Shown in pieces: positions 1 through 64,000 of a DNA stretch of 64,000 nucleotides. Every line of letters starts with the position of its first letter. Position 1 is the first letter of the stretch. Both the position numbers and the translations under genes were made by a program. Below the pieces are notes generated by a model. That model ran no database searches and had not been told where the DNA came from. It saw only the letters and a program-made list of their open reading frames with translations. Source of the stretch: a virus; IMG/VR virus record IMGVR_UViG_3300015371_000004, positions 1-64,000 of that record. The stretch is one strand, 5' to 3'.

Positions 1-3000
1 GCTGACCGTTGGGGGCGTCGTGTCGCCACCTCCGCCGCCTCCGGCCTTGGCAAAGACCGTGATTACTCCCTCGTACGGGATGGTCACGCTCACCGGCTGC
101 CCAGCCGTCACGGTCACGTCGGCAGCATTGACGGGGGCGGACGCTCCATTTTTGGGCGTATGGAAGACGCCGTAGGTGCCTGCCGAGAGTCCGCTCACCG
201 TGAACGTTGTGGCCGAGTCCACTTTGACAGCGACCACCTGCTTACCGTCTGCGTTGCGGAAAGCCAGCGGGTCGAGGCCCGCCCCTCCCTGCGCGGCGAT
301 CCGCACCGCGCCCGCTCGAACATACTTGGTGTACTGGCGCACGAGGGGCGCGTTGGGGCAGAGCGCGGCGGCCCCGTTGAGCCACGCGGCAATCGGCCCC
401 CACGCGCACGAGGCGCCCGCGACCGGCGGCCCCATGTGCCACGAGCTGGCGCGCGCGGCCGTGAGGTCGTCGATGAGCATCAGGTAGTTCGCTCCGTCCG
501 ACGTCTGGCCCGATCCCCAATACTCTCCTTGGCTGGTGCGCTTGTTCATCGAGGCGGTCTTGCTGCCGATCGCCTGAAGGTCCGCCAGTGTGCCACCGTA
601 CCGGTGGTACACGAATTCATCTGGCAGAACGCCGCCTGAAGCCGAGGCCATCGCATCCCAACACGCCGGACCATTCGACGGATTGGCCGTAGACGGCGCG
701 AGGAAGGCCGGGGTGAATCCGGCCGCCGCAAGCCGCGACTTTGCCGCCGCAAGCGCTGGGCCGAGCTGCTGGCAGGTCCACGACGTATTCTCGGGCTCGT
801 TCAGGATCTCGACGGCGTCCGGCACGAACCCATACTTCGATTGCATGTGCTGGAAGACCGCGAGCCAAAACTCCCCGTACTCGGCCGGGCTGTCGCGATG
901 TTCAAATGCGGAGTCGCCGTGGTCGACGTACTCCGCGTTGACGTAGAACGTCTCGCCCTTGGCGGCGGCCTTCGCGCGCATCGGCACGACGAGCTTGTCG
1001 ATCTCGATGTCGAGGTTGGACCAGTTGAATCCGGCTGCGTTGATCACGTTCGGGTCAGCGTTGTCATTGACGATCGTGTAGCCCTTGCCCGTCGATCCCT
1101 CGATGCCCGCCTGCACAGAGAGGCGGGCCCGGTTGAAGCCGAGGTCGGTCACGCTCAGGTTCAGCATCGCGTCGACCTGCGCCGACGTCAGGCCGGAATA
1201 GTCCGTCGTGCTGGCCAGCACGGCCACTTCCCACTGGCCCGCGGCCTGCAGCGTCTGGCCCGCGTTGACCGTGACGCTTGCCTGCGTGGGCGGCGGAGTC
1301 ACGCTGGAGACCTTGTCCGAGAACTTCGCGCGCGTGGTGGCATTGGCCGGGGCCGTCAGCGTGTTGAAGACTTCGACGTCGTCCGACGGGACACCCTGAT
1401 AGTCCTCAACGATCACGCGCACGGGGCCCGAGGTCGGCAGCAAGGCTCCGGTGAACGCCTCATGGACCCCAGACTGCGCGCAGTGAATGTTCCGCTGCGA
1501 CCGCACCGTGATCGACGGGATCATGACGTCCGTCGAGGTGTTGCCCGCCTGCATGTATTCGAGGTCTGTCCCGTTGTTGCAGAACGAGGAGTCCCGCACG
1601 ATGTGTTCGCGCGGCGTCGTCTCGGTGCCGGGGAACGGGTCAGCGATGGCCCACGGCCACCGCATCCCCACCCGCATGTTCTGCACGTTCGCGTTCTCGA
1701 CGATGATCCCCATCTGTGAGTAATCGCCGAAGTTGAAGCAGGTCGAGTAGTCCTCGGACGGCGGCATGCTCTGCGGGTCGTTTCGGCAGACCCACTTCCG
1801 GTACACGATGTCCTTCTGCGCGTAGTTATAGGTACCGAGCCACACGTTCGCGGCCAAGAACCCATCGAAGACGCCGGGCCCGGTGTCCCAGCCGACCTCA
1901 CCCATGCGCGAGCCCCAGCACTCGTTCCGTGCGAACTCTTTGATCGGGGTCGTGCGGTTGCTGAAATACATGAAGCAGGAGATCAGGCTGCCGACCACAG
2001 CGTTATCGCGCCAGTAGTCGTTGGTCGTGTCCCCCCAGAGGCCCACGCCCGCCGTCCCGCGGCAGATTGGAGGGCTGTCAAAGCTCCGGCAGCGATCCCC
2101 TCGGTTGCCATCCCCTCGCGTGTTGATCACGAGCAGACGACTGAAGACGTTGTCTGCCGTCATCATCTCCGTGCCCACACCCCATCCGTTGTTGTCGACG
2201 AAAATGTCGTCGTCGATCAGGTTGCCGTTCGTCTCATGGATCGAGCACCCCCACTTGGGAGAGCTGTTGACAAAATTCCCGACGAACTCGATATGGCCGG
2301 TGCCCTTGTGGATGTGGCAGGCATACTTGCCCGGCATCTCGGTGGAGCTGGCATCGTTCGGCGTCCGCCCCAAGTTCAGGAAGGCCGTGCCGAATACCCG
2401 CCCAGTGGCCGCGCCCGTGAAGACCGTATGGCCACGCGTCCCGTTCGGATTCTCCGACTCGATGATGATTGACCGCGTGACATAGCCAATCCACGGGTAC
2501 GCCTTTACGGTGCCGTCAAAATTGCGTGCGCCGCGGTGCTCGATCGTCAGCGGCGGCGTGAACGTGATGGACGTCGGTGTCAATGAGGCGATGGCCACGT
2601 ACTGCGTCACGCGTGGCGCGTTCTCATCCACCCAGAGATGCCGCTCGTCTCCGAAGACCACCTGTCCTCCGACCGCCATCCCAGCCGTGGACGTGACCTG
2701 CACCGTGGTGGCGCCCGCCAGCGCGTCAGCCGTCAGCCGCACCCGCGTCGCCGTCGTCTCGCCTTCCAGCCCGATACTGCCCATCACGACGAGGCCCGTG
2801 CTCCACTGGTCCACGTCGACCGGCGGCACGTCACGGACCACCCAGCGAATATTGCGACCGGGTGTCGTCCCGGTTTCCAGTCGGCCTCCGGGGAGGACCT
2901 CGATGGAGATCGCGCGCAGCTGCAGGCCATCGGCGAACCGCAACGTGCCGGACACCTGAATGCAGTCCTTCGTGACCGTTCCGCTGAGCGTGACAATCTG

Positions 3001-3126
3001 CCCAGCGGGGACGTTGTCAGGCGAGGTCGGACAGAAAAACGAGATGTTGTTCGGGAGCTGGGGCGTCCACGCCAGAAACGTGACCGGCGAGAGCGCAAAA
3101 AGGAGCGTGAGGAGTACGCGACGCAT
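1..3126 (-). CDS. Large secreted-type glycan-active protein (signal peptide, G8/parallel beta-helix, clan GH-A hydrolase domain); runs off the window
   Basis: Hand translation from ATG at 3126 (MRRVLLTLLFALSPVTFLAW) reads open to position 1. Contains TRGHTVF/GKYACHIH/SIHETNGN (G8-associated beta-helix pattern), EILNEP (793-801), FVYHRY and SQGEYW, then GGGGGGDTTPPTVS. Absent from the ORF track because it has no stop in the window. Confidence 0.75.
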   Translation of the reverse strand, partial: MRRVLLTLLFALSPVTFLAWTPQLPNNISFFCPTSPDNVPAGQIVTLSGTVTKDCIQVSGTLRFADGLQLRAISIEVLPGGRLETGTTPGRNIRWVVRDVPPVDVDQWSTGLVVMGSIGLEGETTATRVRLTADALAGATTVQVTSTAGMAVGGQVVFGDERHLWVDENAPRVTQYVAIASLTPTSITFTPPLTIEHRGARNFDGTVKAYPWIGYVTRSIIIESENPNGTRGHTVFTGAATGRVFGTAFLNLGRTPNDASSTEMPGKYACHIHKGTGHIEFVGNFVNSSPKWGCSIHETNGNLIDDDIFVDNNGWGVGTEMMTADNVFSRLLVINTRGDGNRGDRCRSFDSPPICRGTAGVGLWGDTTNDYWRDNAVVGSLISCFMYFSNRTTPIKEFARNECWGSRMGEVGWDTGPGVFDGFLAANVWLGTYNYAQKDIVYRKWVCRNDPQSMPPSEDYSTCFNFGDYSQMGIIVENANVQNMRVGMRWPWAIADPFPGTETTPREHIVRDSSFCNNGTDLEYMQAGNTSTDVMIPSITVRSQRNIHCAQSGVHEAFTGALLPTSGPVRVIVEDYQGVPSDDVEVFNTLTAPANATTRAKFSDKVSSVTPPPTQASVTVNAGQTLQAAGQWEVAVLASTTDYSGLTSAQVDAMLNLSVTDLGFNRARLSVQAGIEGSTGKGYTIVNDNADPNVINAAGFNWSNLDIEIDKLVVPMRAKAAAKGETFYVNAEYVDHGDSAFEHRDSPAEYGEFWLAVFQHMQSKYGFVPDAVEILNEPENTSWTCQQLGPALAAAKSRLAAAGFTPAFLAPSTANPSNGPACWDAMASASGGVLPDEFVYHRYGGTLADLQAIGSKTASMNKRTSQGEYWGSGQTSDGANYLMLIDDLTAARASSWHMGPPVAGASCAWGPIAAWLNGAAALCPNAPLVRQYTKYVRAGAVRIAAQGGAGLDPLAFRNADGKQVVAVKVDSATTFTVSGLSAGTYGVFHTPKNGASAPVNAADVTVTAGQPVSVTIPYEGVITVFAKAGGGGGGDTTPPTVS

Positions 3127-3177
3127 GGTGAGTCTCCTGCGACGCGCACCGACGGGCGAATCGCGCGTCGCGAAATT

Positions 3178-3453
3178 CTACGGCGAGAGGCCGACCGAGC
3201 GCAGGAAGCGCTCCCGAGCCTCAATCTTTTCCATGGTCTTTTCCCATGGCGTGCACGTCCCTTTGTCCGCGCACGGCCCGCAGATCAGCTGGCCACAACA
3301 GCCGCACCAGCCTCCGCAAGCGGAGGCTGGTGCGTTGGGTTTCACGAAGACCACAAACTGGCAGTGATGGCACGTAAACGTGTCGCACTCGGCTTGGAGC
3401 CCTTGCGGTGCATCCGGATCATGGATGACCGCGTACCCCTGCGGCTTCCGCAC
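3178..3453 (-). CDS. Small Cys-rich (zinc-binding) protein
   Basis: CHHC, CGGWCGCC and CGPC motifs; packed between neighbours. Confidence 0.6.
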   Translation of the reverse strand: MRKPQGYAVIHDPDAPQGLQAECDTFTCHHCQFVVFVKPNAPASACGGWCGCCGQLICGPCADKGTCTPWEKTMEKIEARERFLRSVGLSP

Positions 3454-3462
3454 GGCCGTCTG

Positions 3463-3969
3463 TTACGCGCAATCGACGTGCATCGTGCCCGAGAAGTCGG
3501 TCGTGGTCGCCGACTGCACGACGCCGGTAATGCCGTTGTTCGTGGTCGCTGGCCACACCAGCTCGCCACCGGGCGCCGCCACCCACCGATAGGTCGCGCG
3601 CATGTTGAGCGAGAGCCGCATCAGCAGCACGCCGAACGTCGGGTCCGCGGTGTAGGTGTCCGACGCGTCAAAAACCGACGCGGCTTCCGCCGGATCCAGC
3701 GGCGACGGGGTGACCGCCGCAGCGGTGCCTGCGGTAGAGCTGCGAATCAGTTCGTGGTCGAAGACGTTGTCGGCCGGGGTCGTGATCGACCCGACCATGT
3801 AGTCATAGACACGGCCGCGCTGCGCCGTCGTGCCGTCGGCCCGGGCGTTCACGATGGACCGCACCGAGGCCGTGCCCTTGTTGCCGGGAACGGAGTACCG
3901 CGCCAGCTGACGCGTCAGATTGTTGGCCACCAGAGCAGCGAATCTGGCGATGTGACCAATGTGCACCAT
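3463..3969 (-). CDS. Hypothetical protein, possibly virion structural
   Basis: Thr/Ala-rich beta-type sequence; GGAGG SD upstream of ATG 3969. Confidence 0.55.
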   Translation of the reverse strand: MVHIGHIARFAALVANNLTRQLARYSVPGNKGTASVRSIVNARADGTTAQRGRVYDYMVGSITTPADNVFDHELIRSSTAGTAAAVTPSPLDPAEAASVFDASDTYTADPTFGVLLMRLSLNMRATYRWVAAPGGELVWPATTNNGITGVVQSATTTDFSGTMHVDCA

Positions 3970-4029
3970 GTCGTTTGACCTCCAGCCGCCGTAGGGCGAG
4001 CTACGCCTAAGCTGGAGCACAAACGCAGG

Positions 4030-4191
4030 TTAGCGCAGTGTCAAAGAAATAACAGGGGGCGGGATGTAGCCGGTGCGCCCGACGTCGGCCCGCGCCGCAC
4101 TTTCCAGCACGAAGTTCATGTGCGCGAGGACGATCGGGAGCGGGTACGTCGTCATGAGGGTCCGTAGCTCTCGGAGCAGGTTCTCGTTCAT
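4030..4191 (-). CDS. Small hypothetical protein
   Basis: MNENLLRELRTL..., follows the stop of the upstream gene. Confidence 0.4.
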   Translation of the reverse strand: MNENLLRELRTLMTTYPLPIVLAHMNFVLESAARADVGRTGYIPPPVISLTLR

Positions 4192-4202
4192 TTCCGTAGG
4201 TC

Positions 4203-5540
4203 CTATTTGCGCATCACGAGGATATTGCCGCCCTTGCCGTCCCCGGTGTAGCCGCCCTGCTCGACGACGTGGTAGCCGAGGCGAGGTTCGAGCGTCCAGT
4301 CGGGCCCGATGTCGATCGGGCCACCCACCATGGTCCCGTCCGGCATCTTCATCCAGTAGTTCCGGCCCGCGCCGCGGGGGTCCTCGTACTGCACCTGCGC
4401 GTCGATGTACCGGTCCCAATGGACGATCGGGCACTCGCCGTCGATCTGGGGGTAGATCCGCGTGTGCCCTTGGCCGGGGACCTCACCGTACTGCGGGGGG
4501 TCGTCCGGGCTCAGGACCGCCGCACGCCTGAACGCCCCATCGGCCGCGGCGTTCAGCACGATGAGCGGCGAGTTCCAGATGACGCTCACGGCTTCGAGGC
4601 AGTCGTAGCCCGGCTCACCGGGCTTCGGCCAGACGCAGTTCTGTAGGTCGGTCTGGTGGTGAGACGCCGACGGCAGCGACTTGAACCCACCGTGGACGAT
4701 CAAGCCCATCCCGAGGTTCAGGCAGTGAAACGCGCAGTCGGCCCACTGACGTGGGGTCGTCCCCTCGGCAATCCGGGTCGGCTCGCCCGGCATGGCGGGA
4801 CGGTGCGCGGCTGGGAAGGGGGTCAGTCCGCCCTTCTGCGTCTCGTAGGAGAGCTTCGCGGACTCCCACGGCCACTCAGGATTGTCCCGTGACGGATGGA
4901 ACGTCGCCCAGTCCATCCACGTGCCGACTTCCTCCGGATTTGGGCTCGACGGCGATCCGGTATCCCACGTCGCGCGCGTCATCATCAAACGAGCAAAATC
5001 GGCCGACGAGAATCGGCTGGTCAGCGAGCCGTTGCCGGTGTTGTCTCCATCAAGCGTTTCATTCTCGATCTCACCGAAGACGTTACCAGCATCGTCGGCG
5101 ACCTCGGTCAGCAGGCGAACATGCTCGTCCTGCTCTCCGTGCGACAAGCAGTTCGGGCCGCCGGACCGCTGATTGCAGAAGTAGACCGAGAAATAGTAGT
5201 AGCTGAACTTGTCGCGCAGCCGAATGCAGAGCTGGTGGACCGCGTCGTACCCGCGCTGGCGGTAGCAGTTCCAGCCGGTGTTGTCCCACATCCCGGTGAA
5301 GTCGCGATTGCAGTTGAACCTCATGGCTGCCGCGGGGCCAATGAAGTCGTCCACGCGGCCCCACTCGCCCTTAAAGGCCAGCTCCGCAAGGCGAAACCCC
5401 GTGTGGCCCTTGATCTTCTGGATGGCACCGTCCGGCGTGACAAAGTTGAGATTCGACCGTCGGAGGCGTCCGGGCCACGGGCCACCCCCGCCGCCTCCAC
5501 CGCCGGACCCGCCCATCAGGCGGGCTTGCAGAAAGGTCAT
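4203..5540 (-). CDS. Putative glycoside hydrolase-like TIM-barrel protein
   Basis: 445 aa; GEIENE, FHPSR and PAMPGEP motifs resemble the GH-A acid/base and nucleophile strands; poly-Gly N-terminal linker. Confidence 0.45.
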   Translation of the reverse strand: MTFLQARLMGGSGGGGGGGGPWPGRLRRSNLNFVTPDGAIQKIKGHTGFRLAELAFKGEWGRVDDFIGPAAAMRFNCNRDFTGMWDNTGWNCYRQRGYDAVHQLCIRLRDKFSYYYFSVYFCNQRSGGPNCLSHGEQDEHVRLLTEVADDAGNVFGEIENETLDGDNTGNGSLTSRFSSADFARLMMTRATWDTGSPSSPNPEEVGTWMDWATFHPSRDNPEWPWESAKLSYETQKGGLTPFPAAHRPAMPGEPTRIAEGTTPRQWADCAFHCLNLGMGLIVHGGFKSLPSASHHQTDLQNCVWPKPGEPGYDCLEAVSVIWNSPLIVLNAAADGAFRRAAVLSPDDPPQYGEVPGQGHTRIYPQIDGECPIVHWDRYIDAQVQYEDPRGAGRNYWMKMPDGTMVGGPIDIGPDWTLEPRLGYHVVEQGGYTGDGKGGNILVMRK

Positions 5541-5542
5541 GG

Positions 5543-7435
5543 CTACTTCTTTACGAAAACGAAGATGTTCTTGATGGAGCCGTCATCGAACCGGTTGAAG
5601 ACCAGTACCGGTTGCCACGTCGCGGGCTGCTCGGCAAAGAAAAACTGCTCCCACCGGTCGTTGGTCCCCGCTGGCCGCGTGCCCAGCGTCGCGCCCGAAC
5701 CCTCTTGCTCGCTGAGGACCACATTGGCCTCGACAAACAGGATCGTCCGCGACCCATTGGCGTTTTGGGCCGACGCTTCCACCTCTTCGTACCCGCCCTG
5801 CGGCGGCGGGTCGATGTGCTTGGAGTAGACCTCGGTCTTTTTCTTCGGGTCGACGCCAAGGAAGTCCCCCTCCAGCACACGATGCTGCGGCCCCAGCTCC
5901 CGGAGAAATCCGCGAACGGTTCCGTTACTCATGAGTCGAGCCCTTTCAGAAGGTTGCGGCGTGGGCGTGCCGCCATTTCCGCCTCCACCACCATTCCCGC
6001 CGCCCTCCGCGATGAAGATGGGCAGCCCCGTGGACGCCGACGCGAAGGCAGTATACGCCTGATTCCAGCTCGGCATTTTCGCCAGCCCGCTCCGCATGGC
6101 GTCAAAGGCCAGCATCCCGTTGGTCAGCCGGATCAGCTCGTCGTAGACCGGCCAGTACGGCTTGAGCTGCTCTTCGGTGAACGCAAAGGGCGGGTTCCCG
6201 GGGAACCATTTGGCGACGATGATCTTCTGTCGGTCCTTGAGCCGGTCAATGGCCGCGCGCATCCGTGCCCGGAACGTCTCAGGCAGTTCGTTGAACTTTG
6301 GGTAGGCCTGAATGAGGGGCACGTCGCCCCGGCCGTCGTGGTTCTCGCCATTCTTTTCGTCGTAGAGAAACCACGGTCGTGGACCGGTCAGTGGGAACGT
6401 CGAGTGGGCGGTATCGTGCCACGTGCCCATGAGCTTGTCGGCTGGGACGTTCAGCGCACCGAGTCCGGCGATGACCGGACGCTTCACCTTCATCAGGTTG
6501 TAGTCGCTGGCCGCGTAGCCGGGGTAGGGCCCGAAGAGCACCTCGCAGTTTCCGGCAAACTCTCCGTACTGGTACTGCGTGCTGGAGGCGTAGATCGGCC
6601 CGATCGCCTTCACGCCGAGTGGGGCGATCAAGGTGGTCAGATCGATTTTGTCTTCAGGGTTCAGGTCCCAGTCCGCGCTGGCCCAGACCGCTGCCAGCTC
6701 ACTCTGATCGTTCGACCATGTGACCCGAACGAAACCGTTGCCAAGGAGCCCGCAGTCCGGGACGACGAGGCCGGTCGGGCTGAAGTCCTTGGCGACAAGC
6801 CAGCCCTCGGTCTCGTCGTGCCAGCGGAGGGTGAGGTACCCGCTCGACCGTTCAAGGAGCAGCGCGCGCCCCGCCACGTCGAGGGGGACCGCGTAGTCCA
6901 CGTAGGTGGGCCGGGGAGCTATGGGGACGGCGCCCCCGCCGTACGGGCGCCGCAGGTGCCAACCTTCGGCCACCGTTTGATGGAGCAGCCAGCCCTGCCG
7001 AAAGCGGACGTTCCGGAGAGCAATTGCGTCGGTCCCCAGCGAGGACGTCGGGATGGTGAGCGCGCTGGTCCCGCTCAGGAGGATGATGTCGCTGCCCGTG
7101 GAGTACCGGGTTAGCGCGGCAATGCCGGTCGTCGGATCCACGTCGGCTGGAACGAGATCCGGCTCGCGCCAGCCGGTGTTCGAGTAGCCGACCCCCTTGA
7201 AGAAGGCGAACCAGCGCCCGGCGTTGCCTCTCAGCCAGTTGGCGCCGTCAGCCGACTCTTGGATCCACGGGCCGTTTGGGCGATGGAAGCTCCAGAGGGT
7301 CGCGCCCCATTGGGCGACGACTGTCTGATCATCCTTCCAGCCAAAGGCAGAGCCCCCGGCGCCCCCGACCGTGGGCAGCACTTTCCCGTTGACGTGGTAG
7401 TTACCGACGGCGTCGCCAAGGGCGTTGAGCCACAC
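5543..7435 (-). CDS. Large multidomain hypothetical protein (Trp/Gly-rich, Gly linker, fascin-like C-terminus)
   Basis: 630 aa ORF with coding-like GC3 bias; GGGNGGGGGNGG linker; RPAGTNDRWEQFF. Confidence 0.55.
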   Translation of the reverse strand: MWLNALGDAVGNYHVNGKVLPTVGGAGGSAFGWKDDQTVVAQWGATLWSFHRPNGPWIQESADGANWLRGNAGRWFAFFKGVGYSNTGWREPDLVPADVDPTTGIAALTRYSTGSDIILLSGTSALTIPTSSLGTDAIALRNVRFRQGWLLHQTVAEGWHLRRPYGGGAVPIAPRPTYVDYAVPLDVAGRALLLERSSGYLTLRWHDETEGWLVAKDFSPTGLVVPDCGLLGNGFVRVTWSNDQSELAAVWASADWDLNPEDKIDLTTLIAPLGVKAIGPIYASSTQYQYGEFAGNCEVLFGPYPGYAASDYNLMKVKRPVIAGLGALNVPADKLMGTWHDTAHSTFPLTGPRPWFLYDEKNGENHDGRGDVPLIQAYPKFNELPETFRARMRAAIDRLKDRQKIIVAKWFPGNPPFAFTEEQLKPYWPVYDELIRLTNGMLAFDAMRSGLAKMPSWNQAYTAFASASTGLPIFIAEGGGNGGGGGNGGTPTPQPSERARLMSNGTVRGFLRELGPQHRVLEGDFLGVDPKKKTEVYSKHIDPPPQGGYEEVEASAQNANGSRTILFVEANVVLSEQEGSGATLGTRPAGTNDRWEQFFFAEQPATWQPVLVFNRFDDGSIKNIFVFVKK

Positions 7436-7463
7436 GGGGGCTCATGATACACCCGGGCCGGGC

Positions 7464-7820
7464 TTACTCCTGCTCCTGCCGCGCCTCGGCGGGGGACCAC
7501 AGCGTGCAACCGAATGCATGATCGGTCGCAATCGACCAATTGCCGCGCCGTGGGAACTCGTCATGTCCACAAACTCCGACGATTCCAGATTGTTCTTTTG
7601 ACCACCAGCGGCACGTCCCACACGTCCCTCCTCCTGCTGAGGGCGGCGAGGGAGAGGCTGATTGCGATAGAGCCCATTCAGCTCCAGCGAGCCACATCGC
7701 AGCGGCTTGACGTATCGCGCCGACCTCGTAATGTGTCGGTTGGTCATTCGGGCCATAAAGCGGCGTGATGTATTGACGAGCGAACTGCTGGGCGTACTCG
7801 CGCAATTCCTCAGCGGTCAT
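7464..7820 (-). CDS. Small accessory protein with C-terminal Cys motif
   Basis: MTAEELREY...TCGTCRWW...FGCTLW; ATGA coupling. Confidence 0.5.
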   Translation of the reverse strand: MTAEELREYAQQFARQYITPLYGPNDQPTHYEVGAIRQAAAMWLAGAEWALSQSASPSPPSAGGGTCGTCRWWSKEQSGIVGVCGHDEFPRRGNWSIATDHAFGCTLWSPAEARQEQE

Positions 7821-8317
7821 TTCTGCTCCTTGTCGGCTGTGGACTGGGCGCGCAGGGCTGAGAGGACGCGCCGCGCATCGAGACACAGCCTGCATTCGCA
7901 GAGCGTGCTCATGCCCTCGGCATCGGCATTCGCGCAATGATTGTCAAGGTAACGGCCGAGCAACTTCTCCAGCGCGATCAGGTCTGGCCGCTCCTCCGGT
8001 GCCATCATTTGTCCGACATCGGCAATATGGTCGGACGTTTTACGCTTTTCTCCGTCTTTTCCGTCTTGATACTCGATGGTTACGTGAACGACCGTTGCGC
8101 CGGGTAATTTCGCGGCCCGATGGACGATGCACTGAGCGCACAGTACACAGCCGTGTCCACCGGTAGGACTGATGGCGTTCCACTGCTCATCAGGCAGAAC
8201 AACATCCAACGGAAAACTCCGATAGGGCAGACCGCAATCGTAACAGCGGAGTAATTCAAAGTCGGGCCGCTCCTCCGGTGCCGAGAGAATCCGACCCGGC
8301 TCATCACCGGAAGGCAT
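7817..8317 (-). CDS. Modular accessory protein (CxxC...CxxC)
   Basis: CYDC...LCAQC; two APEERPD junction repeats; start uncertain. Confidence 0.5.
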   Translation of the reverse strand: MPSGDEPGRILSAPEERPDFELLRCYDCGLPYRSFPLDVVLPDEQWNAISPTGGHGCVLCAQCIVHRAAKLPGATVVHVTIEYQDGKDGEKRKTSDHIADVGQMMAPEERPDLIALEKLLGRYLDNHCANADAEGMSTLCECRLCLDARRVLSALRAQSTADKEQK

Positions 8318-8894
8318 CTGGATCGCAGTTCCCTGCGGCTTGACCCCATTGAAGTGGATCGGGGCTAGCAACTCCCGCCAGTTGATGATCGGATTCTTTC
8401 GACATCGGCCGCTCCTCCTGTGGGCGCTGCCCAATCAGATCAACTTGCGGTTCGTCAGGCGCGTTCGTAACCCGAGCTACCCATTCTTGACCGAGCGTGA
8501 AATCCTGTGGGCGTTGCCGCTCGAATCCGCTCATCAAGTTGAGCACCCATCGGTATGTCGTAGTTTCGCTGCCGCGTCCTTCGGTCACGTAGCGCGTGAG
8601 TTCCGCTCTCAACAAATTCCACGACTCCTGTGGGCGCTGCCGGAGGGCGGCGAGAACAGCCTGAAGATTGTCCCGCCACTTCGCCAGATATTCCTTAAGC
8701 GATCCTTCCGGCGATCCTGCCCATGCGGCGTGTAATTCCACGCGCATCGTTTCGACCGACGCGACAACTGCCTCGCTCGCCTTTCGACAACGCGGATCGA
8801 CCCACCAGTTCAAGCACGCCTGCGGATCAGGGCAATCGGCGCACACGTTGAACCGCTCGGCCAGCGTCTCCGGGTTGACCTTCGCGTCAGTCAT
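8304..8894 (-). CDS. Modular accessory protein
   Basis: 196 aa; three QRPQ repeats. Confidence 0.5.
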   Translation of the reverse strand: MTDAKVNPETLAERFNVCADCPDPQACLNWWVDPRCRKASEAVVASVETMRVELHAAWAGSPEGSLKEYLAKWRDNLQAVLAALRQRPQESWNLLRAELTRYVTEGRGSETTTYRWVLNLMSGFERQRPQDFTLGQEWVARVTNAPDEPQVDLIGQRPQEERPMSKESDHQLAGVASPDPLQWGQAAGNCDPDAFR

Positions 8895-9060
8895 GGTTCA
8901 GTCCCCACATTACGCGCCACCATAACCAGTCGATTTGTTTGCAGTAAAACCGCGCTGGAATCGTCAGACACTCGCGATAGAAGCGATAACGCGGGACAAT
9001 CGCGCCAGTCCAAAAGGTGAACGTCTTAAGACGTGGAGCCCGCTCGTCTCTCGCCGTCAT
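8887..9060 (-). CDS. Small hypothetical protein (MTARDE...)
   Basis: 57-aa ORF filling the gap, coupled to neighbours. Confidence 0.4.
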   Translation of the reverse strand: MTARDERAPRLKTFTFWTGAIVPRYRFYRECLTIPARFYCKQIDWLWWRVMWGLNHD

Positions 9061-9242
9061 GGCATGTCACTCCGGTTGTAATGCGACTGCGCCATCTGAT
9101 CGAGCAGCTTGGTCAGTGCGCGCTGATCGGATTCTGTCTCGTCCTCGCGCCGTTCCGTTTCCACAAATCCGCTCTCAAGCGCACGCGCCAGTAGAGTGTA
9201 AGCCAGCGCGTGAGCACGGCGGCGTCTGTCTCTCGCCGTCAT
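9057..9242 (-). CDS. Small hypothetical protein (MTARDR...)
   Basis: SD upstream, ATGA coupling. Confidence 0.5.
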   Translation of the reverse strand: MTARDRRRRAHALAYTLLARALESGFVETERREDETESDQRALTKLLDQMAQSHYNRSDMP

Positions 9243-9562
9243 GGCGTCCTCCCGATTAGCTTTTCCAGCAGCGCAGCGAACTTCAGCGGATACGGACCAT
9301 GCTGATCGAGCCAATCGCGCAGGGCAATTAATCCGTCCACCTCATCTGTCAGCGCCTTCTCGCGCTCGGCGGCTTGGCGGAGCATGGCGGCTGCGACTTG
9401 ATAATCCTGAACCTTATCGAGCCAATCGGCACGCGCCGTAATTTGCTCAGCCGTGTAGCGGGGCGCGGTCATCGCCTTGAGGTCCAGCGCGGCGTGTTCG
9501 CCAATCGCCGTCACCTTGCCGTCTTCATCAATCTCGATGATGTTTTCGTTGTGTTCGCTCAT
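9239..9562 (-). CDS. Hypothetical protein
   Basis: 107 aa, ATGA coupling. Confidence 0.55.
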   Translation of the reverse strand: MSEHNENIIEIDEDGKVTAIGEHAALDLKAMTAPRYTAEQITARADWLDKVQDYQVAAAMLRQAAEREKALTDEVDGLIALRDWLDQHGPYPLKFAALLEKLIGRTP

Positions 9563-9810
9563 CGCGTCTCGTCCTTCGTCTGGGGTGAGGCCGAACGCTT
9601 ACCTTTCATTCGTGCCGAGCGATCAAGTCGAATCCGGCGCTCGGTCACTTCACGGTTCAGCACGCGCAACACCTTATCGAATGCCCTGAGAATAGTGGCG
9701 TGACACTCGGCTTCCGCACGAGCGATGCGGCGTTGAGCGCCGCGGACATAATCACGATCACGCATCGCTACGTCTCCTCTCGCTCGCCCGCAGTGAGGCC
9801 ATTCCGTCAT
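9559..9810 (-). CDS. Hypothetical basic protein
   Basis: 83 aa, ATGA coupling. Confidence 0.45.
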   Translation of the reverse strand: MTEWPHCGRARGDVAMRDRDYVRGAQRRIARAEAECHATILRAFDKVLRVLNREVTERRIRLDRSARMKGKRSASPQTKDETR

Positions 9811-11570
9811 CTGGTCACCGTAAAGACCGTCGACTTCGGGACCTTGAGAGGCTTGTCGGCGGGCCCTTTGACAAAGGGCAGAATGTAGATCAGCCGGTGC
9901 TCAGCCACCCCCGGATAGTACTGGTTCCGCCAGTGCCCGTTCACCACCCACCGGCAGGACCATTCGATCGGGTCGACCCCCGCCGGAGCCGGACCCCGAG
10001 GGCCACTCTGGACATCGAGCCGCCGGAGCTGGATCACCTTGACGTCGCCGGGCGGCGTCTGGAGCTTGTGCTCCCGGGTCAGCTGCTTCCGGCGGTGCCG
10101 CTCGACGTGGCCGTCACTGAACGACAGCACCCGCTGCTGCACCCACGTGCAGGCTGCCAGAAAGAACAGCGAGAACGACCGGATGGACGCCAGCGTTTCT
10201 GACAGGTCGGCCTTCTGGGTCAACGAGCCCTTTGCCGCGTTCGCATGGTATTCCTTTTCGCTCCGGGCCAGCGCGTCGGCGACGGTTTCGCCCGTGAACC
10301 AGCACCAGATCTGGACGGGCGTCGGCGCGTAGTCAATGAAGCCCTTCTCCGGGTAGCGCGCCATGACGAAGAGGCTGATCAGTAGGCGCTCTCTCGCCAC
10401 ATGATCGTCCATCACCGGGCGGGTCCCCGTTCCCCAGCTCCAGAGCAGGGCGCAGACCTCGTCGTTCTGCCACGTGGTCTTGACCGGAAGCGGGCCGGGG
10501 AAGTACCACCAGCCGGTGTGCCCGGGCGTCACCGATCGATTGAGGATCGACCCGAGTGGCAACGACTTGGCCGCCATCTGACAGGCGACCAGCGGTTCTT
10601 TGCCCCAGCTGTAGCACTCGGCCCGGCGCAGGATCCGCTGATCCTCCTCCGCAAAGTACTGGGCTTCGAAAGGCGAGGCGCCCGCCCCCTGCTGGTAGAT
10701 GCCCACCCCAATCTCTCCAAACCGGCGGGCGGCCCGGAACTGCATCTCCAAGGCCTCCATCCATGGCCGCTGCTTATCGAAGACCGGAGGATGCTGGTAG
10801 AGGCCGACGGGGGTCGGCTCGCCCCGGGCGGCAAGAATCTGCTTGAGGTGGAGGTCCGTTGCGACTTGGCGCAGGCCCAGCGTCAGGACCGTGTCCACCG
10901 AGTCGTCGTCAACCACCACCCGGGGCTGTCCCGGAATCGCGTTCAGGAGCGCCGTGCTCACGACGCCGACATCGCGTGGCCGCTTGGCATCCGCAGGCGC
11001 GGCCATCCACGCCATCCACTCCTTCAGCTGATCCAAGGTCAGGCCCGCACGCTTGGCCAGCTGGACCAGCCGGGAGGCCGTCATGTCGGCGCGCTTCTCG
11101 GTATCCTCCCCGGGCTCGAAGGGCGGCCCGAAGACATGCAGGCGGAACCGCTCGATCGCCGCATCGACGTCAGCCTTGGTCGAGTCGGACTGCTGCGGCC
11201 AGCGCCGGTCTCGAAAGTGCATCAGCTCGCGCTGCAGGTCGTCGGCCGTCGGGACCGCCGGGCGGTACGCGGCGGGCATGGCGGCGATCAGGCTTCGGGT
11301 TGTCTCTCCCAGCTGGTCCTGCCGCTCGGGCAGGGGCGGCCCTTCCATGAAGCGGTTCCAGTCGTCAAAGTCCTGCTCGGAGAGCTGGGCCTCGTAGGCC
11401 AGCGCCACGATCCGCGCCGGATGATCGTCATTCGCGTAGTCCAACAGCGCCTTGATCGCGCGCATGACCGTCAGCTGCTGCTCGGTCAGGTCGCGCTTGC
11501 GCTTCAGCTCCTGCAGCTCGTGTTGCAGACGCTTCAGCTTCCGGCGCGTGATCTGCTTCAGGGTTGACAT
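9807..11570 (-). CDS. Large conserved phage hypothetical protein (C-terminal VxGHWRNQ...FVKGP motif)
   Basis: 587 aa from ATG 11570; WVVNGHWRNQYYP..YILPFVKGP motif typical of phage accessory proteins. Confidence 0.65.
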   Translation of the reverse strand: MSTLKQITRRKLKRLQHELQELKRKRDLTEQQLTVMRAIKALLDYANDDHPARIVALAYEAQLSEQDFDDWNRFMEGPPLPERQDQLGETTRSLIAAMPAAYRPAVPTADDLQRELMHFRDRRWPQQSDSTKADVDAAIERFRLHVFGPPFEPGEDTEKRADMTASRLVQLAKRAGLTLDQLKEWMAWMAAPADAKRPRDVGVVSTALLNAIPGQPRVVVDDDSVDTVLTLGLRQVATDLHLKQILAARGEPTPVGLYQHPPVFDKQRPWMEALEMQFRAARRFGEIGVGIYQQGAGASPFEAQYFAEEDQRILRRAECYSWGKEPLVACQMAAKSLPLGSILNRSVTPGHTGWWYFPGPLPVKTTWQNDEVCALLWSWGTGTRPVMDDHVARERLLISLFVMARYPEKGFIDYAPTPVQIWCWFTGETVADALARSEKEYHANAAKGSLTQKADLSETLASIRSFSLFFLAACTWVQQRVLSFSDGHVERHRRKQLTREHKLQTPPGDVKVIQLRRLDVQSGPRGPAPAGVDPIEWSCRWVVNGHWRNQYYPGVAEHRLIYILPFVKGPADKPLKVPKSTVFTVTR

Positions 11571-11764
11571 CGATGCAGGTCGTCCACGTCGAGCGATTCC
11601 GTTGGCCGCCACGACCCATCTCGGCCAGTCTTGAGGACTACGGCGTCCCGATCAAACTTCCGGCGCGCGCCGGTGGTCACCTCGGTCACCCAAACCACGT
11701 TGCGCCGACAGGCCGTGCATCGGGCCAGCTGCCGAGTATCCGGGTAGGTATCAATCAGGTCCAT
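11558..11764 (-). CDS. Small Zn-finger-like protein
   Basis: CTAC...W...HRC. Confidence 0.5.
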   Translation of the reverse strand: MDLIDTYPDTRQLARCTACRRNVVWVTEVTTGARRKFDRDAVVLKTGRDGSWRPTESLDVDDLHRCQP

Positions 11765-12317
11765 CGGTCGCTCGTTCGGGTAATACCCCGGGCCGGGCGG
11801 CGGCCTGCCGCTCGTAGCGGCGGACCTTGGTGGCCCACTTCTTCCGGAACGTCTGGGCCCGCTTCAGCCGGGTGTCGGCCTTGCGGAGCATGGTGACGGC
11901 GTGCTCGTGACGCCGCTCGACGAGGACCGCCTTCGGGGTGACGGCCTTGACCTTCCGCTCGACGACGAGCGCCGGGTCCTTGGCCCACGCGTAGCGCGGG
12001 TGGACGTCACCGGAGAAGTTCATGTAGTAGCCGGGCATCTGCCGGTGGTGCATCCCGCGGTTGTGCGCGAACTCGTGGCAGGCGGTCAGCACGAACTGGT
12101 AGACGTTGAACGCCACCGACGGCACCGTGATCTGGCTCCAGCGACCGCCATAGGTGCCCAGCCCGCCGCACCAGTCGGCGCTTCGGCTGCGGCGGCTGTA
12201 CTTGATCTCGACCACGAGGCGCTTGCGCTTCGGCGGGTCCAGCTCCATCTCGGCGCAGCGCTGGAGCAGGGGTCGAATCTGATCGGTCCGCCAATGGGTG
12301 TAGTTCCGGATTTTCAC
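11751..12317 (-). CDS. Zinc metalloprotease-like protein (HExxH)
   Basis: ACHEFAHNRGMHH. Confidence 0.6.
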   Translation of the reverse strand: MKIRNYTHWRTDQIRPLLQRCAEMELDPPKRKRLVVEIKYSRRSRSADWCGGLGTYGGRWSQITVPSVAFNVYQFVLTACHEFAHNRGMHHRQMPGYYMNFSGDVHPRYAWAKDPALVVERKVKAVTPKAVLVERRHEHAVTMLRKADTRLKRAQTFRKKWATKVRRYERQAAARPGVLPERATDGPD

Positions 12318-12502
12318 GCGCCCTCCAAGACCGTCAGTCGAATGTCGCTGATCTCGGCCAAGGGAAACGCCGTGCCGTCCACGACGATCGCTTCGCGCGG
12401 GCGCAGCTCGCCGTTGAAGATGTAGTCCTGCGTCGTGATCGACCGCACCGGATGGAAATACTTGACTCCGTGGTACTCGAAGCTCAGCTCCAGCGTTTTC
12501 AT
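12314..12502 (-). CDS. Small hypothetical protein
   Basis: MKTLELSFEY..., SD gaggag. Confidence 0.5.
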   Translation of the reverse strand: MKTLELSFEYHGVKYFHPVRSITTQDYIFNGELRPREAIVVDGTAFPLAEISDIRLTVLEGA

Positions 12503-12744
12503 AGCACTGCTCCTCGTTTGTGGCCCAGATGGGTCTTCCCGCAGAACCCGCAGCGGAACGGCCCCATCTGGCTCCGTCGATGCTTCTCGCTGCCGTGGCC
12601 TCTGACCTTCTTCAGGTGTGCGCGCGCGTCGTCCTTGGACGCGTAAGCCGTCTTCCCCGTCGGGCAGCGGTCCTCGGGCAGAGCCAGCTTGCGGATCTCG
12701 CGCTCGCCTTTGGCGCCGAGCACGTCCTTGAGGGAGAAGGTCAC
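12499..12744 (-). CDS. Small Zn-binding protein
   Basis: CPTGK..AY...FRCGFCGKTHLGH. Confidence 0.55.
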   Translation of the reverse strand: MTFSLKDVLGAKGEREIRKLALPEDRCPTGKTAYASKDDARAHLKKVRGHGSEKHRRSQMGPFRCGFCGKTHLGHKRGAVL

Positions 12745-13025
12745 CGGCTCGCCCCAATCAGGCCGCGCTTCGCGAGCTTCCGGAGCGGCGGCAGGCCTTT
12801 GGCCTTCCGGGCCTCCGCCTTGGCCTTCTCGCGCTCCTTCCGCTTGCTCTCGATCGTCACCTCGCACGCCAGCTGGTAGGCGCGCTCGATGGTGACGGTG
12901 TGCGTCCTGCGGGTGCCGTGCGCCCGGAAGCCAAGGGTCCGGTTGGGGAGCATCGAGACGACGATCCCCTTCCGCTCGATGCCGTCCACTTTGCGGTGGA
13001 CGGGCTTCGTCAGTTTGGTGGCCAT
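12741..13025 (-). CDS. Small basic hypothetical protein
   Basis: MATKLTKPVHR..., SD ggagg. Confidence 0.55.
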   Translation of the reverse strand: MATKLTKPVHRKVDGIERKGIVVSMLPNRTLGFRAHGTRRTHTVTIERAYQLACEVTIESKRKEREKAKAEARKAKGLPPLRKLAKRGLIGASR

Positions 13026-13240
13026 TACAGCTCCTCCACGTAATCGCAATGCGGGCAGCTGATCGACACGTCGTAGACCCCGCCGCTCGGACAGCTCCTG
13101 AGGTGCAGGGTCTCCGGCTTCTCCGGGTAGCCGTTGTAGGCCAGCTCGAAGGACTTCCGGCACTGCGGGCAGACCATGTCGCGGAGCCGCTGGGGCTCGC
13201 AGGAGGATCTTCGAAGGAACACGGCTCCGGGTATCATCAC
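13025..13240 (-). CDS. Small zinc-ribbon protein
   Basis: CPQC...CPHC. Confidence 0.5.
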   Translation of the reverse strand: MMIPGAVFLRRSSCEPQRLRDMVCPQCRKSFELAYNGYPEKPETLHLRSCPSGGVYDVSISCPHCDYVEEL

Positions 13241-13512
13241 TTCACCAGCTTGAAGGCGATCCGGGCCATCAGGCCCACCGGCGCCTCCCGAAACTTTGCT
13301 TGATTCTCCGGCTTCAGCGCGTCGTAGACGGCGACGATCGCCGAGGCCGAGAAGAGGTCGACCATCACGCCGTCGACTTTGGCGTACTGGCGCCGCTCGA
13401 CGATCTGGCGGACGGCCGCGATCCGGTCGAGGCCCGTCGCCGGGTTGGTGACCACGGTGCCTGCCTTGCGCACCCGGGTCGGCTCACGTAATTTCTTCGC
13501 GACGTTCGACAC
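13237..13512 (-). CDS. Conserved phage hypothetical protein
   Basis: VDLFSASAIVAVYDAL motif; SD gaggagg. Confidence 0.6.
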   Translation of the reverse strand: MSNVAKKLREPTRVRKAGTVVTNPATGLDRIAAVRQIVERRQYAKVDGVMVDLFSASAIVAVYDALKPENQAKFREAPVGLMARIAFKLVK

Positions 13513-13525
13513 TTTTCGCCCTCCT

Positions 13526-13690
13526 CTAGGTAGTAATACCCCAAATCTGCAAGGCCTCCCGATACGACCGCAGCGGGGTCAGGCCGTCGTGCGATCGGAA
13601 CCGCCAGTACCAGCGCCGGAAGCGCTTCGAGCTGCGCTTGAGATCCCGGGCCAGCTCGACACGTATTGCCAGTCGGTTCGCCATGGTCAT
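13526..13690 (-). CDS. Small hypothetical protein
   Basis: MTMANRLAIR..., coupled. Confidence 0.4.
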   Translation of the reverse strand: MTMANRLAIRVELARDLKRSSKRFRRWYWRFRSHDGLTPLRSYREALQIWGITT

Positions 13691-13887
13691 CGCTCCTCGA
13701 TCCAGTAGAACCCCACCGCCCGGCGCTCCCATGCGCTGGGGATCTGTGCGAGGCACGCGGCCAGCGTCCGGAACCCGGACCAGTCGCCGAACTGGCAGAC
13801 GATCACGAAGTTGGATCGGTCCGGCGATCCGGCAGGCTCGCCCACCTTCCGCCACGCGCCCTCGATGAATTCGTAGATCACTCGCAT
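13687..13887 (-). CDS. Small hypothetical protein
   Basis: SD aaggagg, 66 aa. Confidence 0.5.
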   Translation of the reverse strand: MRVIYEFIEGAWRKVGEPAGSPDRSNFVIVCQFGDWSGFRTLAACLAQIPSAWERRAVGFYWIEER

Positions 13888-13899
13888 GTCACGCCTCCT

Positions 13900-14103
13900 T
13901 CACAGCTTGTCGGCCACGTCCGAGCGGAGCGTGGTGCAGGACTCCGCATGGTCTTCGGCGTCGGCCTTGTTCAACGTCTCCCCACACGAGGGGCACTCCC
14001 AGCGATTCCCGATCGCGGGGTCATTGTTGTAGTGACGCAGGGCCGTAAGAGCCGCGCGCTTGACCTCCCCACGAAACCCGTCGTTCGGACCGTTGTAGGG
14101 CAT
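13900..14103 (-). CDS. Small C2HC zinc-finger protein
   Basis: CPSC...HAESC. Confidence 0.5.
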   Translation of the reverse strand: MPYNGPNDGFRGEVKRAALTALRHYNNDPAIGNRWECPSCGETLNKADAEDHAESCTTLRSDVADKL

Positions 14104-14104
14104 G

Positions 14105-14476
14105 TCAGTCCAACCTCGATCCGGCGTAGGCCTTGAGACCAGCCTCTCTCAGCACCTCGGCGAACGCGTTGGCGTAGGCCTCCTTGCGCGCCACCGATTG
14201 ATTGAACTCGCTCACCCAGATTTGGGTGCCGCCGCCATAAGCGGGGCTGCCCAGACCGGCTTTCTTCAGGTAGTTGGCGAACGGGCTGTTGCCCGGCCTG
14301 ACGGTCACCCACGCGAACCCACAGGCGCCCTCCGACACGTACCAGCTCCGGCCGCTCCCACCGGTCTCAGACACGACCATCGGGGTCGGCACGCTGGCCC
14401 CGGCCGCCGCCAACCCGGCCGCCCGGGCCTTGGCATACAGCGCCGAAAACTCAGCCATCCTCGAAACCTTACTCAT
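14105..14476 (-). CDS. Conserved phage early protein (CGFAWV family)
   Basis: EGACGFAWV...QSVARKEAYA...SRLD; first gene after the minus-strand promoter; SD aaggagg. Confidence 0.7.
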   Translation of the reverse strand: MSKVSRMAEFSALYAKARAAGLAAAGASVPTPMVVSETGGSGRSWYVSEGACGFAWVTVRPGNSPFANYLKKAGLGSPAYGGGTQIWVSEFNQSVARKEAYANAFAEVLREAGLKAYAGSRLD

Positions 14477-14499
14477 GGCCTCAACCTCCTTACACTTAG

Positions 14500-14528
14500 T
14501 TAGACGTATGCAACGTCGAAAAAGTTCC
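14500..14528 (-). promoter_or_regulatory. ECF-sigma-type promoter (GGAACT-N17-GTCTAA)
   Basis: One of six copies of GGAACYTTTT-N-ACGTCTAA. Confidence 0.7.
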
Positions 14529-14530
14529 AA

Positions 14531-14567
14531 TTACAGTTTTGTAATGGTTCAGATTACAATTCTGTAA
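14531..14567. promoter_or_regulatory. Two TTACA-N4-TGTAA palindromic operator-like sites
   Basis: ttacagttttgtaa (14531-14544) and ttacaattctgtaa (14554-14567) between divergent promoters. Confidence 0.65.
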
Positions 14568-14570
14568 GAT

Positions 14571-14599
14571 GGAACTTTTTGGCCCTGTCTTACGTCTAA
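14571..14599 (+). promoter_or_regulatory. ECF-sigma-type promoter (GGAACT-N17-GTCTAA)
   Basis: ggaactttttggccctgtcttacgtctaa followed by SD aaggag. Confidence 0.7.
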
Positions 14600-14614
14600 A
14601 TAGGTGCAAGGAGA

Positions 14615-14926
14615 ATGGCGATGGCAAGAGTCAGCCGGTTCCAAAAGTCACGGTTTGGGCATACCACCCCCACCTACCGCTGCCGCGTCTGTAAGCGCCT
14701 GACTCGAAACACGGGTGACGAAGGCGGCGTGACGCTGTGCCTGCACTGCTGGGAGCTGGCGGGCATCGAGAACACCATCAGCGACAACGGACTGGAGCTG
14801 GCCCGCGAATGGGGCTACGTCGAGACGGCCACCCGGCTGCTGAAAGAGCTGCGCGCCAAGGGCATCGACGTCGACACCGTGTGGGCGTCCCTGGTCGCTG
14901 AGCTGACACCCAAGGAGGCTGTATGA
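14615..14926 (+). CDS. Zn-finger early protein
   Basis: CRVC...LCLHC; directly after promoter. Confidence 0.65.
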   Translation: MAMARVSRFQKSRFGHTTPTYRCRVCKRLTRNTGDEGGVTLCLHCWELAGIENTISDNGLELAREWGYVETATRLLKELRAKGIDVDTVWASLVAELTPKEAV

Positions 14927-15093
14927 CCGTTGTGAGAAGCAAGGCGCCGGGCACCCTCGGCAAGCGCGTGTTCTACCGCACCGTCGATACCACGACCCTG
15001 AAGGGGCTCCGGCTGGCTGAGCGGCTGCACACGAACGGCTGGAAGGTCGCGTGGAGCAGCTTCTGGACCGTCCGATTCTGGCGGTTCGCGTAG
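14923..15093 (+). CDS. Small hypothetical protein
   Basis: MTVVRSKAPG... 56 aa, SD aaggagg, ATGA coupling. Confidence 0.5.
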   Translation: MTVVRSKAPGTLGKRVFYRTVDTTTLKGLRLAERLHTNGWKVAWSSFWTVRFWRFA

Positions 15094-15122
15094 GGAACTT
15101 TTTGGACGTGAGATACGTCTAA
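15094..15122 (+). promoter_or_regulatory. ECF-sigma-type promoter (GGAACT-N17-GTCTAA)
   Basis: ggaactttttggacgtgagatacgtctaa. Confidence 0.7.
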
Positions 15123-15138
15123 ATAAGTGGAGGGAGTC

Positions 15139-15783
15139 GTGACTGAGCTGCGAAAGGTGACCGGAAAGGCCCTGAAGGAGGCCATGCCCGCGTGGGCCAA
15201 GGCCCCGATGCTGGCCGAGTACGAGATCGACAAGTGCGACGGCATGACCGACTACTACGCGACGGCGACCACCCGGAGAGTCTTCCTCGGCTGGTCGAGT
15301 CACACGCGGGACCTCTTCCCTGAAATGCGGAAGGCGGCCCTGAAGTTCGCCGAGACCGCCTCGCTGGCCACGGCCCCCAAGAGCGCTGAGCACAAGGAGA
15401 AGTACTCCATGGGCGCCGGGTATTACCTCAAGGCCGAGGGCACCTACAGCACGGGCTGGTCGGTCAGCAAGGGCTACACCGGGATGCTCTACGACGAGAC
15501 GGAGTTCGAAGTGCCCGACGGCGTGACCCTGAACACGGGGGCGACCGCAGTGACGGTCCACGACGGCGCCGTGACGGCCGGTTCCGGGGGCGTGACGATG
15601 ACCCTGAACGCCGTGAAGGCGGGCGTCGAGCTGCGGTTCCCGAGTAAGCCGTCGGAGGCCGTGCGAACGACCCTGAAGGCGAACGGCTGGCGGTGGTCGA
15701 GGTTTTCGAGCTGCTGGTACAAGCGGGACACGCCGGAGGCGAGAGCGTTCGCCGCGGCGATCGTGGGAGAGGAGGCAGCGTAA
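15139..15783 (+). CDS. Polyvalent-protein-associated domain protein (DGMTDY; C-terminal KP..LK.NGWRWS..W)
   Basis: Motifs seen in large polyvalent/DUF3560-like proteins of phages and plasmids. Confidence 0.55.
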   Translation: MTELRKVTGKALKEAMPAWAKAPMLAEYEIDKCDGMTDYYATATTRRVFLGWSSHTRDLFPEMRKAALKFAETASLATAPKSAEHKEKYSMGAGYYLKAEGTYSTGWSVSKGYTGMLYDETEFEVPDGVTLNTGATAVTVHDGAVTAGSGGVTMTLNAVKAGVELRFPSKPSEAVRTTLKANGWRWSRFSSCWYKRDTPEARAFAAAIVGEEAA

Positions 15784-15998
15784 TGACTCGCTACGGAGCA
15801 CTACTCAGATTCAGGCCGGGGATCAGCCGAGCACAGGCGGTCGACGCGCTCCGCAAGCTGAACGGCCTTGTCGAGCTGGGCGGATCCTACCAGTCCCCGC
15901 CGGGCAGCACGCCCCGCTGGGTCGAGAACAATGACGCGAGCCAGCTGCTGCAGACCTACAACGACGAGCACGGCGGACCCGTTTGGTACATCCCCTGA
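15783..15998 (+). CDS. Small hypothetical protein
   Basis: TAATG coupling, ends YNDEHGGPVWYIP. Confidence 0.55.
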   Translation: MTRYGALLRFRPGISRAQAVDALRKLNGLVELGGSYQSPPGSTPRWVENNDASQLLQTYNDEHGGPVWYIP

Positions 15999-16008
15999 AG
16001 GAGGGGCC

Positions 16009-16524
16009 ATGAGCGAGACACCGTTGGAACTGGGATTACTCGTGACGGAGCGGCAGGACGGGGACTACAAGCACATCGTGGCCCACCCGGTCACGGTCAA
16101 TGACGCGAACGAGATTCGGAATGCCAGCACCTTCAAGGGGCGGATGATCAAAGACCTGCAGGTCTACTCGCAGGCGGGGATCGCCGAGACCAGACCCTAC
16201 GGGTTCGCGGTCGAGTTCAAACCCCACAACGTGGACCTGACCGCGGCGAAGGCCATGGTCAAGACGCTGGCCTCCGTCGAGCGCGGCCTTGCCAAGCTGG
16301 ACGTCAAGTGGGGCTACGTGAACGGCTACGGCGAGTACGTCGCCCGGGTAGGCGAGGTCCTCGGCGCCACGAAGATCCTGTTCTACAGAGACCCCAGCAA
16401 CAGCAAGCACGGCTGGTCCTACGCCGACTGCGAGTTTCTGATCCTCCCGCTCGGCTCGGGCCGGAATCACATCGACTGGTTGATCGAGCAGTGGGCCAAG
16501 GCCCGCACAGGAGCCACCGTATGA
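16009..16524 (+). CDS. Hypothetical protein
   Basis: SD aaggagg, strong GC3 bias. Confidence 0.65.
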   Translation: MSETPLELGLLVTERQDGDYKHIVAHPVTVNDANEIRNASTFKGRMIKDLQVYSQAGIAETRPYGFAVEFKPHNVDLTAAKAMVKTLASVERGLAKLDVKWGYVNGYGEYVARVGEVLGATKILFYRDPSNSKHGWSYADCEFLILPLGSGRNHIDWLIEQWAKARTGATV

Positions 16525-16976
16525 AGACCCTCTTCACCGCATCGCAATTCACCCCGACCGCCTACGACTCGGCCGAGCAGAAGGCGAAGTTCGCCACGCA
16601 GTTCGTGCGCTTCGTCGAAGCCGACTTCAAGCGGACCCTCTTCCCGAAGTGGTTCTACAAGGCGCTCTCGTGCACCTTCGGGCACATTGCCCACTACGAC
16701 CAGAACGGGTTCTATCACACGTGGTTCCGGGACACCCGGGCCAAGCTGGCCTTCCTTGACCGGACGCTGGAGTTTCCGCGCTACGGAGACCCGAAGTTCA
16801 CCTACTCCGACGTCGAGACCGTACTGGCCCGGTGGGTGGCGGAGTCCAAAAAGGCCGACTACTACCGCGGCCGACTGGCGTCGGAAACCGAGGCGGCTGA
16901 GCGCGCCGAGCTGGCGCGGCTGACGTTCAAGTACCAGAACCCGGACGGCACGACCAAGCCGGTGGGGTCCGTATGA
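16521..16976 (+). CDS. Conserved mobile-element early protein (FGHIAHY motif)
   Basis: MKTLFTASQFTPT...LSCTFGHIAHYDQNGFY. Confidence 0.65.
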   Translation: MKTLFTASQFTPTAYDSAEQKAKFATQFVRFVEADFKRTLFPKWFYKALSCTFGHIAHYDQNGFYHTWFRDTRAKLAFLDRTLEFPRYGDPKFTYSDVETVLARWVAESKKADYYRGRLASETEAAERAELARLTFKYQNPDGTTKPVGSV

Positions 16977-17221
16977 AGATCAAAGTGGTCGTCGTCAAGA
17001 ACCGCTTCGAGGCTGGCGCCTTTCCCGTCTTCGAGTCAACGCCGCTGGAGGTGAGCCTGTTCGACCAGACCGCCTTCAATGTCCTCGGCCAGCTGGCTGT
17101 GCAGATGGCCGAGGCTCTGTTCGAACAGGAAGGCCCGCTCGGACCGGGACTTGCCGCCCGCGTCTCCGAGATCAACGATCGGGGCCGCGAGATCCGGACG
17201 CTCGTGGAGTACCAGTCATGA
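16973..17221 (+). CDS. Small hypothetical protein
   Basis: ATGA coupling. Confidence 0.55.
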   Translation: MKIKVVVVKNRFEAGAFPVFESTPLEVSLFDQTAFNVLGQLAVQMAEALFEQEGPLGPGLAARVSEINDRGREIRTLVEYQS

Positions 17222-17454
17222 CCCGCGTCCGCGTAAAGATCCTCGCCCAAGACGGGTTTGGGCCTGTCACCACCCTCTACAAGACCGACCTGACCCTCTA
17301 CGATCGCCGGGACGCGCCCGCCCTGCTCTTTGTGGCCGAGGCCTTCCGGGACCTGCACCGGGCCACATGGGAAGGCCCGCCCCCAGACATGGTCGCGGAG
17401 ATCATTGAGCTGGACGCCATGGGCCGAGAGGGCGCCATGCTGGCGTCGAGCTGA
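17218..17454 (+). CDS. Small hypothetical protein
   Basis: ATGA coupling. Confidence 0.5.
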   Translation: MTRVRVKILAQDGFGPVTTLYKTDLTLYDRRDAPALLFVAEAFRDLHRATWEGPPPDMVAEIIELDAMGREGAMLASS

Positions 17455-17647
17455 GTGGGGTATAACCAACTGTGTTTGGCTTCCGCGAGCGCGTGTTCAG
17501 TGACGTCGAGCCCCTGTCTCGGAAGGCGTGGCTCTTCTGGTATCGGAGCGACCATCATGTGCTGCTGCTGGACGCGTATACCGGATCTGGGTCATCCGGT
17601 CGACCAATCACGTCTTCCGGGGCGTGACGATCTTGGAGCGGGTCTGA

Positions 17648-17911
17648 ATGGCGTGCCTCTACGAGTACGAGATTCTCTTCGACCTCATCAACGAGAACAC
17701 CAAGGAGCGGTCTACCCTGACGCGGCGCGAGTGGGCCTACAACGTGATGGACGCGGCCACGCAGGGGATCCTGAACGCGCAGCGGGCGGCAGGGTCCTCG
17801 TCGGTGGAGGTCAAGATCGCCCACATCGGGCCCCCGCAGGACCTCATCAACCAGTACGCCAAGGTTGTCCAGTCAGAGATCGAGAACATGCTGGCCCGGA
17901 TCAAGAGCTGA
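17648..17911 (+). CDS. Small hypothetical protein
   Basis: 87 aa, coding-like codon bias; converges with the late operon. Confidence 0.55.
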   Translation: MACLYEYEILFDLINENTKERSTLTRREWAYNVMDAATQGILNAQRAAGSSSVEVKIAHIGPPQDLINQYAKVVQSEIENMLARIKS

Positions 17912-18317
17912 GCAGATCGTCCAAGGCGCCGGTCTTCGCGTACGCGGGTGTCGGTGTGGGCGCCGGGTCTTCGTTGCCCTCGTCTGGAGGCACGGGCGCC
18001 GGAGAGGGTTCGAGATAGACAACCTGACCATCATGGACAACCACAGGGGCCCGGGCCTTGCCCAAGAGCCCGCCGTACGTCACGAGAACCGGCGGGCCTT
18101 CTGCCTCCATGGTGAGACCCTGCCCAGACGGAAAGTAGAGGGACGGCCGAGCTTCGTACCGAAGAAAGACCCCCGGCCCAAGAGGGAACACCATCAATGG
18201 CCCGAGGTGCGCGTGCGGCTCCGTGCGCGTGAAGGACACCCGCGAGGGCTCCAGAGACGTCGACCGCAGCTCGATCCATTGCAGCTGGAAGGGCTCGTGG
18301 AACCGGAGCACTTCCAT
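17901..18317 (-). CDS. Hypothetical protein
   Basis: TGATG-coupled to the upstream peptidase gene. Confidence 0.5.
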   Translation of the reverse strand: MEVLRFHEPFQLQWIELRSTSLEPSRVSFTRTEPHAHLGPLMVFPLGPGVFLRYEARPSLYFPSGQGLTMEAEGPPVLVTYGGLLGKARAPVVVHDGQVVYLEPSPAPVPPDEGNEDPAPTPTPAYAKTGALDDLLSS

Positions 18318-19321
18318 CAGAACCCCAGCCCCGGGCCGCCAGCCGTTGGGTACGGCGGATAGCGCTTGGGTACGCCAAACGGGTCGCGCACCTTCTTGAC
18401 CTTGGCCGTCCCGCGCTTTCTAAGGACGGCCCCGTAGTTTCGAAGTGCTTTCATGGCCCGCGCCGTGAACTTGAGCGCGCGCCGCTTATCGGCGGCAGCG
18501 ATGTGCGGACCGCTCCCTTGTGCCCCCTGAACCCACGGGTGATTACCACGGCGGCTGGTCTCCTGCCTGAGCATGATCTCAGCGCGCTCTTCTTGGTCCC
18601 AAAGCGACCCGGTCTGCAGGAACTCCTTCTTGATGGACTCTCTCCGGAAGGCCGCATAGGCATGACTCAGAAGCCCCTTGCGCATGAACTTCTCTTCGAC
18701 CTGATGGTTCGGGGAGTTCTCGATCGCATGCTGCCATGCGACGATCTCGCTGGCCAGCTCTGAGGGCGTGCTGACGGCGCCGCGGTTGAAGTCCCGGCGC
18801 ATGAGGTGCCCGACCTCGTGGCGGAAGACCGCCTGCACGTCGCCCGCGCTCGCCGGGTCCTTGAGGTCTTCCGGGGTCATCTCCTTGCGCACCTGCTTGG
18901 TGTTCCAGAAGCCGCTGGTCTTCTCGTAGGAGGTCCGCATGGGATCGTACTCGCCGCCGCGTGTCGAGATGTAGACACGGCCCTTTCCCGTGTATGAGAG
19001 GCCCGTCTTGGCGTCCCAGTACTGCTTCTCGCCGTGCTCCGCATGGCTGAGCGCGAGCGGGTCCTGCCGGTAGCCCAACGTGTCGACGACCGGTTCGGGC
19101 TGCTGGCTGTGGAAGACCTCGATCCCCTGCTGGCGGGCCTTGAGGACGTCGGCCTTCAGGTACTCTGGGATCCGGGCGCTGCCCTGCGAGCGTGGGTAGT
19201 GCCGGAGCGAGGGCGCGTCCTGCGAGCAGAACTGGCCGCCATCAGGAGACCCGGCCGGAGCGTGGCAGGGGTTGAACTCCCGGAAGTACGAATCGTTGTT
19301 GCTGGCGGGGATCAGCCGCAC
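18317..19321 (-). CDS. NxCH...GGQFC-tagged protein with HExxH metallopeptidase-like domain
   Basis: YFRE-FNPCHAPAGSPDGGQFC; FRHEVGH...SEIVAW. Confidence 0.7.
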   Translation of the reverse strand: MRLIPASNNDSYFREFNPCHAPAGSPDGGQFCSQDAPSLRHYPRSQGSARIPEYLKADVLKARQQGIEVFHSQQPEPVVDTLGYRQDPLALSHAEHGEKQYWDAKTGLSYTGKGRVYISTRGGEYDPMRTSYEKTSGFWNTKQVRKEMTPEDLKDPASAGDVQAVFRHEVGHLMRRDFNRGAVSTPSELASEIVAWQHAIENSPNHQVEEKFMRKGLLSHAYAAFRRESIKKEFLQTGSLWDQEERAEIMLRQETSRRGNHPWVQGAQGSGPHIAAADKRRALKFTARAMKALRNYGAVLRKRGTAKVKKVRDPFGVPKRYPPYPTAGGPGLGF

Positions 19322-19327
19322 GGGCTT

Positions 19328-20074
19328 CTACGGGAACGAGGTCGAGACCGATCGAACGACCCGGCCGGATGGATAGCTGCGCGGTTCCCCACGATACCAC
19401 GCCGTTACCGTTTTCCCCTTCAGCCGTCGGTTCAGCTCGGACTTCACGCCTTTGGCCACCGGGCCGCGCCATGAATGGGCGTTGCCAAGAAAGTACGCGA
19501 CGATCGACTCGCCGCTGTCGGCCCCGTAGTTGTCGCTGATCTTGTCCAGCGACCCCAGCGCGTCAAGATACGGCTTGGCCGCGAAGTTCACTTTCTTCCA
19601 GTCCCGGCGAACAATGGACGCGATCGACGAGAGGCTCTTGTCTTGGATCCCCTGAAGGGCGGCCGGAGCGGCCTTGTCTGCTGCCAAATCGCGGGCCGCC
19701 TTGCGCTGCTGCCGGGCACGATTGATCAGCCCCTGTGCCTCCGCACGATGAGCGGCCGTTGACTGAGTGGGCCCGCTACTTCCGGTCGGCGCTTTCGGAA
19801 TGGCTGAGTAGCCCGGCGGCGCGTTGACTGGAGTAGACGGTCCGCTGCTCCCGGTCGCGGGGCTGCCCCGGCCGAAGTCGACGATGGACTCCGACCCACG
19901 CGGGCCGACCCCCGTGGTGCCCGATCCCCGGGGCCCGCCTTCCTTGCCACAAAACTGCCCACCCTCCGGGGACCCACCCGGCTTGTGGCAGTCGTTCATC
20001 TCCTGAAAGTAGTTCAGGAGCCGCGCGCGGTTGCGCGTATCGTCGCTGTTACTCCGCGGGACGAGCGTGGTCAT
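19328..20074 (-). CDS. NxCH...GGQFC-tagged protein with conserved C-terminal phage domain
   Basis: YFQE-MNDCHKPGGSPEGGQFC, Gly/Ser/Pro linker, then RRDWKKVNFAAKPYLDAL...FLGNAHSWRG. Confidence 0.7.
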   Translation of the reverse strand: MTTLVPRSNSDDTRNRARLLNYFQEMNDCHKPGGSPEGGQFCGKEGGPRGSGTTGVGPRGSESIVDFGRGSPATGSSGPSTPVNAPPGYSAIPKAPTGSSGPTQSTAAHRAEAQGLINRARQQRKAARDLAADKAAPAALQGIQDKSLSSIASIVRRDWKKVNFAAKPYLDALGSLDKISDNYGADSGESIVAYFLGNAHSWRGPVAKGVKSELNRRLKGKTVTAWYRGEPRSYPSGRVVRSVSTSFP

Positions 20075-20077
20075 GGC

Positions 20078-20317
20078 CTACCCTCCCGGGTTCGTTCCGG
20101 CCTGCGAGGCAATGGCGCGAGACAGCGCCTCCCGGACCGTCGCGTTGGCCAGCACCCGTTCGAGAATCTGGTCGCGCTGCTCCGGCGTCAGCTCAACGTG
20201 GGCACCAATCAGCGCTTTGATGCCCCGGACCGCGTCAAACCCGAGCCCAATGAGGATACGGGTAAGGGAGCTGTAGTCGAGCACGAGCTGCTCGATCTTC
20301 TTGGGGTCCAGCGGCAT
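20078..20317 (-). CDS. Small lysis-region protein
   Basis: MPLDPKKIEQL..., SD gaggag. Confidence 0.5.
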   Translation of the reverse strand: MPLDPKKIEQLVLDYSSLTRILIGLGFDAVRGIKALIGAHVELTPEQRDQILERVLANATVREALSRAIASQAGTNPGG

Positions 20318-20828
20318 GGGTCTCTCCTCCTCGAATCGTGTCGATGATCTTCTGAATTTCGGCGATCGTGGTGTTGCCGAGCGAGAGCAGGTCCCGCTGC
20401 CCATCGGAGACCGCTAAGGTCCCGATGATCGCAACGACGGCCTGCGCTTGGCTCAAGAGGGCGTTCAGCTCAGGCGGCGCCGGTTGGCCTGCGGTCCACG
20501 CCTTGATGAGGATGGCGGCCTTCTTCTGAATCGCGAACGCGTCGGCGATCTTCGCGCTGAATTCCTTGTGCTTGTCGGTCGTGAGCTTGGTGGCGTCCGA
20601 GAGCGGACCCGCGCACGGCGTCGTCGGCGGCCAGCTGGTCGCGATAGGCGTCCCAGCCGCAACAATTTTGTTGTACTGGGCCTCGTTGCAGATCCGCAGT
20701 TCAGTGTCCTGCAAGGTCGTGAGGCGCTTGTCGACAAAGTCGATGGAGAGGATCGCGCGGTCCTTTGGTGGCAGATGCGTTCCACACGACACGAGCAGGA
20801 GAATCAGAGTCAGGCTGAGACGCTTCAT
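20235..20828 (-). CDS. Lipoprotein (spanin-like candidate)
   Basis: MKRLSLTLILLLVS-C lipobox; lysis cassette position. Confidence 0.55.
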   Translation of the reverse strand: MKRLSLTLILLLVSCGTHLPPKDRAILSIDFVDKRLTTLQDTELRICNEAQYNKIVAAGTPIATSWPPTTPCAGPLSDATKLTTDKHKEFSAKIADAFAIQKKAAILIKAWTAGQPAPPELNALLSQAQAVVAIIGTLAVSDGQRDLLSLGNTTIAEIQKIIDTIRGGETHAAGPQEDRAARARLQLPYPYPHWARV

Positions 20829-20838
20829 GGGCACCCTC

Positions 20839-21171
20839 TCAAGGTATCCGAATCGGAGCCACATTATGGACCGGACACGCACAGACGTCGATCACATACG
20901 GTAGCACGTGGTCCTTCGACAACCAGATTTCGAGCGTGAACCGGCCCGGAGGAATGTTGAAGAGATAGTACATCCCGTCCCCGCCCGTATACGTCGGGCT
21001 CGACGGCCCGTACTGGGGGTGGTTGAGCCGGACCATAATGCCCTGCGCCGGGTACTGCTGCCCGTTTGGCGCTACCCGGAAGAGCAAGCCGCGCACGGTG
21101 GCCCCGCCACGCGCCTCAGTCGAGACCACGAGGGCGGCGAGGACGAGCGCGATGAGGAGCGCGCGCTTCAA
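20839..21171 (-). CDS. Secreted carboxypeptidase-regulatory-like (prealbumin-fold) protein
   Basis: Signal peptide; TYTGGDGMYYLFNIPPGRFTLEI. Confidence 0.6.
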   Translation of the reverse strand: MKRALLIALVLAALVVSTEARGGATVRGLLFRVAPNGQQYPAQGIMVRLNHPQYGPSSPTYTGGDGMYYLFNIPPGRFTLEIWLSKDHVLPYVIDVCACPVHNVAPIRIP

Positions 21172-21809
21172 CTGCCTCCCCCAGCCGCTGCGGTTGCCGT
21201 TGGGGCCGCGGCCGTTGCCGCCGGTACGGCCACCGCGACTTCTGCCCGAGTCGGCACGTACGCCGTCCCCTGATGCAGCGAGGTCATCGTGATGGGCTGC
21301 TTAATGATAATCCGTCTGGCCGCGTGGTCATACTCGGCCACGATGGGCGTCGATCCGTACGACCGATCGGGCCCGAGGGGGACCGTCATCCCCCGGTAGT
21401 CCCGCAGGTCGAGCTGCAGATCAGGGAACTGCAGGCGACCGTCGGCCTCGGTGACCGGGATCTCCCAGCTGAACATCCCCTGATTGAGCACGCTGAGCCG
21501 GGGTGGAATCACCCGGACGTAGATGTCGTTGATATTGGGCTCGGGATCCGACGCGGGCTTCTGGAAGGCCAGCGCACCGGTCACCGTCCACGTGTGAAAG
21601 TGGGCATACTCGGCGGGCCGGTAGTGAAACATCGTCACCATGACGACGAGGTAGCCCGCAAACGCGCCTCCAAACTTGAACGAGTTCCCCTGCCACGTCC
21701 CGCTGGCGTCGCCGGTCGACGGCAGGTACTTGAAGAGCAGAAACGCCGGGACAATCGGCAAGAGCACCGCCGACCAGTTGAAGATGAGGGCGAGGATAGT
21801 CTCGTTCAC
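21168..21809 (-). CDS. Membrane protein
   Basis: Two N-terminal TM segments; FKFGGAFAGYLVV. Confidence 0.55.
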   Translation of the reverse strand: MNETILALIFNWSAVLLPIVPAFLLFKYLPSTGDASGTWQGNSFKFGGAFAGYLVVMVTMFHYRPAEYAHFHTWTVTGALAFQKPASDPEPNINDIYVRVIPPRLSVLNQGMFSWEIPVTEADGRLQFPDLQLDLRDYRGMTVPLGPDRSYGSTPIVAEYDHAARRIIIKQPITMTSLHQGTAYVPTRAEVAVAVPAATAAAPTATAAAGGGS

Positions 21810-22111
21810 GGGGTCAGGAGCGGAAGCGTCGTGTTGGGCGTGGCGACCGGCGGCGCTTTCCCAGCCGCCACCTGCGCCTTCACGTCCGTGATCGTCGTCG
21901 GCTCGCTGGCGGCGGCCGTCAGCAGGTTCAGCCGGTCCTTGTACTTGACCCAGAGCTGCAGCAGGAACGAGGCAATCAGGCCCGCCACCCCGACGATCAG
22001 GAGTTCGTTCTGTTCCGGAGACGCGATGCCCTTGCTGACGAGCCACGCCGAGACGCCCGTCAGGGCATGGCGGAGCAGCCCGGTCAGATAGGACTTGAGC
22101 AGATCAGACAT
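21806..22111 (-). CDS. Putative holin
   Basis: Two TM segments, GLLRHALT motif, directly after the amidase. Confidence 0.6.
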   Translation of the reverse strand: MSDLLKSYLTGLLRHALTGVSAWLVSKGIASPEQNELLIVGVAGLIASFLLQLWVKYKDRLNLLTAAASEPTTITDVKAQVAAGKAPPVATPNTTLPLLTP

Positions 22112-22126
22112 AAGACCTCGGGGGTT

Positions 22127-22687
22127 TTAGGGGTTGACGAGCCTCACCCTTGTGGCCTGCACAAGTCGAGCGGCCGTCTCGGCCACCTCCCGGCACTTCT
22201 GCCACGGAAACTGCCGGTCGTACCCAGACGGGTCGATCTTCCTCCCCGGGGCCACGTGCTCATGGCCGACCACCCGGTCGCCGTCGATCCTGTAGGTCCA
22301 CACGAGGCTTTCCACGAGGGCGTACAAACTGGCCAGCTGGCGGTCGGTGTACCCACTATCGTGGGTCGCAACCAGCTCGACGCCCAGCGAGAACTCGTCC
22401 ACGTGCGGCTCCTTCGTGGGGTCCCCATCGCGTGCCTTGGGCTTCATGGCCGACCGGCCTGCGTGCCACGCGACGTTGTCGTCGTGGACGATCTGGGCGA
22501 CCCGTCCGTCCCGCCCAACCAAGTAGTGCACCGAGTAATGCGAGGCAGGCTGGAGCATCCAGCGGAGCGCCGTCTCGAAGTACATCGACCCGGTGTAGTG
22601 GAGCACCAGCGCCGAGATCGGCTTCTTCCGCGGGCCGAAGTTCGGGCTCGGGTAGAACTCGTACGGCGGTCGACTCAGGTCGGTCAC
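22127..22687 (-). CDS. Endolysin, N-acetylmuramoyl-L-alanine amidase (Amidase_2/AmpD-like)
   Basis: LVLHYT, SVHYLV, AWHAG, SLGVEL, VGHEHVAPGRKIDP. Confidence 0.9.
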   Translation of the reverse strand: MTDLSRPPYEFYPSPNFGPRKKPISALVLHYTGSMYFETALRWMLQPASHYSVHYLVGRDGRVAQIVHDDNVAWHAGRSAMKPKARDGDPTKEPHVDEFSLGVELVATHDSGYTDRQLASLYALVESLVWTYRIDGDRVVGHEHVAPGRKIDPSGYDRQFPWQKCREVAETAARLVQATRVRLVNP

Positions 22688-22689
22688 AT

Positions 22690-23139
22690 CTAGGACAGCC
22701 TGCGCACGCCGAGAACATCGCTCACCGGAAAACTGGACAGGGTCACCGCGTCTCCCTGATTGCCCCCAACGGCCAGTACCCGGTCTCGCTGCGCATTGAA
22801 CCCGGCGAAAAACGCGACGTGGCCCTGCGCATCCAAGACCTCGGGGCCGGGCTGATTCCCTCCGCCGCGTTTGAACACGACGACGTCGAACCCGATTTCG
22901 GCCTCTCCCAGATCAATCGGCTTCCCGATGCCCAGCCACGACCGCGCCGACAGAGACTTCGAGCGCGGCAGCCGCCAGAGCCATGCGATCCAGTTCACGA
23001 ACGCGGAGCACCATGGGACCTCGTCGTGCCCCGGCCACGTCTGGTCCAGCCGCAGCATCGCCATGACGATCGGATTGTCAGCGAGGCCCGGCGCCTCCTT
23101 CACGCCAATGAACCGTTGGGCCTGATCGAAGGGCGTCAT
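22690..23139 (-). CDS. TIGR02594-like NlpC/P60/CHAP peptidoglycan peptidase
   Basis: DEVPWCSAFVNW, ARSW, GHVAFF, GGNQGDAV. Confidence 0.85.
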   Translation of the reverse strand: MTPFDQAQRFIGVKEAPGLADNPIVMAMLRLDQTWPGHDEVPWCSAFVNWIAWLWRLPRSKSLSARSWLGIGKPIDLGEAEIGFDVVVFKRGGGNQPGPEVLDAQGHVAFFAGFNAQRDRVLAVGGNQGDAVTLSSFPVSDVLGVRRLS

Positions 23140-23540
23140 TTGTGGCGCCGTCTCTTCCGAATCTCGTCCGTCCGCAGATTCGCGGCTCTCGCCCCCTTAA
23201 TCTGGCCTTGCGCCAGCCCTTCGGCGTGCGCGACGAGACGCGCATTTCTGACCATCTCGTCCAAGCGCGAATTGACCGACAAATGGGTCTCCTGCGCTTT
23301 CAGGTAGGCCAAGACCGAAGTCAGGGTTGTCCCCGTAAATCCCACAACGAAGATCAGGGGCAGCGCGTTGCCCCCGTCAGGGTTGGCCATCAGCACCCCC
23401 GCAATGGCCAGCAGACCCGCCGCGATCGTCGTAACCACGGCGACGAGGTACGTCTTGGCCATGGACTGCAGTGGTGCAGGCCGCTGTAGGGGGATCAGGA
23501 TCCCGGGAAGGCGTACGTCTTCCTCAGGTGAAAGCGGCAT
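23136..23540 (-). CDS. Membrane protein (two TM)
   Basis: Hydrophobic helices then HLSVNSRLD. Confidence 0.55.
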   Translation of the reverse strand: MPLSPEEDVRLPGILIPLQRPAPLQSMAKTYLVAVVTTIAAGLLAIAGVLMANPDGGNALPLIFVVGFTGTTLTSVLAYLKAQETHLSVNSRLDEMVRNARLVAHAEGLAQGQIKGARAANLRTDEIRKRRRHK

Positions 23541-23886
23541 CGTCTTCCTCCTGCTTTTTCTTGGCCACTTGGAGGTCAGCATGAAACCGGTCGGTGAACA
23601 TCTTGAAGACTTTCCAATCGCCGATGATCGCAATAGCCAGCACCAGCAGGTACCGCAACAGGATGTTCTCAAAGCTGGTCAGCGAGAAGGCCACCACACA
23701 GAACAAAATCGCGCACAGCCCGGCCGACTGCCTGAATTTCGATTTCCATGCCGCGGCCAGCTCATCGTCGAGCACGCCGAGCTGGCGGGCCTCCTTCCAG
23801 TCCAGCCACAGGCGGACCAGATACGCGAGCGCGCCGAGCGCGCCGGGCCCGGCCACTAAAAACAAGCTCCACCTAGCTGCGCTCAC
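23524..23886 (-). CDS. Membrane protein (three TM)
   Basis: Hydrophobic helices; SD aggag. Confidence 0.5.
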   Translation of the reverse strand: MSAARWSLFLVAGPGALGALAYLVRLWLDWKEARQLGVLDDELAAAWKSKFRQSAGLCAILFCVVAFSLTSFENILLRYLLVLAIAIIGDWKVFKMFTDRFHADLQVAKKKQEEDDAAFT

Positions 23887-24109
23887 GGTGTCTCCTGAAG
23901 GCGGCATCGGCCACCCTAGACGCGACTTCGAACTCGTCAATGTAGCGCTGGCGGGCCATCTCAGACCGCTCCCGTTCCCGCGCTTCCCGGGCTGTTCCGG
24001 CTCGCTGCTTCCTCAGCTCCGCCTGCGCGCTGGCCGTTTTCTCCTCGTAGACGCGCACCGGTCCACTGATCTGCCGGTCTCTAGTGAAAATACGGTCCCA
24101 GAAGCTCAC
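23873..24109 (-). CDS. Small coiled-coil protein
   Basis: GTGA coupling. Confidence 0.45.
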   Translation of the reverse strand: MSFWDRIFTRDRQISGPVRVYEEKTASAQAELRKQRAGTAREARERERSEMARQRYIDEFEVASRVADAAFRRHRERS

Positions 24110-24390
24110 GGTCCGACCTTTTTCGCCACCTCGACGACCCCTTCAACAGCCGTCTTCATCCCGGTCACGAGGTTCATGTAGGCCGACTTCCACGCCAGCT
24201 TGTCCGCGCGCTCCTCTTCGATCTGCTCGACCCGGACCTCGTCGAGTTTGGCCGCCGCGTCCACGATGGCCTTGATCTCACGGTCCACTTGGGTCCGCCA
24301 GAGGAGGAGGCCCTTGGAACTCAGGAAGACGGCCAACAGCAGCAGCGTGGTGACTGTGCCGCCCGCTGCAAGGAAGTCCGTCCAGTTCAT
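24106..24390 (-). CDS. Membrane protein (holin-like, one TM plus coil)
   Basis: N-terminal TM. Confidence 0.55.
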   Translation of the reverse strand: MNWTDFLAAGGTVTTLLLLAVFLSSKGLLLWRTQVDREIKAIVDAAAKLDEVRVEQIEEERADKLAWKSAYMNLVTGMKTAVEGVVEVAKKVGP

Positions 24391-24509
24391 TTCGGTTTCT
24401 TTCTGTTCCTATAGTCGCGCCACAAGTTGAACGCGATGTACCCGACTCCAAGAGCGGTCCAGAACGAGTAGTACTTCCAGTCTTTGATAATCGGGCCAAG
24501 GTCCTCCAT
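24387..24509 (-). CDS. 40-aa single-TM protein
   Basis: MEDLGPIIKDWKYYSFWTALGVGYIAFNLWRDYRNRKKPK; coupled on both sides. Confidence 0.5.
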   Translation of the reverse strand: MEDLGPIIKDWKYYSFWTALGVGYIAFNLWRDYRNRKKPK

Positions 24510-25477
24510 CAGTTCACCCGCCATGCGATGACGTAGCTGTTCGTGTTCAGCGTCGTCGATCCGCTCGCGTTATTCTGCGCCCACCGGAGTTTCACGTTCC
24601 CGGCGTTCGTACTGTTCACGATCAGCACGTGCATCTGAATCGACGTGCCCACCGTGTCGTCAATGCCGAACGATCCGATGCCGGTATCGGTGATGTCCGT
24701 GGTGGAGAACATCGAGACCGTCGTGGGGATAGAGGTCAGACCAGTCTGATGGCCCGACATCTGCTGCGTCCCAGCCGCGCTCGTCGGCGCATTGACCGTG
24801 ACCTTGATGTCGCCTGCCTCGGTTCCGGATGAGACGGCCAAGTAGAAATCAAAGGCCCACGTCTCGCTGGCCCCGATCGCTATCGTCAGGTGGTCATCGT
24901 CTTGCAGCGCCGAACTCGCTGAGACCGTTTCGGTGGCGGTCTTGCGCGCGAACTTCACATCGAGCAGATTCGTGAAGCTCGCGGTGCTGATCATGTCGAC
25001 GGTTGCGCCGTTCTGGCGGCACTTGAACTTCGTCGTGGACGAGTTGTACCAGCAGTCTCCGTTGGAGAGCGACGAGGGGTCGCCCGCCTGCGAGCCAAAG
25101 TTCAGACCCGCATTCGTGCCGTCCGGATTGAACGTCTGCCGCACCCCATCGGGAAAGGCGATGACATTCGAGTCGTCAATCGTGATACCGCTCTGCTGGA
25201 TACCCTTTGTGCCGCCATCGCCGCGGACGATCGCGTTGTCGGCAATGTTCGCGGCTGCCGTCACGTCACCACTTCCCGCCCCGGTAATCGGGCCGGTCCA
25301 CGTATTCACCGTTCCGCAGAAATAAAATCCGGCCGACGCCCCGGTCTTAACGTAGACACCCCCAACATTGCAGTTTGTGGGGAGCGTACCGCTAGAGGAG
25401 ATGATCGTCGATTGGTACACGCTCCAGATTCCAACAAAGGCCAGAGCAAAATTAAGAGGAAGAAGAAGTTTCTTCAT
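24509..25477 (-). CDS. Tail fibre-like protein with N-terminal signal/TM segment
   Basis: Thr/Gly/Ser-rich; DNAIVRGDG, LQDDDHL, LRWAQN motifs; follows the tail tip gene. Confidence 0.6.
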   Translation of the reverse strand: MKKLLLPLNFALAFVGIWSVYQSTIISSSGTLPTNCNVGGVYVKTGASAGFYFCGTVNTWTGPITGAGSGDVTAAANIADNAIVRGDGGTKGIQQSGITIDDSNVIAFPDGVRQTFNPDGTNAGLNFGSQAGDPSSLSNGDCWYNSSTTKFKCRQNGATVDMISTASFTNLLDVKFARKTATETVSASSALQDDDHLTIAIGASETWAFDFYLAVSSGTEAGDIKVTVNAPTSAAGTQQMSGHQTGLTSIPTTVSMFSTTDITDTGIGSFGIDDTVGTSIQMHVLIVNSTNAGNVKLRWAQNNASGSTTLNTNSYVIAWRVN

Positions 25478-28400
25478 ACAGGTCCAAAGGTGGTAAGCGT
25501 GTGCGTCACCCCGTTATAGCGATACTTGATACTAATCGTCGCATTCGGCGTCACCCCAGATCGAACCGTCCACCACGTGTCTTCAGACGGCGCCCCCGGG
25601 TCCGCGGTCAGCCCAACGAATGGAGGCGTACCCCCCGTTCCGGCTGCACCAAGAATTATTCCACCCGTATCCGGCGGTGTCCCGTCAGCTTGTGGCGGTT
25701 CAGTTCCCCAGTGCGGATTGCCGCTGATGTCCGGCCAGAGGTACCAGAACTTTCCAACCCCCAAACCCGAGCCCACGGCGCTCCGGTCTTGCAGACCAAG
25801 GTAGCCGGGGGCGCCGCTCGGGCCGTCAGTGTTCCGGTAAATATGAAGACCTGCGCCACGCCCGCTGCTCCCGTATCCGTACGAATAGATTTCTGCGTAG
25901 CCACCTTCTCCGGCGAGCCACCCACTAGGCGCGTGCACCGCGATGTCGAAGCCGACGCCCTTGGCGTATGTAATCGCGCTGCCCGGCACTTCATCCGTTT
26001 CCTGCTCGAAGCCCATCCCGATAAAGGAGGAGCCGGTCAGTGGGGATGGGCCGCCCTGATGCCAGATGTACCCGGGGCTTGGAGCACCGGCCAGATAGGT
26101 GCCGCCCGATAGCTCGCCGCCAAAATAGATATTGTTTGAGTTTCCCCCGATGTCCATCGCGATCGGGCCGTAGTTCGTCGCGAACGGATTGACGAGCTTG
26201 AGCAACGAGTACGACTGGATGTGGGTCAGTTCGAGCTGACCCTTGACCGTGTCCCACGTAAACTGGCTGTCACCGTCGAAGAAGCCGCTCGGGTTATGGA
26301 ACTGAACGGCCTTGACCGGCCCGCCCGGGACCACCGTGGTTCCGCTACCACCAAAGGACCCTGATCCGGTTGACGACAGGATGTGCCAGCTGTCCCCATG
26401 GATGACCGCATCAAAGCGCTGCAGCAGCACGCTGGCCATGGGGTTGAGCGTGATGTTGGCGTGCCCGTCGATATTGCCCGAGAACGGCTGAACGGTGACG
26501 ACACCTGCGGAGACGTTCTTGATAAAGAAGAGGCGGCCTCTCGACGTGAGAGGGAAGACCCGCAGGTTCGAGGGCGCAATCGCCGCGGTATCTGGCAGAT
26601 TGATCGTCCCGGTGCCCGCGTCGACAAAGAACGTCAGGAACTCGAACGAATTGCTGATCGCCGTCGTGTTGATGGTGTAGGGCAGCGATGTGACGCGCGA
26701 GTAGAGCCCGACGAGGCCGTCGAGCAGGGTCAGCCCGCTTATTTTATTGAAACTCTCACCTACCAGACCGGGGAGAAGAGTAATGCCTGCCGGTTCATAG
26801 TTGAGGTCCCATGTTGCTTGTGGAGTCGGGCCGGTGTCCCCCGGCGTGCCGTTCTTTCCCTTCCCCGTGAATCGGAGTCCGCCGGGTATGTCGGAGTGGC
26901 TCCCGATACCCGTACCCGCCGTGAAAAATATATCGGCGGGCGCATTCATCAAGATGCTTCCCAAGGAGCCCGTGATCCCGGTGCGCGAGCCATCTGTAGG
27001 AATAGCACCGGTGATGTTTTCGCCGAAAAGGTCGAAGGAGAAATCGAGCCCCCCGATCATCCCCATTTCGAGACGATTGGGGTCGGTCAGCCCTTTGAAG
27101 CTGCTTGGGCCAATGGAGTCCCGCGTGTACGGAAGGCCATTGTGGAGGATGGGCCCCGCGTTTCCGGCCACGAAGACCCAACCGCTCGTCTTCACCTCCC
27201 CAAGAAACGCATCAGGCTCGGACCAGAACAGCGGGCCGTAGAGAATGTGGTACGCGCCCCCACAGATACCGTTGTTCTCGTACTGCGCCGAGTACTGAGG
27301 CGGCGCCGGGCAGCACGGACATCCAGACGCGCCCCCAGCCGCGAGTGGGGTCGACCCGACGTTCGTCGTGGGGGACCCACGGAAGAGCAGGCCCTCCACC
27401 AGCGTAATAATGCGCTGAACGTCGTAGCCTTGGCTGTTGTCGGCCGTGACCGTCGTTTCGATGTTGACAACGGTGAAGACGCCGTTCAGACCCCGGATCG
27501 GGATGTTGATCGTCTGGTGCATCCCAATGCGCAGCCCGAGCTGTTTCGTGCGGTAGCGGACGCGCTTCGGGTTGGTGGCCGCTTGGTACTGCGCCAAGTA
27601 GTTATTGGCGAGCGTCTGCGCCGTCGCCAGATCGTAAGTGGTGTCGGCCGTGATGCGGACCGCACGCACGCCGCGAATCGCGATGTCGGCCGCGTCCTCC
27701 GCGATGACCGTGAACGGAACCTGATACTGGTAGGGGACATGGATCAGCACGCCCGAGCCCACAGGCCCCAGCGTCCGCGTGATCGTGTGGGTGGCGTCGT
27801 CGTAATGCCAGATCACACCCCCGGCCGTCGGTGCGCCGATCGACTCGCTGATCCCGCCGACGACCACGTACCCGTAGCCCACCGCGCCGCCGGTCGGGAC
27901 CCCATTCACCGACCCCGGCAGCCACCCGGCGATCGGGAAGTCCAGCGTCCACAGGTTGGTCGTGCCATCGCCGATGAAATTCTGATTGGGATGCTCGATG
28001 AGCTTCGGCGTGCCCCCTGCGACGAGCACCACCCGGTTGGGCCGCGCCGCGCCGCCGGGACGCCAGACTTGGATGTCCCCTTCAACAAAGCCGTCGCCCA
28101 TCGCGATGTTAAAGGGCGATGGGTTCGCGCCCGGCGGATACATCCGCAAGACCTTGTTGTAGTCGATCTCCCAGATCCACTGGGCCTCAGCCGCGAGCAC
28201 ATTCAGGAGGTCAAGGGCTGTGCGATTGTCGCCGATGAATCCCTTGATGGTCGGGCCGGTCGCCTGCGCCGGATCCAAGGTGACCCCGTTCCCGATGAAC
28301 GGCACCAGCTGCTGCAGCATCGCCTTGAGCGATTGCTCCGGGAAGGTCGCGTCGACATTGGCGAGGGCGGCATACGTCGAGAAATCAGTCGCGTCGATCG

Positions 28401-28659
28401 CAGTCTTGATAGGGACGTTGCCGATGTCGCCGAGGCCCGTCTCGTACGGCTCCACGATCAGGCCCCCGAAGATCCGGACGCCGTTCTCGGTTGCGATCAC
28501 TTCAGCGTCAGCCGGAGGGCGGTACGTCCCATCCTCCGACCGGATGGTCCCGGTCAGCTTCGCTGTGCCATTCAGCGATTCGACAATGCTGAAGCTGCCC
28601 TCGTCGAAGTAGACCGGGACCCCAGAGACCGCCGCGGTGTAGACCGGGCGGCTAGGCAT
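25474..28659 (-). CDS. Tail tip/hub and fibre protein
   Basis: About 1060 aa downstream of the tape measure; hub-like N-terminus (RIFGGLI, WEIDYNKVL, NRVVLVAG). Confidence 0.75.
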   Translation of the reverse strand: MPSRPVYTAAVSGVPVYFDEGSFSIVESLNGTAKLTGTIRSEDGTYRPPADAEVIATENGVRIFGGLIVEPYETGLGDIGNVPIKTAIDATDFSTYAALANVDATFPEQSLKAMLQQLVPFIGNGVTLDPAQATGPTIKGFIGDNRTALDLLNVLAAEAQWIWEIDYNKVLRMYPPGANPSPFNIAMGDGFVEGDIQVWRPGGAARPNRVVLVAGGTPKLIEHPNQNFIGDGTTNLWTLDFPIAGWLPGSVNGVPTGGAVGYGYVVVGGISESIGAPTAGGVIWHYDDATHTITRTLGPVGSGVLIHVPYQYQVPFTVIAEDAADIAIRGVRAVRITADTTYDLATAQTLANNYLAQYQAATNPKRVRYRTKQLGLRIGMHQTINIPIRGLNGVFTVVNIETTVTADNSQGYDVQRIITLVEGLLFRGSPTTNVGSTPLAAGGASGCPCCPAPPQYSAQYENNGICGGAYHILYGPLFWSEPDAFLGEVKTSGWVFVAGNAGPILHNGLPYTRDSIGPSSFKGLTDPNRLEMGMIGGLDFSFDLFGENITGAIPTDGSRTGITGSLGSILMNAPADIFFTAGTGIGSHSDIPGGLRFTGKGKNGTPGDTGPTPQATWDLNYEPAGITLLPGLVGESFNKISGLTLLDGLVGLYSRVTSLPYTINTTAISNSFEFLTFFVDAGTGTINLPDTAAIAPSNLRVFPLTSRGRLFFIKNVSAGVVTVQPFSGNIDGHANITLNPMASVLLQRFDAVIHGDSWHILSSTGSGSFGGSGTTVVPGGPVKAVQFHNPSGFFDGDSQFTWDTVKGQLELTHIQSYSLLKLVNPFATNYGPIAMDIGGNSNNIYFGGELSGGTYLAGAPSPGYIWHQGGPSPLTGSSFIGMGFEQETDEVPGSAITYAKGVGFDIAVHAPSGWLAGEGGYAEIYSYGYGSSGRGAGLHIYRNTDGPSGAPGYLGLQDRSAVGSGLGVGKFWYLWPDISGNPHWGTEPPQADGTPPDTGGIILGAAGTGGTPPFVGLTADPGAPSEDTWWTVRSGVTPNATISIKYRYNGVTHTLTTFGPV

Positions 28660-29731
28660 AGGCAGGCTCCGCAACGAGTTGATGCAAGGCCTTGACCCAG
28701 ACCTGCCCGTGGGCCGGGCCCCAATGTCGCCAGACGTACGCCTTGGCCGCCGCGCCCATCGCGCGCCGCCGGTGGGCATCGGTCACGAGGGACGTCAGCG
28801 CCGCATACCACTCGGCGCCGGTTCGACAGAGCAGCCCGGTCTCCCCATGCGTGATGACCCGGTAGGGCTCGCACGCCGAAGCAATAGTCGGGACGCCCAG
28901 CGCCGAGTATTCGAGATACTTCAGCGGGCTCTTGCTGCGGTTGAATGCCGTGTTGAGGAGCGGCGCCAGCCCGATGTCGAAGTCGAGATACTTGAGGGTG
29001 CGCGGGTACTGCGCAAACTCGACTCCGGCCATGATCTGAACCCGGGATGGCGACAGGGGCTTGAGCAGCTGCGGGATACACCCAAAAAAGCGCAGCACCA
29101 CCTGCGGCTGCTGCTTCAGCAGCTCAAGGATCGCGGGGACGGCCACACAGAAGTCACTTTCATGCGTCGGCGATCCCTGCCAGCCGATCACCACCTGCCC
29201 GGGCTCGCGCGCGGCCGTGGTCGTGACCGCCCGCTGCACGTCCTCGCCCCACAGCTCGTGACGCAGATGGTTGGGAGCCACGATGACCCGGCCCGGGTCG
29301 ACGGCCGCGTGCTCCACCACGCAGGCCTTCAGGGTCTCGGTCGACACGAGAATCAGGTCGCTCGCTTGGATCAGCCGGGTGGAGCGCCGCTTCGTCTCGG
29401 TCTGCCCCCACACCGAAAACGCCGGATTAGCGTAGGCAATATTGAAGAGGTCGTCGTCCACTTCGTACACGGTCTTGACGCCGTGGTGCCGACAGGCCGC
29501 CATCCAGAGTTCCGCGACTGGCAGCGCTGGGCGCTGAAACACGACCGCCTTGTAGGTTGGCAGCTGGCTCATCAGCTGCCGGTGGGCTTCGGGATGGTCG
29601 ACCACCAACTGCTGGAGCAGGAAGGTCAGGTCATAGCCCGCATTCTTGAGCGCAAACGAGGGCGTGTACATCCGGTAGGCCCCACACCCCGACACATCGG
29701 CCGCAAAGAGAAGCAGACGTCCCCGCGTCAC
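28652..29731 (-). CDS. Glycosyltransferase (GT-B)
   Basis: GCGAYR, YEVDDDL, IGWQGS, DIGLAPL..FNRSKSPLKYLEY. Confidence 0.85.
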   Translation of the reverse strand: MTRGRLLLFAADVSGCGAYRMYTPSFALKNAGYDLTFLLQQLVVDHPEAHRQLMSQLPTYKAVVFQRPALPVAELWMAACRHHGVKTVYEVDDDLFNIAYANPAFSVWGQTETKRRSTRLIQASDLILVSTETLKACVVEHAAVDPGRVIVAPNHLRHELWGEDVQRAVTTTAAREPGQVVIGWQGSPTHESDFCVAVPAILELLKQQPQVVLRFFGCIPQLLKPLSPSRVQIMAGVEFAQYPRTLKYLDFDIGLAPLLNTAFNRSKSPLKYLEYSALGVPTIASACEPYRVITHGETGLLCRTGAEWYAALTSLVTDAHRRRAMGAAAKAYVWRHWGPAHGQVWVKALHQLVAEPAYA

Positions 29732-32700
29732 GGGGTGATGCTCTGCTGATGGGCGACGTTGGCCTGATAGGTGGTGACCGCGCTGCCGATCGCCTTCCCG
29801 TCGAGCGACATTTTGGTCTCCGCAGGCAGGACTTCCACCTGTACAACCGGGGTCGGCACCGCCGGGACGTCCGGCCGGGGCAGGTCCGGCTGCCGGGCAA
29901 TGTCGTCGAGCGACTTCTGAATCGCCGCGGTGTCGATCGTGACCTGCCGCTCGATCGCCGCGCGCGACGCCGCATTCTCGATGGCGTGGAAGTCCGAGAT
30001 CGCCAGATCCCGGAGGGCCCGGAACTCCTGCTGCGCCTCGATGGTCCGGTTAATGAGCTGCTTCATACCGGTCGGCGAACTGCCCTCGGCCGCGCGAGTC
30101 GCCGCACCTTCGGCCTTCCGTCCCGCTTCGACCGCTGTCTCGCCCATCTCGAAGAAGGCGCGATCCGCCTCCTCCGTCCTCCGTTTGAGCGCTAGTACGG
30201 CCTGCTCGGCTTCGCTCAGGCCGCCCTTGACCTTCGGCATCCCCATGTTCGGGTCGTTGTTGGCGTCCGACGCGGCCTTCCGGGCGTTCTGGTAGGCCTC
30301 CGGGAGCTTGGCGCCAATCGCGTCAGCGATCGCCAACAGCACATCGAGAATCTGGTGGTTGACGTCCTGCATGTGGTCGCCGACGACACCCTGCTCGATG
30401 CCCATGTTGATGAGGTTCTGGGTCGCCTCGTCGGTCGCGAACCCGAACTTCTTCTGGGCCTCGTAGAGGGCCTGCAGCGTCGGCTGCATGAGCATGAGGA
30501 TCTGGTCTGAGGCGACCCCGCGCTCTTCGAGCGTCTTGAACAGATCGCTCGCGCTTTGCCCCATGGCCTGAAACAGCTCTTGGGTGATCCCGCCGCTCTG
30601 CGAGAGACCCTGCAGGACGGCCACAATGCCTGACAGGGACGTCGCGATGTCCTCGTTGTCCTTGATGGTCTGCCGGAACTGGAGGAGCTTCTGGAAAGCC
30701 CCGTCGGCCTCCAGCCCCAAGACCTGCTGGGCCTCGGCCAGCCCATCGAGCGCTGGGGCAATCGCGTTGATCGCCTGCACGATGTCGCCCGTATCGGCCA
30801 AGACGCCAGCAAAGACGGTGACCGCGACCGTCCCCATACGCGTGAAGGCCGCCTGTGCGTTGTCGAGGGCCTTGGCGACCTCATCGAAGGTCTTGCCCGA
30901 GAGCCATGTCATCAGGCCCGGGGCGCCTTCCGGCTCTGTCTGATACTTCTTGAACTGGTCGACCAAGAATTGGGTCTGGGTCCCCTTGAAGCCACCCTCT
31001 TGGGCCGCCTTGAACCCAGCCGCCAAGGCATCGGCCTCTTCCTTGCCCATCCCCTTGAGGATGTCGGCGAACGACCGGTCCAGTCCCAGCTGGAACCCCT
31101 TGACCATGGTCTGCAGGCCGCCAGCGGCCGTCGCCAGCCCGGCCAGCCGCTTCTCCTGCTCTTCAAGGAGGGTGTTCAGGATCTTGGCTTGCTCGTTGAC
31201 CTCCTTGAGGTCGCCCGCGTCGACCGCCAGCTGGAGCTTGGCCATGGACAGGCCGACCAGATCCATCTGCTTCCGGAGGGAGTCCGCAGAGCCTGCCGCC
31301 TTGACCAGCTCGTCAAAGGCCTTGGTCGACTCGATCTGGCCGACGAGCTTGGTGGCATCGGCCATCCACTGCTTGTTGGCCTCGATGTCGTGCTTGCCGA
31401 TGACGTTCTGCGCGCGGGACTGCAGCTCCCGAATCTTGTCCGCGAATTTCGCAGGGGCATCTGACAACAGGGCGTCGGTCATGTCATCGAGGCCCTTGAA
31501 GCCGAGGGCCTCGATAAACGCCTGACGGTTGTTCTTGGTGACGTTGGTCCGCGCGCGGACGATCCCCGTGACGCCGCCCGCAATCGCCCCCGCCGCGATC
31601 CCCAGCGGGTTCCCACCCGTGAGCGCCGCCCCGGCCAAGGCGCCCGAGCCTACCCCGAACGCGGTGGCGCCTGCGCCGCGGCCAAAGAACTTCTCGCCCA
31701 GCCGTTCGAGGGCGTAGCCCGCCCCGGCCCCGAGCCCGACGCCAATGATGTTGGTGAGCGCCGCCTGCGAGATCCCGCCAGCCGCCCCACCAGCCGCGCT
31801 TCCACCTCCGGCGCCGAACATCCCCGCGAAGCCGCCGCCCGCATTGATGGTCGAGAGCGGCAGCCCGCCCGGTCCCCGGCCTCCCCCGGTGATGGCACCC
31901 ACCAGCGACTGGAGGAGGCCTCCGAACCCTCCCCCCTTCCCGCCGCCCATGACCATCTGGGCGAAGCCCTCGATCCAGCGCTTGACGATCGAATCGACGA
32001 TCGAGAAGAAGGCCTGCTGCAGGCTCTTGACGATGTCGAGGAGCGCCTCCTTCCACGACTTGGCGTGGACGATAATTGCGGCGAAGGCCTGCGAGATCGA
32101 GCTGACAATGCTGGCGTAGATCGTGATGATGGCCTGATTGAGCAGCGAGGCCTCCCGCAGGATCTGGGCGTTGGTCTGCTTGTTGGCCTCCACGACCTTG
32201 GCCTGTGTCGCCCGGATTTGGGTGACCTCGTCCTGACGCATGGCGGCGCGGCGAGCGGCATCATCGTTGGCCGCGTCCTCAATCGCGCGGAAGGCGTCTA
32301 CGGCGTCGACATAGATCCCCTGCAGCTCGTTGGCGATTTCCGTGCGCTGGCCGCGGACGGCTTCCTCCAGCTCGCCGATCGACTTCCCGCGGGTCGCCTC
32401 GATCGCCCGCTGAATCTTCTCGATGGCCGTCATCTCGGTCGCCGCGATGTTGATGCGGACGAGCGAGCGCTCCTTGGCTTCGGCCAGCTCGCGCTCAGCG
32501 GCGCGCGTCCGATCGAAGATGGCGCGGTACTCGGCGGCCGTCTGATCTTCGAGGGCCTGCGCCTGCTTGTCGAGCGAGCGGATCAGGTCCTCGTAGTACC
32601 GATTGTTCTGGGTAATTTTCTGGGACGTTTCGTCCTTCTTGGCGGTCACCGTCCGGTCGTAGAGATCGCGCTCAATCCCGTAGAGCTGGTCGGACAGGTT

Positions 32701-35421
32701 GCGCTGCTCGTCGATGAGCGCACGGTTGGACGCCTCGGTCATCTTCAGCAGGTCGTCTTGGAGCTTGGAGACCCCCTCGGACGCCAAGACTTCGAAGGCC
32801 GCCGCCAGCTCCTTGGCCTTGTCCCGCCACTTGTCGAGCGTCTCGGCCAGCTGGATCCGCCGCAGGTCTTCGAGCTGGTCGAGCAGATCCTTGTACTGCT
32901 TCTTCTGCTCGGCCGTCAGGGTGTTCATCTTTTCGAGGGTTTCCCGCGCCCTGAGCAGGCGACCCGCGTAATCCTCCGATCCCGTCGCGACGTCCTTGAA
33001 GGCGATCTGCAGGCCGCGGAGCTGAGCGGCCAACGACTTCGAATCTCCAGCCACGCTCTCGGCGGTTGACTCCGTGACCTTCCGGAGACGCTCCTGCTCC
33101 TGCGTGACCTTCTTGGTGTGGGCCTCCCACGCGTTCTCCACCTCGGCCAAGAGCGACTTGATCTTGTCGGGGGCCATCGCGTTCAGCACGTTTTCGTCGT
33201 AGGACTTCTTCGCGATCTGGAACGCTTCCTTGAGCGTTGTCCCCAGCGCGCTGTACTTCCGCCGGGCCTCGTCAAGGTCAGCAGAGACGAACGACCGGTC
33301 CCGGGCTTTCCGGGCCTCGTCGTCCGTCGCAATGGTCAGGTCTTCAACGGTCTGCTTGAGCTGGCGAACTTTGGATTCGGCCTGCAGCCACTGGGCCCCG
33401 GTTTGGCCGAGCACCTTCTCTTGGGCTTTCAAGGCCCCGCTCACGTCCTCGACCGCGTCCGTCGAGGCGACCCATGCGTCGATGGAGTCCTTGCGGCGCG
33501 CCGTCAGCTGCTTGTCGGCCTCGACCGCCGCCCGCAGCGTGTTCACCCGACCCTCTTCCGCCTTCTGCGCCGCTTCGACGGCCTGCAGGGTCGCTTCGGC
33601 CTCGGTCAGTTCGACTTGCTTGTTCGCGAGGATCTGACGCAGCGCCTCCTTCCGTTTCTCGATGTTGGCGTCAATGATGGCGTTCAGGGCCTTGAGATCG
33701 ACGCCCTCTGCTCGGATGGCGCTGGCCACCGCGGGGGCGATTTTGACCAGCTCCTCCGCCGACCGGAACAGGCGGCCATGGGCGCTGGTGTTCCCGTCGA
33801 TCACGACCGAGAAGCGATCCAGCTCGGCGCTGGTCAGGTGAGTTTTATCCGCAAGGGCCAGCAGCTCTTTCTGGTACTTCGTCGCCGACTCCGCCGCTTC
33901 GTTGACTTTCTTCCGCTGATTCTCCAGCGCGATAATTGATGCCTGCGCGTCGGCGGCCTGCTCGTCCAGCGACACGCCCGCGTCCTCGACCGTCCCGCTG
34001 TAATAGACCCAAATGGCTGCTGCGGCGGCCAAGGCCAGCCCGATAGCCCCAAGGGCAACGTTCAACCCGCCGAAGGCCGCGATGGCAGCCCTGACAATGT
34101 TCGTCCCGGCCGCCATCTCGGCAAAGAAGACCGCGAATGCCCCTCGCAGCTTGATCACCAGATCGATGGTCTGCAGGAACTTCGCGCCTGCAAGGGCCGC
34201 CGAGAACGCGGCCATAACCGTCGTGGCCACCGCTATGGCCGTCACGAAAGCCTGTACGTTGGGCGGCAGATCGATCCAGAACTTCAGGAAGGCCGTGCCG
34301 GTCTGGACCACGAGGAGCATGGTCGGGAGGAGCGCCTTGCCGAGCTTCTCCTCGGCCGTCTCGACGAAGCGGGCAAACGAGCCCATCTGCTTGCCTGCGG
34401 TCTCCATGGCTGACTCGTAGGCGCCGGTGACCTTCTCGGCCTCTTGCAGGATTTTGTTGACGAAGGCCTGCCGCTTTTCGAGGGCGTCCAGCTGCTGCCA
34501 CGTCTTGCCGACGGTCTCGGCGTACTCCTGATAAATCTGCCTGAGGCCCGTGACGATCCCGACCTGCCGGAGGAGCAGCGGCTGCTGGACCTGAATCGCC
34601 GCGGTCAGCCGCTGGAACGTCTGGGACGAATTCTCCCCGGCGACCACGGCCAAGTCTTGGGCCGCGCGCGCGATCTTGGCCGCATCGGCCACGTTCAGGT
34701 TGGCCTGCGCAAAGGCCAGTACCGATTGCCGGGCTTCAATCGACGTGATGCCCAGCTTCTCGATCGCCTTGGCCTGCGCCTCCATTTCCAGCGAACTGGT
34801 CCGGCCATTCTGCCCCAAGGTCTTGATGACCACGTCAAGCGTCTGAATCCGGGCCGCCAGCGACCCGGAGTGCTCCAGCAGCGCCAAGAGCCCCACCGAG
34901 AGGGCGCTGAAGACGACCGACACGGCCAGCGCGGACGTCCGGAGAGATTCCATCGTGCTGACCGTCTGGCCCCCGGTCTGGTTCAGGAGCCCGTAGGCGG
35001 TGTTCAGCGACTGCACCTGAGCGGCCTGCTCCTTGGTGACAACCGTCCCGGCCTTCATCGAGTTGTTGAGGTTGGTGAGCTGCTGCCCGGTGATGGTCGC
35101 GCCGCCCACGAGCGCGTTGGTATGGACGACGAGCTGTTTGAAGGCGTCCGACTGGAGCTGCGTGATGGTCGTGCCGACCTTCATCTGGTCGGCGAGGATC
35201 GACCAGCCCTGCGCGCTCTTGGCGACAAACTCGGCGGCCTGTCGCGACTGCTGGGTGAGGGCTGTGAGGGCGTCGACTTGCTGCTTGGCGGCCGGGGCCG
35301 TCCCGGCCATCTTCTGACTGGCCTGCTGAGACTTGCTGGCCAGATCGGTCAGCGCGTCGCCAAAGTTCTTGACGACGAGGGAGCCTTGATCGTCAACGTC
35401 GATGACCGCGAGGATCGCCAC
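29728..35421 (-). CDS. Tape measure protein
   Basis: 1897 aa Ala-rich helical protein with hydrophobic stretches, after the chaperones. Confidence 0.9.
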   Translation of the reverse strand: MAILAVIDVDDQGSLVVKNFGDALTDLASKSQQASQKMAGTAPAAKQQVDALTALTQQSRQAAEFVAKSAQGWSILADQMKVGTTITQLQSDAFKQLVVHTNALVGGATITGQQLTNLNNSMKAGTVVTKEQAAQVQSLNTAYGLLNQTGGQTVSTMESLRTSALAVSVVFSALSVGLLALLEHSGSLAARIQTLDVVIKTLGQNGRTSSLEMEAQAKAIEKLGITSIEARQSVLAFAQANLNVADAAKIARAAQDLAVVAGENSSQTFQRLTAAIQVQQPLLLRQVGIVTGLRQIYQEYAETVGKTWQQLDALEKRQAFVNKILQEAEKVTGAYESAMETAGKQMGSFARFVETAEEKLGKALLPTMLLVVQTGTAFLKFWIDLPPNVQAFVTAIAVATTVMAAFSAALAGAKFLQTIDLVIKLRGAFAVFFAEMAAGTNIVRAAIAAFGGLNVALGAIGLALAAAAAIWVYYSGTVEDAGVSLDEQAADAQASIIALENQRKKVNEAAESATKYQKELLALADKTHLTSAELDRFSVVIDGNTSAHGRLFRSAEELVKIAPAVASAIRAEGVDLKALNAIIDANIEKRKEALRQILANKQVELTEAEATLQAVEAAQKAEEGRVNTLRAAVEADKQLTARRKDSIDAWVASTDAVEDVSGALKAQEKVLGQTGAQWLQAESKVRQLKQTVEDLTIATDDEARKARDRSFVSADLDEARRKYSALGTTLKEAFQIAKKSYDENVLNAMAPDKIKSLLAEVENAWEAHTKKVTQEQERLRKVTESTAESVAGDSKSLAAQLRGLQIAFKDVATGSEDYAGRLLRARETLEKMNTLTAEQKKQYKDLLDQLEDLRRIQLAETLDKWRDKAKELAAAFEVLASEGVSKLQDDLLKMTEASNRALIDEQRNLSDQLYGIERDLYDRTVTAKKDETSQKITQNNRYYEDLIRSLDKQAQALEDQTAAEYRAIFDRTRAAERELAEAKERSLVRINIAATEMTAIEKIQRAIEATRGKSIGELEEAVRGQRTEIANELQGIYVDAVDAFRAIEDAANDDAARRAAMRQDEVTQIRATQAKVVEANKQTNAQILREASLLNQAIITIYASIVSSISQAFAAIIVHAKSWKEALLDIVKSLQQAFFSIVDSIVKRWIEGFAQMVMGGGKGGGFGGLLQSLVGAITGGGRGPGGLPLSTINAGGGFAGMFGAGGGSAAGGAAGGISQAALTNIIGVGLGAGAGYALERLGEKFFGRGAGATAFGVGSGALAGAALTGGNPLGIAAGAIAGGVTGIVRARTNVTKNNRQAFIEALGFKGLDDMTDALLSDAPAKFADKIRELQSRAQNVIGKHDIEANKQWMADATKLVGQIESTKAFDELVKAAGSADSLRKQMDLVGLSMAKLQLAVDAGDLKEVNEQAKILNTLLEEQEKRLAGLATAAGGLQTMVKGFQLGLDRSFADILKGMGKEEADALAAGFKAAQEGGFKGTQTQFLVDQFKKYQTEPEGAPGLMTWLSGKTFDEVAKALDNAQAAFTRMGTVAVTVFAGVLADTGDIVQAINAIAPALDGLAEAQQVLGLEADGAFQKLLQFRQTIKDNEDIATSLSGIVAVLQGLSQSGGITQELFQAMGQSASDLFKTLEERGVASDQILMLMQPTLQALYEAQKKFGFATDEATQNLINMGIEQGVVGDHMQDVNHQILDVLLAIADAIGAKLPEAYQNARKAASDANNDPNMGMPKVKGGLSEAEQAVLALKRRTEEADRAFFEMGETAVEAGRKAEGAATRAAEGSSPTGMKQLINRTIEAQQEFRALRDLAISDFHAIENAASRAAIERQVTIDTAAIQKSLDDIARQPDLPRPDVPAVPTPVVQVEVLPAETKMSLDGKAIGSAVTTYQANVAHQQSITP

Positions 35422-35434
35422 GTGTCGTCGTCCC

Positions 35435-35971
35435 TCACTTCAGAGGCCGCGTCTGCTGGAAGATCGTCCCGCCCGGGGGCGGCGCCTTCGTCTGCTTGCG
35501 CACCTCTTTGAGCGCTGCCGTCGTCTCCGGCTTTTCCTTCTGCGGCATGGACGCGAGCCGGACGCGGTCCTTGGCCTCGAACACCAGCCGCTCGATCCGC
35601 TGCTTCTCGCCCGTCAGCGCAATGAGCGACGTCCACGTCTCCGGGTCCAGCTCATTCATCTGGAACCGGCAGCCGGACGCCCGGAGCGAATCGAGCCGGA
35701 AGATCCGCCGGAGCCATGGCAGAAACTCCGGCGGGAGGTCCGGCTCGGCCGGAGTCACAAACTTCGGGCACCCCGCCTCGTCGCTGCACGGCATGTCCTT
35801 CTTCCCCACCTTCTCGTGCAGCGTGCAGAACCCCGACTTCGGGCACCCCGCGTCGTACCGGAACGCGGCGTACAGGTACGCCCGGATTACTGCACGGATG
35901 GACCAGCCTTGGGCTTGCTCGCGTCGTCGGCGCTTGGCGGCAGCCCCCGAGGCCCCGCCTGCGATTTTGGG
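35435..35971 (-). CDS. Tail assembly chaperone frameshift (gpT-like) extension
   Basis: -1 frame open from slippery CCCAAAA through ORF 35435-35809. Confidence 0.7.
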   Translation of the reverse strand, partial: PKIAGGASGAAAKRRRREQAQGWSIRAVIRAYLYAAFRYDAGCPKSGFCTLHEKVGKKDMPCSDEAGCPKFVTPAEPDLPPEFLPWLRRIFRLDSLRASGCRFQMNELDPETWTSLIALTGEKQRIERLVFEAKDRVRLASMPQKEKPETTAALKEVRKQTKAPPPGGTIFQQTRPLK

Positions 35972-36405
35972 TCCTCAGTCTTCTCGTCGTCCTCATCGTC
36001 GAAGGACGACGCGCCCCAGACCTGCCCGACCAGCTCCTGCATGGCCTTCTGCTTGGTCAGGACGTCGACATAGGCCGTGGCCTTCTGGGCGTCCAGCTCG
36101 TCGAGCACCCGCGTGCCGTAGGGCACGTCGTAGGCGCGCACGACCAGCTGGTCGTAGAGCGTCTTGGCCGCGATGACCTGATTGCTCTTGACCGTCGCGT
36201 CCTTGTTGCGGAACTTCACGCTGGTGGCCGTGTTCTCGTAGGCCTGCATCTCGTACTCGTTGGGCATGCGCTGGAACACGTGCACGGAGCGCTTGTACTG
36301 GCCGCGGTGCTTGTGGGTGACGACCGAGTAGACCTCCGTCCCGGTCGGCTTGACGTCTTCGTCGATCTGGGCGTAGTCCTGCGGGGTGAGCTTCAATCCA
36401 GCCAT
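35887..36405 (-). CDS. Tail assembly chaperone (gpG-like)
   Basis: Between tail tube and tape measure; SD aggagg. Confidence 0.75.
   Translation of the reverse strand: MAGLKLTPQDYAQIDEDVKPTGTEVYSVVTHKHRGQYKRSVHVFQRMPNEYEMQAYENTATSVKFRNKDATVKSNQVIAAKTLYDQLVVRAYDVPYGTRVLDELDAQKATAYVDVLTKQKAMQELVGQVWGASSFDDEDDEKTEDPKSQAGPRGLPPSADDASKPKAGPSVQ
35965..35971 (-). other. -1 programmed frameshift heptamer C CCA AAA
   Basis: GAC CCA AAA TCG near the end of the chaperone; X XXY YYZ in correct phase. Confidence 0.75.
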
Positions 36406-36425
36406 GGGAACCTCCTGCGTCGGGT

Positions 36426-36459
36426 GACCCGGCCGCCGATGGCGGGCGGCGGCCGGGTC
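36426..36459. other. Perfect 13-bp GC hairpin after the tail tube gene
   Basis: gacccggccgccg-N8-cggcggccgggtc; no U-tract. Confidence 0.6.
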
Positions 36460-36490
36460 TGAGGGTGAACCGAGAAAACGAACCAGAGAC

Positions 36491-37549
36491 TTACGGCGAC
36501 AAGTAACTCGATGTCGTGTTGATAACCGTGGCCTCCCACGGATTGTCGAGCCCGGCGTCATACATCACGACGGTCGAGACCGCGTAGGTGATGACGTCCC
36601 CGTTGGTGTTGACCGGGGCCGCCCGGTAGCGCAGCCGCGGAATGTTGATGATGAGCTTGTGGCTCTGGCCACCGCCGATCGTGTCACCGGTGATGGTCAT
36701 CAGCGCCTTCAGGTCAGACTGATTCTCCAGACGGGTCTGGACCTGCGTGCCGACCTTGGCGCGGAAGACGATCTCCAAGAGGACGGCGCGGCGGGTGAAC
36801 TCCAGCTTGTTGCGGATCTGGCCCGAGTGCGGATCGCCCGAGACCTGATAGCCCGAGCCGGGGCAGTAGCCGCCGACCTCGTCGTAGGCCATCTCGGACC
36901 GCCACCGGAAGCTGTCCACGTCGCAGGACTCGTCGAGCAGCGACGCGCTCGGCCCATGCTCGAAGAGCAGGCTGGCATGCCGGAGCAGCGCGCCTTCGGT
37001 GGCCGTCGGGAAGGTGAACCCGCTGACGCTGATCTTCTTGCCCGAGCCAATGAGATCAAGTGCAAGCCGGATCCAGTCGTTCAGCTGCCCGGTGATCTCG
37101 ATCGCCATGACCTGCATGCTCGGCCATTCGCGAATGTCGCCGGGGTGGATCCGCTCCATGATCGTGGTGACCGGCTGCTGGCGGCCGGAGCCGTAGTAGC
37201 CGACGCCCGTCGGATCCTGATACTCGAACACGTGCTGGAAGGCACCGGAGCCGAGCGATGTCGTGGTGACCTTGCCGCAGTGGAAGGCAAAGCCCCAGCC
37301 GAGCATCTTGGTCGTGGCCTGAAAGGTGCGACGCATCCGCACGTCCCACGAGAGGACCTCGTTGCGGGTCGCGAACTCGTGGCCCTTACCGTACTGGGCC
37401 GCGTTGTCGGACATATTCGGGACCAGATCCGAGAAGTCCGCGCCCTCGAAGGGGTGCGACTCGATCAGGTCGCCGGTGACGTTCGGGGTGGCGTAGGCCG
37501 ACTGCCGCTTGTTCGTGTATGCCCAATGCAGGCCAACTACTGATTCCAC
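36491..37549 (-). CDS. Major tail tube protein
   Basis: 352 aa before chaperone/TMP; beta-rich; ends VINTTSSY. Confidence 0.75.
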   Translation of the reverse strand: MESVVGLHWAYTNKRQSAYATPNVTGDLIESHPFEGADFSDLVPNMSDNAAQYGKGHEFATRNEVLSWDVRMRRTFQATTKMLGWGFAFHCGKVTTTSLGSGAFQHVFEYQDPTGVGYYGSGRQQPVTTIMERIHPGDIREWPSMQVMAIEITGQLNDWIRLALDLIGSGKKISVSGFTFPTATEGALLRHASLLFEHGPSASLLDESCDVDSFRWRSEMAYDEVGGYCPGSGYQVSGDPHSGQIRNKLEFTRRAVLLEIVFRAKVGTQVQTRLENQSDLKALMTITGDTIGGGQSHKLIINIPRLRYRAAPVNTNGDVITYAVSTVVMYDAGLDNPWEATVINTTSSYLSP

Positions 37550-37559
37550 GGTCAGCTCC

Positions 37560-38069
37560 TCACGGTATCAACGGCCAGCAAAACGGCTTCGTCCGCGGCG
37601 TGTAGGGCATTCGGCAGCGGTGCACGAATGTCTTGCCCGCCGATTCGAAGCCCGGCGCCGCCAGAAGGTCGAACGCCACGTCGCCCCCGACCTCCTCGTA
37701 CGTCTGGTCCATGAAGCTCAGCCCCAACCGGTTGCCCCGCAGGGTGTCCTTGACGTCCTGCACGAGCTGGAAGACGCCCTTCGTCGGATCAGACGCCTCG
37801 CCCCAGAGGGACAGGTCTTCATCAGTCACCTTGCACAAGAGGAAGAGGTCGAAGCGATAAATCCGTTGGAAATAGCGGGGGCCGATCGTGCGCTCGGTCC
37901 ATGGGATGCCCGTCGGGGCAATCCGGATCCCGTAGGTAGTGATCGCCGGAAGCCATTCGGTCTTCCACTGACCCTTGGTGATGCTGATGCCCGTGTAAGA
38001 CGGTGCAACGAGAGACGTTAGGGTCAGGATGACCGCGTCGGCGATGTCTTTGAGTTCGTGGTTGGCCAC
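37560..38069 (-). CDS. Putative tail terminator
   Basis: Position; LPAI...LRGN pattern. Confidence 0.5.
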   Translation of the reverse strand: MANHELKDIADAVILTLTSLVAPSYTGISITKGQWKTEWLPAITTYGIRIAPTGIPWTERTIGPRYFQRIYRFDLFLLCKVTDEDLSLWGEASDPTKGVFQLVQDVKDTLRGNRLGLSFMDQTYEEVGGDVAFDLLAAPGFESAGKTFVHRCRMPYTPRTKPFCWPLIP

Positions 38070-38099
38070 CTACCCGATGGCCGGAGGACTAACCGAGGG

Positions 38100-38621
38100 T
38101 CAGCGGCCTCTTCGGAAGAGCTGATACGGGCCCGTCGGCGGCTTCAGAAATTGCACGGCAAAGACATGGATGGTGTTACCCGTCAGCGTCAGCGACTCGT
38201 TCGACCGATCGATAAAATTGATCAGCCCGTCGGCGTTTGCTCCGTTCTTGCCCGCCAGCGATCGACCCTCCGGGCCCCCCAACCGGTAGATCGTCTCCCT
38301 CCCGGCCGGGACCTTGATCCCCGCCTCGGCCACCATTCGTTCGAGGTGAGCGCTTTGCTCAGGCCCGCCGTCTGGCCTGAACGCATCAATGGCCGACAGG
38401 GGGATGGAGCCGACATGGTCGGCCGTGAACGCTCCGCCCTCCGGGAAGCTGTACCAGTTGGCCTGCCAGTTCCCGTGCTTCGTCCCGGTCTGGACCCCCA
38501 CGGCCGGACCGTTCTCACGCCCACAGAACTGGCCCCCGTCAGGGCGGCCCGCGGGCTGGTGGCAGTCGTTGGACTCCCGAAAACCTCCGGACGAGGGCTG
38601 AAGACGCCAGTCGAGGCTCAT
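38100..38621 (-). CDS. NxCH...GGQFC-tagged protein
   Basis: MSLDWRLQPSSGGFRE-SNDCHQPAGRPDGGQFC. Confidence 0.7.
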   Translation of the reverse strand: MSLDWRLQPSSGGFRESNDCHQPAGRPDGGQFCGRENGPAVGVQTGTKHGNWQANWYSFPEGGAFTADHVGSIPLSAIDAFRPDGGPEQSAHLERMVAEAGIKVPAGRETIYRLGGPEGRSLAGKNGANADGLINFIDRSNESLTLTGNTIHVFAVQFLKPPTGPYQLFRRGR

Positions 38622-39049
38622 TGGGCCGTCGTCAGGGCGCCGAACTTGATGTGCGTCTCGCGCCCGCAGAACTTGTTGGTCTGGTCGTAGAGGTCCTGCT
38701 GATTGATGACCTCAGTCACCGTCCGGCCGACCCCGGTAATCGTGTGGACCACCTTGTCGAAGAGCTGGGTGATCCGGATCTCGATGTCGTAGACCCGCTC
38801 GACGTCGTAGGAGTACGTCCGGATGGAGACGACCGGCTCGGTCACCCCGTTCACCTCCCGGCCCATCGACATCTGCGCCCACGAGAGGTACGCCGGGAAG
38901 CCGATCGGCGTCTCGGCCGGGGCGTCGTAGTAGTGGTAGACCCGCGGATCGGATGGGCCGCCGCCGGTCAGCGTCTTGATGGTCGTGTCCCCTGCCAGCG
39001 TGGTCTGCAGGTAATCGGTAATCTTGTCCGAGAGGACCGCGAGTGGCAT
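38618..39049 (-). CDS. Tail completion protein (DUF3168-like)
   Basis: LAGD..IKTL...RVY...AP....FPAY pattern. Confidence 0.65.
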   Translation of the reverse strand: MPLAVLSDKITDYLQTTLAGDTTIKTLTGGGPSDPRVYHYYDAPAETPIGFPAYLSWAQMSMGREVNGVTEPVVSIRTYSYDVERVYDIEIRITQLFDKVVHTITGVGRTVTEVINQQDLYDQTNKFCGRETHIKFGALTTAQ

Positions 39050-39053
39050 AGGG

Positions 39054-40223
39054 TCAGAATTCCCCCTTCGACCGATACGCGGGCGCCTGATCGACCCAGA
39101 GCACCTGCTTCTTCGAGTAGTGCTTGACCCGCCCAAAGACCGTCTTGATCCCCGCATCGGCCAAGGCCCTCTGGTACTTGCCCAACGCGTAGAGCCTAGA
39201 GCCCCCCTGAAACGACCCGACATGGTCGATGTAGATCCGCTGCGGATTTCCGGGGGTACTGAAGTCAGTGCGCGTGTTCACCACGTAGCCGTGGGCACTC
39301 GACTCCTCGCTACCGGGCACAGTCAGCCCATGGCGCGCGTGGCGTCCGGCCGTATGCCCCGCCGCTTGGAGCGCCTGACTGACACGACTGAACGTGCTCT
39401 CACCACCCCCAAAGAGCTTCTCGGCACGCGTCCCCAGCTCGACCGCCATCTGCTGGTCAGTCAATCCGTGCTTCGGTCCCACCCAGAAGGTGTCACCCGA
39501 CACGTCTTGCCGGGTGTACACCGAGCGGCCGAGCTTCACTGTAGCCCCAAGCGGGGCATGGGCGGCCAGCCACGCCCCGGCTCGTCGATGCTGGGCCTCG
39601 GTGGCCGTCTGTGCGTACGCAAAGCTCTTGGCGATGCTCTGCACCGTGCTGCAGAACTGTCCACCGTCCGGTGACCCACCCGGCTTGTGGCAGTCATTCG
39701 ACTCCCGTTGCGCCTTCTTCCACCGCACGCCGACATAGTGCCTGCCCATCGCTGACTGGACGTACGGCTGGCCATCCCGGTCCACTTTGACCACTCCGCG
39801 TGTACCAGTCTCCGTGTCGAAGACGACGTCCCCCTTGGCGAGGCCATGCTTCTGCTTGAGCTGCGCGGCGAGCTTGGGCGCCACCGCAGCAGTCGCGGCA
39901 GCCTTGGCTACCCTCCGCTCGGCCTGCTGTCGCTTTCGCCCCGCCCCCAATACTTCCAGCTGAAAGGCGGCACTCGGGATTCCCGGGCCCTTGCGTTGAT
40001 TGGACCAAAACGCATCGACATCCTGCTCCAGCCGCCGCTGCCCATGCTTCTCAGCGTAGGCGGCCACCTCTGTCGCGTAGGCCGGGTGTCGCGCAAGAAA
40101 TTCTTGGGTGCCCACGTGAGCTGTGGAGCAAAACTGCCCACCGTCGGGTGATCCACCCGGCTTATGACAGTCGTTGGCCTCCCGGAAGCCGCCCGACGAG
40201 GGTTGGAGGCGCCAGTCGAGCAT
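39054..40223 (-). CDS. Doubly NxCH...GGQFC-tagged protein
   Basis: MLDWRLQPSSGGFRE-ANDCHKPGGSPDGGQFC and internal QRE-SNDCHKPGGSPDGGQFC. Confidence 0.7.
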   Translation of the reverse strand: MLDWRLQPSSGGFREANDCHKPGGSPDGGQFCSTAHVGTQEFLARHPAYATEVAAYAEKHGQRRLEQDVDAFWSNQRKGPGIPSAAFQLEVLGAGRKRQQAERRVAKAAATAAVAPKLAAQLKQKHGLAKGDVVFDTETGTRGVVKVDRDGQPYVQSAMGRHYVGVRWKKAQRESNDCHKPGGSPDGGQFCSTVQSIAKSFAYAQTATEAQHRRAGAWLAAHAPLGATVKLGRSVYTRQDVSGDTFWVGPKHGLTDQQMAVELGTRAEKLFGGGESTFSRVSQALQAAGHTAGRHARHGLTVPGSEESSAHGYVVNTRTDFSTPGNPQRIYIDHVGSFQGGSRLYALGKYQRALADAGIKTVFGRVKHYSKKQVLWVDQAPAYRSKGEF

Positions 40224-40345
40224 CAGGCGCCTCCCCACGTTGCTGACTTTTTCCGGTTGTCCGTCATCCAGAGCGGCTTCTGGTGTGCCGCGGCTCGGGC
40301 CGGGTTTTTTCGGCGCCACTCCCGCTGGTACTCCGCAGTCGTCAC
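40223..40345 (-). CDS. 40-aa basic peptide (YQREWRRKNP), possible homing-endonuclease remnant
   Basis: GTGA/TGATG coupled on both sides. Confidence 0.35.
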   Translation of the reverse strand: MTTAEYQREWRRKNPARAAAHQKPLWMTDNRKKSATWGGA

Positions 40346-40758
40346 GCTCCACCTAAAGACAGTCGGCCGGAGTATGAGGCATCTTCCAGCGCGCTATCTA
40401 TGCCTTCAGCTAGTTTTTCGTATAAATCTGGAAGGTATTTGTAAAAAGTGCCCCAGAAGTACGGGTACGGGCGGCTTCTGCCGGGCACGCCCTCCTCCAC
40501 TGCCGCGGCGTAGGGCGCCAAGGCGTAGACGTGCAGCTCGATGTGCCCATTGCCCGGGACTTCGATGTGGTAGCCGATGCTCCGCTCCAGCCTCCCCGTC
40601 CGGTTGATGAACGAGTGCTGGGTGATCATCTCCTGCGTGGCCGTCGACCCGAACCATTCGAGGACGGTCGTGATGTTGAGCAGGAACTGCTGCGCCAACC
40701 CACCCACCCGCGTGATGAGGTCGTCGAGCCCTTCCATCCGGAGGCGCGGGACGATCAC
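40342..40758 (-). CDS. Neck protein (HK97 gp10-like)
   Basis: RTGRLERSI...YAAAVEEG...PYPYF. Confidence 0.8.
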   Translation of the reverse strand: MIVPRLRMEGLDDLITRVGGLAQQFLLNITTVLEWFGSTATQEMITQHSFINRTGRLERSIGYHIEVPGNGHIELHVYALAPYAAAVEEGVPGRSRPYPYFWGTFYKYLPDLYEKLAEGIDSALEDASYSGRLSLGGA

Positions 40759-41153
40759 GGCACCACCGGCGCCGTCTGGCGATACTCGTCGAGCCGCAGC
40801 TCGACGAAGTAGCCGTGATGGTTCAGGACGTTCGTCACCTGAAACGTCTGCCCGTCGATGTCCACGAAGTCACCCTGCAGGACGCCCCGGTTGCCCACGA
40901 CAATGAGGGTGGGCGAGGTCCGCTCCGTCTGCCCGCCGCCGTAGAGCTGGACCACGCCCCCAGCCGGGATGAAGAGCAGCTCCCCCTCGTAGATCACGGT
41001 CCGAGGCCCCGAGCCGAACTGCTTCTGGCCCTTGTTCCCGTAGACGTACGTCTCCCGGTAGATCCGGAGGAAGCGCGCCGGGAAGGACCGGGTCAGCTGC
41101 TGGATTTCCCGCTGCACGATGGTGCCGCGGGGGCGCCGGAGTCCGGTCCTCAT
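40755..41153 (-). CDS. Head-tail stopper/joining protein
   Basis: GDFVDIDGQTFQV; position. Confidence 0.6.
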   Translation of the reverse strand: MRTGLRRPRGTIVQREIQQLTRSFPARFLRIYRETYVYGNKGQKQFGSGPRTVIYEGELLFIPAGGVVQLYGGGQTERTSPTLIVVGNRGVLQGDFVDIDGQTFQVTNVLNHHGYFVELRLDEYRQTAPVVP

Positions 41154-41791
41154 CGGCCTTGATAGTTGATCATCCGGTAGGCGGTCATGGCGAGGGCAGG
41201 CGATTCCTGCCCGAGGGCCGTTTCGAGAAAGACCTTGAGCTTCGTCTGCGCCTTCTCGAAAGCAAGCCGGGCCATCTCCCGCCAGTTCGGGTGCGAGCGG
41301 TACTGGTGCGCCTCGTAACCGCCCGCGGTGACCACGATCTCCTCGGCCTCGATCGCCGCCATCATCATGTAGGCATGGTAGGCCGCGAAGTCGAGGGCCA
41401 CCGGGCGCAGCCCCACTGGGCTCACGAGGGGGACCGTTTCGAAACTCAGCGTCTGGCAGCCTTGGATCACCGCCTCATCGAGCTGCTCATCGCTGAACCA
41501 TTGGTAGCCGAAGGACGCCAAGAGGGCGCCGGAGGGCGGCGGCGCGGTGACCAAGCTGACCACGCCCGTGTCCACTTCGAAGTTGTCGATGTCGCCGTCC
41601 TGAATGATGGCCCCGTCGAGGTAGAGCGTCAGAGAGCCTTCGAGGATGCGCGTGCGGCCAAGAGAAAAGTCTTTGGTATGCCCGTCCGGGACAGGATAGA
41701 TCGGGACCTTGAATTCGAACTTGTCCCCGTCGTTATCCGCGAGCAGTGTCCGGAGAGACTTGCGCGCGGCACTCGACTCCCACTCGGCCAT
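41150..41791 (-). CDS. Head-tail adaptor
   Basis: LRTLLAD...WFSDEQL with an inserted beta domain. Confidence 0.65.
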   Translation of the reverse strand: MAEWESSAARKSLRTLLADNDGDKFEFKVPIYPVPDGHTKDFSLGRTRILEGSLTLYLDGAIIQDGDIDNFEVDTGVVSLVTAPPPSGALLASFGYQWFSDEQLDEAVIQGCQTLSFETVPLVSPVGLRPVALDFAAYHAYMMMAAIEAEEIVVTAGGYEAHQYRSHPNWREMARLAFEKAQTKLKVFLETALGQESPALAMTAYRMINYQGR

Positions 41792-42341
41792 CGGGATAGC
41801 GCTCCTGTAGTTCGCGGAGAATGACGGTCCGCTCGGCGCGGATCTTCCAGACCTTGGCCATGCCGCGCCAGACCTTGTTCAGCTCCCGGCTGATCTGGTC
41901 CACCCGGCGCGCGGCCTCCTGATCGACCCAGCGGACGATCTCCGGATCCTGCAGGAACGTGTGCGTCTTGGCGGCGGCCTCGGCCGCCTTCCGCTTCTGG
42001 TAGGCCTTGAGCCCGGCCTTGGTGACCTCCGTCTCGGCCTTCAGGCGCTCGACGAACTGGTCGAGCGACAGGTCGTCGGCCAGATAGACCGGCACGTAGA
42101 CGATCCCCTTCGCGAGGCACCACTGGCGCTTCTCGTCGATGTAGAAGCGCTCGTCACGCGGGTCCGGCTCGAAGTCGACCGCTACCTGCGGGCTGACCGC
42201 CATGTAGTAGCGGGAGATCCGGACCGGGTCCTTGACGAGATTGCCGTGGATGGCAATCCGTAGGTCCTCGGGGTACCACGGCGCGAGGTACTGCACCGAG
42301 CCCACGCCCTGCGAAATGAGGTCGACCTTCTGCTCTGCCAT
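41733..42341 (-). CDS. Hypothetical protein, possibly degenerate nuclease fold
   Basis: VAVDF...DEKRQWCLAKGIVY. Confidence 0.45.
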   Translation of the reverse strand: MAEQKVDLISQGVGSVQYLAPWYPEDLRIAIHGNLVKDPVRISRYYMAVSPQVAVDFEPDPRDERFYIDEKRQWCLAKGIVYVPVYLADDLSLDQFVERLKAETEVTKAGLKAYQKRKAAEAAAKTHTFLQDPEIVRWVDQEAARRVDQISRELNKVWRGMAKVWKIRAERTVILRELQERYPDGRVGVECRAQVSPDTARG

Positions 42342-42366
42342 GGTTCCCTACCCCTTGAAACACGAA

Positions 42367-42401
42367 CGCCCGCTGGGGTCACACGATACCACCAGCGGGC
42401 G
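42367..42401 (-). terminator. Hairpin after the major capsid gene
   Basis: cgcccgctgg/ccagcgggcg 10-bp stem followed by ttcgtgtttc on the minus strand. Confidence 0.4.
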
Positions 42402-42419
42402 CGTGCCGAATCAGGAGCC

Positions 42420-43469
42420 TTACGTGAGGACCGTGCCGTCGTTGCCGAGGTACGCGAACCGCGGCTCGACCCAGTCGGCCTCCCACCGTTCGCGCGCGCG
42501 GAAGGCGTAGACCTCCATGATGAAGGAATTGCCGCTGCGCGGATCCTCCTGCACGATCTCCAGATTGTCGCGCCGCTGGAACACGAAGCCGCGCTTGGGG
42601 TCGCCGATGAGCCACGCCTTGGCGGGGATGAACGGCGACACGAACACGGTGTAGCGCCCGTAGAGCGGGTTGATCTGGCCCGAGAACGTGCCGGTCGAGG
42701 TGATCGGCATGATGGTCGAGTTCATGAGCCGGAGCGCGGTGAACTCGTCCTCCGGGCTCACCAAGAGCTGTGTCGGGACGTGCAGGAACTTGCGGCCGGT
42801 CGGGTCGACGATCCGGCGCGCGTTGGTGTGCGCCGATTCGAGGGATGTCGCGCTGAGCACCGAGTAGGCCGCGGGCCGATTGCCGTAGAGCGTGCTGAAC
42901 ACGACGCCCGTGCCCGCGGTGCCCGTGTAGGTGGAGGGGCCGACTTTGACACCTTCCTCCGTTCGGGTCAGGCCAAGCAGGCGGGACAGCACGTAGATTT
43001 CTTGGAAGATCCGGAAGCCTTCGCCGAGGTCCGCCGAGCGGCTGCGAATCTGGCCGGTCTGATCGTCGTCGAACAGCTCGCGCTCGAAGGTGATGAGCTG
43101 GCCGTACTTGTAGTTCAGGATTTCGCGCTCGAAGCCCTTGAACGCGCTGTCCTGAAACTTTTCACCGTTGTCGACCTGCTTGGGCAGCGTCGGCCGGTAC
43201 AGCCCGCCGTAGATTTCGCTCCGGCGACTCGACCGCACCTCGGTGACGAAGTGCGGGAAGATGACCGGCAGGTCCCGGAAGACGACGTTGGCGAACTCCT
43301 GCACGGCCGATCGCAGCAACCATCCGTAGGTCGCTTCGATGTTGGCTTCGTAGAAATTGCCGAGCCGCCCCGCGGCTTCACGCAGCCGGTGGAAGCTGAA
43401 CGAAGGGTCGAGATAGTCGATCCGAGAGGCGACTTCTCGCAATTTGCCGAGCATGCGCTGAGAAAACAT
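42420..43469 (-). CDS. Major capsid protein (HK97 fold, Mu gpT-like)
   Basis: KYGQLITFERELFDDDQTG, PTQLLVSP, VSPFI..AWLI, AFRARERW..EPRF. Confidence 0.85.
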   Translation of the reverse strand: MFSQRMLGKLREVASRIDYLDPSFSFHRLREAAGRLGNFYEANIEATYGWLLRSAVQEFANVVFRDLPVIFPHFVTEVRSSRRSEIYGGLYRPTLPKQVDNGEKFQDSAFKGFEREILNYKYGQLITFERELFDDDQTGQIRSRSADLGEGFRIFQEIYVLSRLLGLTRTEEGVKVGPSTYTGTAGTGVVFSTLYGNRPAAYSVLSATSLESAHTNARRIVDPTGRKFLHVPTQLLVSPEDEFTALRLMNSTIMPITSTGTFSGQINPLYGRYTVFVSPFIPAKAWLIGDPKRGFVFQRRDNLEIVQEDPRSGNSFIMEVYAFRARERWEADWVEPRFAYLGNDGTVLT

Positions 43470-43527
43470 CGTTCGTGGCTCCTTGAGCGGTCAAAACCCC
43501 TTCGTCTACGCGGCGCGAAGCGCCGTC

Positions 43528-44013
43528 CTAGAAGCTCATCTTCAACGTCGAGACCACCCGCAACCGGACCAGAATCAGGTCGCCGCCGGTAACCGTCTGG
43601 CCGCTCGCCGAGTCGTAGTCGTTCTCGACCGCCACCACGCCCACCTGATTGCCTGCGTTGGCGCCGGTCTTCTTGACATGCTGGACGCTGGTCGTGCCGA
43701 GAGTCAGGATGTCGAGCGGCTTGAGGACCACGGTCTCGTCAATGATCAGCTCGACGAGGCCTTCCTGAATGACGTTGATCCGCCGGACGCGCGTGTCGGA
43801 CGTGAGAACGCCAACCGTATCGATCGGGTTCTTGCCTTCCGACATGCCCAAGAAGGAGCCCGCGGAGGCCGACGTCAGGGGCACCGCAATGCGGGCCGAT
43901 GCGTCCCACGCCAGCAGGTCACCTTGAAAGATGTCCGTGTTGAGGTTGATCGGGACCCGGGACGCCCGGAATTCCTCGATCTTTACGCGATTGATGCTTT
44001 CACGATCGGCCAT
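43528..44013 (-). CDS. Capsid decoration/cement protein
   Basis: IFQGDLL...FLGMS...VGVV; between scaffold and MCP. Confidence 0.65.
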   Translation of the reverse strand: MADRESINRVKIEEFRASRVPINLNTDIFQGDLLAWDASARIAVPLTSASAGSFLGMSEGKNPIDTVGVLTSDTRVRRINVIQEGLVELIIDETVVLKPLDILTLGTTSVQHVKKTGANAGNQVGVVAVENDYDSASGQTVTGGDLILVRLRVVSTLKMSF

Positions 44014-44063
44014 GGTATGTCGTCTCCGTCAGATTCTTCGCGTGCCCCTCATGAACGGACGAA

Positions 44064-45659
44064 CTACTTGGTGGTCTGCGCCTGCTTGATCGGCAGCCCC
44101 AGCTCTTCGAGAAAGTCATCCGGGCCCGCTTCCCCGTTGGCAAACGACTCCCGGAAGCGCGACGGCATCCCGTCGACTTCGCCGTCCGAGTCCTCATCGA
44201 ACTCCTCGTCGCGCGACCGCGCGCTCTCGACGAGCGAGCTGTAGAAGCTGGCCGCCTCTTCCATCTCGGCCTTGGTCCGGCACTCGCGCACGAGCTTGGC
44301 GGCGAGCTTGTCCTGCGTGTCCTTGTCGAGCCCCTTGACCTTCTTGACCACGCGGGCCGCGGCGGCCTCACGCGCCTGCTGGTTCATCTTGGCCTTGAGC
44401 TGACGGTTCTCTTCCGTGATGGCTTCGAGGGCTTCCTTCAGCCGTTCGGTCTCGGTCGGCTCGGCCGCGCCCTCGGTCTCGGCGTAGCGCCGGGCCTTCT
44501 GGGTCGTCTGGGTCGACTTCTTCGTCATCGACCCGGCCCCCGCCTTGGCGCCGCCCTTGGCCGCCATGTTTTTCTTGGCCCCTGTGGTGTAGATCGCGTT
44601 CTCACGCGTCTTGTCGGCTTTCTCCTCACCCGGGCGAATCACCTTGGTGCCGCGGTTGAACCGGTCCCGGAGCGACGACACGGCCTCCCGAGTCTCCTCG
44701 GGGTCTTCGGCCTCCTCGTCGTCTTCCTCGTCGGCCTCATCCTCTTCCTCGGCGTCGGCCTCTTCCAGTTCGTCCTCGGCGTCGGCGTCCTCGGCGTCGT
44801 CTTCCTCGGGCTCCGCCGCTTCGCGGGTCTCTTCAGCCTCGTCGTCGGCCGCGGCTTTCTTGGTCGGCTTCTTGGCTTCCTTGACCTTGTCCTTCTTGGT
44901 GGCCTTGGCGTCGGCCTCCTCGCTCATGCACTCTCGGAGCTGCTCGGTAAGCGTCTCGACCTTGGCCGCATCACCGCGCTTGGCGGCCTCCGCGATCTTG
45001 GTCAACAGCTTCTCTTTCTTCCCCATGATGGTCTGCTCCTGTCGAGCTGCTCGGGCCGATTCGAGGAGGTGTTGAAACCCCCCACCTGCGCCAGCCTCGG
45101 TCACGATGTCGGCCGAGGCAATCTTTCGAAAGTTCTGAACCTCGTTGACCTTGCCGCCCGCTTCCGCGATGTCGGCCTCTTGGGTGTCGCCGTGGCCATT
45201 GATCGAGATACCGATCCGGTCCGCCGCGCCCCACTCCTTGAGGTCTTCGATGTTCTGGGCCAGCCACCGCTGCGACCTGAAGACATTCAGGTCGCCGACG
45301 ACTGCGCCCCCTCGCTCTCCCTCACGCACAAACCGAACGTTGGTGTACAGCCCAACCTGATCCCGGATGGTGCGCTCGGGCTGGACGGTCTCATCGATGC
45401 GGGAGGGATGGTCAGCGTACGCCCGGAGCTTCTCGAACTGCCCTTGGTCGACGGCCTCTTTGAGGACATGCGCCGGGTAGTAGTGCCGGTCGGCGGCGTT
45501 TCCCAGACCAGCCTTGATGATGGTGACACCCCGGAAGACACGGCCCCCATCCGCGAGGGGCAGGCTCCGCGCGCGCTCGCTGAACGTCCGGACGAACGTC
45601 GTCAGGTGCGCTTGCTGGCGCCGGGTAATCGGGTACTTTCGTGCGGCGGCCGTGGCCAC
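44064..45659 (-). CDS. Prohead protease-scaffold fusion
   Basis: IIKAGLGN..RHYYP, YADHP, IGISING (His/Ser); long acidic and coiled-coil C-terminus. Confidence 0.8.
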   Translation of the reverse strand: MATAAARKYPITRRQQAHLTTFVRTFSERARSLPLADGGRVFRGVTIIKAGLGNAADRHYYPAHVLKEAVDQGQFEKLRAYADHPSRIDETVQPERTIRDQVGLYTNVRFVREGERGGAVVGDLNVFRSQRWLAQNIEDLKEWGAADRIGISINGHGDTQEADIAEAGGKVNEVQNFRKIASADIVTEAGAGGGFQHLLESARAARQEQTIMGKKEKLLTKIAEAAKRGDAAKVETLTEQLRECMSEEADAKATKKDKVKEAKKPTKKAAADDEAEETREAAEPEEDDAEDADAEDELEEADAEEEDEADEEDDEEAEDPEETREAVSSLRDRFNRGTKVIRPGEEKADKTRENAIYTTGAKKNMAAKGGAKAGAGSMTKKSTQTTQKARRYAETEGAAEPTETERLKEALEAITEENRQLKAKMNQQAREAAAARVVKKVKGLDKDTQDKLAAKLVRECRTKAEMEEAASFYSSLVESARSRDEEFDEDSDGEVDGMPSRFRESFANGEAGPDDFLEELGLPIKQAQTTK

Positions 45660-45683
45660 GTACTTGCCACGGGCACAAACGGA

Positions 45684-45908
45684 TCAGCGGCGAGTCAGCG
45701 GCGCGGCGACGACCTCATCCCCATCGAAGTTGGCGATGTAGGGGCGGTGGATCCGTAGCTCTTCGAAGGGGACGCCCCGGCGTCGGCACCACTCGACGCA
45801 GTGATCGGTGAAGGCCAAAAAGAAGGCCGAGAGGTCATGGTTCTTTTCGAGGAGCCTGACCATCTGGCTATTGTTCGTCTCCAGCATCTCGTGGATGTTC
45901 GACGGCAT
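45684..45908 (-). CDS. Small hypothetical protein
   Basis: 74 aa in the head operon. Confidence 0.5.
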   Translation of the reverse strand: MPSNIHEMLETNNSQMVRLLEKNHDLSAFFLAFTDHCVEWCRRRGVPFEELRIHRPYIANFDGDEVVAAPLTRR

Positions 45909-45910
45909 AT

Positions 45911-46198
45911 CTATTTGCCCTTAAAGGATTTATCTCCAAGGCTCGACGTACAGACGGCGTACGCATTCACCCCGCGCCCGCTGGCCTTGACCTTGTCGGT
46001 ACACCGCTTCCATTTGTCCGTGTGGATGTCCTTGTGGCCCGCCTTGGTCATAACCTCGCGCGTGAGAGGCCAGTTCGACGGGGTCGTGGCCACCCGAGCC
46101 TGAATCACGCGCACGGGGATCCCCCGCAGGTGGACCGTCTCGCCCGGGGCAAGGTCACGCTCTTCCAGCGAGTCTGACTGAGGAATCGGCCGAATCAT
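45911..46198 (-). CDS. Small head-operon protein with KWKRC...NAYAVC motif
   Basis: SD aaggag; two-Cys basic C-terminal module after LTRE. Confidence 0.55.
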   Translation of the reverse strand: MIRPIPQSDSLEERDLAPGETVHLRGIPVRVIQARVATTPSNWPLTREVMTKAGHKDIHTDKWKRCTDKVKASGRGVNAYAVCTSSLGDKSFKGK

Positions 46199-47315
46199 GC
46201 GGGGTCTCCTTCCCACAGAGTGCCTTGAACGTCTCCACCCACGCCGGGCCTTTGGCCTCCTCGGAGTAGCTCGCCCACACTTCCCGGTTGGCGGCCTCCC
46301 CCACCCGTCTCCGTAGGTCTATATCCTCAACAAGCGCTGAGAGATGCTCCTCCCACTCGGCCTGCGTCTCGGCCAAAAATCCCGTGCGGCCATGGTCAAT
46401 GCTCTTGGCATACGGATAGACCTTCGAGGCCACACAGGGCACGCGAAGTGACGCGTACTCCAGCCACTTGAGGTTCGATTTCGCCGCGTTAAACTGGCAC
46501 GGCGTGAGCGGGGCGATCCCGATGTCGAAGCTCACGAACTTCAGGGTCGCCGGGTACTTCTCGAACTTCACGCCCTTGACCACCTGTCGGCGGTTGGGCG
46601 GCACCGTCTGGCGCACCAGCTCCGGGAGGATCCCGAAAAACCGCAGCATCACCTGCGGGTAGCGCTTGACGATCTCGGCCAGCGCTCCGGCCGCCGCCGA
46701 GAAGTCCGTCTCATGCGTCGTCGACCCCTGCCAGCCGATGACCGTGTGCGGGTAATTGCTGTACGGCGTCACCGGGCAGAGCGCGGCGTCGCCCCAGTAG
46801 TCGGTCCGTAGGTGGTTGGGGCAGATAGAGATCCGGTCCTGCCAGCGCTTCCAGCCCAGATGCGTAGCCACCGCCTGCGCCAACGGTACCGTGGAGGTGG
46901 TCACCCGATCAGCCAGATCAAGCTGGGCCTCCAAGTCGCGCCGGATGTCCCGCCGCTCCCAGAAGCCCTTGGCCGGGTTGGTCCGCGGAATCGCCCACAG
47001 GTCATCGTCGAGATCCACCGTCGTCGGGATCCCCCGGCGCTGGCACTCCCGCATGACGGCTGGAAACGGCCCGCCAATACTGCGCTGGAAGACCATGAGA
47101 TCGTACTCGTAGCCCTCAGGCGAAAGCCCACCGATTCGGTCGGTCGGGTGCCCCTCTCCGGCCGCCGTCAGCGCGCGCATGTAGTGCGCGACCACCTCGC
47201 GCTGGTTGACCATGTCGATGTCGGCCGCCTTCGACTGCTGCACGTACATCGCCGGGAAGTACGAGCGGTACATCCCGACTCCCATGGTGTCGCTGTAGAA
47301 CCACTGCACTTTCAT
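46155..47315 (-). CDS. Glycosyltransferase (GT-B)
   Basis: GVGMYR, VDLDDDL, IGWQGS, DIGIAPL..FNAAKSNLKWLEY. Confidence 0.85.
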   Translation of the reverse strand: MKVQWFYSDTMGVGMYRSYFPAMYVQQSKAADIDMVNQREVVAHYMRALTAAGEGHPTDRIGGLSPEGYEYDLMVFQRSIGGPFPAVMRECQRRGIPTTVDLDDDLWAIPRTNPAKGFWERRDIRRDLEAQLDLADRVTTSTVPLAQAVATHLGWKRWQDRISICPNHLRTDYWGDAALCPVTPYSNYPHTVIGWQGSTTHETDFSAAAGALAEIVKRYPQVMLRFFGILPELVRQTVPPNRRQVVKGVKFEKYPATLKFVSFDIGIAPLTPCQFNAAKSNLKWLEYASLRVPCVASKVYPYAKSIDHGRTGFLAETQAEWEEHLSALVEDIDLRRRVGEAANREVWASYSEEAKGPAWVETFKALCGKETPHDSADSSVRLAGRA

Positions 47316-48187
47316 CCGGTACGCCTCGCCTGAAAGACCGAATACGGCACGTACGTGCGCGCCCGCCCCTGCACCATCGACTGCGGAAGTTTCTCACACC
47401 GGCAGTTCGGATGACTATCGCGAATCGGCTGGTCCGTGGTGACGGTCAGGTGTTTCGGCCAGCAGATCGGGCAGACCTTCTCGTCATCCATGGTCACCCA
47501 GACCTCAGCCTCGTCGAACCGGTTGTAGGCCGCCGCCGCGCCGAGCGCGAGCGCCCAGAACAGCTCATTCGAGCCCAGCCCCGCAAGGCCTGCCTTGACC
47601 GTTGCCGCGATCCCGCCCAGCCGTGACAGCGTCTCTGGAAAAGGCTGCTCGGTGGCCACCGCGTAGCGGAGCGCCCCATTGACCTTCTGCGTGGCCACCC
47701 CGGCCCATGCCCCCACCCGATCCCGATAGTCGAGCCCGTTGATCTGAGCGGCCAAGAGGGCTTCCAGCGCGTCTTCCTCGTCGATCGGCTCCTCATCGAG
47801 GGCCCCATCCACGCCCCCGAGGAAGAGCGCCCACAGCCCCTGCTCGTAGCCTGCCGCATAGGCTCCCGCTAATGTGTCGTCGAACTCCTCCAGCGCGTCA
47901 TCGGCGGCATCCATGATCTCGTCTTGGAACTGCTGGGTGAGCGCGTCCACCGTGCCAAGGCTGGCGGCCTGCACGGTGTTCCATGCCGGGGTCTCTTCGG
48001 GCGACAAGTCCGGGAAAGGCAGGATGAAAAACTGGGCGAAGTAGCGGTCCAGTTCCTTCTGGAACATCTCGAAGGGCCGCTCGAACTCGTCGTCGAGCTT
48101 CGCCTTGAAACTGAACTCGCGCGCCTGAAATTCCCGGCGGCGCTGGAGCAGGATCGTCCGCGCGCTACTCGGTAGGTCTTGGGCCAC
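47312..48187 (-). CDS. MuF/gp7-like minor head protein (short form)
   Basis: WVTMDDEKVCPIC...HPNCRC after portal. Confidence 0.8.
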   Translation of the reverse strand: MAQDLPSSARTILLQRRREFQAREFSFKAKLDDEFERPFEMFQKELDRYFAQFFILPFPDLSPEETPAWNTVQAASLGTVDALTQQFQDEIMDAADDALEEFDDTLAGAYAAGYEQGLWALFLGGVDGALDEEPIDEEDALEALLAAQINGLDYRDRVGAWAGVATQKVNGALRYAVATEQPFPETLSRLGGIAATVKAGLAGLGSNELFWALALGAAAAYNRFDEAEVWVTMDDEKVCPICWPKHLTVTTDQPIRDSHPNCRCEKLPQSMVQGRARTYVPYSVFQARRTG

Positions 48188-50231
48188 TGGATTCGAGAAG
48201 GGCCTGCACGCGCGCGATCTCCACGCCCAGCCGTGTGATGTCGCGACCATCGGCGGTCTGGGCCTGCTCGGTCATGAGGCGCGCCAGCTTCTTCCGGCGC
48301 CGTGTTTCGAGCGACCGCGCCCGTGCTTCGACACCCCAGACGGCTGCCGACGCCTTGAGCGGCGCCCCCGCCGACTTCTGGCCCGTGATGCTCGCGCGCT
48401 CGCCCCCACGGGTGAAGCCCCCACGGTTCAGGGTGGCGCGCGTGTTGGCCAGCCCGCGCCCGCTCACCGCCTTGGCGCTGTAGCCCATCTCGGCGCTCGT
48501 CTTGGTGACCTTCCGGGCATCGCTGTTCGTCGCGCCGCCGGGGCCCGCGATGGGCTCGGGCGCCTCCTTCGGCACCGACTGGAAGCCCTGCATCACGAGC
48601 GGATCCTTCCCGCGCTCCTGACGGATCGCCTCCTGCTCCTGCCCGTAGTCATACCCCGTGATCCCGACCTCACGTGAGGCCATGGTGGCCGACCGTTCCT
48701 TGGTGATCCAGTCCTGCGCCTCCATCATCGCCAGATCCTTGAGCTTGGCCGTCCGATCCTCGGCCGCCAGCCCCGGGAAGCTCACTTCGAAGATCGCCTT
48801 GGTCACCGGCAGCTTCTCAGTGTCCACCAGCCGCCGGTAGGTCTTGTGGAGCATCATCTCGATGACCTGCTGGTAGGTCTCGAAGTTCTTGACGTCCGGC
48901 TCGGTCTGGAGCAACGCGCTGGCGCGCGTCGAGGCCGAACTCACCCCCAAAAACTGCTCGGAAATTCCTGCGCCGATCGCGATGACCTTCAGGAGCATAT
49001 CGGCGTCGGTCTTGGCGTCCGACGCATCAGTCGACGCGTTCTTGTACTCGATCGCGATGGCGTCATTGTGGACGGCCACGGCCCCCGGACCCGGCGGCGT
49101 TGCAAACTGCTCGTTGGCCCGATCGACCTCGGACTTGCCCCCTTTGACCGAGACGTCGAGCGCGAACATCGACCGCATCTTGTTCTGCATGATGCGGTCG
49201 TCCATGAACTCCCGGAAGCGCAAGAGCCACCCGAGAATCGCGTACAGCTCCGACCGGCCGCGCTTCTCGCTCGACGACTTGTTCAGGGTGAAGTGGTCGA
49301 CCTCCTCGGCCGGGATATGGCGGATGACCAGAATCGAAGCGGGCACCTGCTCGCCGGGCACGATGATGGGCGACGACGCGACGTACTGCTGGTAGTAATA
49401 CTTCACGTCCTCCAAGTCTTCGAGGTTCGTGACGACGTCCCAGATGGTGCACGGGTCAATCTGCCGCTGGGTCAGCTTCCCCTTCACCACAAAATGCCGG
49501 TTGAACTGCTCTCCGTAGGTCATCAGCTCGCGAAGCCACGTCTTGATCCGGAGCGTCATGTCGTGGCGCAGCCAGAACTCGTCCCATGCCTTCTGATGAG
49601 CCGGGTCCGGCACGTCACAGGTCAGCCCCCGCGAGAGCACGAACTGCGGAACGATGTTGACGATCCGCTTGCCGAGCGGGTTGCGCGTCGCCGCGTCCCA
49701 GCATTTGACGTGCGCCGTCAGGTAATCGTGCAGCGTCTGCTGCTTGGCGTAGGGGCTGTTGAGCGCAGGCAGGACCGAGTCATGGATCGGGAACACCGAC
49801 CGCCGGTTGCCTGCGGCCTCATCCGGGTACAGCCCCGTGTAGAAGTCGTCCGAGGCGCCCGACTCCTTGAGCCGCGGATCGGTCTTGGCTTCCTCCCGCA
49901 GGCTCGCGTTCAGGTCCCGGAGCTTCTGCATCGAGTAGTGCTTGAGGATCCGGTCGCGCACCGGCTTACTCCGCGCGAACTCCCGGAAATTCTTGTAATG
50001 CACCAGCCGCCGGTTTTTGCCCGTGCCTTCGAGGACCTTGGCATTGATCCCCACGACCTTCGTCTGGACGTTCTGCAGCAGCCCTTCCATGACGGCATCA
50101 AAGGCCGGGAGGGCCGAGAGCCGGTTGACCCGGAGCTGCGGATCGGTCTTCTTGGGCTTGGCGTCGTCGTCGACCTCGCGCACGATGCCGAGGGCCGAGG
50201 CGTTCGGGTTCCGAATGGATGATTCAGGCAC
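48165..50231 (-). CDS. Portal protein
   Basis: NPLGKRIV..FVL, ELMTYGE, EKRGRSEL, GISEQFLG; after the terminase; SD aggag before GTG 50231. Confidence 0.85.
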   Translation of the reverse strand: MPESSIRNPNASALGIVREVDDDAKPKKTDPQLRVNRLSALPAFDAVMEGLLQNVQTKVVGINAKVLEGTGKNRRLVHYKNFREFARSKPVRDRILKHYSMQKLRDLNASLREEAKTDPRLKESGASDDFYTGLYPDEAAGNRRSVFPIHDSVLPALNSPYAKQQTLHDYLTAHVKCWDAATRNPLGKRIVNIVPQFVLSRGLTCDVPDPAHQKAWDEFWLRHDMTLRIKTWLRELMTYGEQFNRHFVVKGKLTQRQIDPCTIWDVVTNLEDLEDVKYYYQQYVASSPIIVPGEQVPASILVIRHIPAEEVDHFTLNKSSSEKRGRSELYAILGWLLRFREFMDDRIMQNKMRSMFALDVSVKGGKSEVDRANEQFATPPGPGAVAVHNDAIAIEYKNASTDASDAKTDADMLLKVIAIGAGISEQFLGVSSASTRASALLQTEPDVKNFETYQQVIEMMLHKTYRRLVDTEKLPVTKAIFEVSFPGLAAEDRTAKLKDLAMMEAQDWITKERSATMASREVGITGYDYGQEQEAIRQERGKDPLVMQGFQSVPKEAPEPIAGPGGATNSDARKVTKTSAEMGYSAKAVSGRGLANTRATLNRGGFTRGGERASITGQKSAGAPLKASAAVWGVEARARSLETRRRKKLARLMTEQAQTADGRDITRLGVEIARVQALLESSGPRPTE

Positions 50232-50238
50232 AGGTCTC

Positions 50239-51117
50239 CTAGCGCAGACGCCGCTCGCCGTACGGGTCCTTGCGCATGAACGCGGGATTGGCGTGCACGT
50301 AGAGCATGCCCAGCTCTTCAGGGTTGTCGCGCTCCCACAGGAGGCCATTGGCCAGCGAGCCCGCCACCGCGTCGGCCACGTCCTTCCGGCCGGGCTGGCC
50401 ATTTCGGAAGCGCTTCGGATGGTCGTACTTGAGGCCCCGGACCACCTCCAGCTCGCGCATCTGCTCGAAGAAGGGCTCGAACTCGTAGTAGTCGAGCTTC
50501 TCCTCGTTCAGGAGTCCGATGAGGGTGTCGTAGGGCAGGCGGTTCCGGTCGACCGAGATCAGCTCGACCTCATAGCCGTCCTTCTCCAGCTGCTGGCGCG
50601 CTTCTTCGGACTGCCAACCGTCGTAGCTCACGCGGACGATGTTGAAGTCGCGAACCTTATGGAGGTTGTAGACGAAGCGCTGGCGGAGCCCCGCGTAATC
50701 GATCTGCTTGCCGGGCGCGGGCGTGATCTCGACCATGAAATCGACGACCCAGCGGGTGGTCCCGGGCTCCCGGTGAGTCATGGCCACCCCGGTCCGGTCG
50801 TTGTTTTTCGACTGGTCCACGTGGACGAAGTAGCGGCGGCCGGGCACGCCCCGGAAGATCGGGGTGAAGGTTTCCTCGTAGGGGTCCCACGGGCTCTGCC
50901 GGGCCTTGTTGGCGAACCGTTCGAGGATGCCCGGGTCGCGCAGCGCCTTCATGGCGCCCTGCGTCTTGAGCAGGACCGACCCATAGTTCTGCCACGCCAA
51001 GACCTCGTTCTGGCGGAACTGCTCCGCTAGACTCTCGAAGGTGACCTTGGGGTTCAGCTCCCAGCTGGCGGCGATGACCGCGATCCGAGTGCCGTCATGG
51101 GTTCGGTAGACTTCCAA
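50239..51117 (-). CDS. Terminase large subunit, nuclease half
   Basis: SWELNP, FVHVDQSKNNDRTG, SYDGWQS, DHP..GRKDVADAVAG. Confidence 0.85.
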   Translation of the reverse strand: MEVYRTHDGTRIAVIAASWELNPKVTFESLAEQFRQNEVLAWQNYGSVLLKTQGAMKALRDPGILERFANKARQSPWDPYEETFTPIFRGVPGRRYFVHVDQSKNNDRTGVAMTHREPGTTRWVVDFMVEITPAPGKQIDYAGLRQRFVYNLHKVRDFNIVRVSYDGWQSEEARQQLEKDGYEVELISVDRNRLPYDTLIGLLNEEKLDYYEFEPFFEQMRELEVVRGLKYDHPKRFRNGQPGRKDVADAVAGSLANGLLWERDNPEELGMLYVHANPAFMRKDPYGERRLR

Positions 51118-51119
51118 TC

Positions 51120-51143
51120 AGACCCTACAACTTTGTAGGGTCT
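51120..51143. promoter_or_regulatory. 24-bp palindrome containing CTACA-N4-TGTAG
   Basis: agaccctacaa-ct-ttgtagggtct immediately upstream of the terminase nuclease start. Confidence 0.55.
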
Positions 51144-51157
51144 ACAAACCGAAGGGG

Positions 51158-51382
51158 CTATCTGAACCGGCCCGGGAGGGCCAAGCAGCGCTTGCAGGTC
51201 GTTCCGGCGCCCGCTCGCAGCTGCAGGTATGAGCGTTCGGTCCGGCGGCCGACGCAGCGCGGGACGATCTTCCCTTCGACGAACACGCCGTCATGCCGCA
51301 CGTAGTCCGATCGAAGGACGGGCGCCTTCGCGCACCGAGGGCCTTGGGCCTTGTTGAAGCGCTTCTCAGGGTTTGTCGACAA
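51158..51382 (-). CDS. Small Cys-containing protein
   Basis: PRC...TCKRC. Confidence 0.45.
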   Translation of the reverse strand: MSTNPEKRFNKAQGPRCAKAPVLRSDYVRHDGVFVEGKIVPRCVGRRTERSYLQLRAGAGTTCKRCLALPGRFR

Positions 51383-51839
51383 GGGTCACTCCCTTCTTGA
51401 GGGTCTTCGCGAATTCGACCACCGCAGCCCAGTCGGCCCCAGCGACCGCCTTGACCATCGTCTCGTCCCCGGAGAGGCCCATGCTGGCATAGGCGCCGAA
51501 GGCGCTCTTGATGGGCTTGTTGAACGTCACCATCCAGCTTTCGTAGGGCACCCCATTCGAGGCCCCGTAGCTGCCGGTAAACTCCGCCGTGACCACCGAC
51601 CTCGTGACGCCTTCGACCCTGACCAGCGTGCCGGGGGTCAGGTTCCGGACCATCACCGAGAAGTTGGCCTTGATGAAGGCATCGACGGCCGCCGAGGCCG
51701 CCGCCCCTGCCTTGCTCAGGACCGTCTTCCGGCCCCTGCAGCTGAAGCATGTGGTGCCATACGATTGGCAGTAGGAGTAATGGCCAGAGCCGCCGCACCG
51801 GCCGCAGGTCTTGGATTCGTATCTCAGAGTCGTCGCCAT
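51366..51839 (-). CDS. Zn-finger (CxxCxGxG) early protein
   Basis: CGRCGGSG..CFSCRG; SD ggagg after promoter. Confidence 0.65.
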   Translation of the reverse strand: MATTLRYESKTCGRCGGSGHYSYCQSYGTTCFSCRGRKTVLSKAGAAASAAVDAFIKANFSVMVRNLTPGTLVRVEGVTRSVVTAEFTGSYGASNGVPYESWMVTFNKPIKSAFGAYASMGLSGDETMVKAVAGADWAAVVEFAKTLKKGVTLVDKP

Positions 51840-51856
51840 AACCTCCCCACATCTAT

Positions 51857-51885
51857 TTAGACGTGTAATAGGGCTAAAAGGTTCC
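51857..51885 (-). promoter_or_regulatory. ECF-sigma-type promoter (GGAACC-N17-GTCTAA)
   Basis: ggaaccttttagccctattacacgtctaa. Confidence 0.7.
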
Positions 51886-51890
51886 ACTGA

Positions 51891-51904
51891 TTACAAAAGT
51901 GTAA
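51891..51904. promoter_or_regulatory. TTACA-N4-TGTAA operator-like palindrome
   Basis: ttacaaaagtgtaa between divergent promoters. Confidence 0.65.
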
Positions 51905-51905
51905 G

Positions 51906-51933
51906 GGAACCTTTTGGCGTAGAATACGTCTAA
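51906..51933 (+). promoter_or_regulatory. ECF-sigma-type promoter (GGAACC-N16-GTCTAA)
   Basis: ggaaccttttggcgtagaatacgtctaa. Confidence 0.7.
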
Positions 51934-52088
51934 ATAAGTGGAAGGGAGGTGAGACGATGAGTTGAGGTTCGGTAAGGCCCGGGGGTCGCCTGCGGGGGCT
52001 CCCGGTGGACTCTCCCCCTGAATCCCCGCCAACTGGCCTTCCTTGAGACAGGCCGCCGAGAACGCCCGGCGGCCCCTGCCGTATCTAG

Positions 52089-52117
52089 GGAACCTTTTTG
52101 CCGTATAATACGTCTAA
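52089..52117 (+). promoter_or_regulatory. ECF-sigma-type promoter (GGAACC-N17-GTCTAA)
   Basis: ggaacctttttgccgtataatacgtctaa. Confidence 0.7.
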
Positions 52118-52135
52118 ATAGGTGGAGGGTTCCTG

Positions 52136-52495
52136 ATGAAGATGCTGACGAAGGAACTGGCAAGCACGATTCCCCCGCTCTACACCAACGAGAACGTCAC
52201 GGACCCCATGGTGGTCGCCAAGTACTTCACCCCATGGTCGAACTGGACGTGGTACGTCACCGAGGGTGGCGCCCGCGTCGGCGAGAACGAGAACACGGTC
52301 CCGCTGAGCGAGGTCGCGAACCTCGACGCGGCCGACGTGCTCTTCTTCGGCTACGTCGAGGGCCTTGAGAACGAGCTGGGCTACTTCAGCCTGAACGAGC
52401 TGAAGTCGGTGAGAGGCCCGATCGGCCTGAAGATCGAGCGCGACCTCTACTTCACCCCGGCGCCGCTTTCAACTTTCAAGAAGGAGCGCACATGA
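52136..52495 (+). CDS. DUF2958-like protein
   Basis: KYFTPWSNWTWY...FFG...ELGYFSLNEL...IERDLYF. Confidence 0.8.
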   Translation: MKMLTKELASTIPPLYTNENVTDPMVVAKYFTPWSNWTWYVTEGGARVGENENTVPLSEVANLDAADVLFFGYVEGLENELGYFSLNELKSVRGPIGLKIERDLYFTPAPLSTFKKERT

Positions 52496-52626
52496 CCGTC
52501 TACGTCGTCAGCAACGATCTCAACGCGGTCGCGGTGTTCTCGACGTTCGAGGCCGCCTCGCGATACGCAGAGCCCCGCGGGCTGCAAATCACGATCTTCG
52601 AGGTCGACGAGAAGGAGCGCACATGA
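52492..52626 (+). CDS. 44-aa hypothetical protein
   Basis: MTVYVVS...KERT; flanked by 17-bp direct repeat agaaggagcgcacatga. Confidence 0.5.
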   Translation: MTVYVVSNDLNAVAVFSTFEAASRYAEPRGLQITIFEVDEKERT

Positions 52627-52832
52627 GAATCTACACGTCAGCCAATGACCCGCTCGACTTCTGCAAGCGCCACACCCCGTCCGAAAAGACCGCGGAGAAG
52701 CGGTACGGCAACGTCGGGGATGGCCCGGATGGCCGCGGCAATTGCTTCGCCTACGACGCCGAGCACCCCGACTATGATGGCGAGCACAAGTGCCGGTCGT
52801 GCGGGCGCGTGCTCGATGAGACTGACAGCTAG
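52623..52832 (+). CDS. Small Zn-binding protein
   Basis: DFC...HPDY...CRSCG. Confidence 0.55.
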   Translation: MRIYTSANDPLDFCKRHTPSEKTAEKRYGNVGDGPDGRGNCFAYDAEHPDYDGEHKCRSCGRVLDETDS

Positions 52833-52996
52833 TTGTCGGGCGGGAAGTCCGGCGAGACCTTGACCCAGCCCTGCTGACCCAGCTTCTGATCGCGCCACTC
52901 GCGCAGCGTCACCGTCTTGGTCTCACCCGTCTCCGGGTTCTGGGCTTCGTACGACTGTTCTTTCTCGTCGGTCGGTTCCTTCGCAGGATCGGGCAT
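52829..52996 (-). CDS. 55-aa protein coupled to the zeta-toxin gene
   Basis: MPDPAKEPTDEKEQSYEAQNPETGETKTVTLREW; TGATG coupling. Confidence 0.5.
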   Translation of the reverse strand: MPDPAKEPTDEKEQSYEAQNPETGETKTVTLREWRDQKLGQQGWVKVSPDFPPDN

Positions 52997-54111
52997 CAGA
53001 TTCCTCCGCTGGAGAGCATACTGCCCCGGCGCTGAAAACGCCGCTGGAAATTTTCGGCGTAGCGCTGGGCCGCCACGACTTCTCGATACGACCCGGGCTC
53101 GTCCGCCCGCCAGTACACCTCGTCGAGCGCCGTGAACCCCCAGACGTGCGGCGGCGCGACCTCGGTCAGCTTCCCGTGCCGGTTGAGCACGGTCGCCTTG
53201 GCGCCGCGGTTGTCGACGACGACGTACGCGTCGAACAGGTGCTTGACCTTCTCGAACGTCCGCCGCGGGCGCGTCCCGTACTGCTTGTCGTAGTTGGATT
53301 TGATGTAGCCGATCGGCACGTACCGGCCCTTGCCGGTCTCGGCCCGCTGCTTCATGTAGCGCTGGAGCGACCGGGAGACGGACGTGTTGATGTCGACGTC
53401 GGTGAAGCGCGCCTCCACCCGGTAGCCTGCCTGCTTGAGCGACTTGATCCGGCCCATGGCGCCGCCGCCGTAGCGCGCGGTCTCATAGTCGACGCCGCCC
53501 AGATCCTTCATGGTCGAATCGAGCACCATGTTGTACTTGTTCGCCCGGCCGATCTCGATCAGCCGATCGACGATGTCGTTCGACTCGTCGTGGAGGACGC
53601 TGGCGTTGCTGCCCGTCCACTCGGGGAAAAGCGTCTTGATGTCGTCGGAATTGATGGCCAGCTTGTTCGAGTAGTCGAGGCCCGCCGCGGCCGTCGTCTT
53701 CCCCGAGGCCGTCATCCCGGACATCATCACGGCCACCGGATGCTGCTGGGGTTCGAGGGGGTTGGTGCGCGGCTTCCAGCCTGCCTTGGTGACCTCGTGG
53801 GTCAGCACCTTCTGAATGATCTCGTCGTGGAGCTTCTGGCGCTCGGTCGTGTACTCACCGGTCTTCTCGTCGAAGTACTTCGACTTGGTCCCGCGAGGGC
53901 CCCACTCGGCGAGCATCTTCCGGTTGGCCAGCTCGGCCTGCGCGATCTCCTTGGCGTACTTGGTCTCTTCCGGCGTGTCGGCGCTCTTGCGGACCTGCGC
54001 TTCGAGGTCGGTCGCGTGGCCCGGCTCGCAGTCGCCGACGCCTTTGTCGGCAAACTTCCCATCACGTGGATCGTGACAGGGGTTGAATTCGCTGAGGGGA
54101 ACGAGGTGCAT
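52996..54111 (-). CDS. Tagged zeta-toxin-family P-loop kinase
   Basis: LSE-FNPCHDPRDGKF leader; SGMTASGKTT, INSDDIK, VLDST, GYRV, GRYVP. Confidence 0.8.
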   Translation of the reverse strand: MHLVPLSEFNPCHDPRDGKFADKGVGDCEPGHATDLEAQVRKSADTPEETKYAKEIAQAELANRKMLAEWGPRGTKSKYFDEKTGEYTTERQKLHDEIIQKVLTHEVTKAGWKPRTNPLEPQQHPVAVMMSGMTASGKTTAAAGLDYSNKLAINSDDIKTLFPEWTGSNASVLHDESNDIVDRLIEIGRANKYNMVLDSTMKDLGGVDYETARYGGGAMGRIKSLKQAGYRVEARFTDVDINTSVSRSLQRYMKQRAETGKGRYVPIGYIKSNYDKQYGTRPRRTFEKVKHLFDAYVVVDNRGAKATVLNRHGKLTEVAPPHVWGFTALDEVYWRADEPGSYREVVAAQRYAENFQRRFQRRGSMLSSGGI

Positions 54112-54115
54112 CTCG

Positions 54116-55180
54116 TCAGGGGTTCCAGCGGAACACGGCCGGATTTTTTCGGAACTCCGCTCGACGGCGCTGCTCTTTCCGCACCTTCGATGGCACCGCA
54201 GCCCACCGCTTGGCCTGCTCAGGCGTATCGAACTTCTTCAGCACACCATCCGCGTCTCTGACCTCCCACGGCCGTCTGGGCACGGGTGCCCACTGCAGCA
54301 TCAGGCCGCCATTGTCTAGGCTGGGCAATCCGTCAAACCGACCAAAGCGCTCACGCGGCAGGTCCGTCCGCTCCGGCTCCTCACGTGGCTGCTTCCGTCG
54401 GCGCCTGAAGTTCTCGCGCGGCAGGTCAGTACGCGCTCCGGGGTCTGGGTTCATCAACGCCCGGGACAAGCGAGCCTTCGGCTGGTCAGGCTTCACGATC
54501 TCCGCCCTCGCATAGTCGCTATCGTTGATCGACGCGAACCTGACGATGAACCCGGGCCGGTCGTACTTGCTGGCCTTCCGAATCGCGACGTCGTGGCCCG
54601 TCTGATTGGCACGTGCACGCGCCGCGGATGCCGCGTCATGGTAGCTGTCGAAATGTTCCCTCCCGGGCTGGTCGCCCCCACCCGTCGAGCAGAACTGCCC
54701 ACCATCCGGCGACCCACCCGGCTTGTGGCAATCGTTGGCCTCGGCTACCTTCGCGGCGCCCGGGGCGACGACGGACATGAACGGATCCTTCTTCACGACG
54801 TCGATCGCCTGCTGCCGGACCTGCGTGAGCGCCGCCAGCCGCACCGACTCCTCGTTCCGGCCATGCATGACCCGGAGCGCCTGCAGCCGGTCCAGCTCCC
54901 GGCGCTGGGTGGCCACGAGGTCGTCCACGTTCATGCGGCCACTCTTGACCAGATCGACGATGTCCCGGACGGCCGAATCAATGGGGCCCGGCTCGCGCCG
55001 TTCGAGGAGGGCCGTCCTCTTCTGGGCCTCCCGGTCCATGGCACAGCGAGCCATCGCCAAGGCGGCCGAGCCCGAGGGCCGCTTCTCCCGGCAGGGGCGG
55101 TCATCGGCCTGCTTCTGCAGCCACGAGTTCGAGGCGGCCGTGTTCGAGCCTTTGAGTGCTGCGACGTGGATGCGGCTCAT
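54116..55180 (-). CDS. Protein with internal NxCH...GGQFC tag
   Basis: KVAE-ANDCHKPGGSPDGGQFC; RTDLPRE repeated twice; start uncertain. Confidence 0.6.
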   Translation of the reverse strand: MSRIHVAALKGSNTAASNSWLQKQADDRPCREKRPSGSAALAMARCAMDREAQKRTALLERREPGPIDSAVRDIVDLVKSGRMNVDDLVATQRRELDRLQALRVMHGRNEESVRLAALTQVRQQAIDVVKKDPFMSVVAPGAAKVAEANDCHKPGGSPDGGQFCSTGGGDQPGREHFDSYHDAASAARARANQTGHDVAIRKASKYDRPGFIVRFASINDSDYARAEIVKPDQPKARLSRALMNPDPGARTDLPRENFRRRRKQPREEPERTDLPRERFGRFDGLPSLDNGGLMLQWAPVPRRPWEVRDADGVLKKFDTPEQAKRWAAVPSKVRKEQRRRAEFRKNPAVFRWNP

Positions 55181-55196
55181 GTTTGGTGTATTACCC

Positions 55197-55712
55197 CTAG
55201 TCCGAGGGCCACGGGGCACGCTCAAGTTCGTATTCTTCCCGGTCTCGCTCCAGACGCGACCGATGGATCCCCCGCCGATAGCTGGCTTTCGTCTTCCCGC
55301 TCCAGCGCCGATTCCGGTGTTCCGCGCGCGCCTGTTGGCGGTACTTGTCGAGCAGGTCCTTGCTCATCGGCTTCTCAGGCGTGCCGCGAGCCATCGCGTC
55401 CAGCGCTTCTGGAGACATCCCTTTGAGGGCCCTAATTCCATGCCGCTGAAGCGCGGCCAGCTGGGCCTTCAGGTCCGCGTAGATTTCCTGCTGATTTTGC
55501 TGCTTGCGCGCGGCCTGCCGCGCCATCTTCTCAGCCCTCCGCTGCTGATGGGCAGCGCCGCGCTGCTGGCGCGCCGCGCGCGCCCGGTCCACCGCGCTCA
55601 TCCCGGTCGACGCGCAGAACTGCCCGCCGCCCGGCCCGGACGGATTATGGCAGGGGTTGGCTTCGCTGAACGGACGTCCCTCGCTGGCGGGCCATAGTTC
55701 CCACATACTCAT
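55197..55712 (-). CDS. Tagged, highly basic (Arg/Gln-rich) protein
   Basis: PFSE-ANPCHNPSGPGGGQFC. Confidence 0.65.
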   Translation of the reverse strand: MSMWELWPASEGRPFSEANPCHNPSGPGGGQFCASTGMSAVDRARAARQQRGAAHQQRRAEKMARQAARKQQNQQEIYADLKAQLAALQRHGIRALKGMSPEALDAMARGTPEKPMSKDLLDKYRQQARAEHRNRRWSGKTKASYRRGIHRSRLERDREEYELERAPWPSD

Positions 55713-55726
55713 CCCTCTCGACAAGC

Positions 55727-56605
55727 TCAGTACGTCTCCCCCGGAGGTGGGGGGTCGAGCGGCCGATGCCGAATTCGCACCCCACGCCGCTTCACGTCGT
55801 CCACCCGCTGGCAGACGAAGTCAGTCGTGTCCCGGATGGTCGAGGTCACGAGGAGCTTGTAGGCCCCCGGAAACCGCGTCGTCAGGGACTTCATCAAGCC
55901 CGTGTGGATCCCCGGCGCCAAGTCCGTCTCGCCCGCCAGCATGAAGGCGGCCTCGTCCATGACCCCCATCATCGTGTGATACCCAAAGACGGCCGTCGAG
56001 ATACTCGACACCGAGAGCCCATAGATCCGCTTGGGGAAGCGGGCCTTGCGCGCCCCCGCCTTGAATCCCCGGCCGACAAACCATGGCGAGTGCTCGACGC
56101 GCGCCTTGAACTCGGTGAAGACGACGTCCGAGGCCTGATCCTTCGAGGACGAAGCGTTCAAGACCGCAATGCGCGAATTCGGGCCCAGCATGTAGAAGAG
56201 GTCCGCCCGCCTGAGGCAGACGAGCTTGTAGATCGTCCGGGCCATGGCGCAGCCCGCGATGAAGCCCTTGCCAGAGCCCGAGCCCGCCAAGATGTCGACC
56301 TCCCGGACCTGCGGCAGGTCGAAGTAGATCATCAGGTCGACCTTGTCCTGATTGACCAGCCCTTTGAGGTTCAGGTACTTGGCGCCGAGCATGAACTCCT
56401 CGACGTCGACCGGGATCTCGTCGTAGATGAGTTCGTAGACGGCTTCGAGGCCGGAGAGGTCCCCGGCCTGCGCGCGCTTGAGCAGCCGGTAGATCGCGGT
56501 GCGATCCGAGGGCGTCAGCCGCCGGATCTCGTCGAAGGCGTCGAAGCGCTCCTCTTCAGTCGCGTCCGGCGGGAGAGTCGGGGTCGGATTGAGGGATCTT
56601 GGCAT
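55727..56605 (-). CDS. Terminase large subunit, ATPase half
   Basis: Walker A LAGSGSGKG, NASSSKDQA, Walker B GVMDEAAF, motif III LVTST. Confidence 0.85.
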   Translation of the reverse strand: MPRSLNPTPTLPPDATEEERFDAFDEIRRLTPSDRTAIYRLLKRAQAGDLSGLEAVYELIYDEIPVDVEEFMLGAKYLNLKGLVNQDKVDLMIYFDLPQVREVDILAGSGSGKGFIAGCAMARTIYKLVCLRRADLFYMLGPNSRIAVLNASSSKDQASDVVFTEFKARVEHSPWFVGRGFKAGARKARFPKRIYGLSVSSISTAVFGYHTMMGVMDEAAFMLAGETDLAPGIHTGLMKSLTTRFPGAYKLLVTSTIRDTTDFVCQRVDDVKRRGVRIRHRPLDPPPPGETY

Positions 56606-57029
56606 CGGCCTGCGTGCGGGTGAACATCTCGATCACAGCCCGGGCACCCTGCACGGAGACCCCGGCTTCCTGCAGCTTCTCGGCCGCCGTCCGCGCGCGC
56701 TCGGCCTCAGCCTGATCCACGTCCTCGTCGAAGTCGACGTTCTTGGCCATGCGCGAGAGGAGCGACATCTCGTTGTAGATTTTCGGGTCGACCTTGCCTT
56801 CGGCCCGCTCTCTGAGCACCATCACGGCCACCCGCCACCGCTGCACGTTGAAGGTCAGCCACGGGATCTTGGCAGGCGCGCCGGTCGTCAAGAGACCGAG
56901 CGCCTTGTCCATCTCGGCTTCGGCCTCCTGCAGCTTGCGCGACCCCTCCTCGTCAGAGGGTGGCGTAAGCGCCGACTCGTTCGCGTGCGGGAGATCCCGC
57001 TCGACGACGGTCGCAATGGACTCGCTCAT
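56556..57029 (-). CDS. Hypothetical protein, possible terminase small subunit
   Basis: Helical 157 aa directly upstream of the TerL ATPase. Confidence 0.4.
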   Translation of the reverse strand: MSESIATVVERDLPHANESALTPPSDEEGSRKLQEAEAEMDKALGLLTTGAPAKIPWLTFNVQRWRVAVMVLRERAEGKVDPKIYNEMSLLSRMAKNVDFDEDVDQAEAERARTAAEKLQEAGVSVQGARAVIEMFTRTQADAKIPQSDPDSPAGRD

Positions 57030-57588
57030 GTTTGGGTACCGGAACTTCGCACAAAATGGATCGGTGGGTCAACAGCCGCGCCAGCATCTCGGCGTAGCGC
57101 TTGGCGATCCGGCTCTCACTGGCGGCAAAGTACGTGGCGGCCTGCGCCAGATGCTGCCGGACCCGTGGCGACGGCAGCCCGACCCGCTTGGCCGTCTCGG
57201 CCTGCGAGGACGTCTGCGAGAACTCCGCCAGAATCTGGGGCATGTGCTCGGGCGCATCCGGCCAGACCCGGCCCAGATCTCGCCGGACCTCCCAGATCAT
57301 GAGTCTCGGATGGTCAAGGAGAAACGCTAGCCGCTCGCAGGCGCGCTGCATGCGATGGCTGACGGCTTGCTGGGTGAGGTGCAGGGCCTCCCCAATTTGG
57401 TCCTGATTTTTTCCGGCGAAGAAATGCAGCTCGATGACGTCACGCTCGACTGGCGGGATGGTCTTGAGCAGGCGGCGGACTTGGAGGAGGCGCTCCGGGT
57501 TGTGCTCGTCGGCAGGCCGCACAAACTCGATCCATGACCGCAGGTGGAAGGTCTCGGGATCGATGTCGGTGAGGCTCAGCTCGCGCAT
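56953..57588 (-). CDS. Sigma70 region-4-like (tandem HTH) regulator
   Basis: IPPVERDVIELHFFAGKNQDQIGEALHLTQQAVSHR; second HTH SQAETAKRVGL. Confidence 0.7.
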   Translation of the reverse strand: MRELSLTDIDPETFHLRSWIEFVRPADEHNPERLLQVRRLLKTIPPVERDVIELHFFAGKNQDQIGEALHLTQQAVSHRMQRACERLAFLLDHPRLMIWEVRRDLGRVWPDAPEHMPQILAEFSQTSSQAETAKRVGLPSPRVRQHLAQAATYFAASESRIAKRYAEMLARLLTHRSILCEVPVPKHERVHCDRRRAGSPARERVGAYATL

Positions 57589-57592
57589 CGGC

Positions 57593-57787
57593 TCACTGAA
57601 TCGGGAGATGCTGGAGGAGCCACCACCCGTTTTCGGGTAGCTCGGGATGCTGCTTGAGGTGACGCTCAAGAAGATAGAAGCCAAGGTTCTTGGCCGCGCA
57701 GGGCGTTTCCCCTATCGTCTCGAACATCAGCTGCTGTCCCGTCCCCTCCGTGAAGATCGTTTGGTACTTCCGGACCGGTCGACTCAC
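57593..57787 (-). CDS. Small hypothetical protein
   Basis: GTGA coupling to the NusG gene. Confidence 0.45.
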   Translation of the reverse strand: MSRPVRKYQTIFTEGTGQQLMFETIGETPCAAKNLGFYLLERHLKQHPELPENGWWLLQHLPIQ

Positions 57788-58278
57788 ACCCGCTCCAGCT
57801 CGTACAACGCCGCTCGTACCGAGATGTGCCTAGAGTGTAACCGAATTTGGACATCGGCACGATTTTGCCGTTTGTCGACCCGCTGCACCTTCCCGGTCAT
57901 GCCCGTCCATGCCCCCAAGAGGAGGCGCACTTTCGAGCCCCGCCGGAGGAGCCGCGGACGCACCGACCGCCGGACGTCCTTCATCTGGGTCGGCGACAGC
58001 CGTTCGAAGGCCTGCCCGTCCGAGGTTCGTACAAGTTTGTCCACAAAACGCGACCGCTCGACGCGCTGCACGTGCGCGTCCGGGCTCACCTCAAGGAAGG
58101 CGTAGCCCCCGTAGGCGTGGGCCCATGCGATGGTACCGGTGCAAGTTTCCGCAGGAAAGAAGACGCGAACGCCCGGCAGGTACCGGGCGAAGTCTCTCTG
58201 GATGTCAGCCGTGGGGACGTCGGACACCGTGTCCGCCAGCATTGCAATCACCCACTCGCTGGCCGCACGCTTTGCCAC
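57784..58278 (-). CDS. NusG-family transcription antiterminator
   Basis: GYAFLE NGN motif; KOW GSKVRLLLGAWTGMTGKV...ADVQI. Confidence 0.8.
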   Translation of the reverse strand: MAKRAASEWVIAMLADTVSDVPTADIQRDFARYLPGVRVFFPAETCTGTIAWAHAYGGYAFLEVSPDAHVQRVERSRFVDKLVRTSDGQAFERLSPTQMKDVRRSVRPRLLRRGSKVRLLLGAWTGMTGKVQRVDKRQNRADVQIRLHSRHISVRAALYELERV

Positions 58279-58305
58279 TCTGAGGCGAGGACTTTACCAC
58301 AACCG

Positions 58306-59028
58306 CTAGTGGGTCCCCTGCACAACATGCCTACTCAGAAGGTCAGTCAGGACGTTCGTCTGCCCGATTTGCAGCAGGGCGCCTGCATCTTTGGCGGGAT
58401 ACACCGGGGCGGATACCACGAACCCCTCGAAGGTTCCCATCTGCTGGAGCTTGAAGGCCGCGGCCCGACCGGGGAGGTCCGTGTCGAGGAGCGCCACCAC
58501 CAGCTTGGCGTACCGACCAAGGAAGCGCCGCATGGGTCCCGCCACATTGGCGGTCAGGTTGGCGATCACGTCCGGCGCGCCCGCCGCGCGCACCCCGAAG
58601 TAGTCGAAGACGCCCTCCACCAAGACGACGCGCTGGCTCAGCCAGACAGCCGGGAGGGCTTCGTGCATGCCGAAGGCCCGCGGGTGGGCGCGGCTGACTT
58701 GGAAATCCGAATAGGCGTTCTGGCCTGCTTCGAGCTGGTCCGGAAGGAGCCTGACCTGAAACCCCGTCACACTGCCCATCGGATCCTTCAAGGGGAAGAC
58801 GAGCCCGCCCCAGACCGGCCAGTGCTTGGTGGCCCACCCCAGAAAGGCCTTCGTGCCCACCGTGATCGGAGACAGGACCCCCACGTCATGGGCGGCAGCC
58901 ACCTCCAGCGGGACCCCGCGCCCTTCGAGATAGGCGCGCGCGGCGCTCGCGTCGGGCGCCGACTGCAGGGCGTCAGAGGACCGTTTGACTAGCTCGCGGG
59001 TCCACGGACTTGAAGACGGTTCCGCCAT
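58306..59028 (-). CDS. DnaG-type primase (Toprim), lacking the zinc-binding domain
   Basis: YLEGRG, LVFPLKD..G...GFQ.R, LVEGVFD, LDTDLPG. Confidence 0.8.
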   Translation of the reverse strand: MAEPSSSPWTRELVKRSSDALQSAPDASAARAYLEGRGVPLEVAAAHDVGVLSPITVGTKAFLGWATKHWPVWGGLVFPLKDPMGSVTGFQVRLLPDQLEAGQNAYSDFQVSRAHPRAFGMHEALPAVWLSQRVVLVEGVFDYFGVRAAGAPDVIANLTANVAGPMRRFLGRYAKLVVALLDTDLPGRAAAFKLQQMGTFEGFVVSAPVYPAKDAGALLQIGQTNVLTDLLSRHVVQGTH

Positions 59029-59632
59029 GCAGGGACTCCTCGGCTTGGTAGGCCCGGTCAGCGTGGGCCAAAAATTCAGGGAGCTGGGTGACCATCAGGA
59101 TCTGGAGCTTGAGCGACCGGCTCAGATCCTTGAGGAGCGCCCCGACACGGGAGAGGTAGCTGCCGTCCATCGAGACCATCGAGAACGGCTCGTCGAGCAG
59201 GATGAGCGGGGCCAGCCCCATCCGGCTGACCACGACCACCCGGAGAATGAAGGCCACCACAGACGCCGGGCCACCGCCGAAGGCATCGACGATCGGCTCG
59301 TCCACGTCTTCATGCCCGGGGCGATGGTGCACCAGATGCGGCTCCAGCCACGGCTGGCGGAACTTCGTCTGGATGTCGAACCGGAACGTGAGGTCCTGAT
59401 CGGGGAAGACGGTCTTCAGTCCGTAGGTGACCAGCCGCTCGACCTTGCCGACCGACTCGGCGCTCATGGTCTGGAGCAGCTTGTCGAGCGTGGCCTGCGT
59501 GACGGTCAGGAGCGTCGACTCCTGCTCGCCGCGGTCAACTTCGGCGGTGAGGGACGCGACGCGCTGCTGCTGTCCGCCGACGAGGCCGACGAGCCGTTCG
59601 GTTTGCTGGACGAGTTCGGGTAGGGTTTGCAT
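58973..59632 (-). CDS. SbcC/Rad50-like ATPase, C-terminal half
   Basis: Coiled coil, signature-like FGGG, Walker B LILLDEPF, ILMVTQ. Confidence 0.75.
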   Translation of the reverse strand: MQTLPELVQQTERLVGLVGGQQQRVASLTAEVDRGEQESTLLTVTQATLDKLLQTMSAESVGKVERLVTYGLKTVFPDQDLTFRFDIQTKFRQPWLEPHLVHHRPGHEDVDEPIVDAFGGGPASVVAFILRVVVVSRMGLAPLILLDEPFSMVSMDGSYLSRVGALLKDLSRSLKLQILMVTQLPEFLAHADRAYQAEESLHGGTVFKSVDPRASQTVL

Positions 59633-59882
59633 CAGGGATGAACCTTGCAAGCGTCACGAGCGCAGTTTTGAAAAGAGGGTCCGTACTCGGCCGCGGATAG
59701 ATATTTTCCGAGAGGTCAATCCGGCCGTTACACCAGAGCACGCGGTAGCGCGTACTTCGGACCTCCAACACAATGCCGCGGCTCTCAAACGGCAGCCATG
59801 GCCACCCGCGTGACACGACGTCCCCAACTTTGATGTGTCGGTCCTCGACCGGCCGCGGATCGCTGGCGGCACTTTTCTTCAT
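59535..59882 (-). CDS. Hypothetical SH3/KOW-like protein
   Basis: IKVGDVV...GIVLEV...YRVLW. Confidence 0.4.
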   Translation of the reverse strand: MKKSAASDPRPVEDRHIKVGDVVSRGWPWLPFESRGIVLEVRSTRYRVLWCNGRIDLSENIYPRPSTDPLFKTALVTLARFIPDANPTRTRPANRTARRPRRRTAAARRVPHRRS

Positions 59883-60037
59883 GGCTTTTTCTCGGCTAGC
59901 TGCTTCAGCGCCAGATCGCACAGCTCGACGAGGACCTTCAGGTCGACGCCCACCACCGCGCGCGGATGATTGACGACGCACGTCTTCGCGGTCTCGAAGA
60001 TCCGCTTCAGCGCCTCAATGTCCGGCGCGGCAATCAC
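59879..60037 (-). CDS. Small hypothetical protein
   Basis: Coupled on both sides. Confidence 0.4.
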   Translation of the reverse strand: MIAAPDIEALKRIFETAKTCVVNHPRAVVGVDLKVLVELCDLALKQLAEKKP

Positions 60038-60318
60038 GCCAGCGCCTCGTTCGTGATCCGAATGACGTCGCTGCAGCCCGCAATTTCTTTCTTGATCGCG
60101 GCGTGCAGCTCGGCGACCGCCTTGTCCAGCTGGGCTTCAAGCGCCTTCAGCTCGACGTCGGCCTTGTCCGGCTCAACCCCCAGCGCGCGGATCTCCTGCT
60201 CGGTCTGCTCCAGCCGGGTCTTGGCCAGCGCCAGATTGGCCTCGGCCTTCGCGCGCAGCGTCCGCGCCTGACTCTCCAGCTCCCGCAGCTCGACAACTTT
60301 TTTGTAGGTCTGATCCAT
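60034..60318 (-). CDS. Coiled-coil protein
   Basis: 94 aa heptad-rich. Confidence 0.65.
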   Translation of the reverse strand: MDQTYKKVVELRELESQARTLRAKAEANLALAKTRLEQTEQEIRALGVEPDKADVELKALEAQLDKAVAELHAAIKKEIAGCSDVIRITNEALA

Positions 60319-60341
60319 GGCGTCTCAGTGATACCCCAACC

Positions 60342-61100
60342 TCACAGCGACACAGGCCCGCCGCCCGCCGGGACCTCCGGCAACATGGCCTGCTTGTTCC
60401 GGATCGAGACCCGGTAGGCCTCGCACTGCAGCGTGAACGGGCAGTACCGGCAATGGCTCCCGACCTTCGGAGACGTCAGGCCCGCCTTGAAGTCGAGCAT
60501 CGTGCGATCGAGTGAGCGATCGAACGCCACGCGCTGGGCGGGCGTGAACCGGATCCACGTGACCGTGCCCTTGCGGAAGCGCCACTGGCCCAAGTACGAA
60601 GGCTGATACGGCGTTCGCTCCAGCGCCGAGGCGTAGAACCAGAGCTGCTCCCGGTCGCCCTTGCCGGACTTACCATCGAGGAGTCGGTACCGGTTGTCGA
60701 GCCCCTTGACGAGCCAGTCCAGCCGTCCCTCGATCGACACGTCATGGAAGACCCGGCTGACTTGATACTCGACGAGTGCCGGGCCGACCAGCTGCTCCCG
60801 GCGCGCCGTCTCGACAATTTCAGGAATGAGATCGGTGACGACAACCACCTGACTCATGAGGTCGTTGGGCGTCTCCAGCGCGGCTCGCTGGAGCGCTGCG
60901 TACATTTTGGCGGTCGGGTTCGGTGTTTCCCACAGCCGCTCAGTGTAGAACCGCTCCATGATCTTGTGCAGAAGCCGCCCACGCTCGCGGCCCTCGGACT
61001 GCACCTGCGGGATCTGCTCGGTCCGCCCCTCCCGCCGCCACGCCTGCTGCTGCGGGCAGCGCCGGAACGACGCGAACTCCGACCAGCCGACGCGTCTCAT
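60342..61100 (-). CDS. PD-(D/E)XK nuclease (RecB/AddB/Cas4-like, Fe-S)
   Basis: RRCP, G.LLH, EGRLD..LLDGKSG, QL.FY, HCRYCPF..QC. Confidence 0.85.
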   Translation of the reverse strand: MRRVGWSEFASFRRCPQQQAWRREGRTEQIPQVQSEGRERGRLLHKIMERFYTERLWETPNPTAKMYAALQRAALETPNDLMSQVVVVTDLIPEIVETARREQLVGPALVEYQVSRVFHDVSIEGRLDWLVKGLDNRYRLLDGKSGKGDREQLWFYASALERTPYQPSYLGQWRFRKGTVTWIRFTPAQRVAFDRSLDRTMLDFKAGLTSPKVGSHCRYCPFTLQCEAYRVSIRNKQAMLPEVPAGGGPVSL

Positions 61101-61291
61101 TCCACTCCTCGACGCTTCAGCTCCTCGGTGATGATCTGGATCCGGGTCTCGCAGAACTCCACGTTCTCCGCGCGCGGGTCCGCGTCGCGGTCCAGCTTGA
61201 ACGCCTCCCGCAGCTGCACGAGCCGATCATCAGGCCAGATCGGCGACCGGTAGAAGGCGCGCGCGTCGTCGTGGCTGCTCCGTGTTTTCAC
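61097..61291 (-). CDS. Small hypothetical protein
   Basis: Coupled on both sides. Confidence 0.5.
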   Translation of the reverse strand: MKTRSSHDDARAFYRSPIWPDDRLVQLREAFKLDRDADPRAENVEFCETRIQIITEELKRRGVE

Positions 61292-62295
61292 GCCACCGCC
61301 TCCTCCGCCGCCGTCAGGTACTGCTGGACCCGCGCGCGCACATCGTCTTCCACGTCGAGCGCCGCGACCCGCTCCGAGAGGGACTGCGTCGACACCAGCG
61401 ACAGAAAGTCGTCGGCGATCTGCTGCCCCAGCCCGGCCTCGAACTGCGCGGCTACAGTCTTCTCGTACGCGTAGCGTTTTAGATCAAAAATTTTCTCGGC
61501 CGGTTCGACCTTGAGCTTGACAAGGTGTCCCTTGAACTCAAACGTCAACCCGTCCTCGCCCTGCGGGCCCATATACTCTGTGATACCCGCATAGATCGTT
61601 CGCTGCAGCTCCTCCCCCGCCAACGACCCACGCCCAAGCGCGCCGAAGTTCAGGAAGAGCTTGGACCCCACGCGCTGCGTGGCGACGGCCGAATGATCGT
61701 GGCCGAAGTGGTAGACCTGAAACGGATAGGCCGCCAGCGCTTCATAAGAGAGCACAGTCTGCCCAAAGAACTGCCCGCCGGTCTTCGACGCAAACGCGTG
61801 CGCGAGCACGATGGCAGGCTGGAACGTGCTGACCGTCTTGGCCACCGCCGCCCACTTGGCCGGGTCCTTCGCGTCCGGCCATGGGATCCCTACGATCTGG
61901 ACCGGCATAAGCGCAATGCCCTCTAGCCTGACGTCCGTCGGCACGTGGTAGGGCTGGTAGGACACGTCGATCAGCGCGCCCGTCTCGAAGAGCACCCCGA
62001 GGGGCGTCGTGCTGAGCGAGTCGAGCCGGTTGTAGCGCTCGTCGTGATTGCCGGGAATTGCCAGCACCGGGACGCCCACCGTCTTCAGCCACGCGGCCAG
62101 TCGCGCGACGATCGCGTAGGACGTGTTCACCGAATTGAACAGATCCCCGGCCACCGCGATGACGTTGACCTTCTCCAGCTGCGCAATCTCGGCGACCTGA
62201 TCGAGCTTGCGGAACATCGTGTCCGGCCAGCTGTCGAGTCGGCTCGACGGGGTCAGATGCCAAAGATGCCAGTCGTTCGTGTGGAGACACTTCAT
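61288..62295 (-). CDS. SbcD/Mre11-like metallophosphoesterase nuclease
   Basis: NDWH, AGDLF, PGNHD, AH, GHDH. Confidence 0.9.
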   Translation of the reverse strand: MKCLHTNDWHLWHLTPSSRLDSWPDTMFRKLDQVAEIAQLEKVNVIAVAGDLFNSVNTSYAIVARLAAWLKTVGVPVLAIPGNHDERYNRLDSLSTTPLGVLFETGALIDVSYQPYHVPTDVRLEGIALMPVQIVGIPWPDAKDPAKWAAVAKTVSTFQPAIVLAHAFASKTGGQFFGQTVLSYEALAAYPFQVYHFGHDHSAVATQRVGSKLFLNFGALGRGSLAGEELQRTIYAGITEYMGPQGEDGLTFEFKGHLVKLKVEPAEKIFDLKRYAYEKTVAAQFEAGLGQQIADDFLSLVSTQSLSERVAALDVEDDVRARVQQYLTAAEEAVA

Positions 62296-63494
62296 CCGAG
62301 GAGCGCCTCCAAGTCTTCGTCGATCTGGCCCTGCCCCAACGGGACCCGCTGGCCACAGACCGGGCAGATTTTCAGGTCATGCAGGGCAGTCGCCACCGCT
62401 CCCTCCGCCTGCTCAACGTCCTGACTCGACGCCCCGAAGGCCGCCTCTGCCATGCGCAGCGAGGCCAGCGCGTTCGCGAGCTGGTTCACCAGCGCGCGCA
62501 AGGCCGTCGCCGTGTCCATCGCTTTCGAGTACCCGAGCTGTGGACTTTCCGGAGGCGGGTGAAGGCCTTTGACCACCCAGAGCTTGCGGAGGCGCGCCGC
62601 CAGATCGGCCACGCGCCAGTGACGCTCTTGCAGGACTTCGATGCCCGACGGCTCCCGGGCCGGAGGCAGCTCGACCATGACCCCCTTCTGGAGAGCTGCA
62701 CGCTTGGGGATCAGGTTGGCCAGACGCTGGCCGATGTTCGCCTGCGCTTCAATCGGCCCAAGGTCGACGGCTGTGGGGAGGTCGGCAGCCACCGCGGCCT
62801 GCAGCATCCGGCGCCGTGCCAGCGCCGCAGTCAGGCGGGAGACCCGGTCACGCAGGGCATCAACCCGCACACTCTCCAGCTTCAACCGCTCGACCGCCTC
62901 CACGAGCTTCGCGACCGGCGGCTCGATCGTCTCCACAATCGCCTGTGCCTTGGTCAGGTCTGCCCGCCTCAGCCCCAGCAGCTGGCGCGCCGACCTAAGA
63001 TCCTTGGCGCACGCCGCGCTCGCCCGAAGCAGAATGTCCAGCCGGGACGCCCGCGTGAGGATCTCGCTGACCGTGCTCCCCGGCAGCTGCAGCATGAAGA
63101 TCGGATCCAGCTGGCCCCCGACCTGCGGGCGGATCGACTCCTTGTCATCGAGCTTCAGATCCCGGTAGCCCGCGTCGACCAGTGGCTGTGGCGCGTAGCG
63201 GTTCACGTTGGTGAAGGGCTCACCGTTCACCGAGAACTCGTTCACGCTCTTGCCCTTCTCCCAGACCACATGAAGCGGCGGCCCGTCCTTGGCCGGAACG
63301 TCCGTCAGCTCGACGCGCGTCTTTGACTCGCCCTTGCGGACGAAGCCTGCGCCCGGCCGATTGAAGAGGGCCCCGGTCACCGCCCGGATCAGCGCGCTCT
63401 TGCCGAGGTTCGAGCGGCCGACGATCACCGTCAGCCCCTCAGCTTCCACCTCGGCTGATTCGAGCGACTGGAAATTTTTAACGGAGATTTTCAT
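62292..63494 (-). CDS. SbcC/Rad50-like ATPase, N-terminal half ending at the zinc hook
   Basis: KNFQS, Walker A GRSNLGKS, Q-loop, coiled coil, C-terminal CPVCG. Confidence 0.85.
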   Translation of the reverse strand: MKISVKNFQSLESAEVEAEGLTVIVGRSNLGKSALIRAVTGALFNRPGAGFVRKGESKTRVELTDVPAKDGPPLHVVWEKGKSVNEFSVNGEPFTNVNRYAPQPLVDAGYRDLKLDDKESIRPQVGGQLDPIFMLQLPGSTVSEILTRASRLDILLRASAACAKDLRSARQLLGLRRADLTKAQAIVETIEPPVAKLVEAVERLKLESVRVDALRDRVSRLTAALARRRMLQAAVAADLPTAVDLGPIEAQANIGQRLANLIPKRAALQKGVMVELPPAREPSGIEVLQERHWRVADLAARLRKLWVVKGLHPPPESPQLGYSKAMDTATALRALVNQLANALASLRMAEAAFGASSQDVEQAEGAVATALHDLKICPVCGQRVPLGQGQIDEDLEALLG

Positions 63495-63721
63495 GTGGCC
63501 ACGCCACGCGGGTCCGTGTAGATCAGCTCGACCTTCTCGACATGTGAGTACTTGATCTCATGGTGGTCTGCGGCTGCCAAGCCCAGCTCACGCACCTGCG
63601 AGACGGAGTCATCGAGGGCAAATTCCTTCTGATAGACGAAGGAGACCACGTGCTGCCACCGAACCCCCAACGGCGACACCTCGACTCGTGCGCCGTAGAT
63701 CGTTACGCGCCACTGAGCCAT
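63491..63721 (-). CDS. Small hypothetical protein
   Basis: MAQWRVTIYG..., ATGA coupling. Confidence 0.45.
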   Translation of the reverse strand: MAQWRVTIYGARVEVSPLGVRWQHVVSFVYQKEFALDDSVSQVRELGLAAADHHEIKYSHVEKVELIYTDPRGVAT

Positions 63722-64000
63722 TTGAGGATCCCCGCGTCGATGAGCTTCTGCTTGATCGCCTGCATGAAGGGCGGCGTGTTTAGCGCATGGTCGTAGAGCG
63801 CCGAGTCGCCCTGCCACTTCCCGCTCTGCCCGCCCCCGTCGTCGAAGACGAACCACGCGGCCTTCTGCTCAATGACCCCGGCCGCCTTGGCCGCATCGAG
63901 CAGCGTCTGGATGTTGTCGATCCCGTACACCTGCCGCTCTTCATCGAAGCGGATCGTGAACTCCACCTTACGGAAGGCAGGCATCACCTTGGACTTGGCG
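63703..64000 (-). CDS. recA: RecA-like recombinase, C-terminal part
   Basis: KSKVMPAFRKVEFTI...GID...AGVIEQKAAWF...QG matches the RecA C-terminal domain; 5' end outside the window. Confidence 0.75.
   Translation of the reverse strand, partial: AKSKVMPAFRKVEFTIRFDEERQVYGIDNIQTLLDAAKAAGVIEQKAAWFVFDDGGGQSGKWQGDSALYDHALNTPPFMQAIKQKLIDAGILKWLSGA

Follow-up and report, generated by a model that had tools for sequence, protein, structure and literature searches.

A short Cys-clasped peptide ahead of eight otherwise unrelated protein modules in an uncultured phage, a possible label for head loading

Detailed knowledge of how enzymes get into phage heads comes mainly from T4, P1 and a small number of giant phages. 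The internal proteins of T4 carry a capsid targeting sequence, reportedly described by Mullaney and Black in 1996. This is a short N-terminal leader ending in hydrophobic-x-Glu, which occurs on unrelated proteins, is sufficient to get them loaded and is cut off by the prohead protease. Encapsulins address cargo to an HK97-fold shell by a short C-terminal cargo-loading peptide. In polymorphic toxins, exchangeable payloads are set off at their boundary by a short conserved peptide; such pre-toxin boundary motifs are said to have been described by Zhang et al. in 2012. Polyvalent proteins are common and, to our knowledge, the rules of their loading and processing have not been established.

Phage-type polyvalent proteins were treated by Iyer, Burroughs, Anand, de Souza and Aravind (2017, PMC5512222), who predicted capsid packaging and processing by proteases. 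Phages that encode them use a portal-terminase packaging system; the text of that paper has no use of the word 'linker' and no junction motif. A polyvalent protein of 2811 aa (phi24B gp47) was detected in phi24B virions by proteomics. MuF polymorphic toxins deliver a toxic or enzymatic cargo by coupling it to a head protein; the paper on them (Jamet et al. 2017, PMC5576092) mentions no motif, linker or cleavage. For substrates of SPN3US gp245 and for phiKZ, N-terminal propeptide removal was mapped (e.g., E-124), with Ser preferred just past the cut. Head proteins lose N-terminal propeptides of 20-254 residues to SPN3US gp245, which also cuts off its own C-terminal propeptide (PMC10052503). No published description of the tag reported below was found; the repeated prefix, its Cys clasp and its leader appear to be undescribed in the literature.

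In an uncultured phage of ~130 kb, one short Cys-clasped peptide (the tag) precedes eight otherwise unrelated protein modules. The window, i.e. the whole stretch analyzed, comprises 64,000 nt of this phage. A six-frame scan of the window recovered eight tag copies on the minus strand at the positions listed in the first-pass annotation, with Cys-to-Cys spans of 19226-19267, 19949-19990, 38523-38564, 39651-39692, 40128-40169, 54689-54730 and 55614-55652 and a variant copy spanning 54028-54078. As also listed there, seven genes hold the eight copies; two of these lie in one ORF (39054-40352):

18317-19321 (-): 334 aa; tag 19226-19285; body with a conserved HExxH
19328-20074 (-): 248 aa; tag 19949-20008; Gly/Ser/Pro-rich linker, then a phrog_13953 domain
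38100-38621 (-): 173 aa; tag 38523-38582
39054-40223 (-): 389 aa from the ATG at 40223; tags 40128-40187 and 39651-39710; two modules
52996-54111 (-): 371 aa; short tag variant 54028-54096, then a zeta-toxin-type kinase
54116-55180 (-): 354 aa; N-terminal part of 140 aa, internal tag 54689-54748, then a basic body
55197-55706 (-): 169 aa; tag 55614-55670, then a basic, Arg/Gln-rich body (pI 10.4)

The unit consists of a short hydrophobic leader, the string hydrophobic-x-Glu-x-Asn, a loop closed by a Cys pair (x-Cys-His-x-Pro-x-Gly-x-Pro-x-Gly-Gly-Gln-Phe-Cys) and a Gly/Ser/Ala-rich stretch, after which the cargo begins. The two Cys may close the loop as a disulfide or a shared metal site. In the variant of gene 52996-54111, the second Cys follows eight residues past the Phe. 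N-terminal copies have in common an extra leader, M-x(1-5)-L-x-P-x-S, and the leaders in the window end in F-R-E, F-Q-E, F-S-E or L-S-E. The tag is not always N-terminal; two copies in the window are internal. The leaders resemble the T4 capsid targeting sequence in their hydrophobic-x-Glu end, and those of a related phage (G003) also equal it in length (10 residues). In contrast to T4, the unit here has ~30 residues, its invariant Asn/His/Gly/Phe core would stay on the cargo, and the tag is also found internally, between modules; the two are likened by pattern and not by sequence relation. Encapsulin peptides differ in being C-terminal, whereas the tag is an N-terminal prefix and never C-terminal. 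Sequence, position and secretion context separate the tag from pre-toxin motifs and encapsulin peptides, and homology to either is not implied.

The bodies behind the tags were compared by BLASTP and only a pair of zeta kinases was found to be similar (30% identity, 2e-11), in agreement with the earlier view of a portable tag on unrelated bodies. Flanks of 60 nt are 17-45% identical, except for the leader M-S-L-D-W-R-L-Q-P-S-S-G-G-F-R-E common to genes 38100-38621 and 39054-40223 (upstream identity 0.65). Selection on the peptide, likewise proposed before, is borne out by the copies at 40128 and 54689, which encode an identical run of 18 residues although 8 codons differ, all of them synonymously (0 non-synonymous). 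All pairs pooled give 97 synonymous versus 45 non-synonymous differing codons; identical tag peptides differ at synonymous sites only. A degenerate DNA pattern of the tag matched six times on the reverse strand of the window; it gave zero matches on the forward strand, as did a reversed-pattern control. These data bear on the proposal that the tag is a DNA-level cassette boundary, a homology patch for swapping cargo modules by recombination. Tag and cargo do move as a unit, in that the zeta kinases bring their own tag subtype with a late second Cys, which P0048 and P0055 also have; the arrays vary in content between related phages. However, the copies are only 67-87% identical in DNA, and even where the peptide is the same, 8 of its 18 codons differ; the constraint therefore acts on the peptide, and we regard a cassette boundary as extremely improbable.

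Seven of seven orthologues of the HExxH protein 18317-19321 (40-60% identity) have the N-terminal tag, and H168, E169, H172 and E192 are invariant. Judged from these residues, the body is a probable zincin peptidase; Pfam, PHROG and NCBIfam gave no match and the AF2 model was poor (pLDDT 51). Gene 19328-20074 matches phrog_13953 with 4.6e-22. Gene 52996-54111 matches Pfam Zeta_toxin (1.2e-21) and phrog_16619, 'minor head protein' (1.4e-14). Two more tag copies are found beyond the window, on a second gene for a zeta kinase (record 74236-75348); one of them has the plain form E-Y-N-H-Y-H-D-R-L-G-R-F. The Zeta_toxin scores of the two kinases are 77.6 (52996-54111) and 75.2 bits (record 74236-75348) versus a gathering cut-off of 22.3. 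Gene 39054-40223 carries two modules and each of the other six tagged genes in the window carries one.

A tag profile was searched against 1.84 billion proteins, as had been suggested in the first-pass annotation, and 505 protein clusters were obtained at E<=1e-3, with up to 11 copies per protein and diverse modules behind the tag across proteins. The tag is not confined to this phage: it belongs to a widespread junction motif that also lies between modules inside giant polyvalent proteins. Going by sequence, it is a variant, with Cys, of the N-P-x-H-D-x-x-G-R-F motif at the junctions of phage polyvalent proteins. It always stands ahead of a module and never at a protein's end, with a median of ~210 residues beyond the last tag. 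In 103 of 172 proteins the Asn of the first tag falls within residues 10-24, and the median spacing from tag to tag is 242 residues. The modules behind tags include ADP-ribosyltransferases, GNATs, zeta kinases, topoisomerase IB, NUDIX and Fic. Among 160 carriers, ART-PolyVal (19), ADPrib_exo_Tox (10) and Zeta_toxin (7) were found, and also LPD1, ParBc_2 and zincins. Some carriers elsewhere have head domains, namely Phage_Mu_F (3), Peptidase_S78_2 (2) and portal (2); in P0039 the portal domain (104-467) is N-terminal to the tag (556). In P0041, with tags at 828, 1070, 1348, 1697 and 2009, three of the intervals between neighbouring tags each contain one Pfam domain, namely ART-PolyVal (891-1050), Topoisom_I (1422-1615) and ADPrib_exo_Tox (1792-1935). 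The cyanophage PSS2 polyvalent head protein is without the motif.

The repertoire of ART-PolyVal, zeta toxin, zincins, LPD1 and ParB-like domains (Zeta_toxin in the window, the rest among carriers) is shared with the described polyvalent proteins. Relatives of the window proteins are true multi-module giants, and profile matches elsewhere include proteins with 2-11 tagged modules. The difference is that most modules here are separate genes.

In giant proteins the tag lies at every module boundary, and it might be only a processing site at which modules are separated, either by the prohead protease or by the HExxH zincin that itself bears a tag, with no targeting role and with the cargo entering the head otherwise. 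In line with this, zincin domains (ATLF, M90, M64) and the HExxH protein are found among carriers, hydrophobic-x-E is common to the tag and the presumed protease substrates, and metallopeptidase processing of polyvalent proteins has been predicted (Iyer 2017, PMC5512222). However, strong purifying selection maintains the entire 30-residue unit in free-standing genes, at a distance of only 10-20 residues from the start. A site that served inter-module cleavage alone would not need this. In addition, a 10-residue leader has no need of separation, and the conserved stretch, with its covarying Cys pair, is far longer than typical protease sites. We consider it unlikely that the tag serves processing alone.

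Asn and His are invariant in every tag form, as are Gly and Phe. Asn/succinimide chemistry operates at intein C-termini and in the pre-toxin motifs of polymorphic toxins, and the tag could cleave itself by succinimide formation at its Asn, aided by the nearby His. Its position at module boundaries would fit, and Hint and intein-like domains in some carriers show that self-processing is used in such proteins. The surroundings of the Asn are unlike known self-cleaving junctions, however, and the leader of the standalone genes would be left without a role; self-cleavage is thus rated very improbable.

The two Cys occur together or not at all: Cys2 is present in 198 of 199 tags with Cys1 versus 1 of 109 without. 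Cargo bodies contain 0.20% Cys versus 1.24% in the other genes of the phage (~six times poorer), which is expected if the proteins cross a narrow channel unfolded. The near-perfect covariation, the invariant His, Asn, Gly and Phe, the Cys-depleted bodies and the fact that the tag would stay on the cargo if the cut follows Glu are also compatible with a clasped knuckle (disulfide or metal) on the mature protein. Such a knuckle would not be a loading signal; it would act after packaging as a handle for exit through portal and tail, in refolding or in contacts with a shared partner, from host or phage, inside the infected cell. Against this, the Cys form gives way to Cys-free and short forms (N-P-Y-H-D-x-x-G-R-F) at other places in one and the same protein, and the clasp is therefore dispensable. 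AF2 of the tag alone gave no confident or stable fold (pLDDT 60), and a motif search found the tag in no solved structure. A knuckle of this kind appears decidedly unlikely.

The head genes of the window are:

55727-56605 (-): terminase large-subunit ATPase-like half (phrog_2), directly upstream of the tagged array
50239-51117 (-): terminase large-subunit nuclease-like half (phrog_2699, phrog_9, phrog_17415), downstream of the array
48165-50402 (-): portal protein (phrog_10963, 4.6e-24; 48-53% identity to G003 and G001)
47312-48250 (-): MuF-like minor head protein without cargo (weak Pfam Phage_Mu_F match, E 0.025)
44064-45659 (-): prohead protease with an acidic scaffold-like tail (phrog_15531)
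42420-43469 (-): major capsid protein, Mu gpT / Phage_capsid_4 type (Pfam)

The ATPase-like half is 48% identical to the gene preceding the array in the related record G001, and the gene at the equivalent position in G001 and G003 matches phrog_17415, terminase large subunit. The nuclease-like half lies just upstream of the portal gene, and in G001 and G003 its homologues occupy the equivalent place. The terminase is split in three related phages (G000, G001 and G003), with the array following the ATPase half and preceding the nuclease half and the portal gene; a second array precedes the tail genes in G000 and G003. Array content differs between related phages. The carrier genes of the window adjoin terminase and portal genes, the components of the packaging system of phages with polyvalent proteins. 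The initially proposed association with head genes is upheld by position, by synteny in two related phages and by the portal, MuF and protease carriers elsewhere. It does not extend to the carrier at record 74236-75348, which sits among regulatory genes (sigma-factor, methyltransferase), away from head genes. Close capsid-protein relatives (67% identity) have no tags within 10 kb. The MuF-like protein ends in C-P-I-C...H-P-N-C-R-C, a Cys/His cluster which we take to be typical of MuF proteins. A MuF domain is present in three of the carriers elsewhere, which in this resemble MuF polymorphic toxins; in the window, by contrast, no carrier matches Phage_Mu_F and the MuF-like protein is a separate small gene. 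The site 18317-20074 is only loosely near tail genes.

The capsid protein contains a conserved F-Y-E-A-N (43341-43355) at its N-terminus, a candidate maturation site. In 34 homologues, Glu and a preceding L, M or F two residues before it are found in 34 of 34, and Asn two residues past Glu in 27 (pattern hydrophobic-x-E-[AST]-N). The protease has a conserved F-R-E-S (44145-44156), a candidate self-cleavage site; hydrophobic-x-E-S recurs across the protease family 20-35 residues ahead of the C-terminus. The hydrophobic-x-Glu-x-Asn start of the tag matches both, over three to four residues. A cut after the conserved Glu is plausible, since hydrophobic-x-Glu(-x-Asn) is conserved in the capsid N-terminus and the C-terminal tail of the protease. 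The G003 leaders read M-P-x-F-L-V-P-L-H-E, and L-H-E-x-N is found in its capsid protein and tags alike, suggesting co-variation of tag and capsid site across two phages. Lys (91 of 308), Asp or Arg replace Glu in other lineages and any cut there would therefore follow a lineage-specific rule. These putative sites in tags, capsid protein and protease tail parallel the giant-phage propeptides; the latter are protein-specific and mapped, whereas here one portable motif would be cut. For a relation of the protease to T4 gp21, no relevant Pfam match and, by phmmer, no solved structural relative was found.

We hold it to be somewhat probable that the tag is a module prefix of polyvalent proteins which labels enzymes for head loading, trimming and injection with the DNA, this lineage having broken up most of the polyvalent protein into individual genes. 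While the prohead assembles, the leader-tag unit would dock fresh cargo onto something inside the head, be it the portal, MuF or the scaffold/protease core. A cut after Glu by the prohead protease would follow, as seemingly happens in the capsid protein and in the protease's own tail, and the Cys-poor cargo would exit through the tail with the DNA and act early in the next cell. Carriers with portal, Phage_Mu_F or protease domains and the polyvalent repertoire count in favor of head loading. Counting against it are the carrier among regulatory genes, the tag-free 10 kb around the genes of close capsid-protein relatives, the PSS2 protein that lacks the motif and the low AF2 confidence for the tag alone. 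Anatomy, peptide-level selection, prefix position, spread, cargo range, Cys pairing, Cys depletion and synteny were obtained directly; packaging, cleavage and injection are what we infer.

More tentatively, and with some doubt, leader and tag (~30 residues) may be a general portable loading-and-processing signal read by a conserved internal component of HK97-fold capsids. If so, any protein so prefixed would be packed, trimmed after Glu (Lys in other lineages) and injected; hundreds of phage lineages would possess a natural programmable cargo system, with the Cys pair as a redox or metal clasp. A prefix this short, with clear invariant residues, makes the question of loading experimentally approachable and, if it alone suffices, offers a ready handle to place chosen proteins in phage particles. 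Hundreds of "hypothetical" phage proteins could be better annotated as probable injected effectors, among them ADP-ribosyltransferases, acetyltransferases, zeta kinases, topoisomerases and likely anti-defence enzymes.

Regarding gene starts, GGGAGGG precedes the ATG of gene 19328-20074 as a ribosome-binding site, and GGGGTAATAC lies 7 nt ahead of the ATG at 55180, with a GC3 of 0.74-0.96 across that ORF (54116-55180). For gene 39054-40223, the ORF is open up to 40352. GGGGAGG stands ahead of the ATG at 40223 and no ribosome-binding site was found at the internal ATG 39749; the gene is therefore taken to encode one two-module protein.

The virus record containing the window has a length of 115,949 bp (IMG/VR, estimated completeness ~76%; the window is its first 64 kb), and a close cultured relative was not found. 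A six-frame scan of the window detected eight copies of the tag, exclusively on the minus strand, as had been described with the same coordinates in the first-pass annotation. The copies are carried by seven ORFs, two of them in ORF 39054-40352. The Cys-His...Gln-Phe-Cys core, searched as a degenerate DNA pattern, had six matches on the reverse strand of the window, none on the forward strand and none with a reversed-pattern control. Scanning of the whole record revealed two further copies, both on a second zeta-kinase gene outside the window (record 74236-75348), a paralogue of the zeta kinase at 52996-54111. One is the plain form E-Y-N-H-Y-H-D-R-L-G-R-F and the other the Cys form E-F-N-R-C-H-E-P-A-G-S-G-I-G-G-R-F-A-P-K-G-T-G-I-C. 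Judged by sequence, this pairing on one gene marks the window tag as the Cys-bearing, loop-extended variant of a broader motif N-x-x-H...G-[QKR]-F.

Selection on the tag acts at the peptide level, as had been proposed. The copies at 40128 and 54689 share the same 18 residues and differ by eight synonymous and no non-synonymous codons; in all pairwise comparisons among the six strict copies, 97 differing codons are synonymous versus 45 non-synonymous. A role as a DNA-level recombination element, under which the nucleotide sequence itself would be retained, is contradicted by this synonymous divergence. Identity in the 60-nt flanks is at random level, with the exception of one shared leader. None of the Pfam, PHROG and NCBIfam models covers the tag itself. 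By BLASTP, the bodies that follow the tags were confirmed as unrelated to each other, the two zeta kinases excepted, and among the window carriers a Pfam family was found for the zeta kinase body only. N-terminal copies have an additional common leader, M-x(1-5)-L-x-P-x-S, which in relatives reads M-x-I-V-P-N-S-W-G-S or, in compact form, M-P-x-F-L-V-P-L-H-E. The starts at 40223, 20074 and 55706 are backed by ribosome-binding sites. No separate start signal precedes the second tag of 39054-40223, hence the ORF is considered one protein with two modules.

The zeta kinase finds a head-morphogenesis protein of cyanophage PSS2 and haloviruses as relatives; the tag is absent from PSS2 gp030. Both zeta kinases (52996-54111, and 10236-11291 of the extracted locus L007) have a weak NCBIfam match to the XopAJ/AvrRxo1 zeta-toxin subfamily, which at ~21 bits is far below the cut-off of 300. 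For the HExxH protein (18317-19321), an atlas search of the body gave only sub-threshold leads (Tox-MPTase4, M78, LPD23). The invariant H-E-x-x-H...E and its helix placement in an AF2 model, itself poor (pLDDT 51), indicate that this body is probably a zincin.

With a profile built from ten tag copies, 505 of 1.84 billion cluster representatives were matched at E ≤ 1e-3, 68 of them at E ≤ 1e-10. The tag is widespread, and the domains behind it are diverse, as the first-pass annotation had expected of such a search. Positions were evaluated for 172 readable proteins with 308 tag instances. The tag is always a prefix; the Asn of the first tag falls within residues 10-24 in 103 of the 172 proteins, a median of ~210 residues follows the last tag, and successive tags are spaced by a median of 242 residues. 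The maximum number of tags is 11, in one protein of 2,992 residues, and single proteins alternate short forms (N-P-Y-H-D-E-L-G-R-F) with long Cys forms. In P0041, which has tags at 828, 1070, 1348, 1697 and 2009, a single Pfam domain was recognised between successive tags in each of three modules.

Pfam domains between the tags of P0041 (residues)
891-1050, ART-PolyVal
1422-1615, Topoisom_I
1792-1935, ADPrib_exo_Tox

Cargo domains were determined in 160 carriers: ART-PolyVal (19), ADPrib_exo_Tox (10), Zeta_toxin (7) and topoisomerase IB (5), besides GNAT acetyltransferases, NUDIX, Fic, RelA_SpoT, PI3/4-kinase, zincins, SAM lyase and LPD1. Head-protein domains in the same carriers were Phage_Mu_F (3), Peptidase_S78_2 (2) and portal (2). 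In P0039, a portal domain precedes the tag; a Pfam search of nine proteins with long N-terminal parts picked out no MuF, protease or portal fusion, so that the order portal, tag, cargo is shown by P0039 only. Hint/PT-HINT and intein-like matches were present inside two giant metagenomic tag-bearing proteins, P0043 (3,105 aa) and P0063 (1,380 aa), in which self-splicing or self-cleaving domains thus coexist with the tag. The cargo repertoire is that of the phage-type polyvalent proteins, for which capsid packaging and peptidase processing were predicted (Iyer et al. 2017, PMC5512222); the text of that paper contains neither the word 'linker' nor a junction motif. No such motif is mentioned in the MuF-toxin paper (Jamet et al. 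2017, PMC5576092), and literature searches with literal motif strings returned nothing relevant. Among 50,697 cultured phages, tblastn found no match to the tag or to P0046, a protein with five copies, and a profile search of the PDB gave chance matches only, hence no solved structure with the tag. The sole locus from a genome-contig scan with the strict Cys pattern, an ABC transporter, was rejected as a false positive; other spellings of prophage copies fall outside this pattern.

According to PHROG/Pfam-based annotation, the head module comprises the terminase halves, tagged genes, portal, a MuF-like gene, a glycosyltransferase, the protease-scaffold and the capsid protein.

Tagged genes (minus strand) and terminase halves in the window
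55727-56605, terminase ATPase-like gene, head module
55706-52996, three tagged genes, head module, between the terminase halves
50239-51117, terminase nuclease-like gene, head module
40223-38100, second tagged pair, between neck gene and tail genes
20074-18317, third tagged pair, beyond the tail genes

The terminase large subunit appears to be encoded in two parts, an ATPase-like and a nuclease-like gene, with the cargo array inserted between them. Layout and split are common to two related viral records, G001 and G003 (129,940 bp, rated complete), whose portals are 48-53% identical to that of the window; for the capsid protein of G003, identity is 62%. In both, the array directly follows the ATPase half and precedes the nuclease half with the portal. 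It has at least 13 tags in each record and extends over ~16 kb (G001) or ~12.5 kb (G003), compared to 4.6 kb in this phage. The earlier proposal that tagged genes sit within or next to morphogenesis genes held for two of the three window sites and loosely for the third, 20074-18317, beyond the tail genes. It did not extend to the carrier at 74236-75348, which is surrounded by a sigma-factor gene, a DNA methyltransferase gene and small genes; therefore, not all carriers belong to the head module.

The tag starts with hydrophobic-x-Glu-x-Asn, a pattern also conserved in the capsid protein (residues 39-43). Among 34 capsid homologues, Glu is invariant, L/M/F stands two residues before it in 34/34 and Asn two residues after it in 27/34. 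In two phages, capsid protein and tags agree at this site, with L-H-E-x-N in G003 and F-x-E-x-N here. In the product of 44064-45659, a protease domain at the N-terminus is followed by a highly acidic stretch rich in Asp/Glu and by a tail that resembles a coiled coil and terminates in L-G-L-P-I-K; protease and scaffold are probably fused in it, as they are in Mu-like phages. Its family keeps hydrophobic-x-Glu-Ser 20-35 residues before the C-terminus (F-R-E-S here). In the giant phage SPN3US, mapped cleavages remove N-terminal propeptides of 20-254 residues with a preference for Ser behind the cut, and the protease also trims off its own C-terminal propeptide (PMC10052503). The Glu sites of tag, capsid protein and protease would follow the same logic, and their match, over a few residues, is only suggestive of a common protease site. 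Tags of other lineages have Lys in place of Glu.

The best reading is a bipartite prefix which would load the cargo into the prohead and would then be trimmed by the prohead protease. The nearest experimental support for packaging is a polyvalent protein found in phi24B virions. Rival explanations differ mainly in whether the tag serves loading or trimming. A pure cleavage site is unlikely, since genes that stand alone have retained the complete unit, under strong selection and a few residues after their start.

Within the tag, the two cysteines behave as a pair. Among 199 instances with the first Cys, the second directly follows Phe in 189 and comes a few residues later in nine, whereas it is present in one of 109 instances without the first; these counts are inflated by relatedness, yet both forms occur within single proteins. 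AF2 modeling with a 52-row tag alignment was of low confidence (tag alone pLDDT 60) and predicted only a His-Phe bridge, which might perhaps bring the cysteines together. A haem CXXCH site was set aside, as the tag has C-H only and the Paired_CXXCH Pfam match is spurious. Also set aside were a four-ligand zinc knuckle, for which the upstream His lacks conservation in this phage, a Cys-Gln thioester, since Cys-free forms retain Gln, and an analogy to eukaryotic 2A peptides (E-x-N-P). This phage has eight carriers, and six of them contain no cysteines besides those of the tag. Outside the tag, Cys content is 0.20% in 130 Cys-form carriers (zero in 90), compared to 1.24% in the other predicted genes of this phage. 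Such Cys-poor cargo would fit unfolded travel through a narrow channel or work outside the reducing cytoplasm.

Glycosyltransferase genes at 46155-47315 and 28652-29731 (phrog_7162, 4e-38 and 2.5e-34) lie within the head and tail blocks, a hint at glycosylated virion proteins. The pattern GAAC-N16/17-CGTCTAA was found six times (0.05 expected) in two divergent clusters, 14500-15122 and 51857-52117, and resembles ECF-sigma-type promoters; at 51857-51884 (minus strand), a copy faces the gene that precedes the nuclease half of the terminase and the portal gene. Additionally, GGGGTANNAC was found seven times (0.73 expected), at 55188-55197 and six other window sites. One copy is located 7 nt upstream of the ATG at 55180; a ribosome-binding site would not fit in this gap, and leaderless transcripts are suggested.
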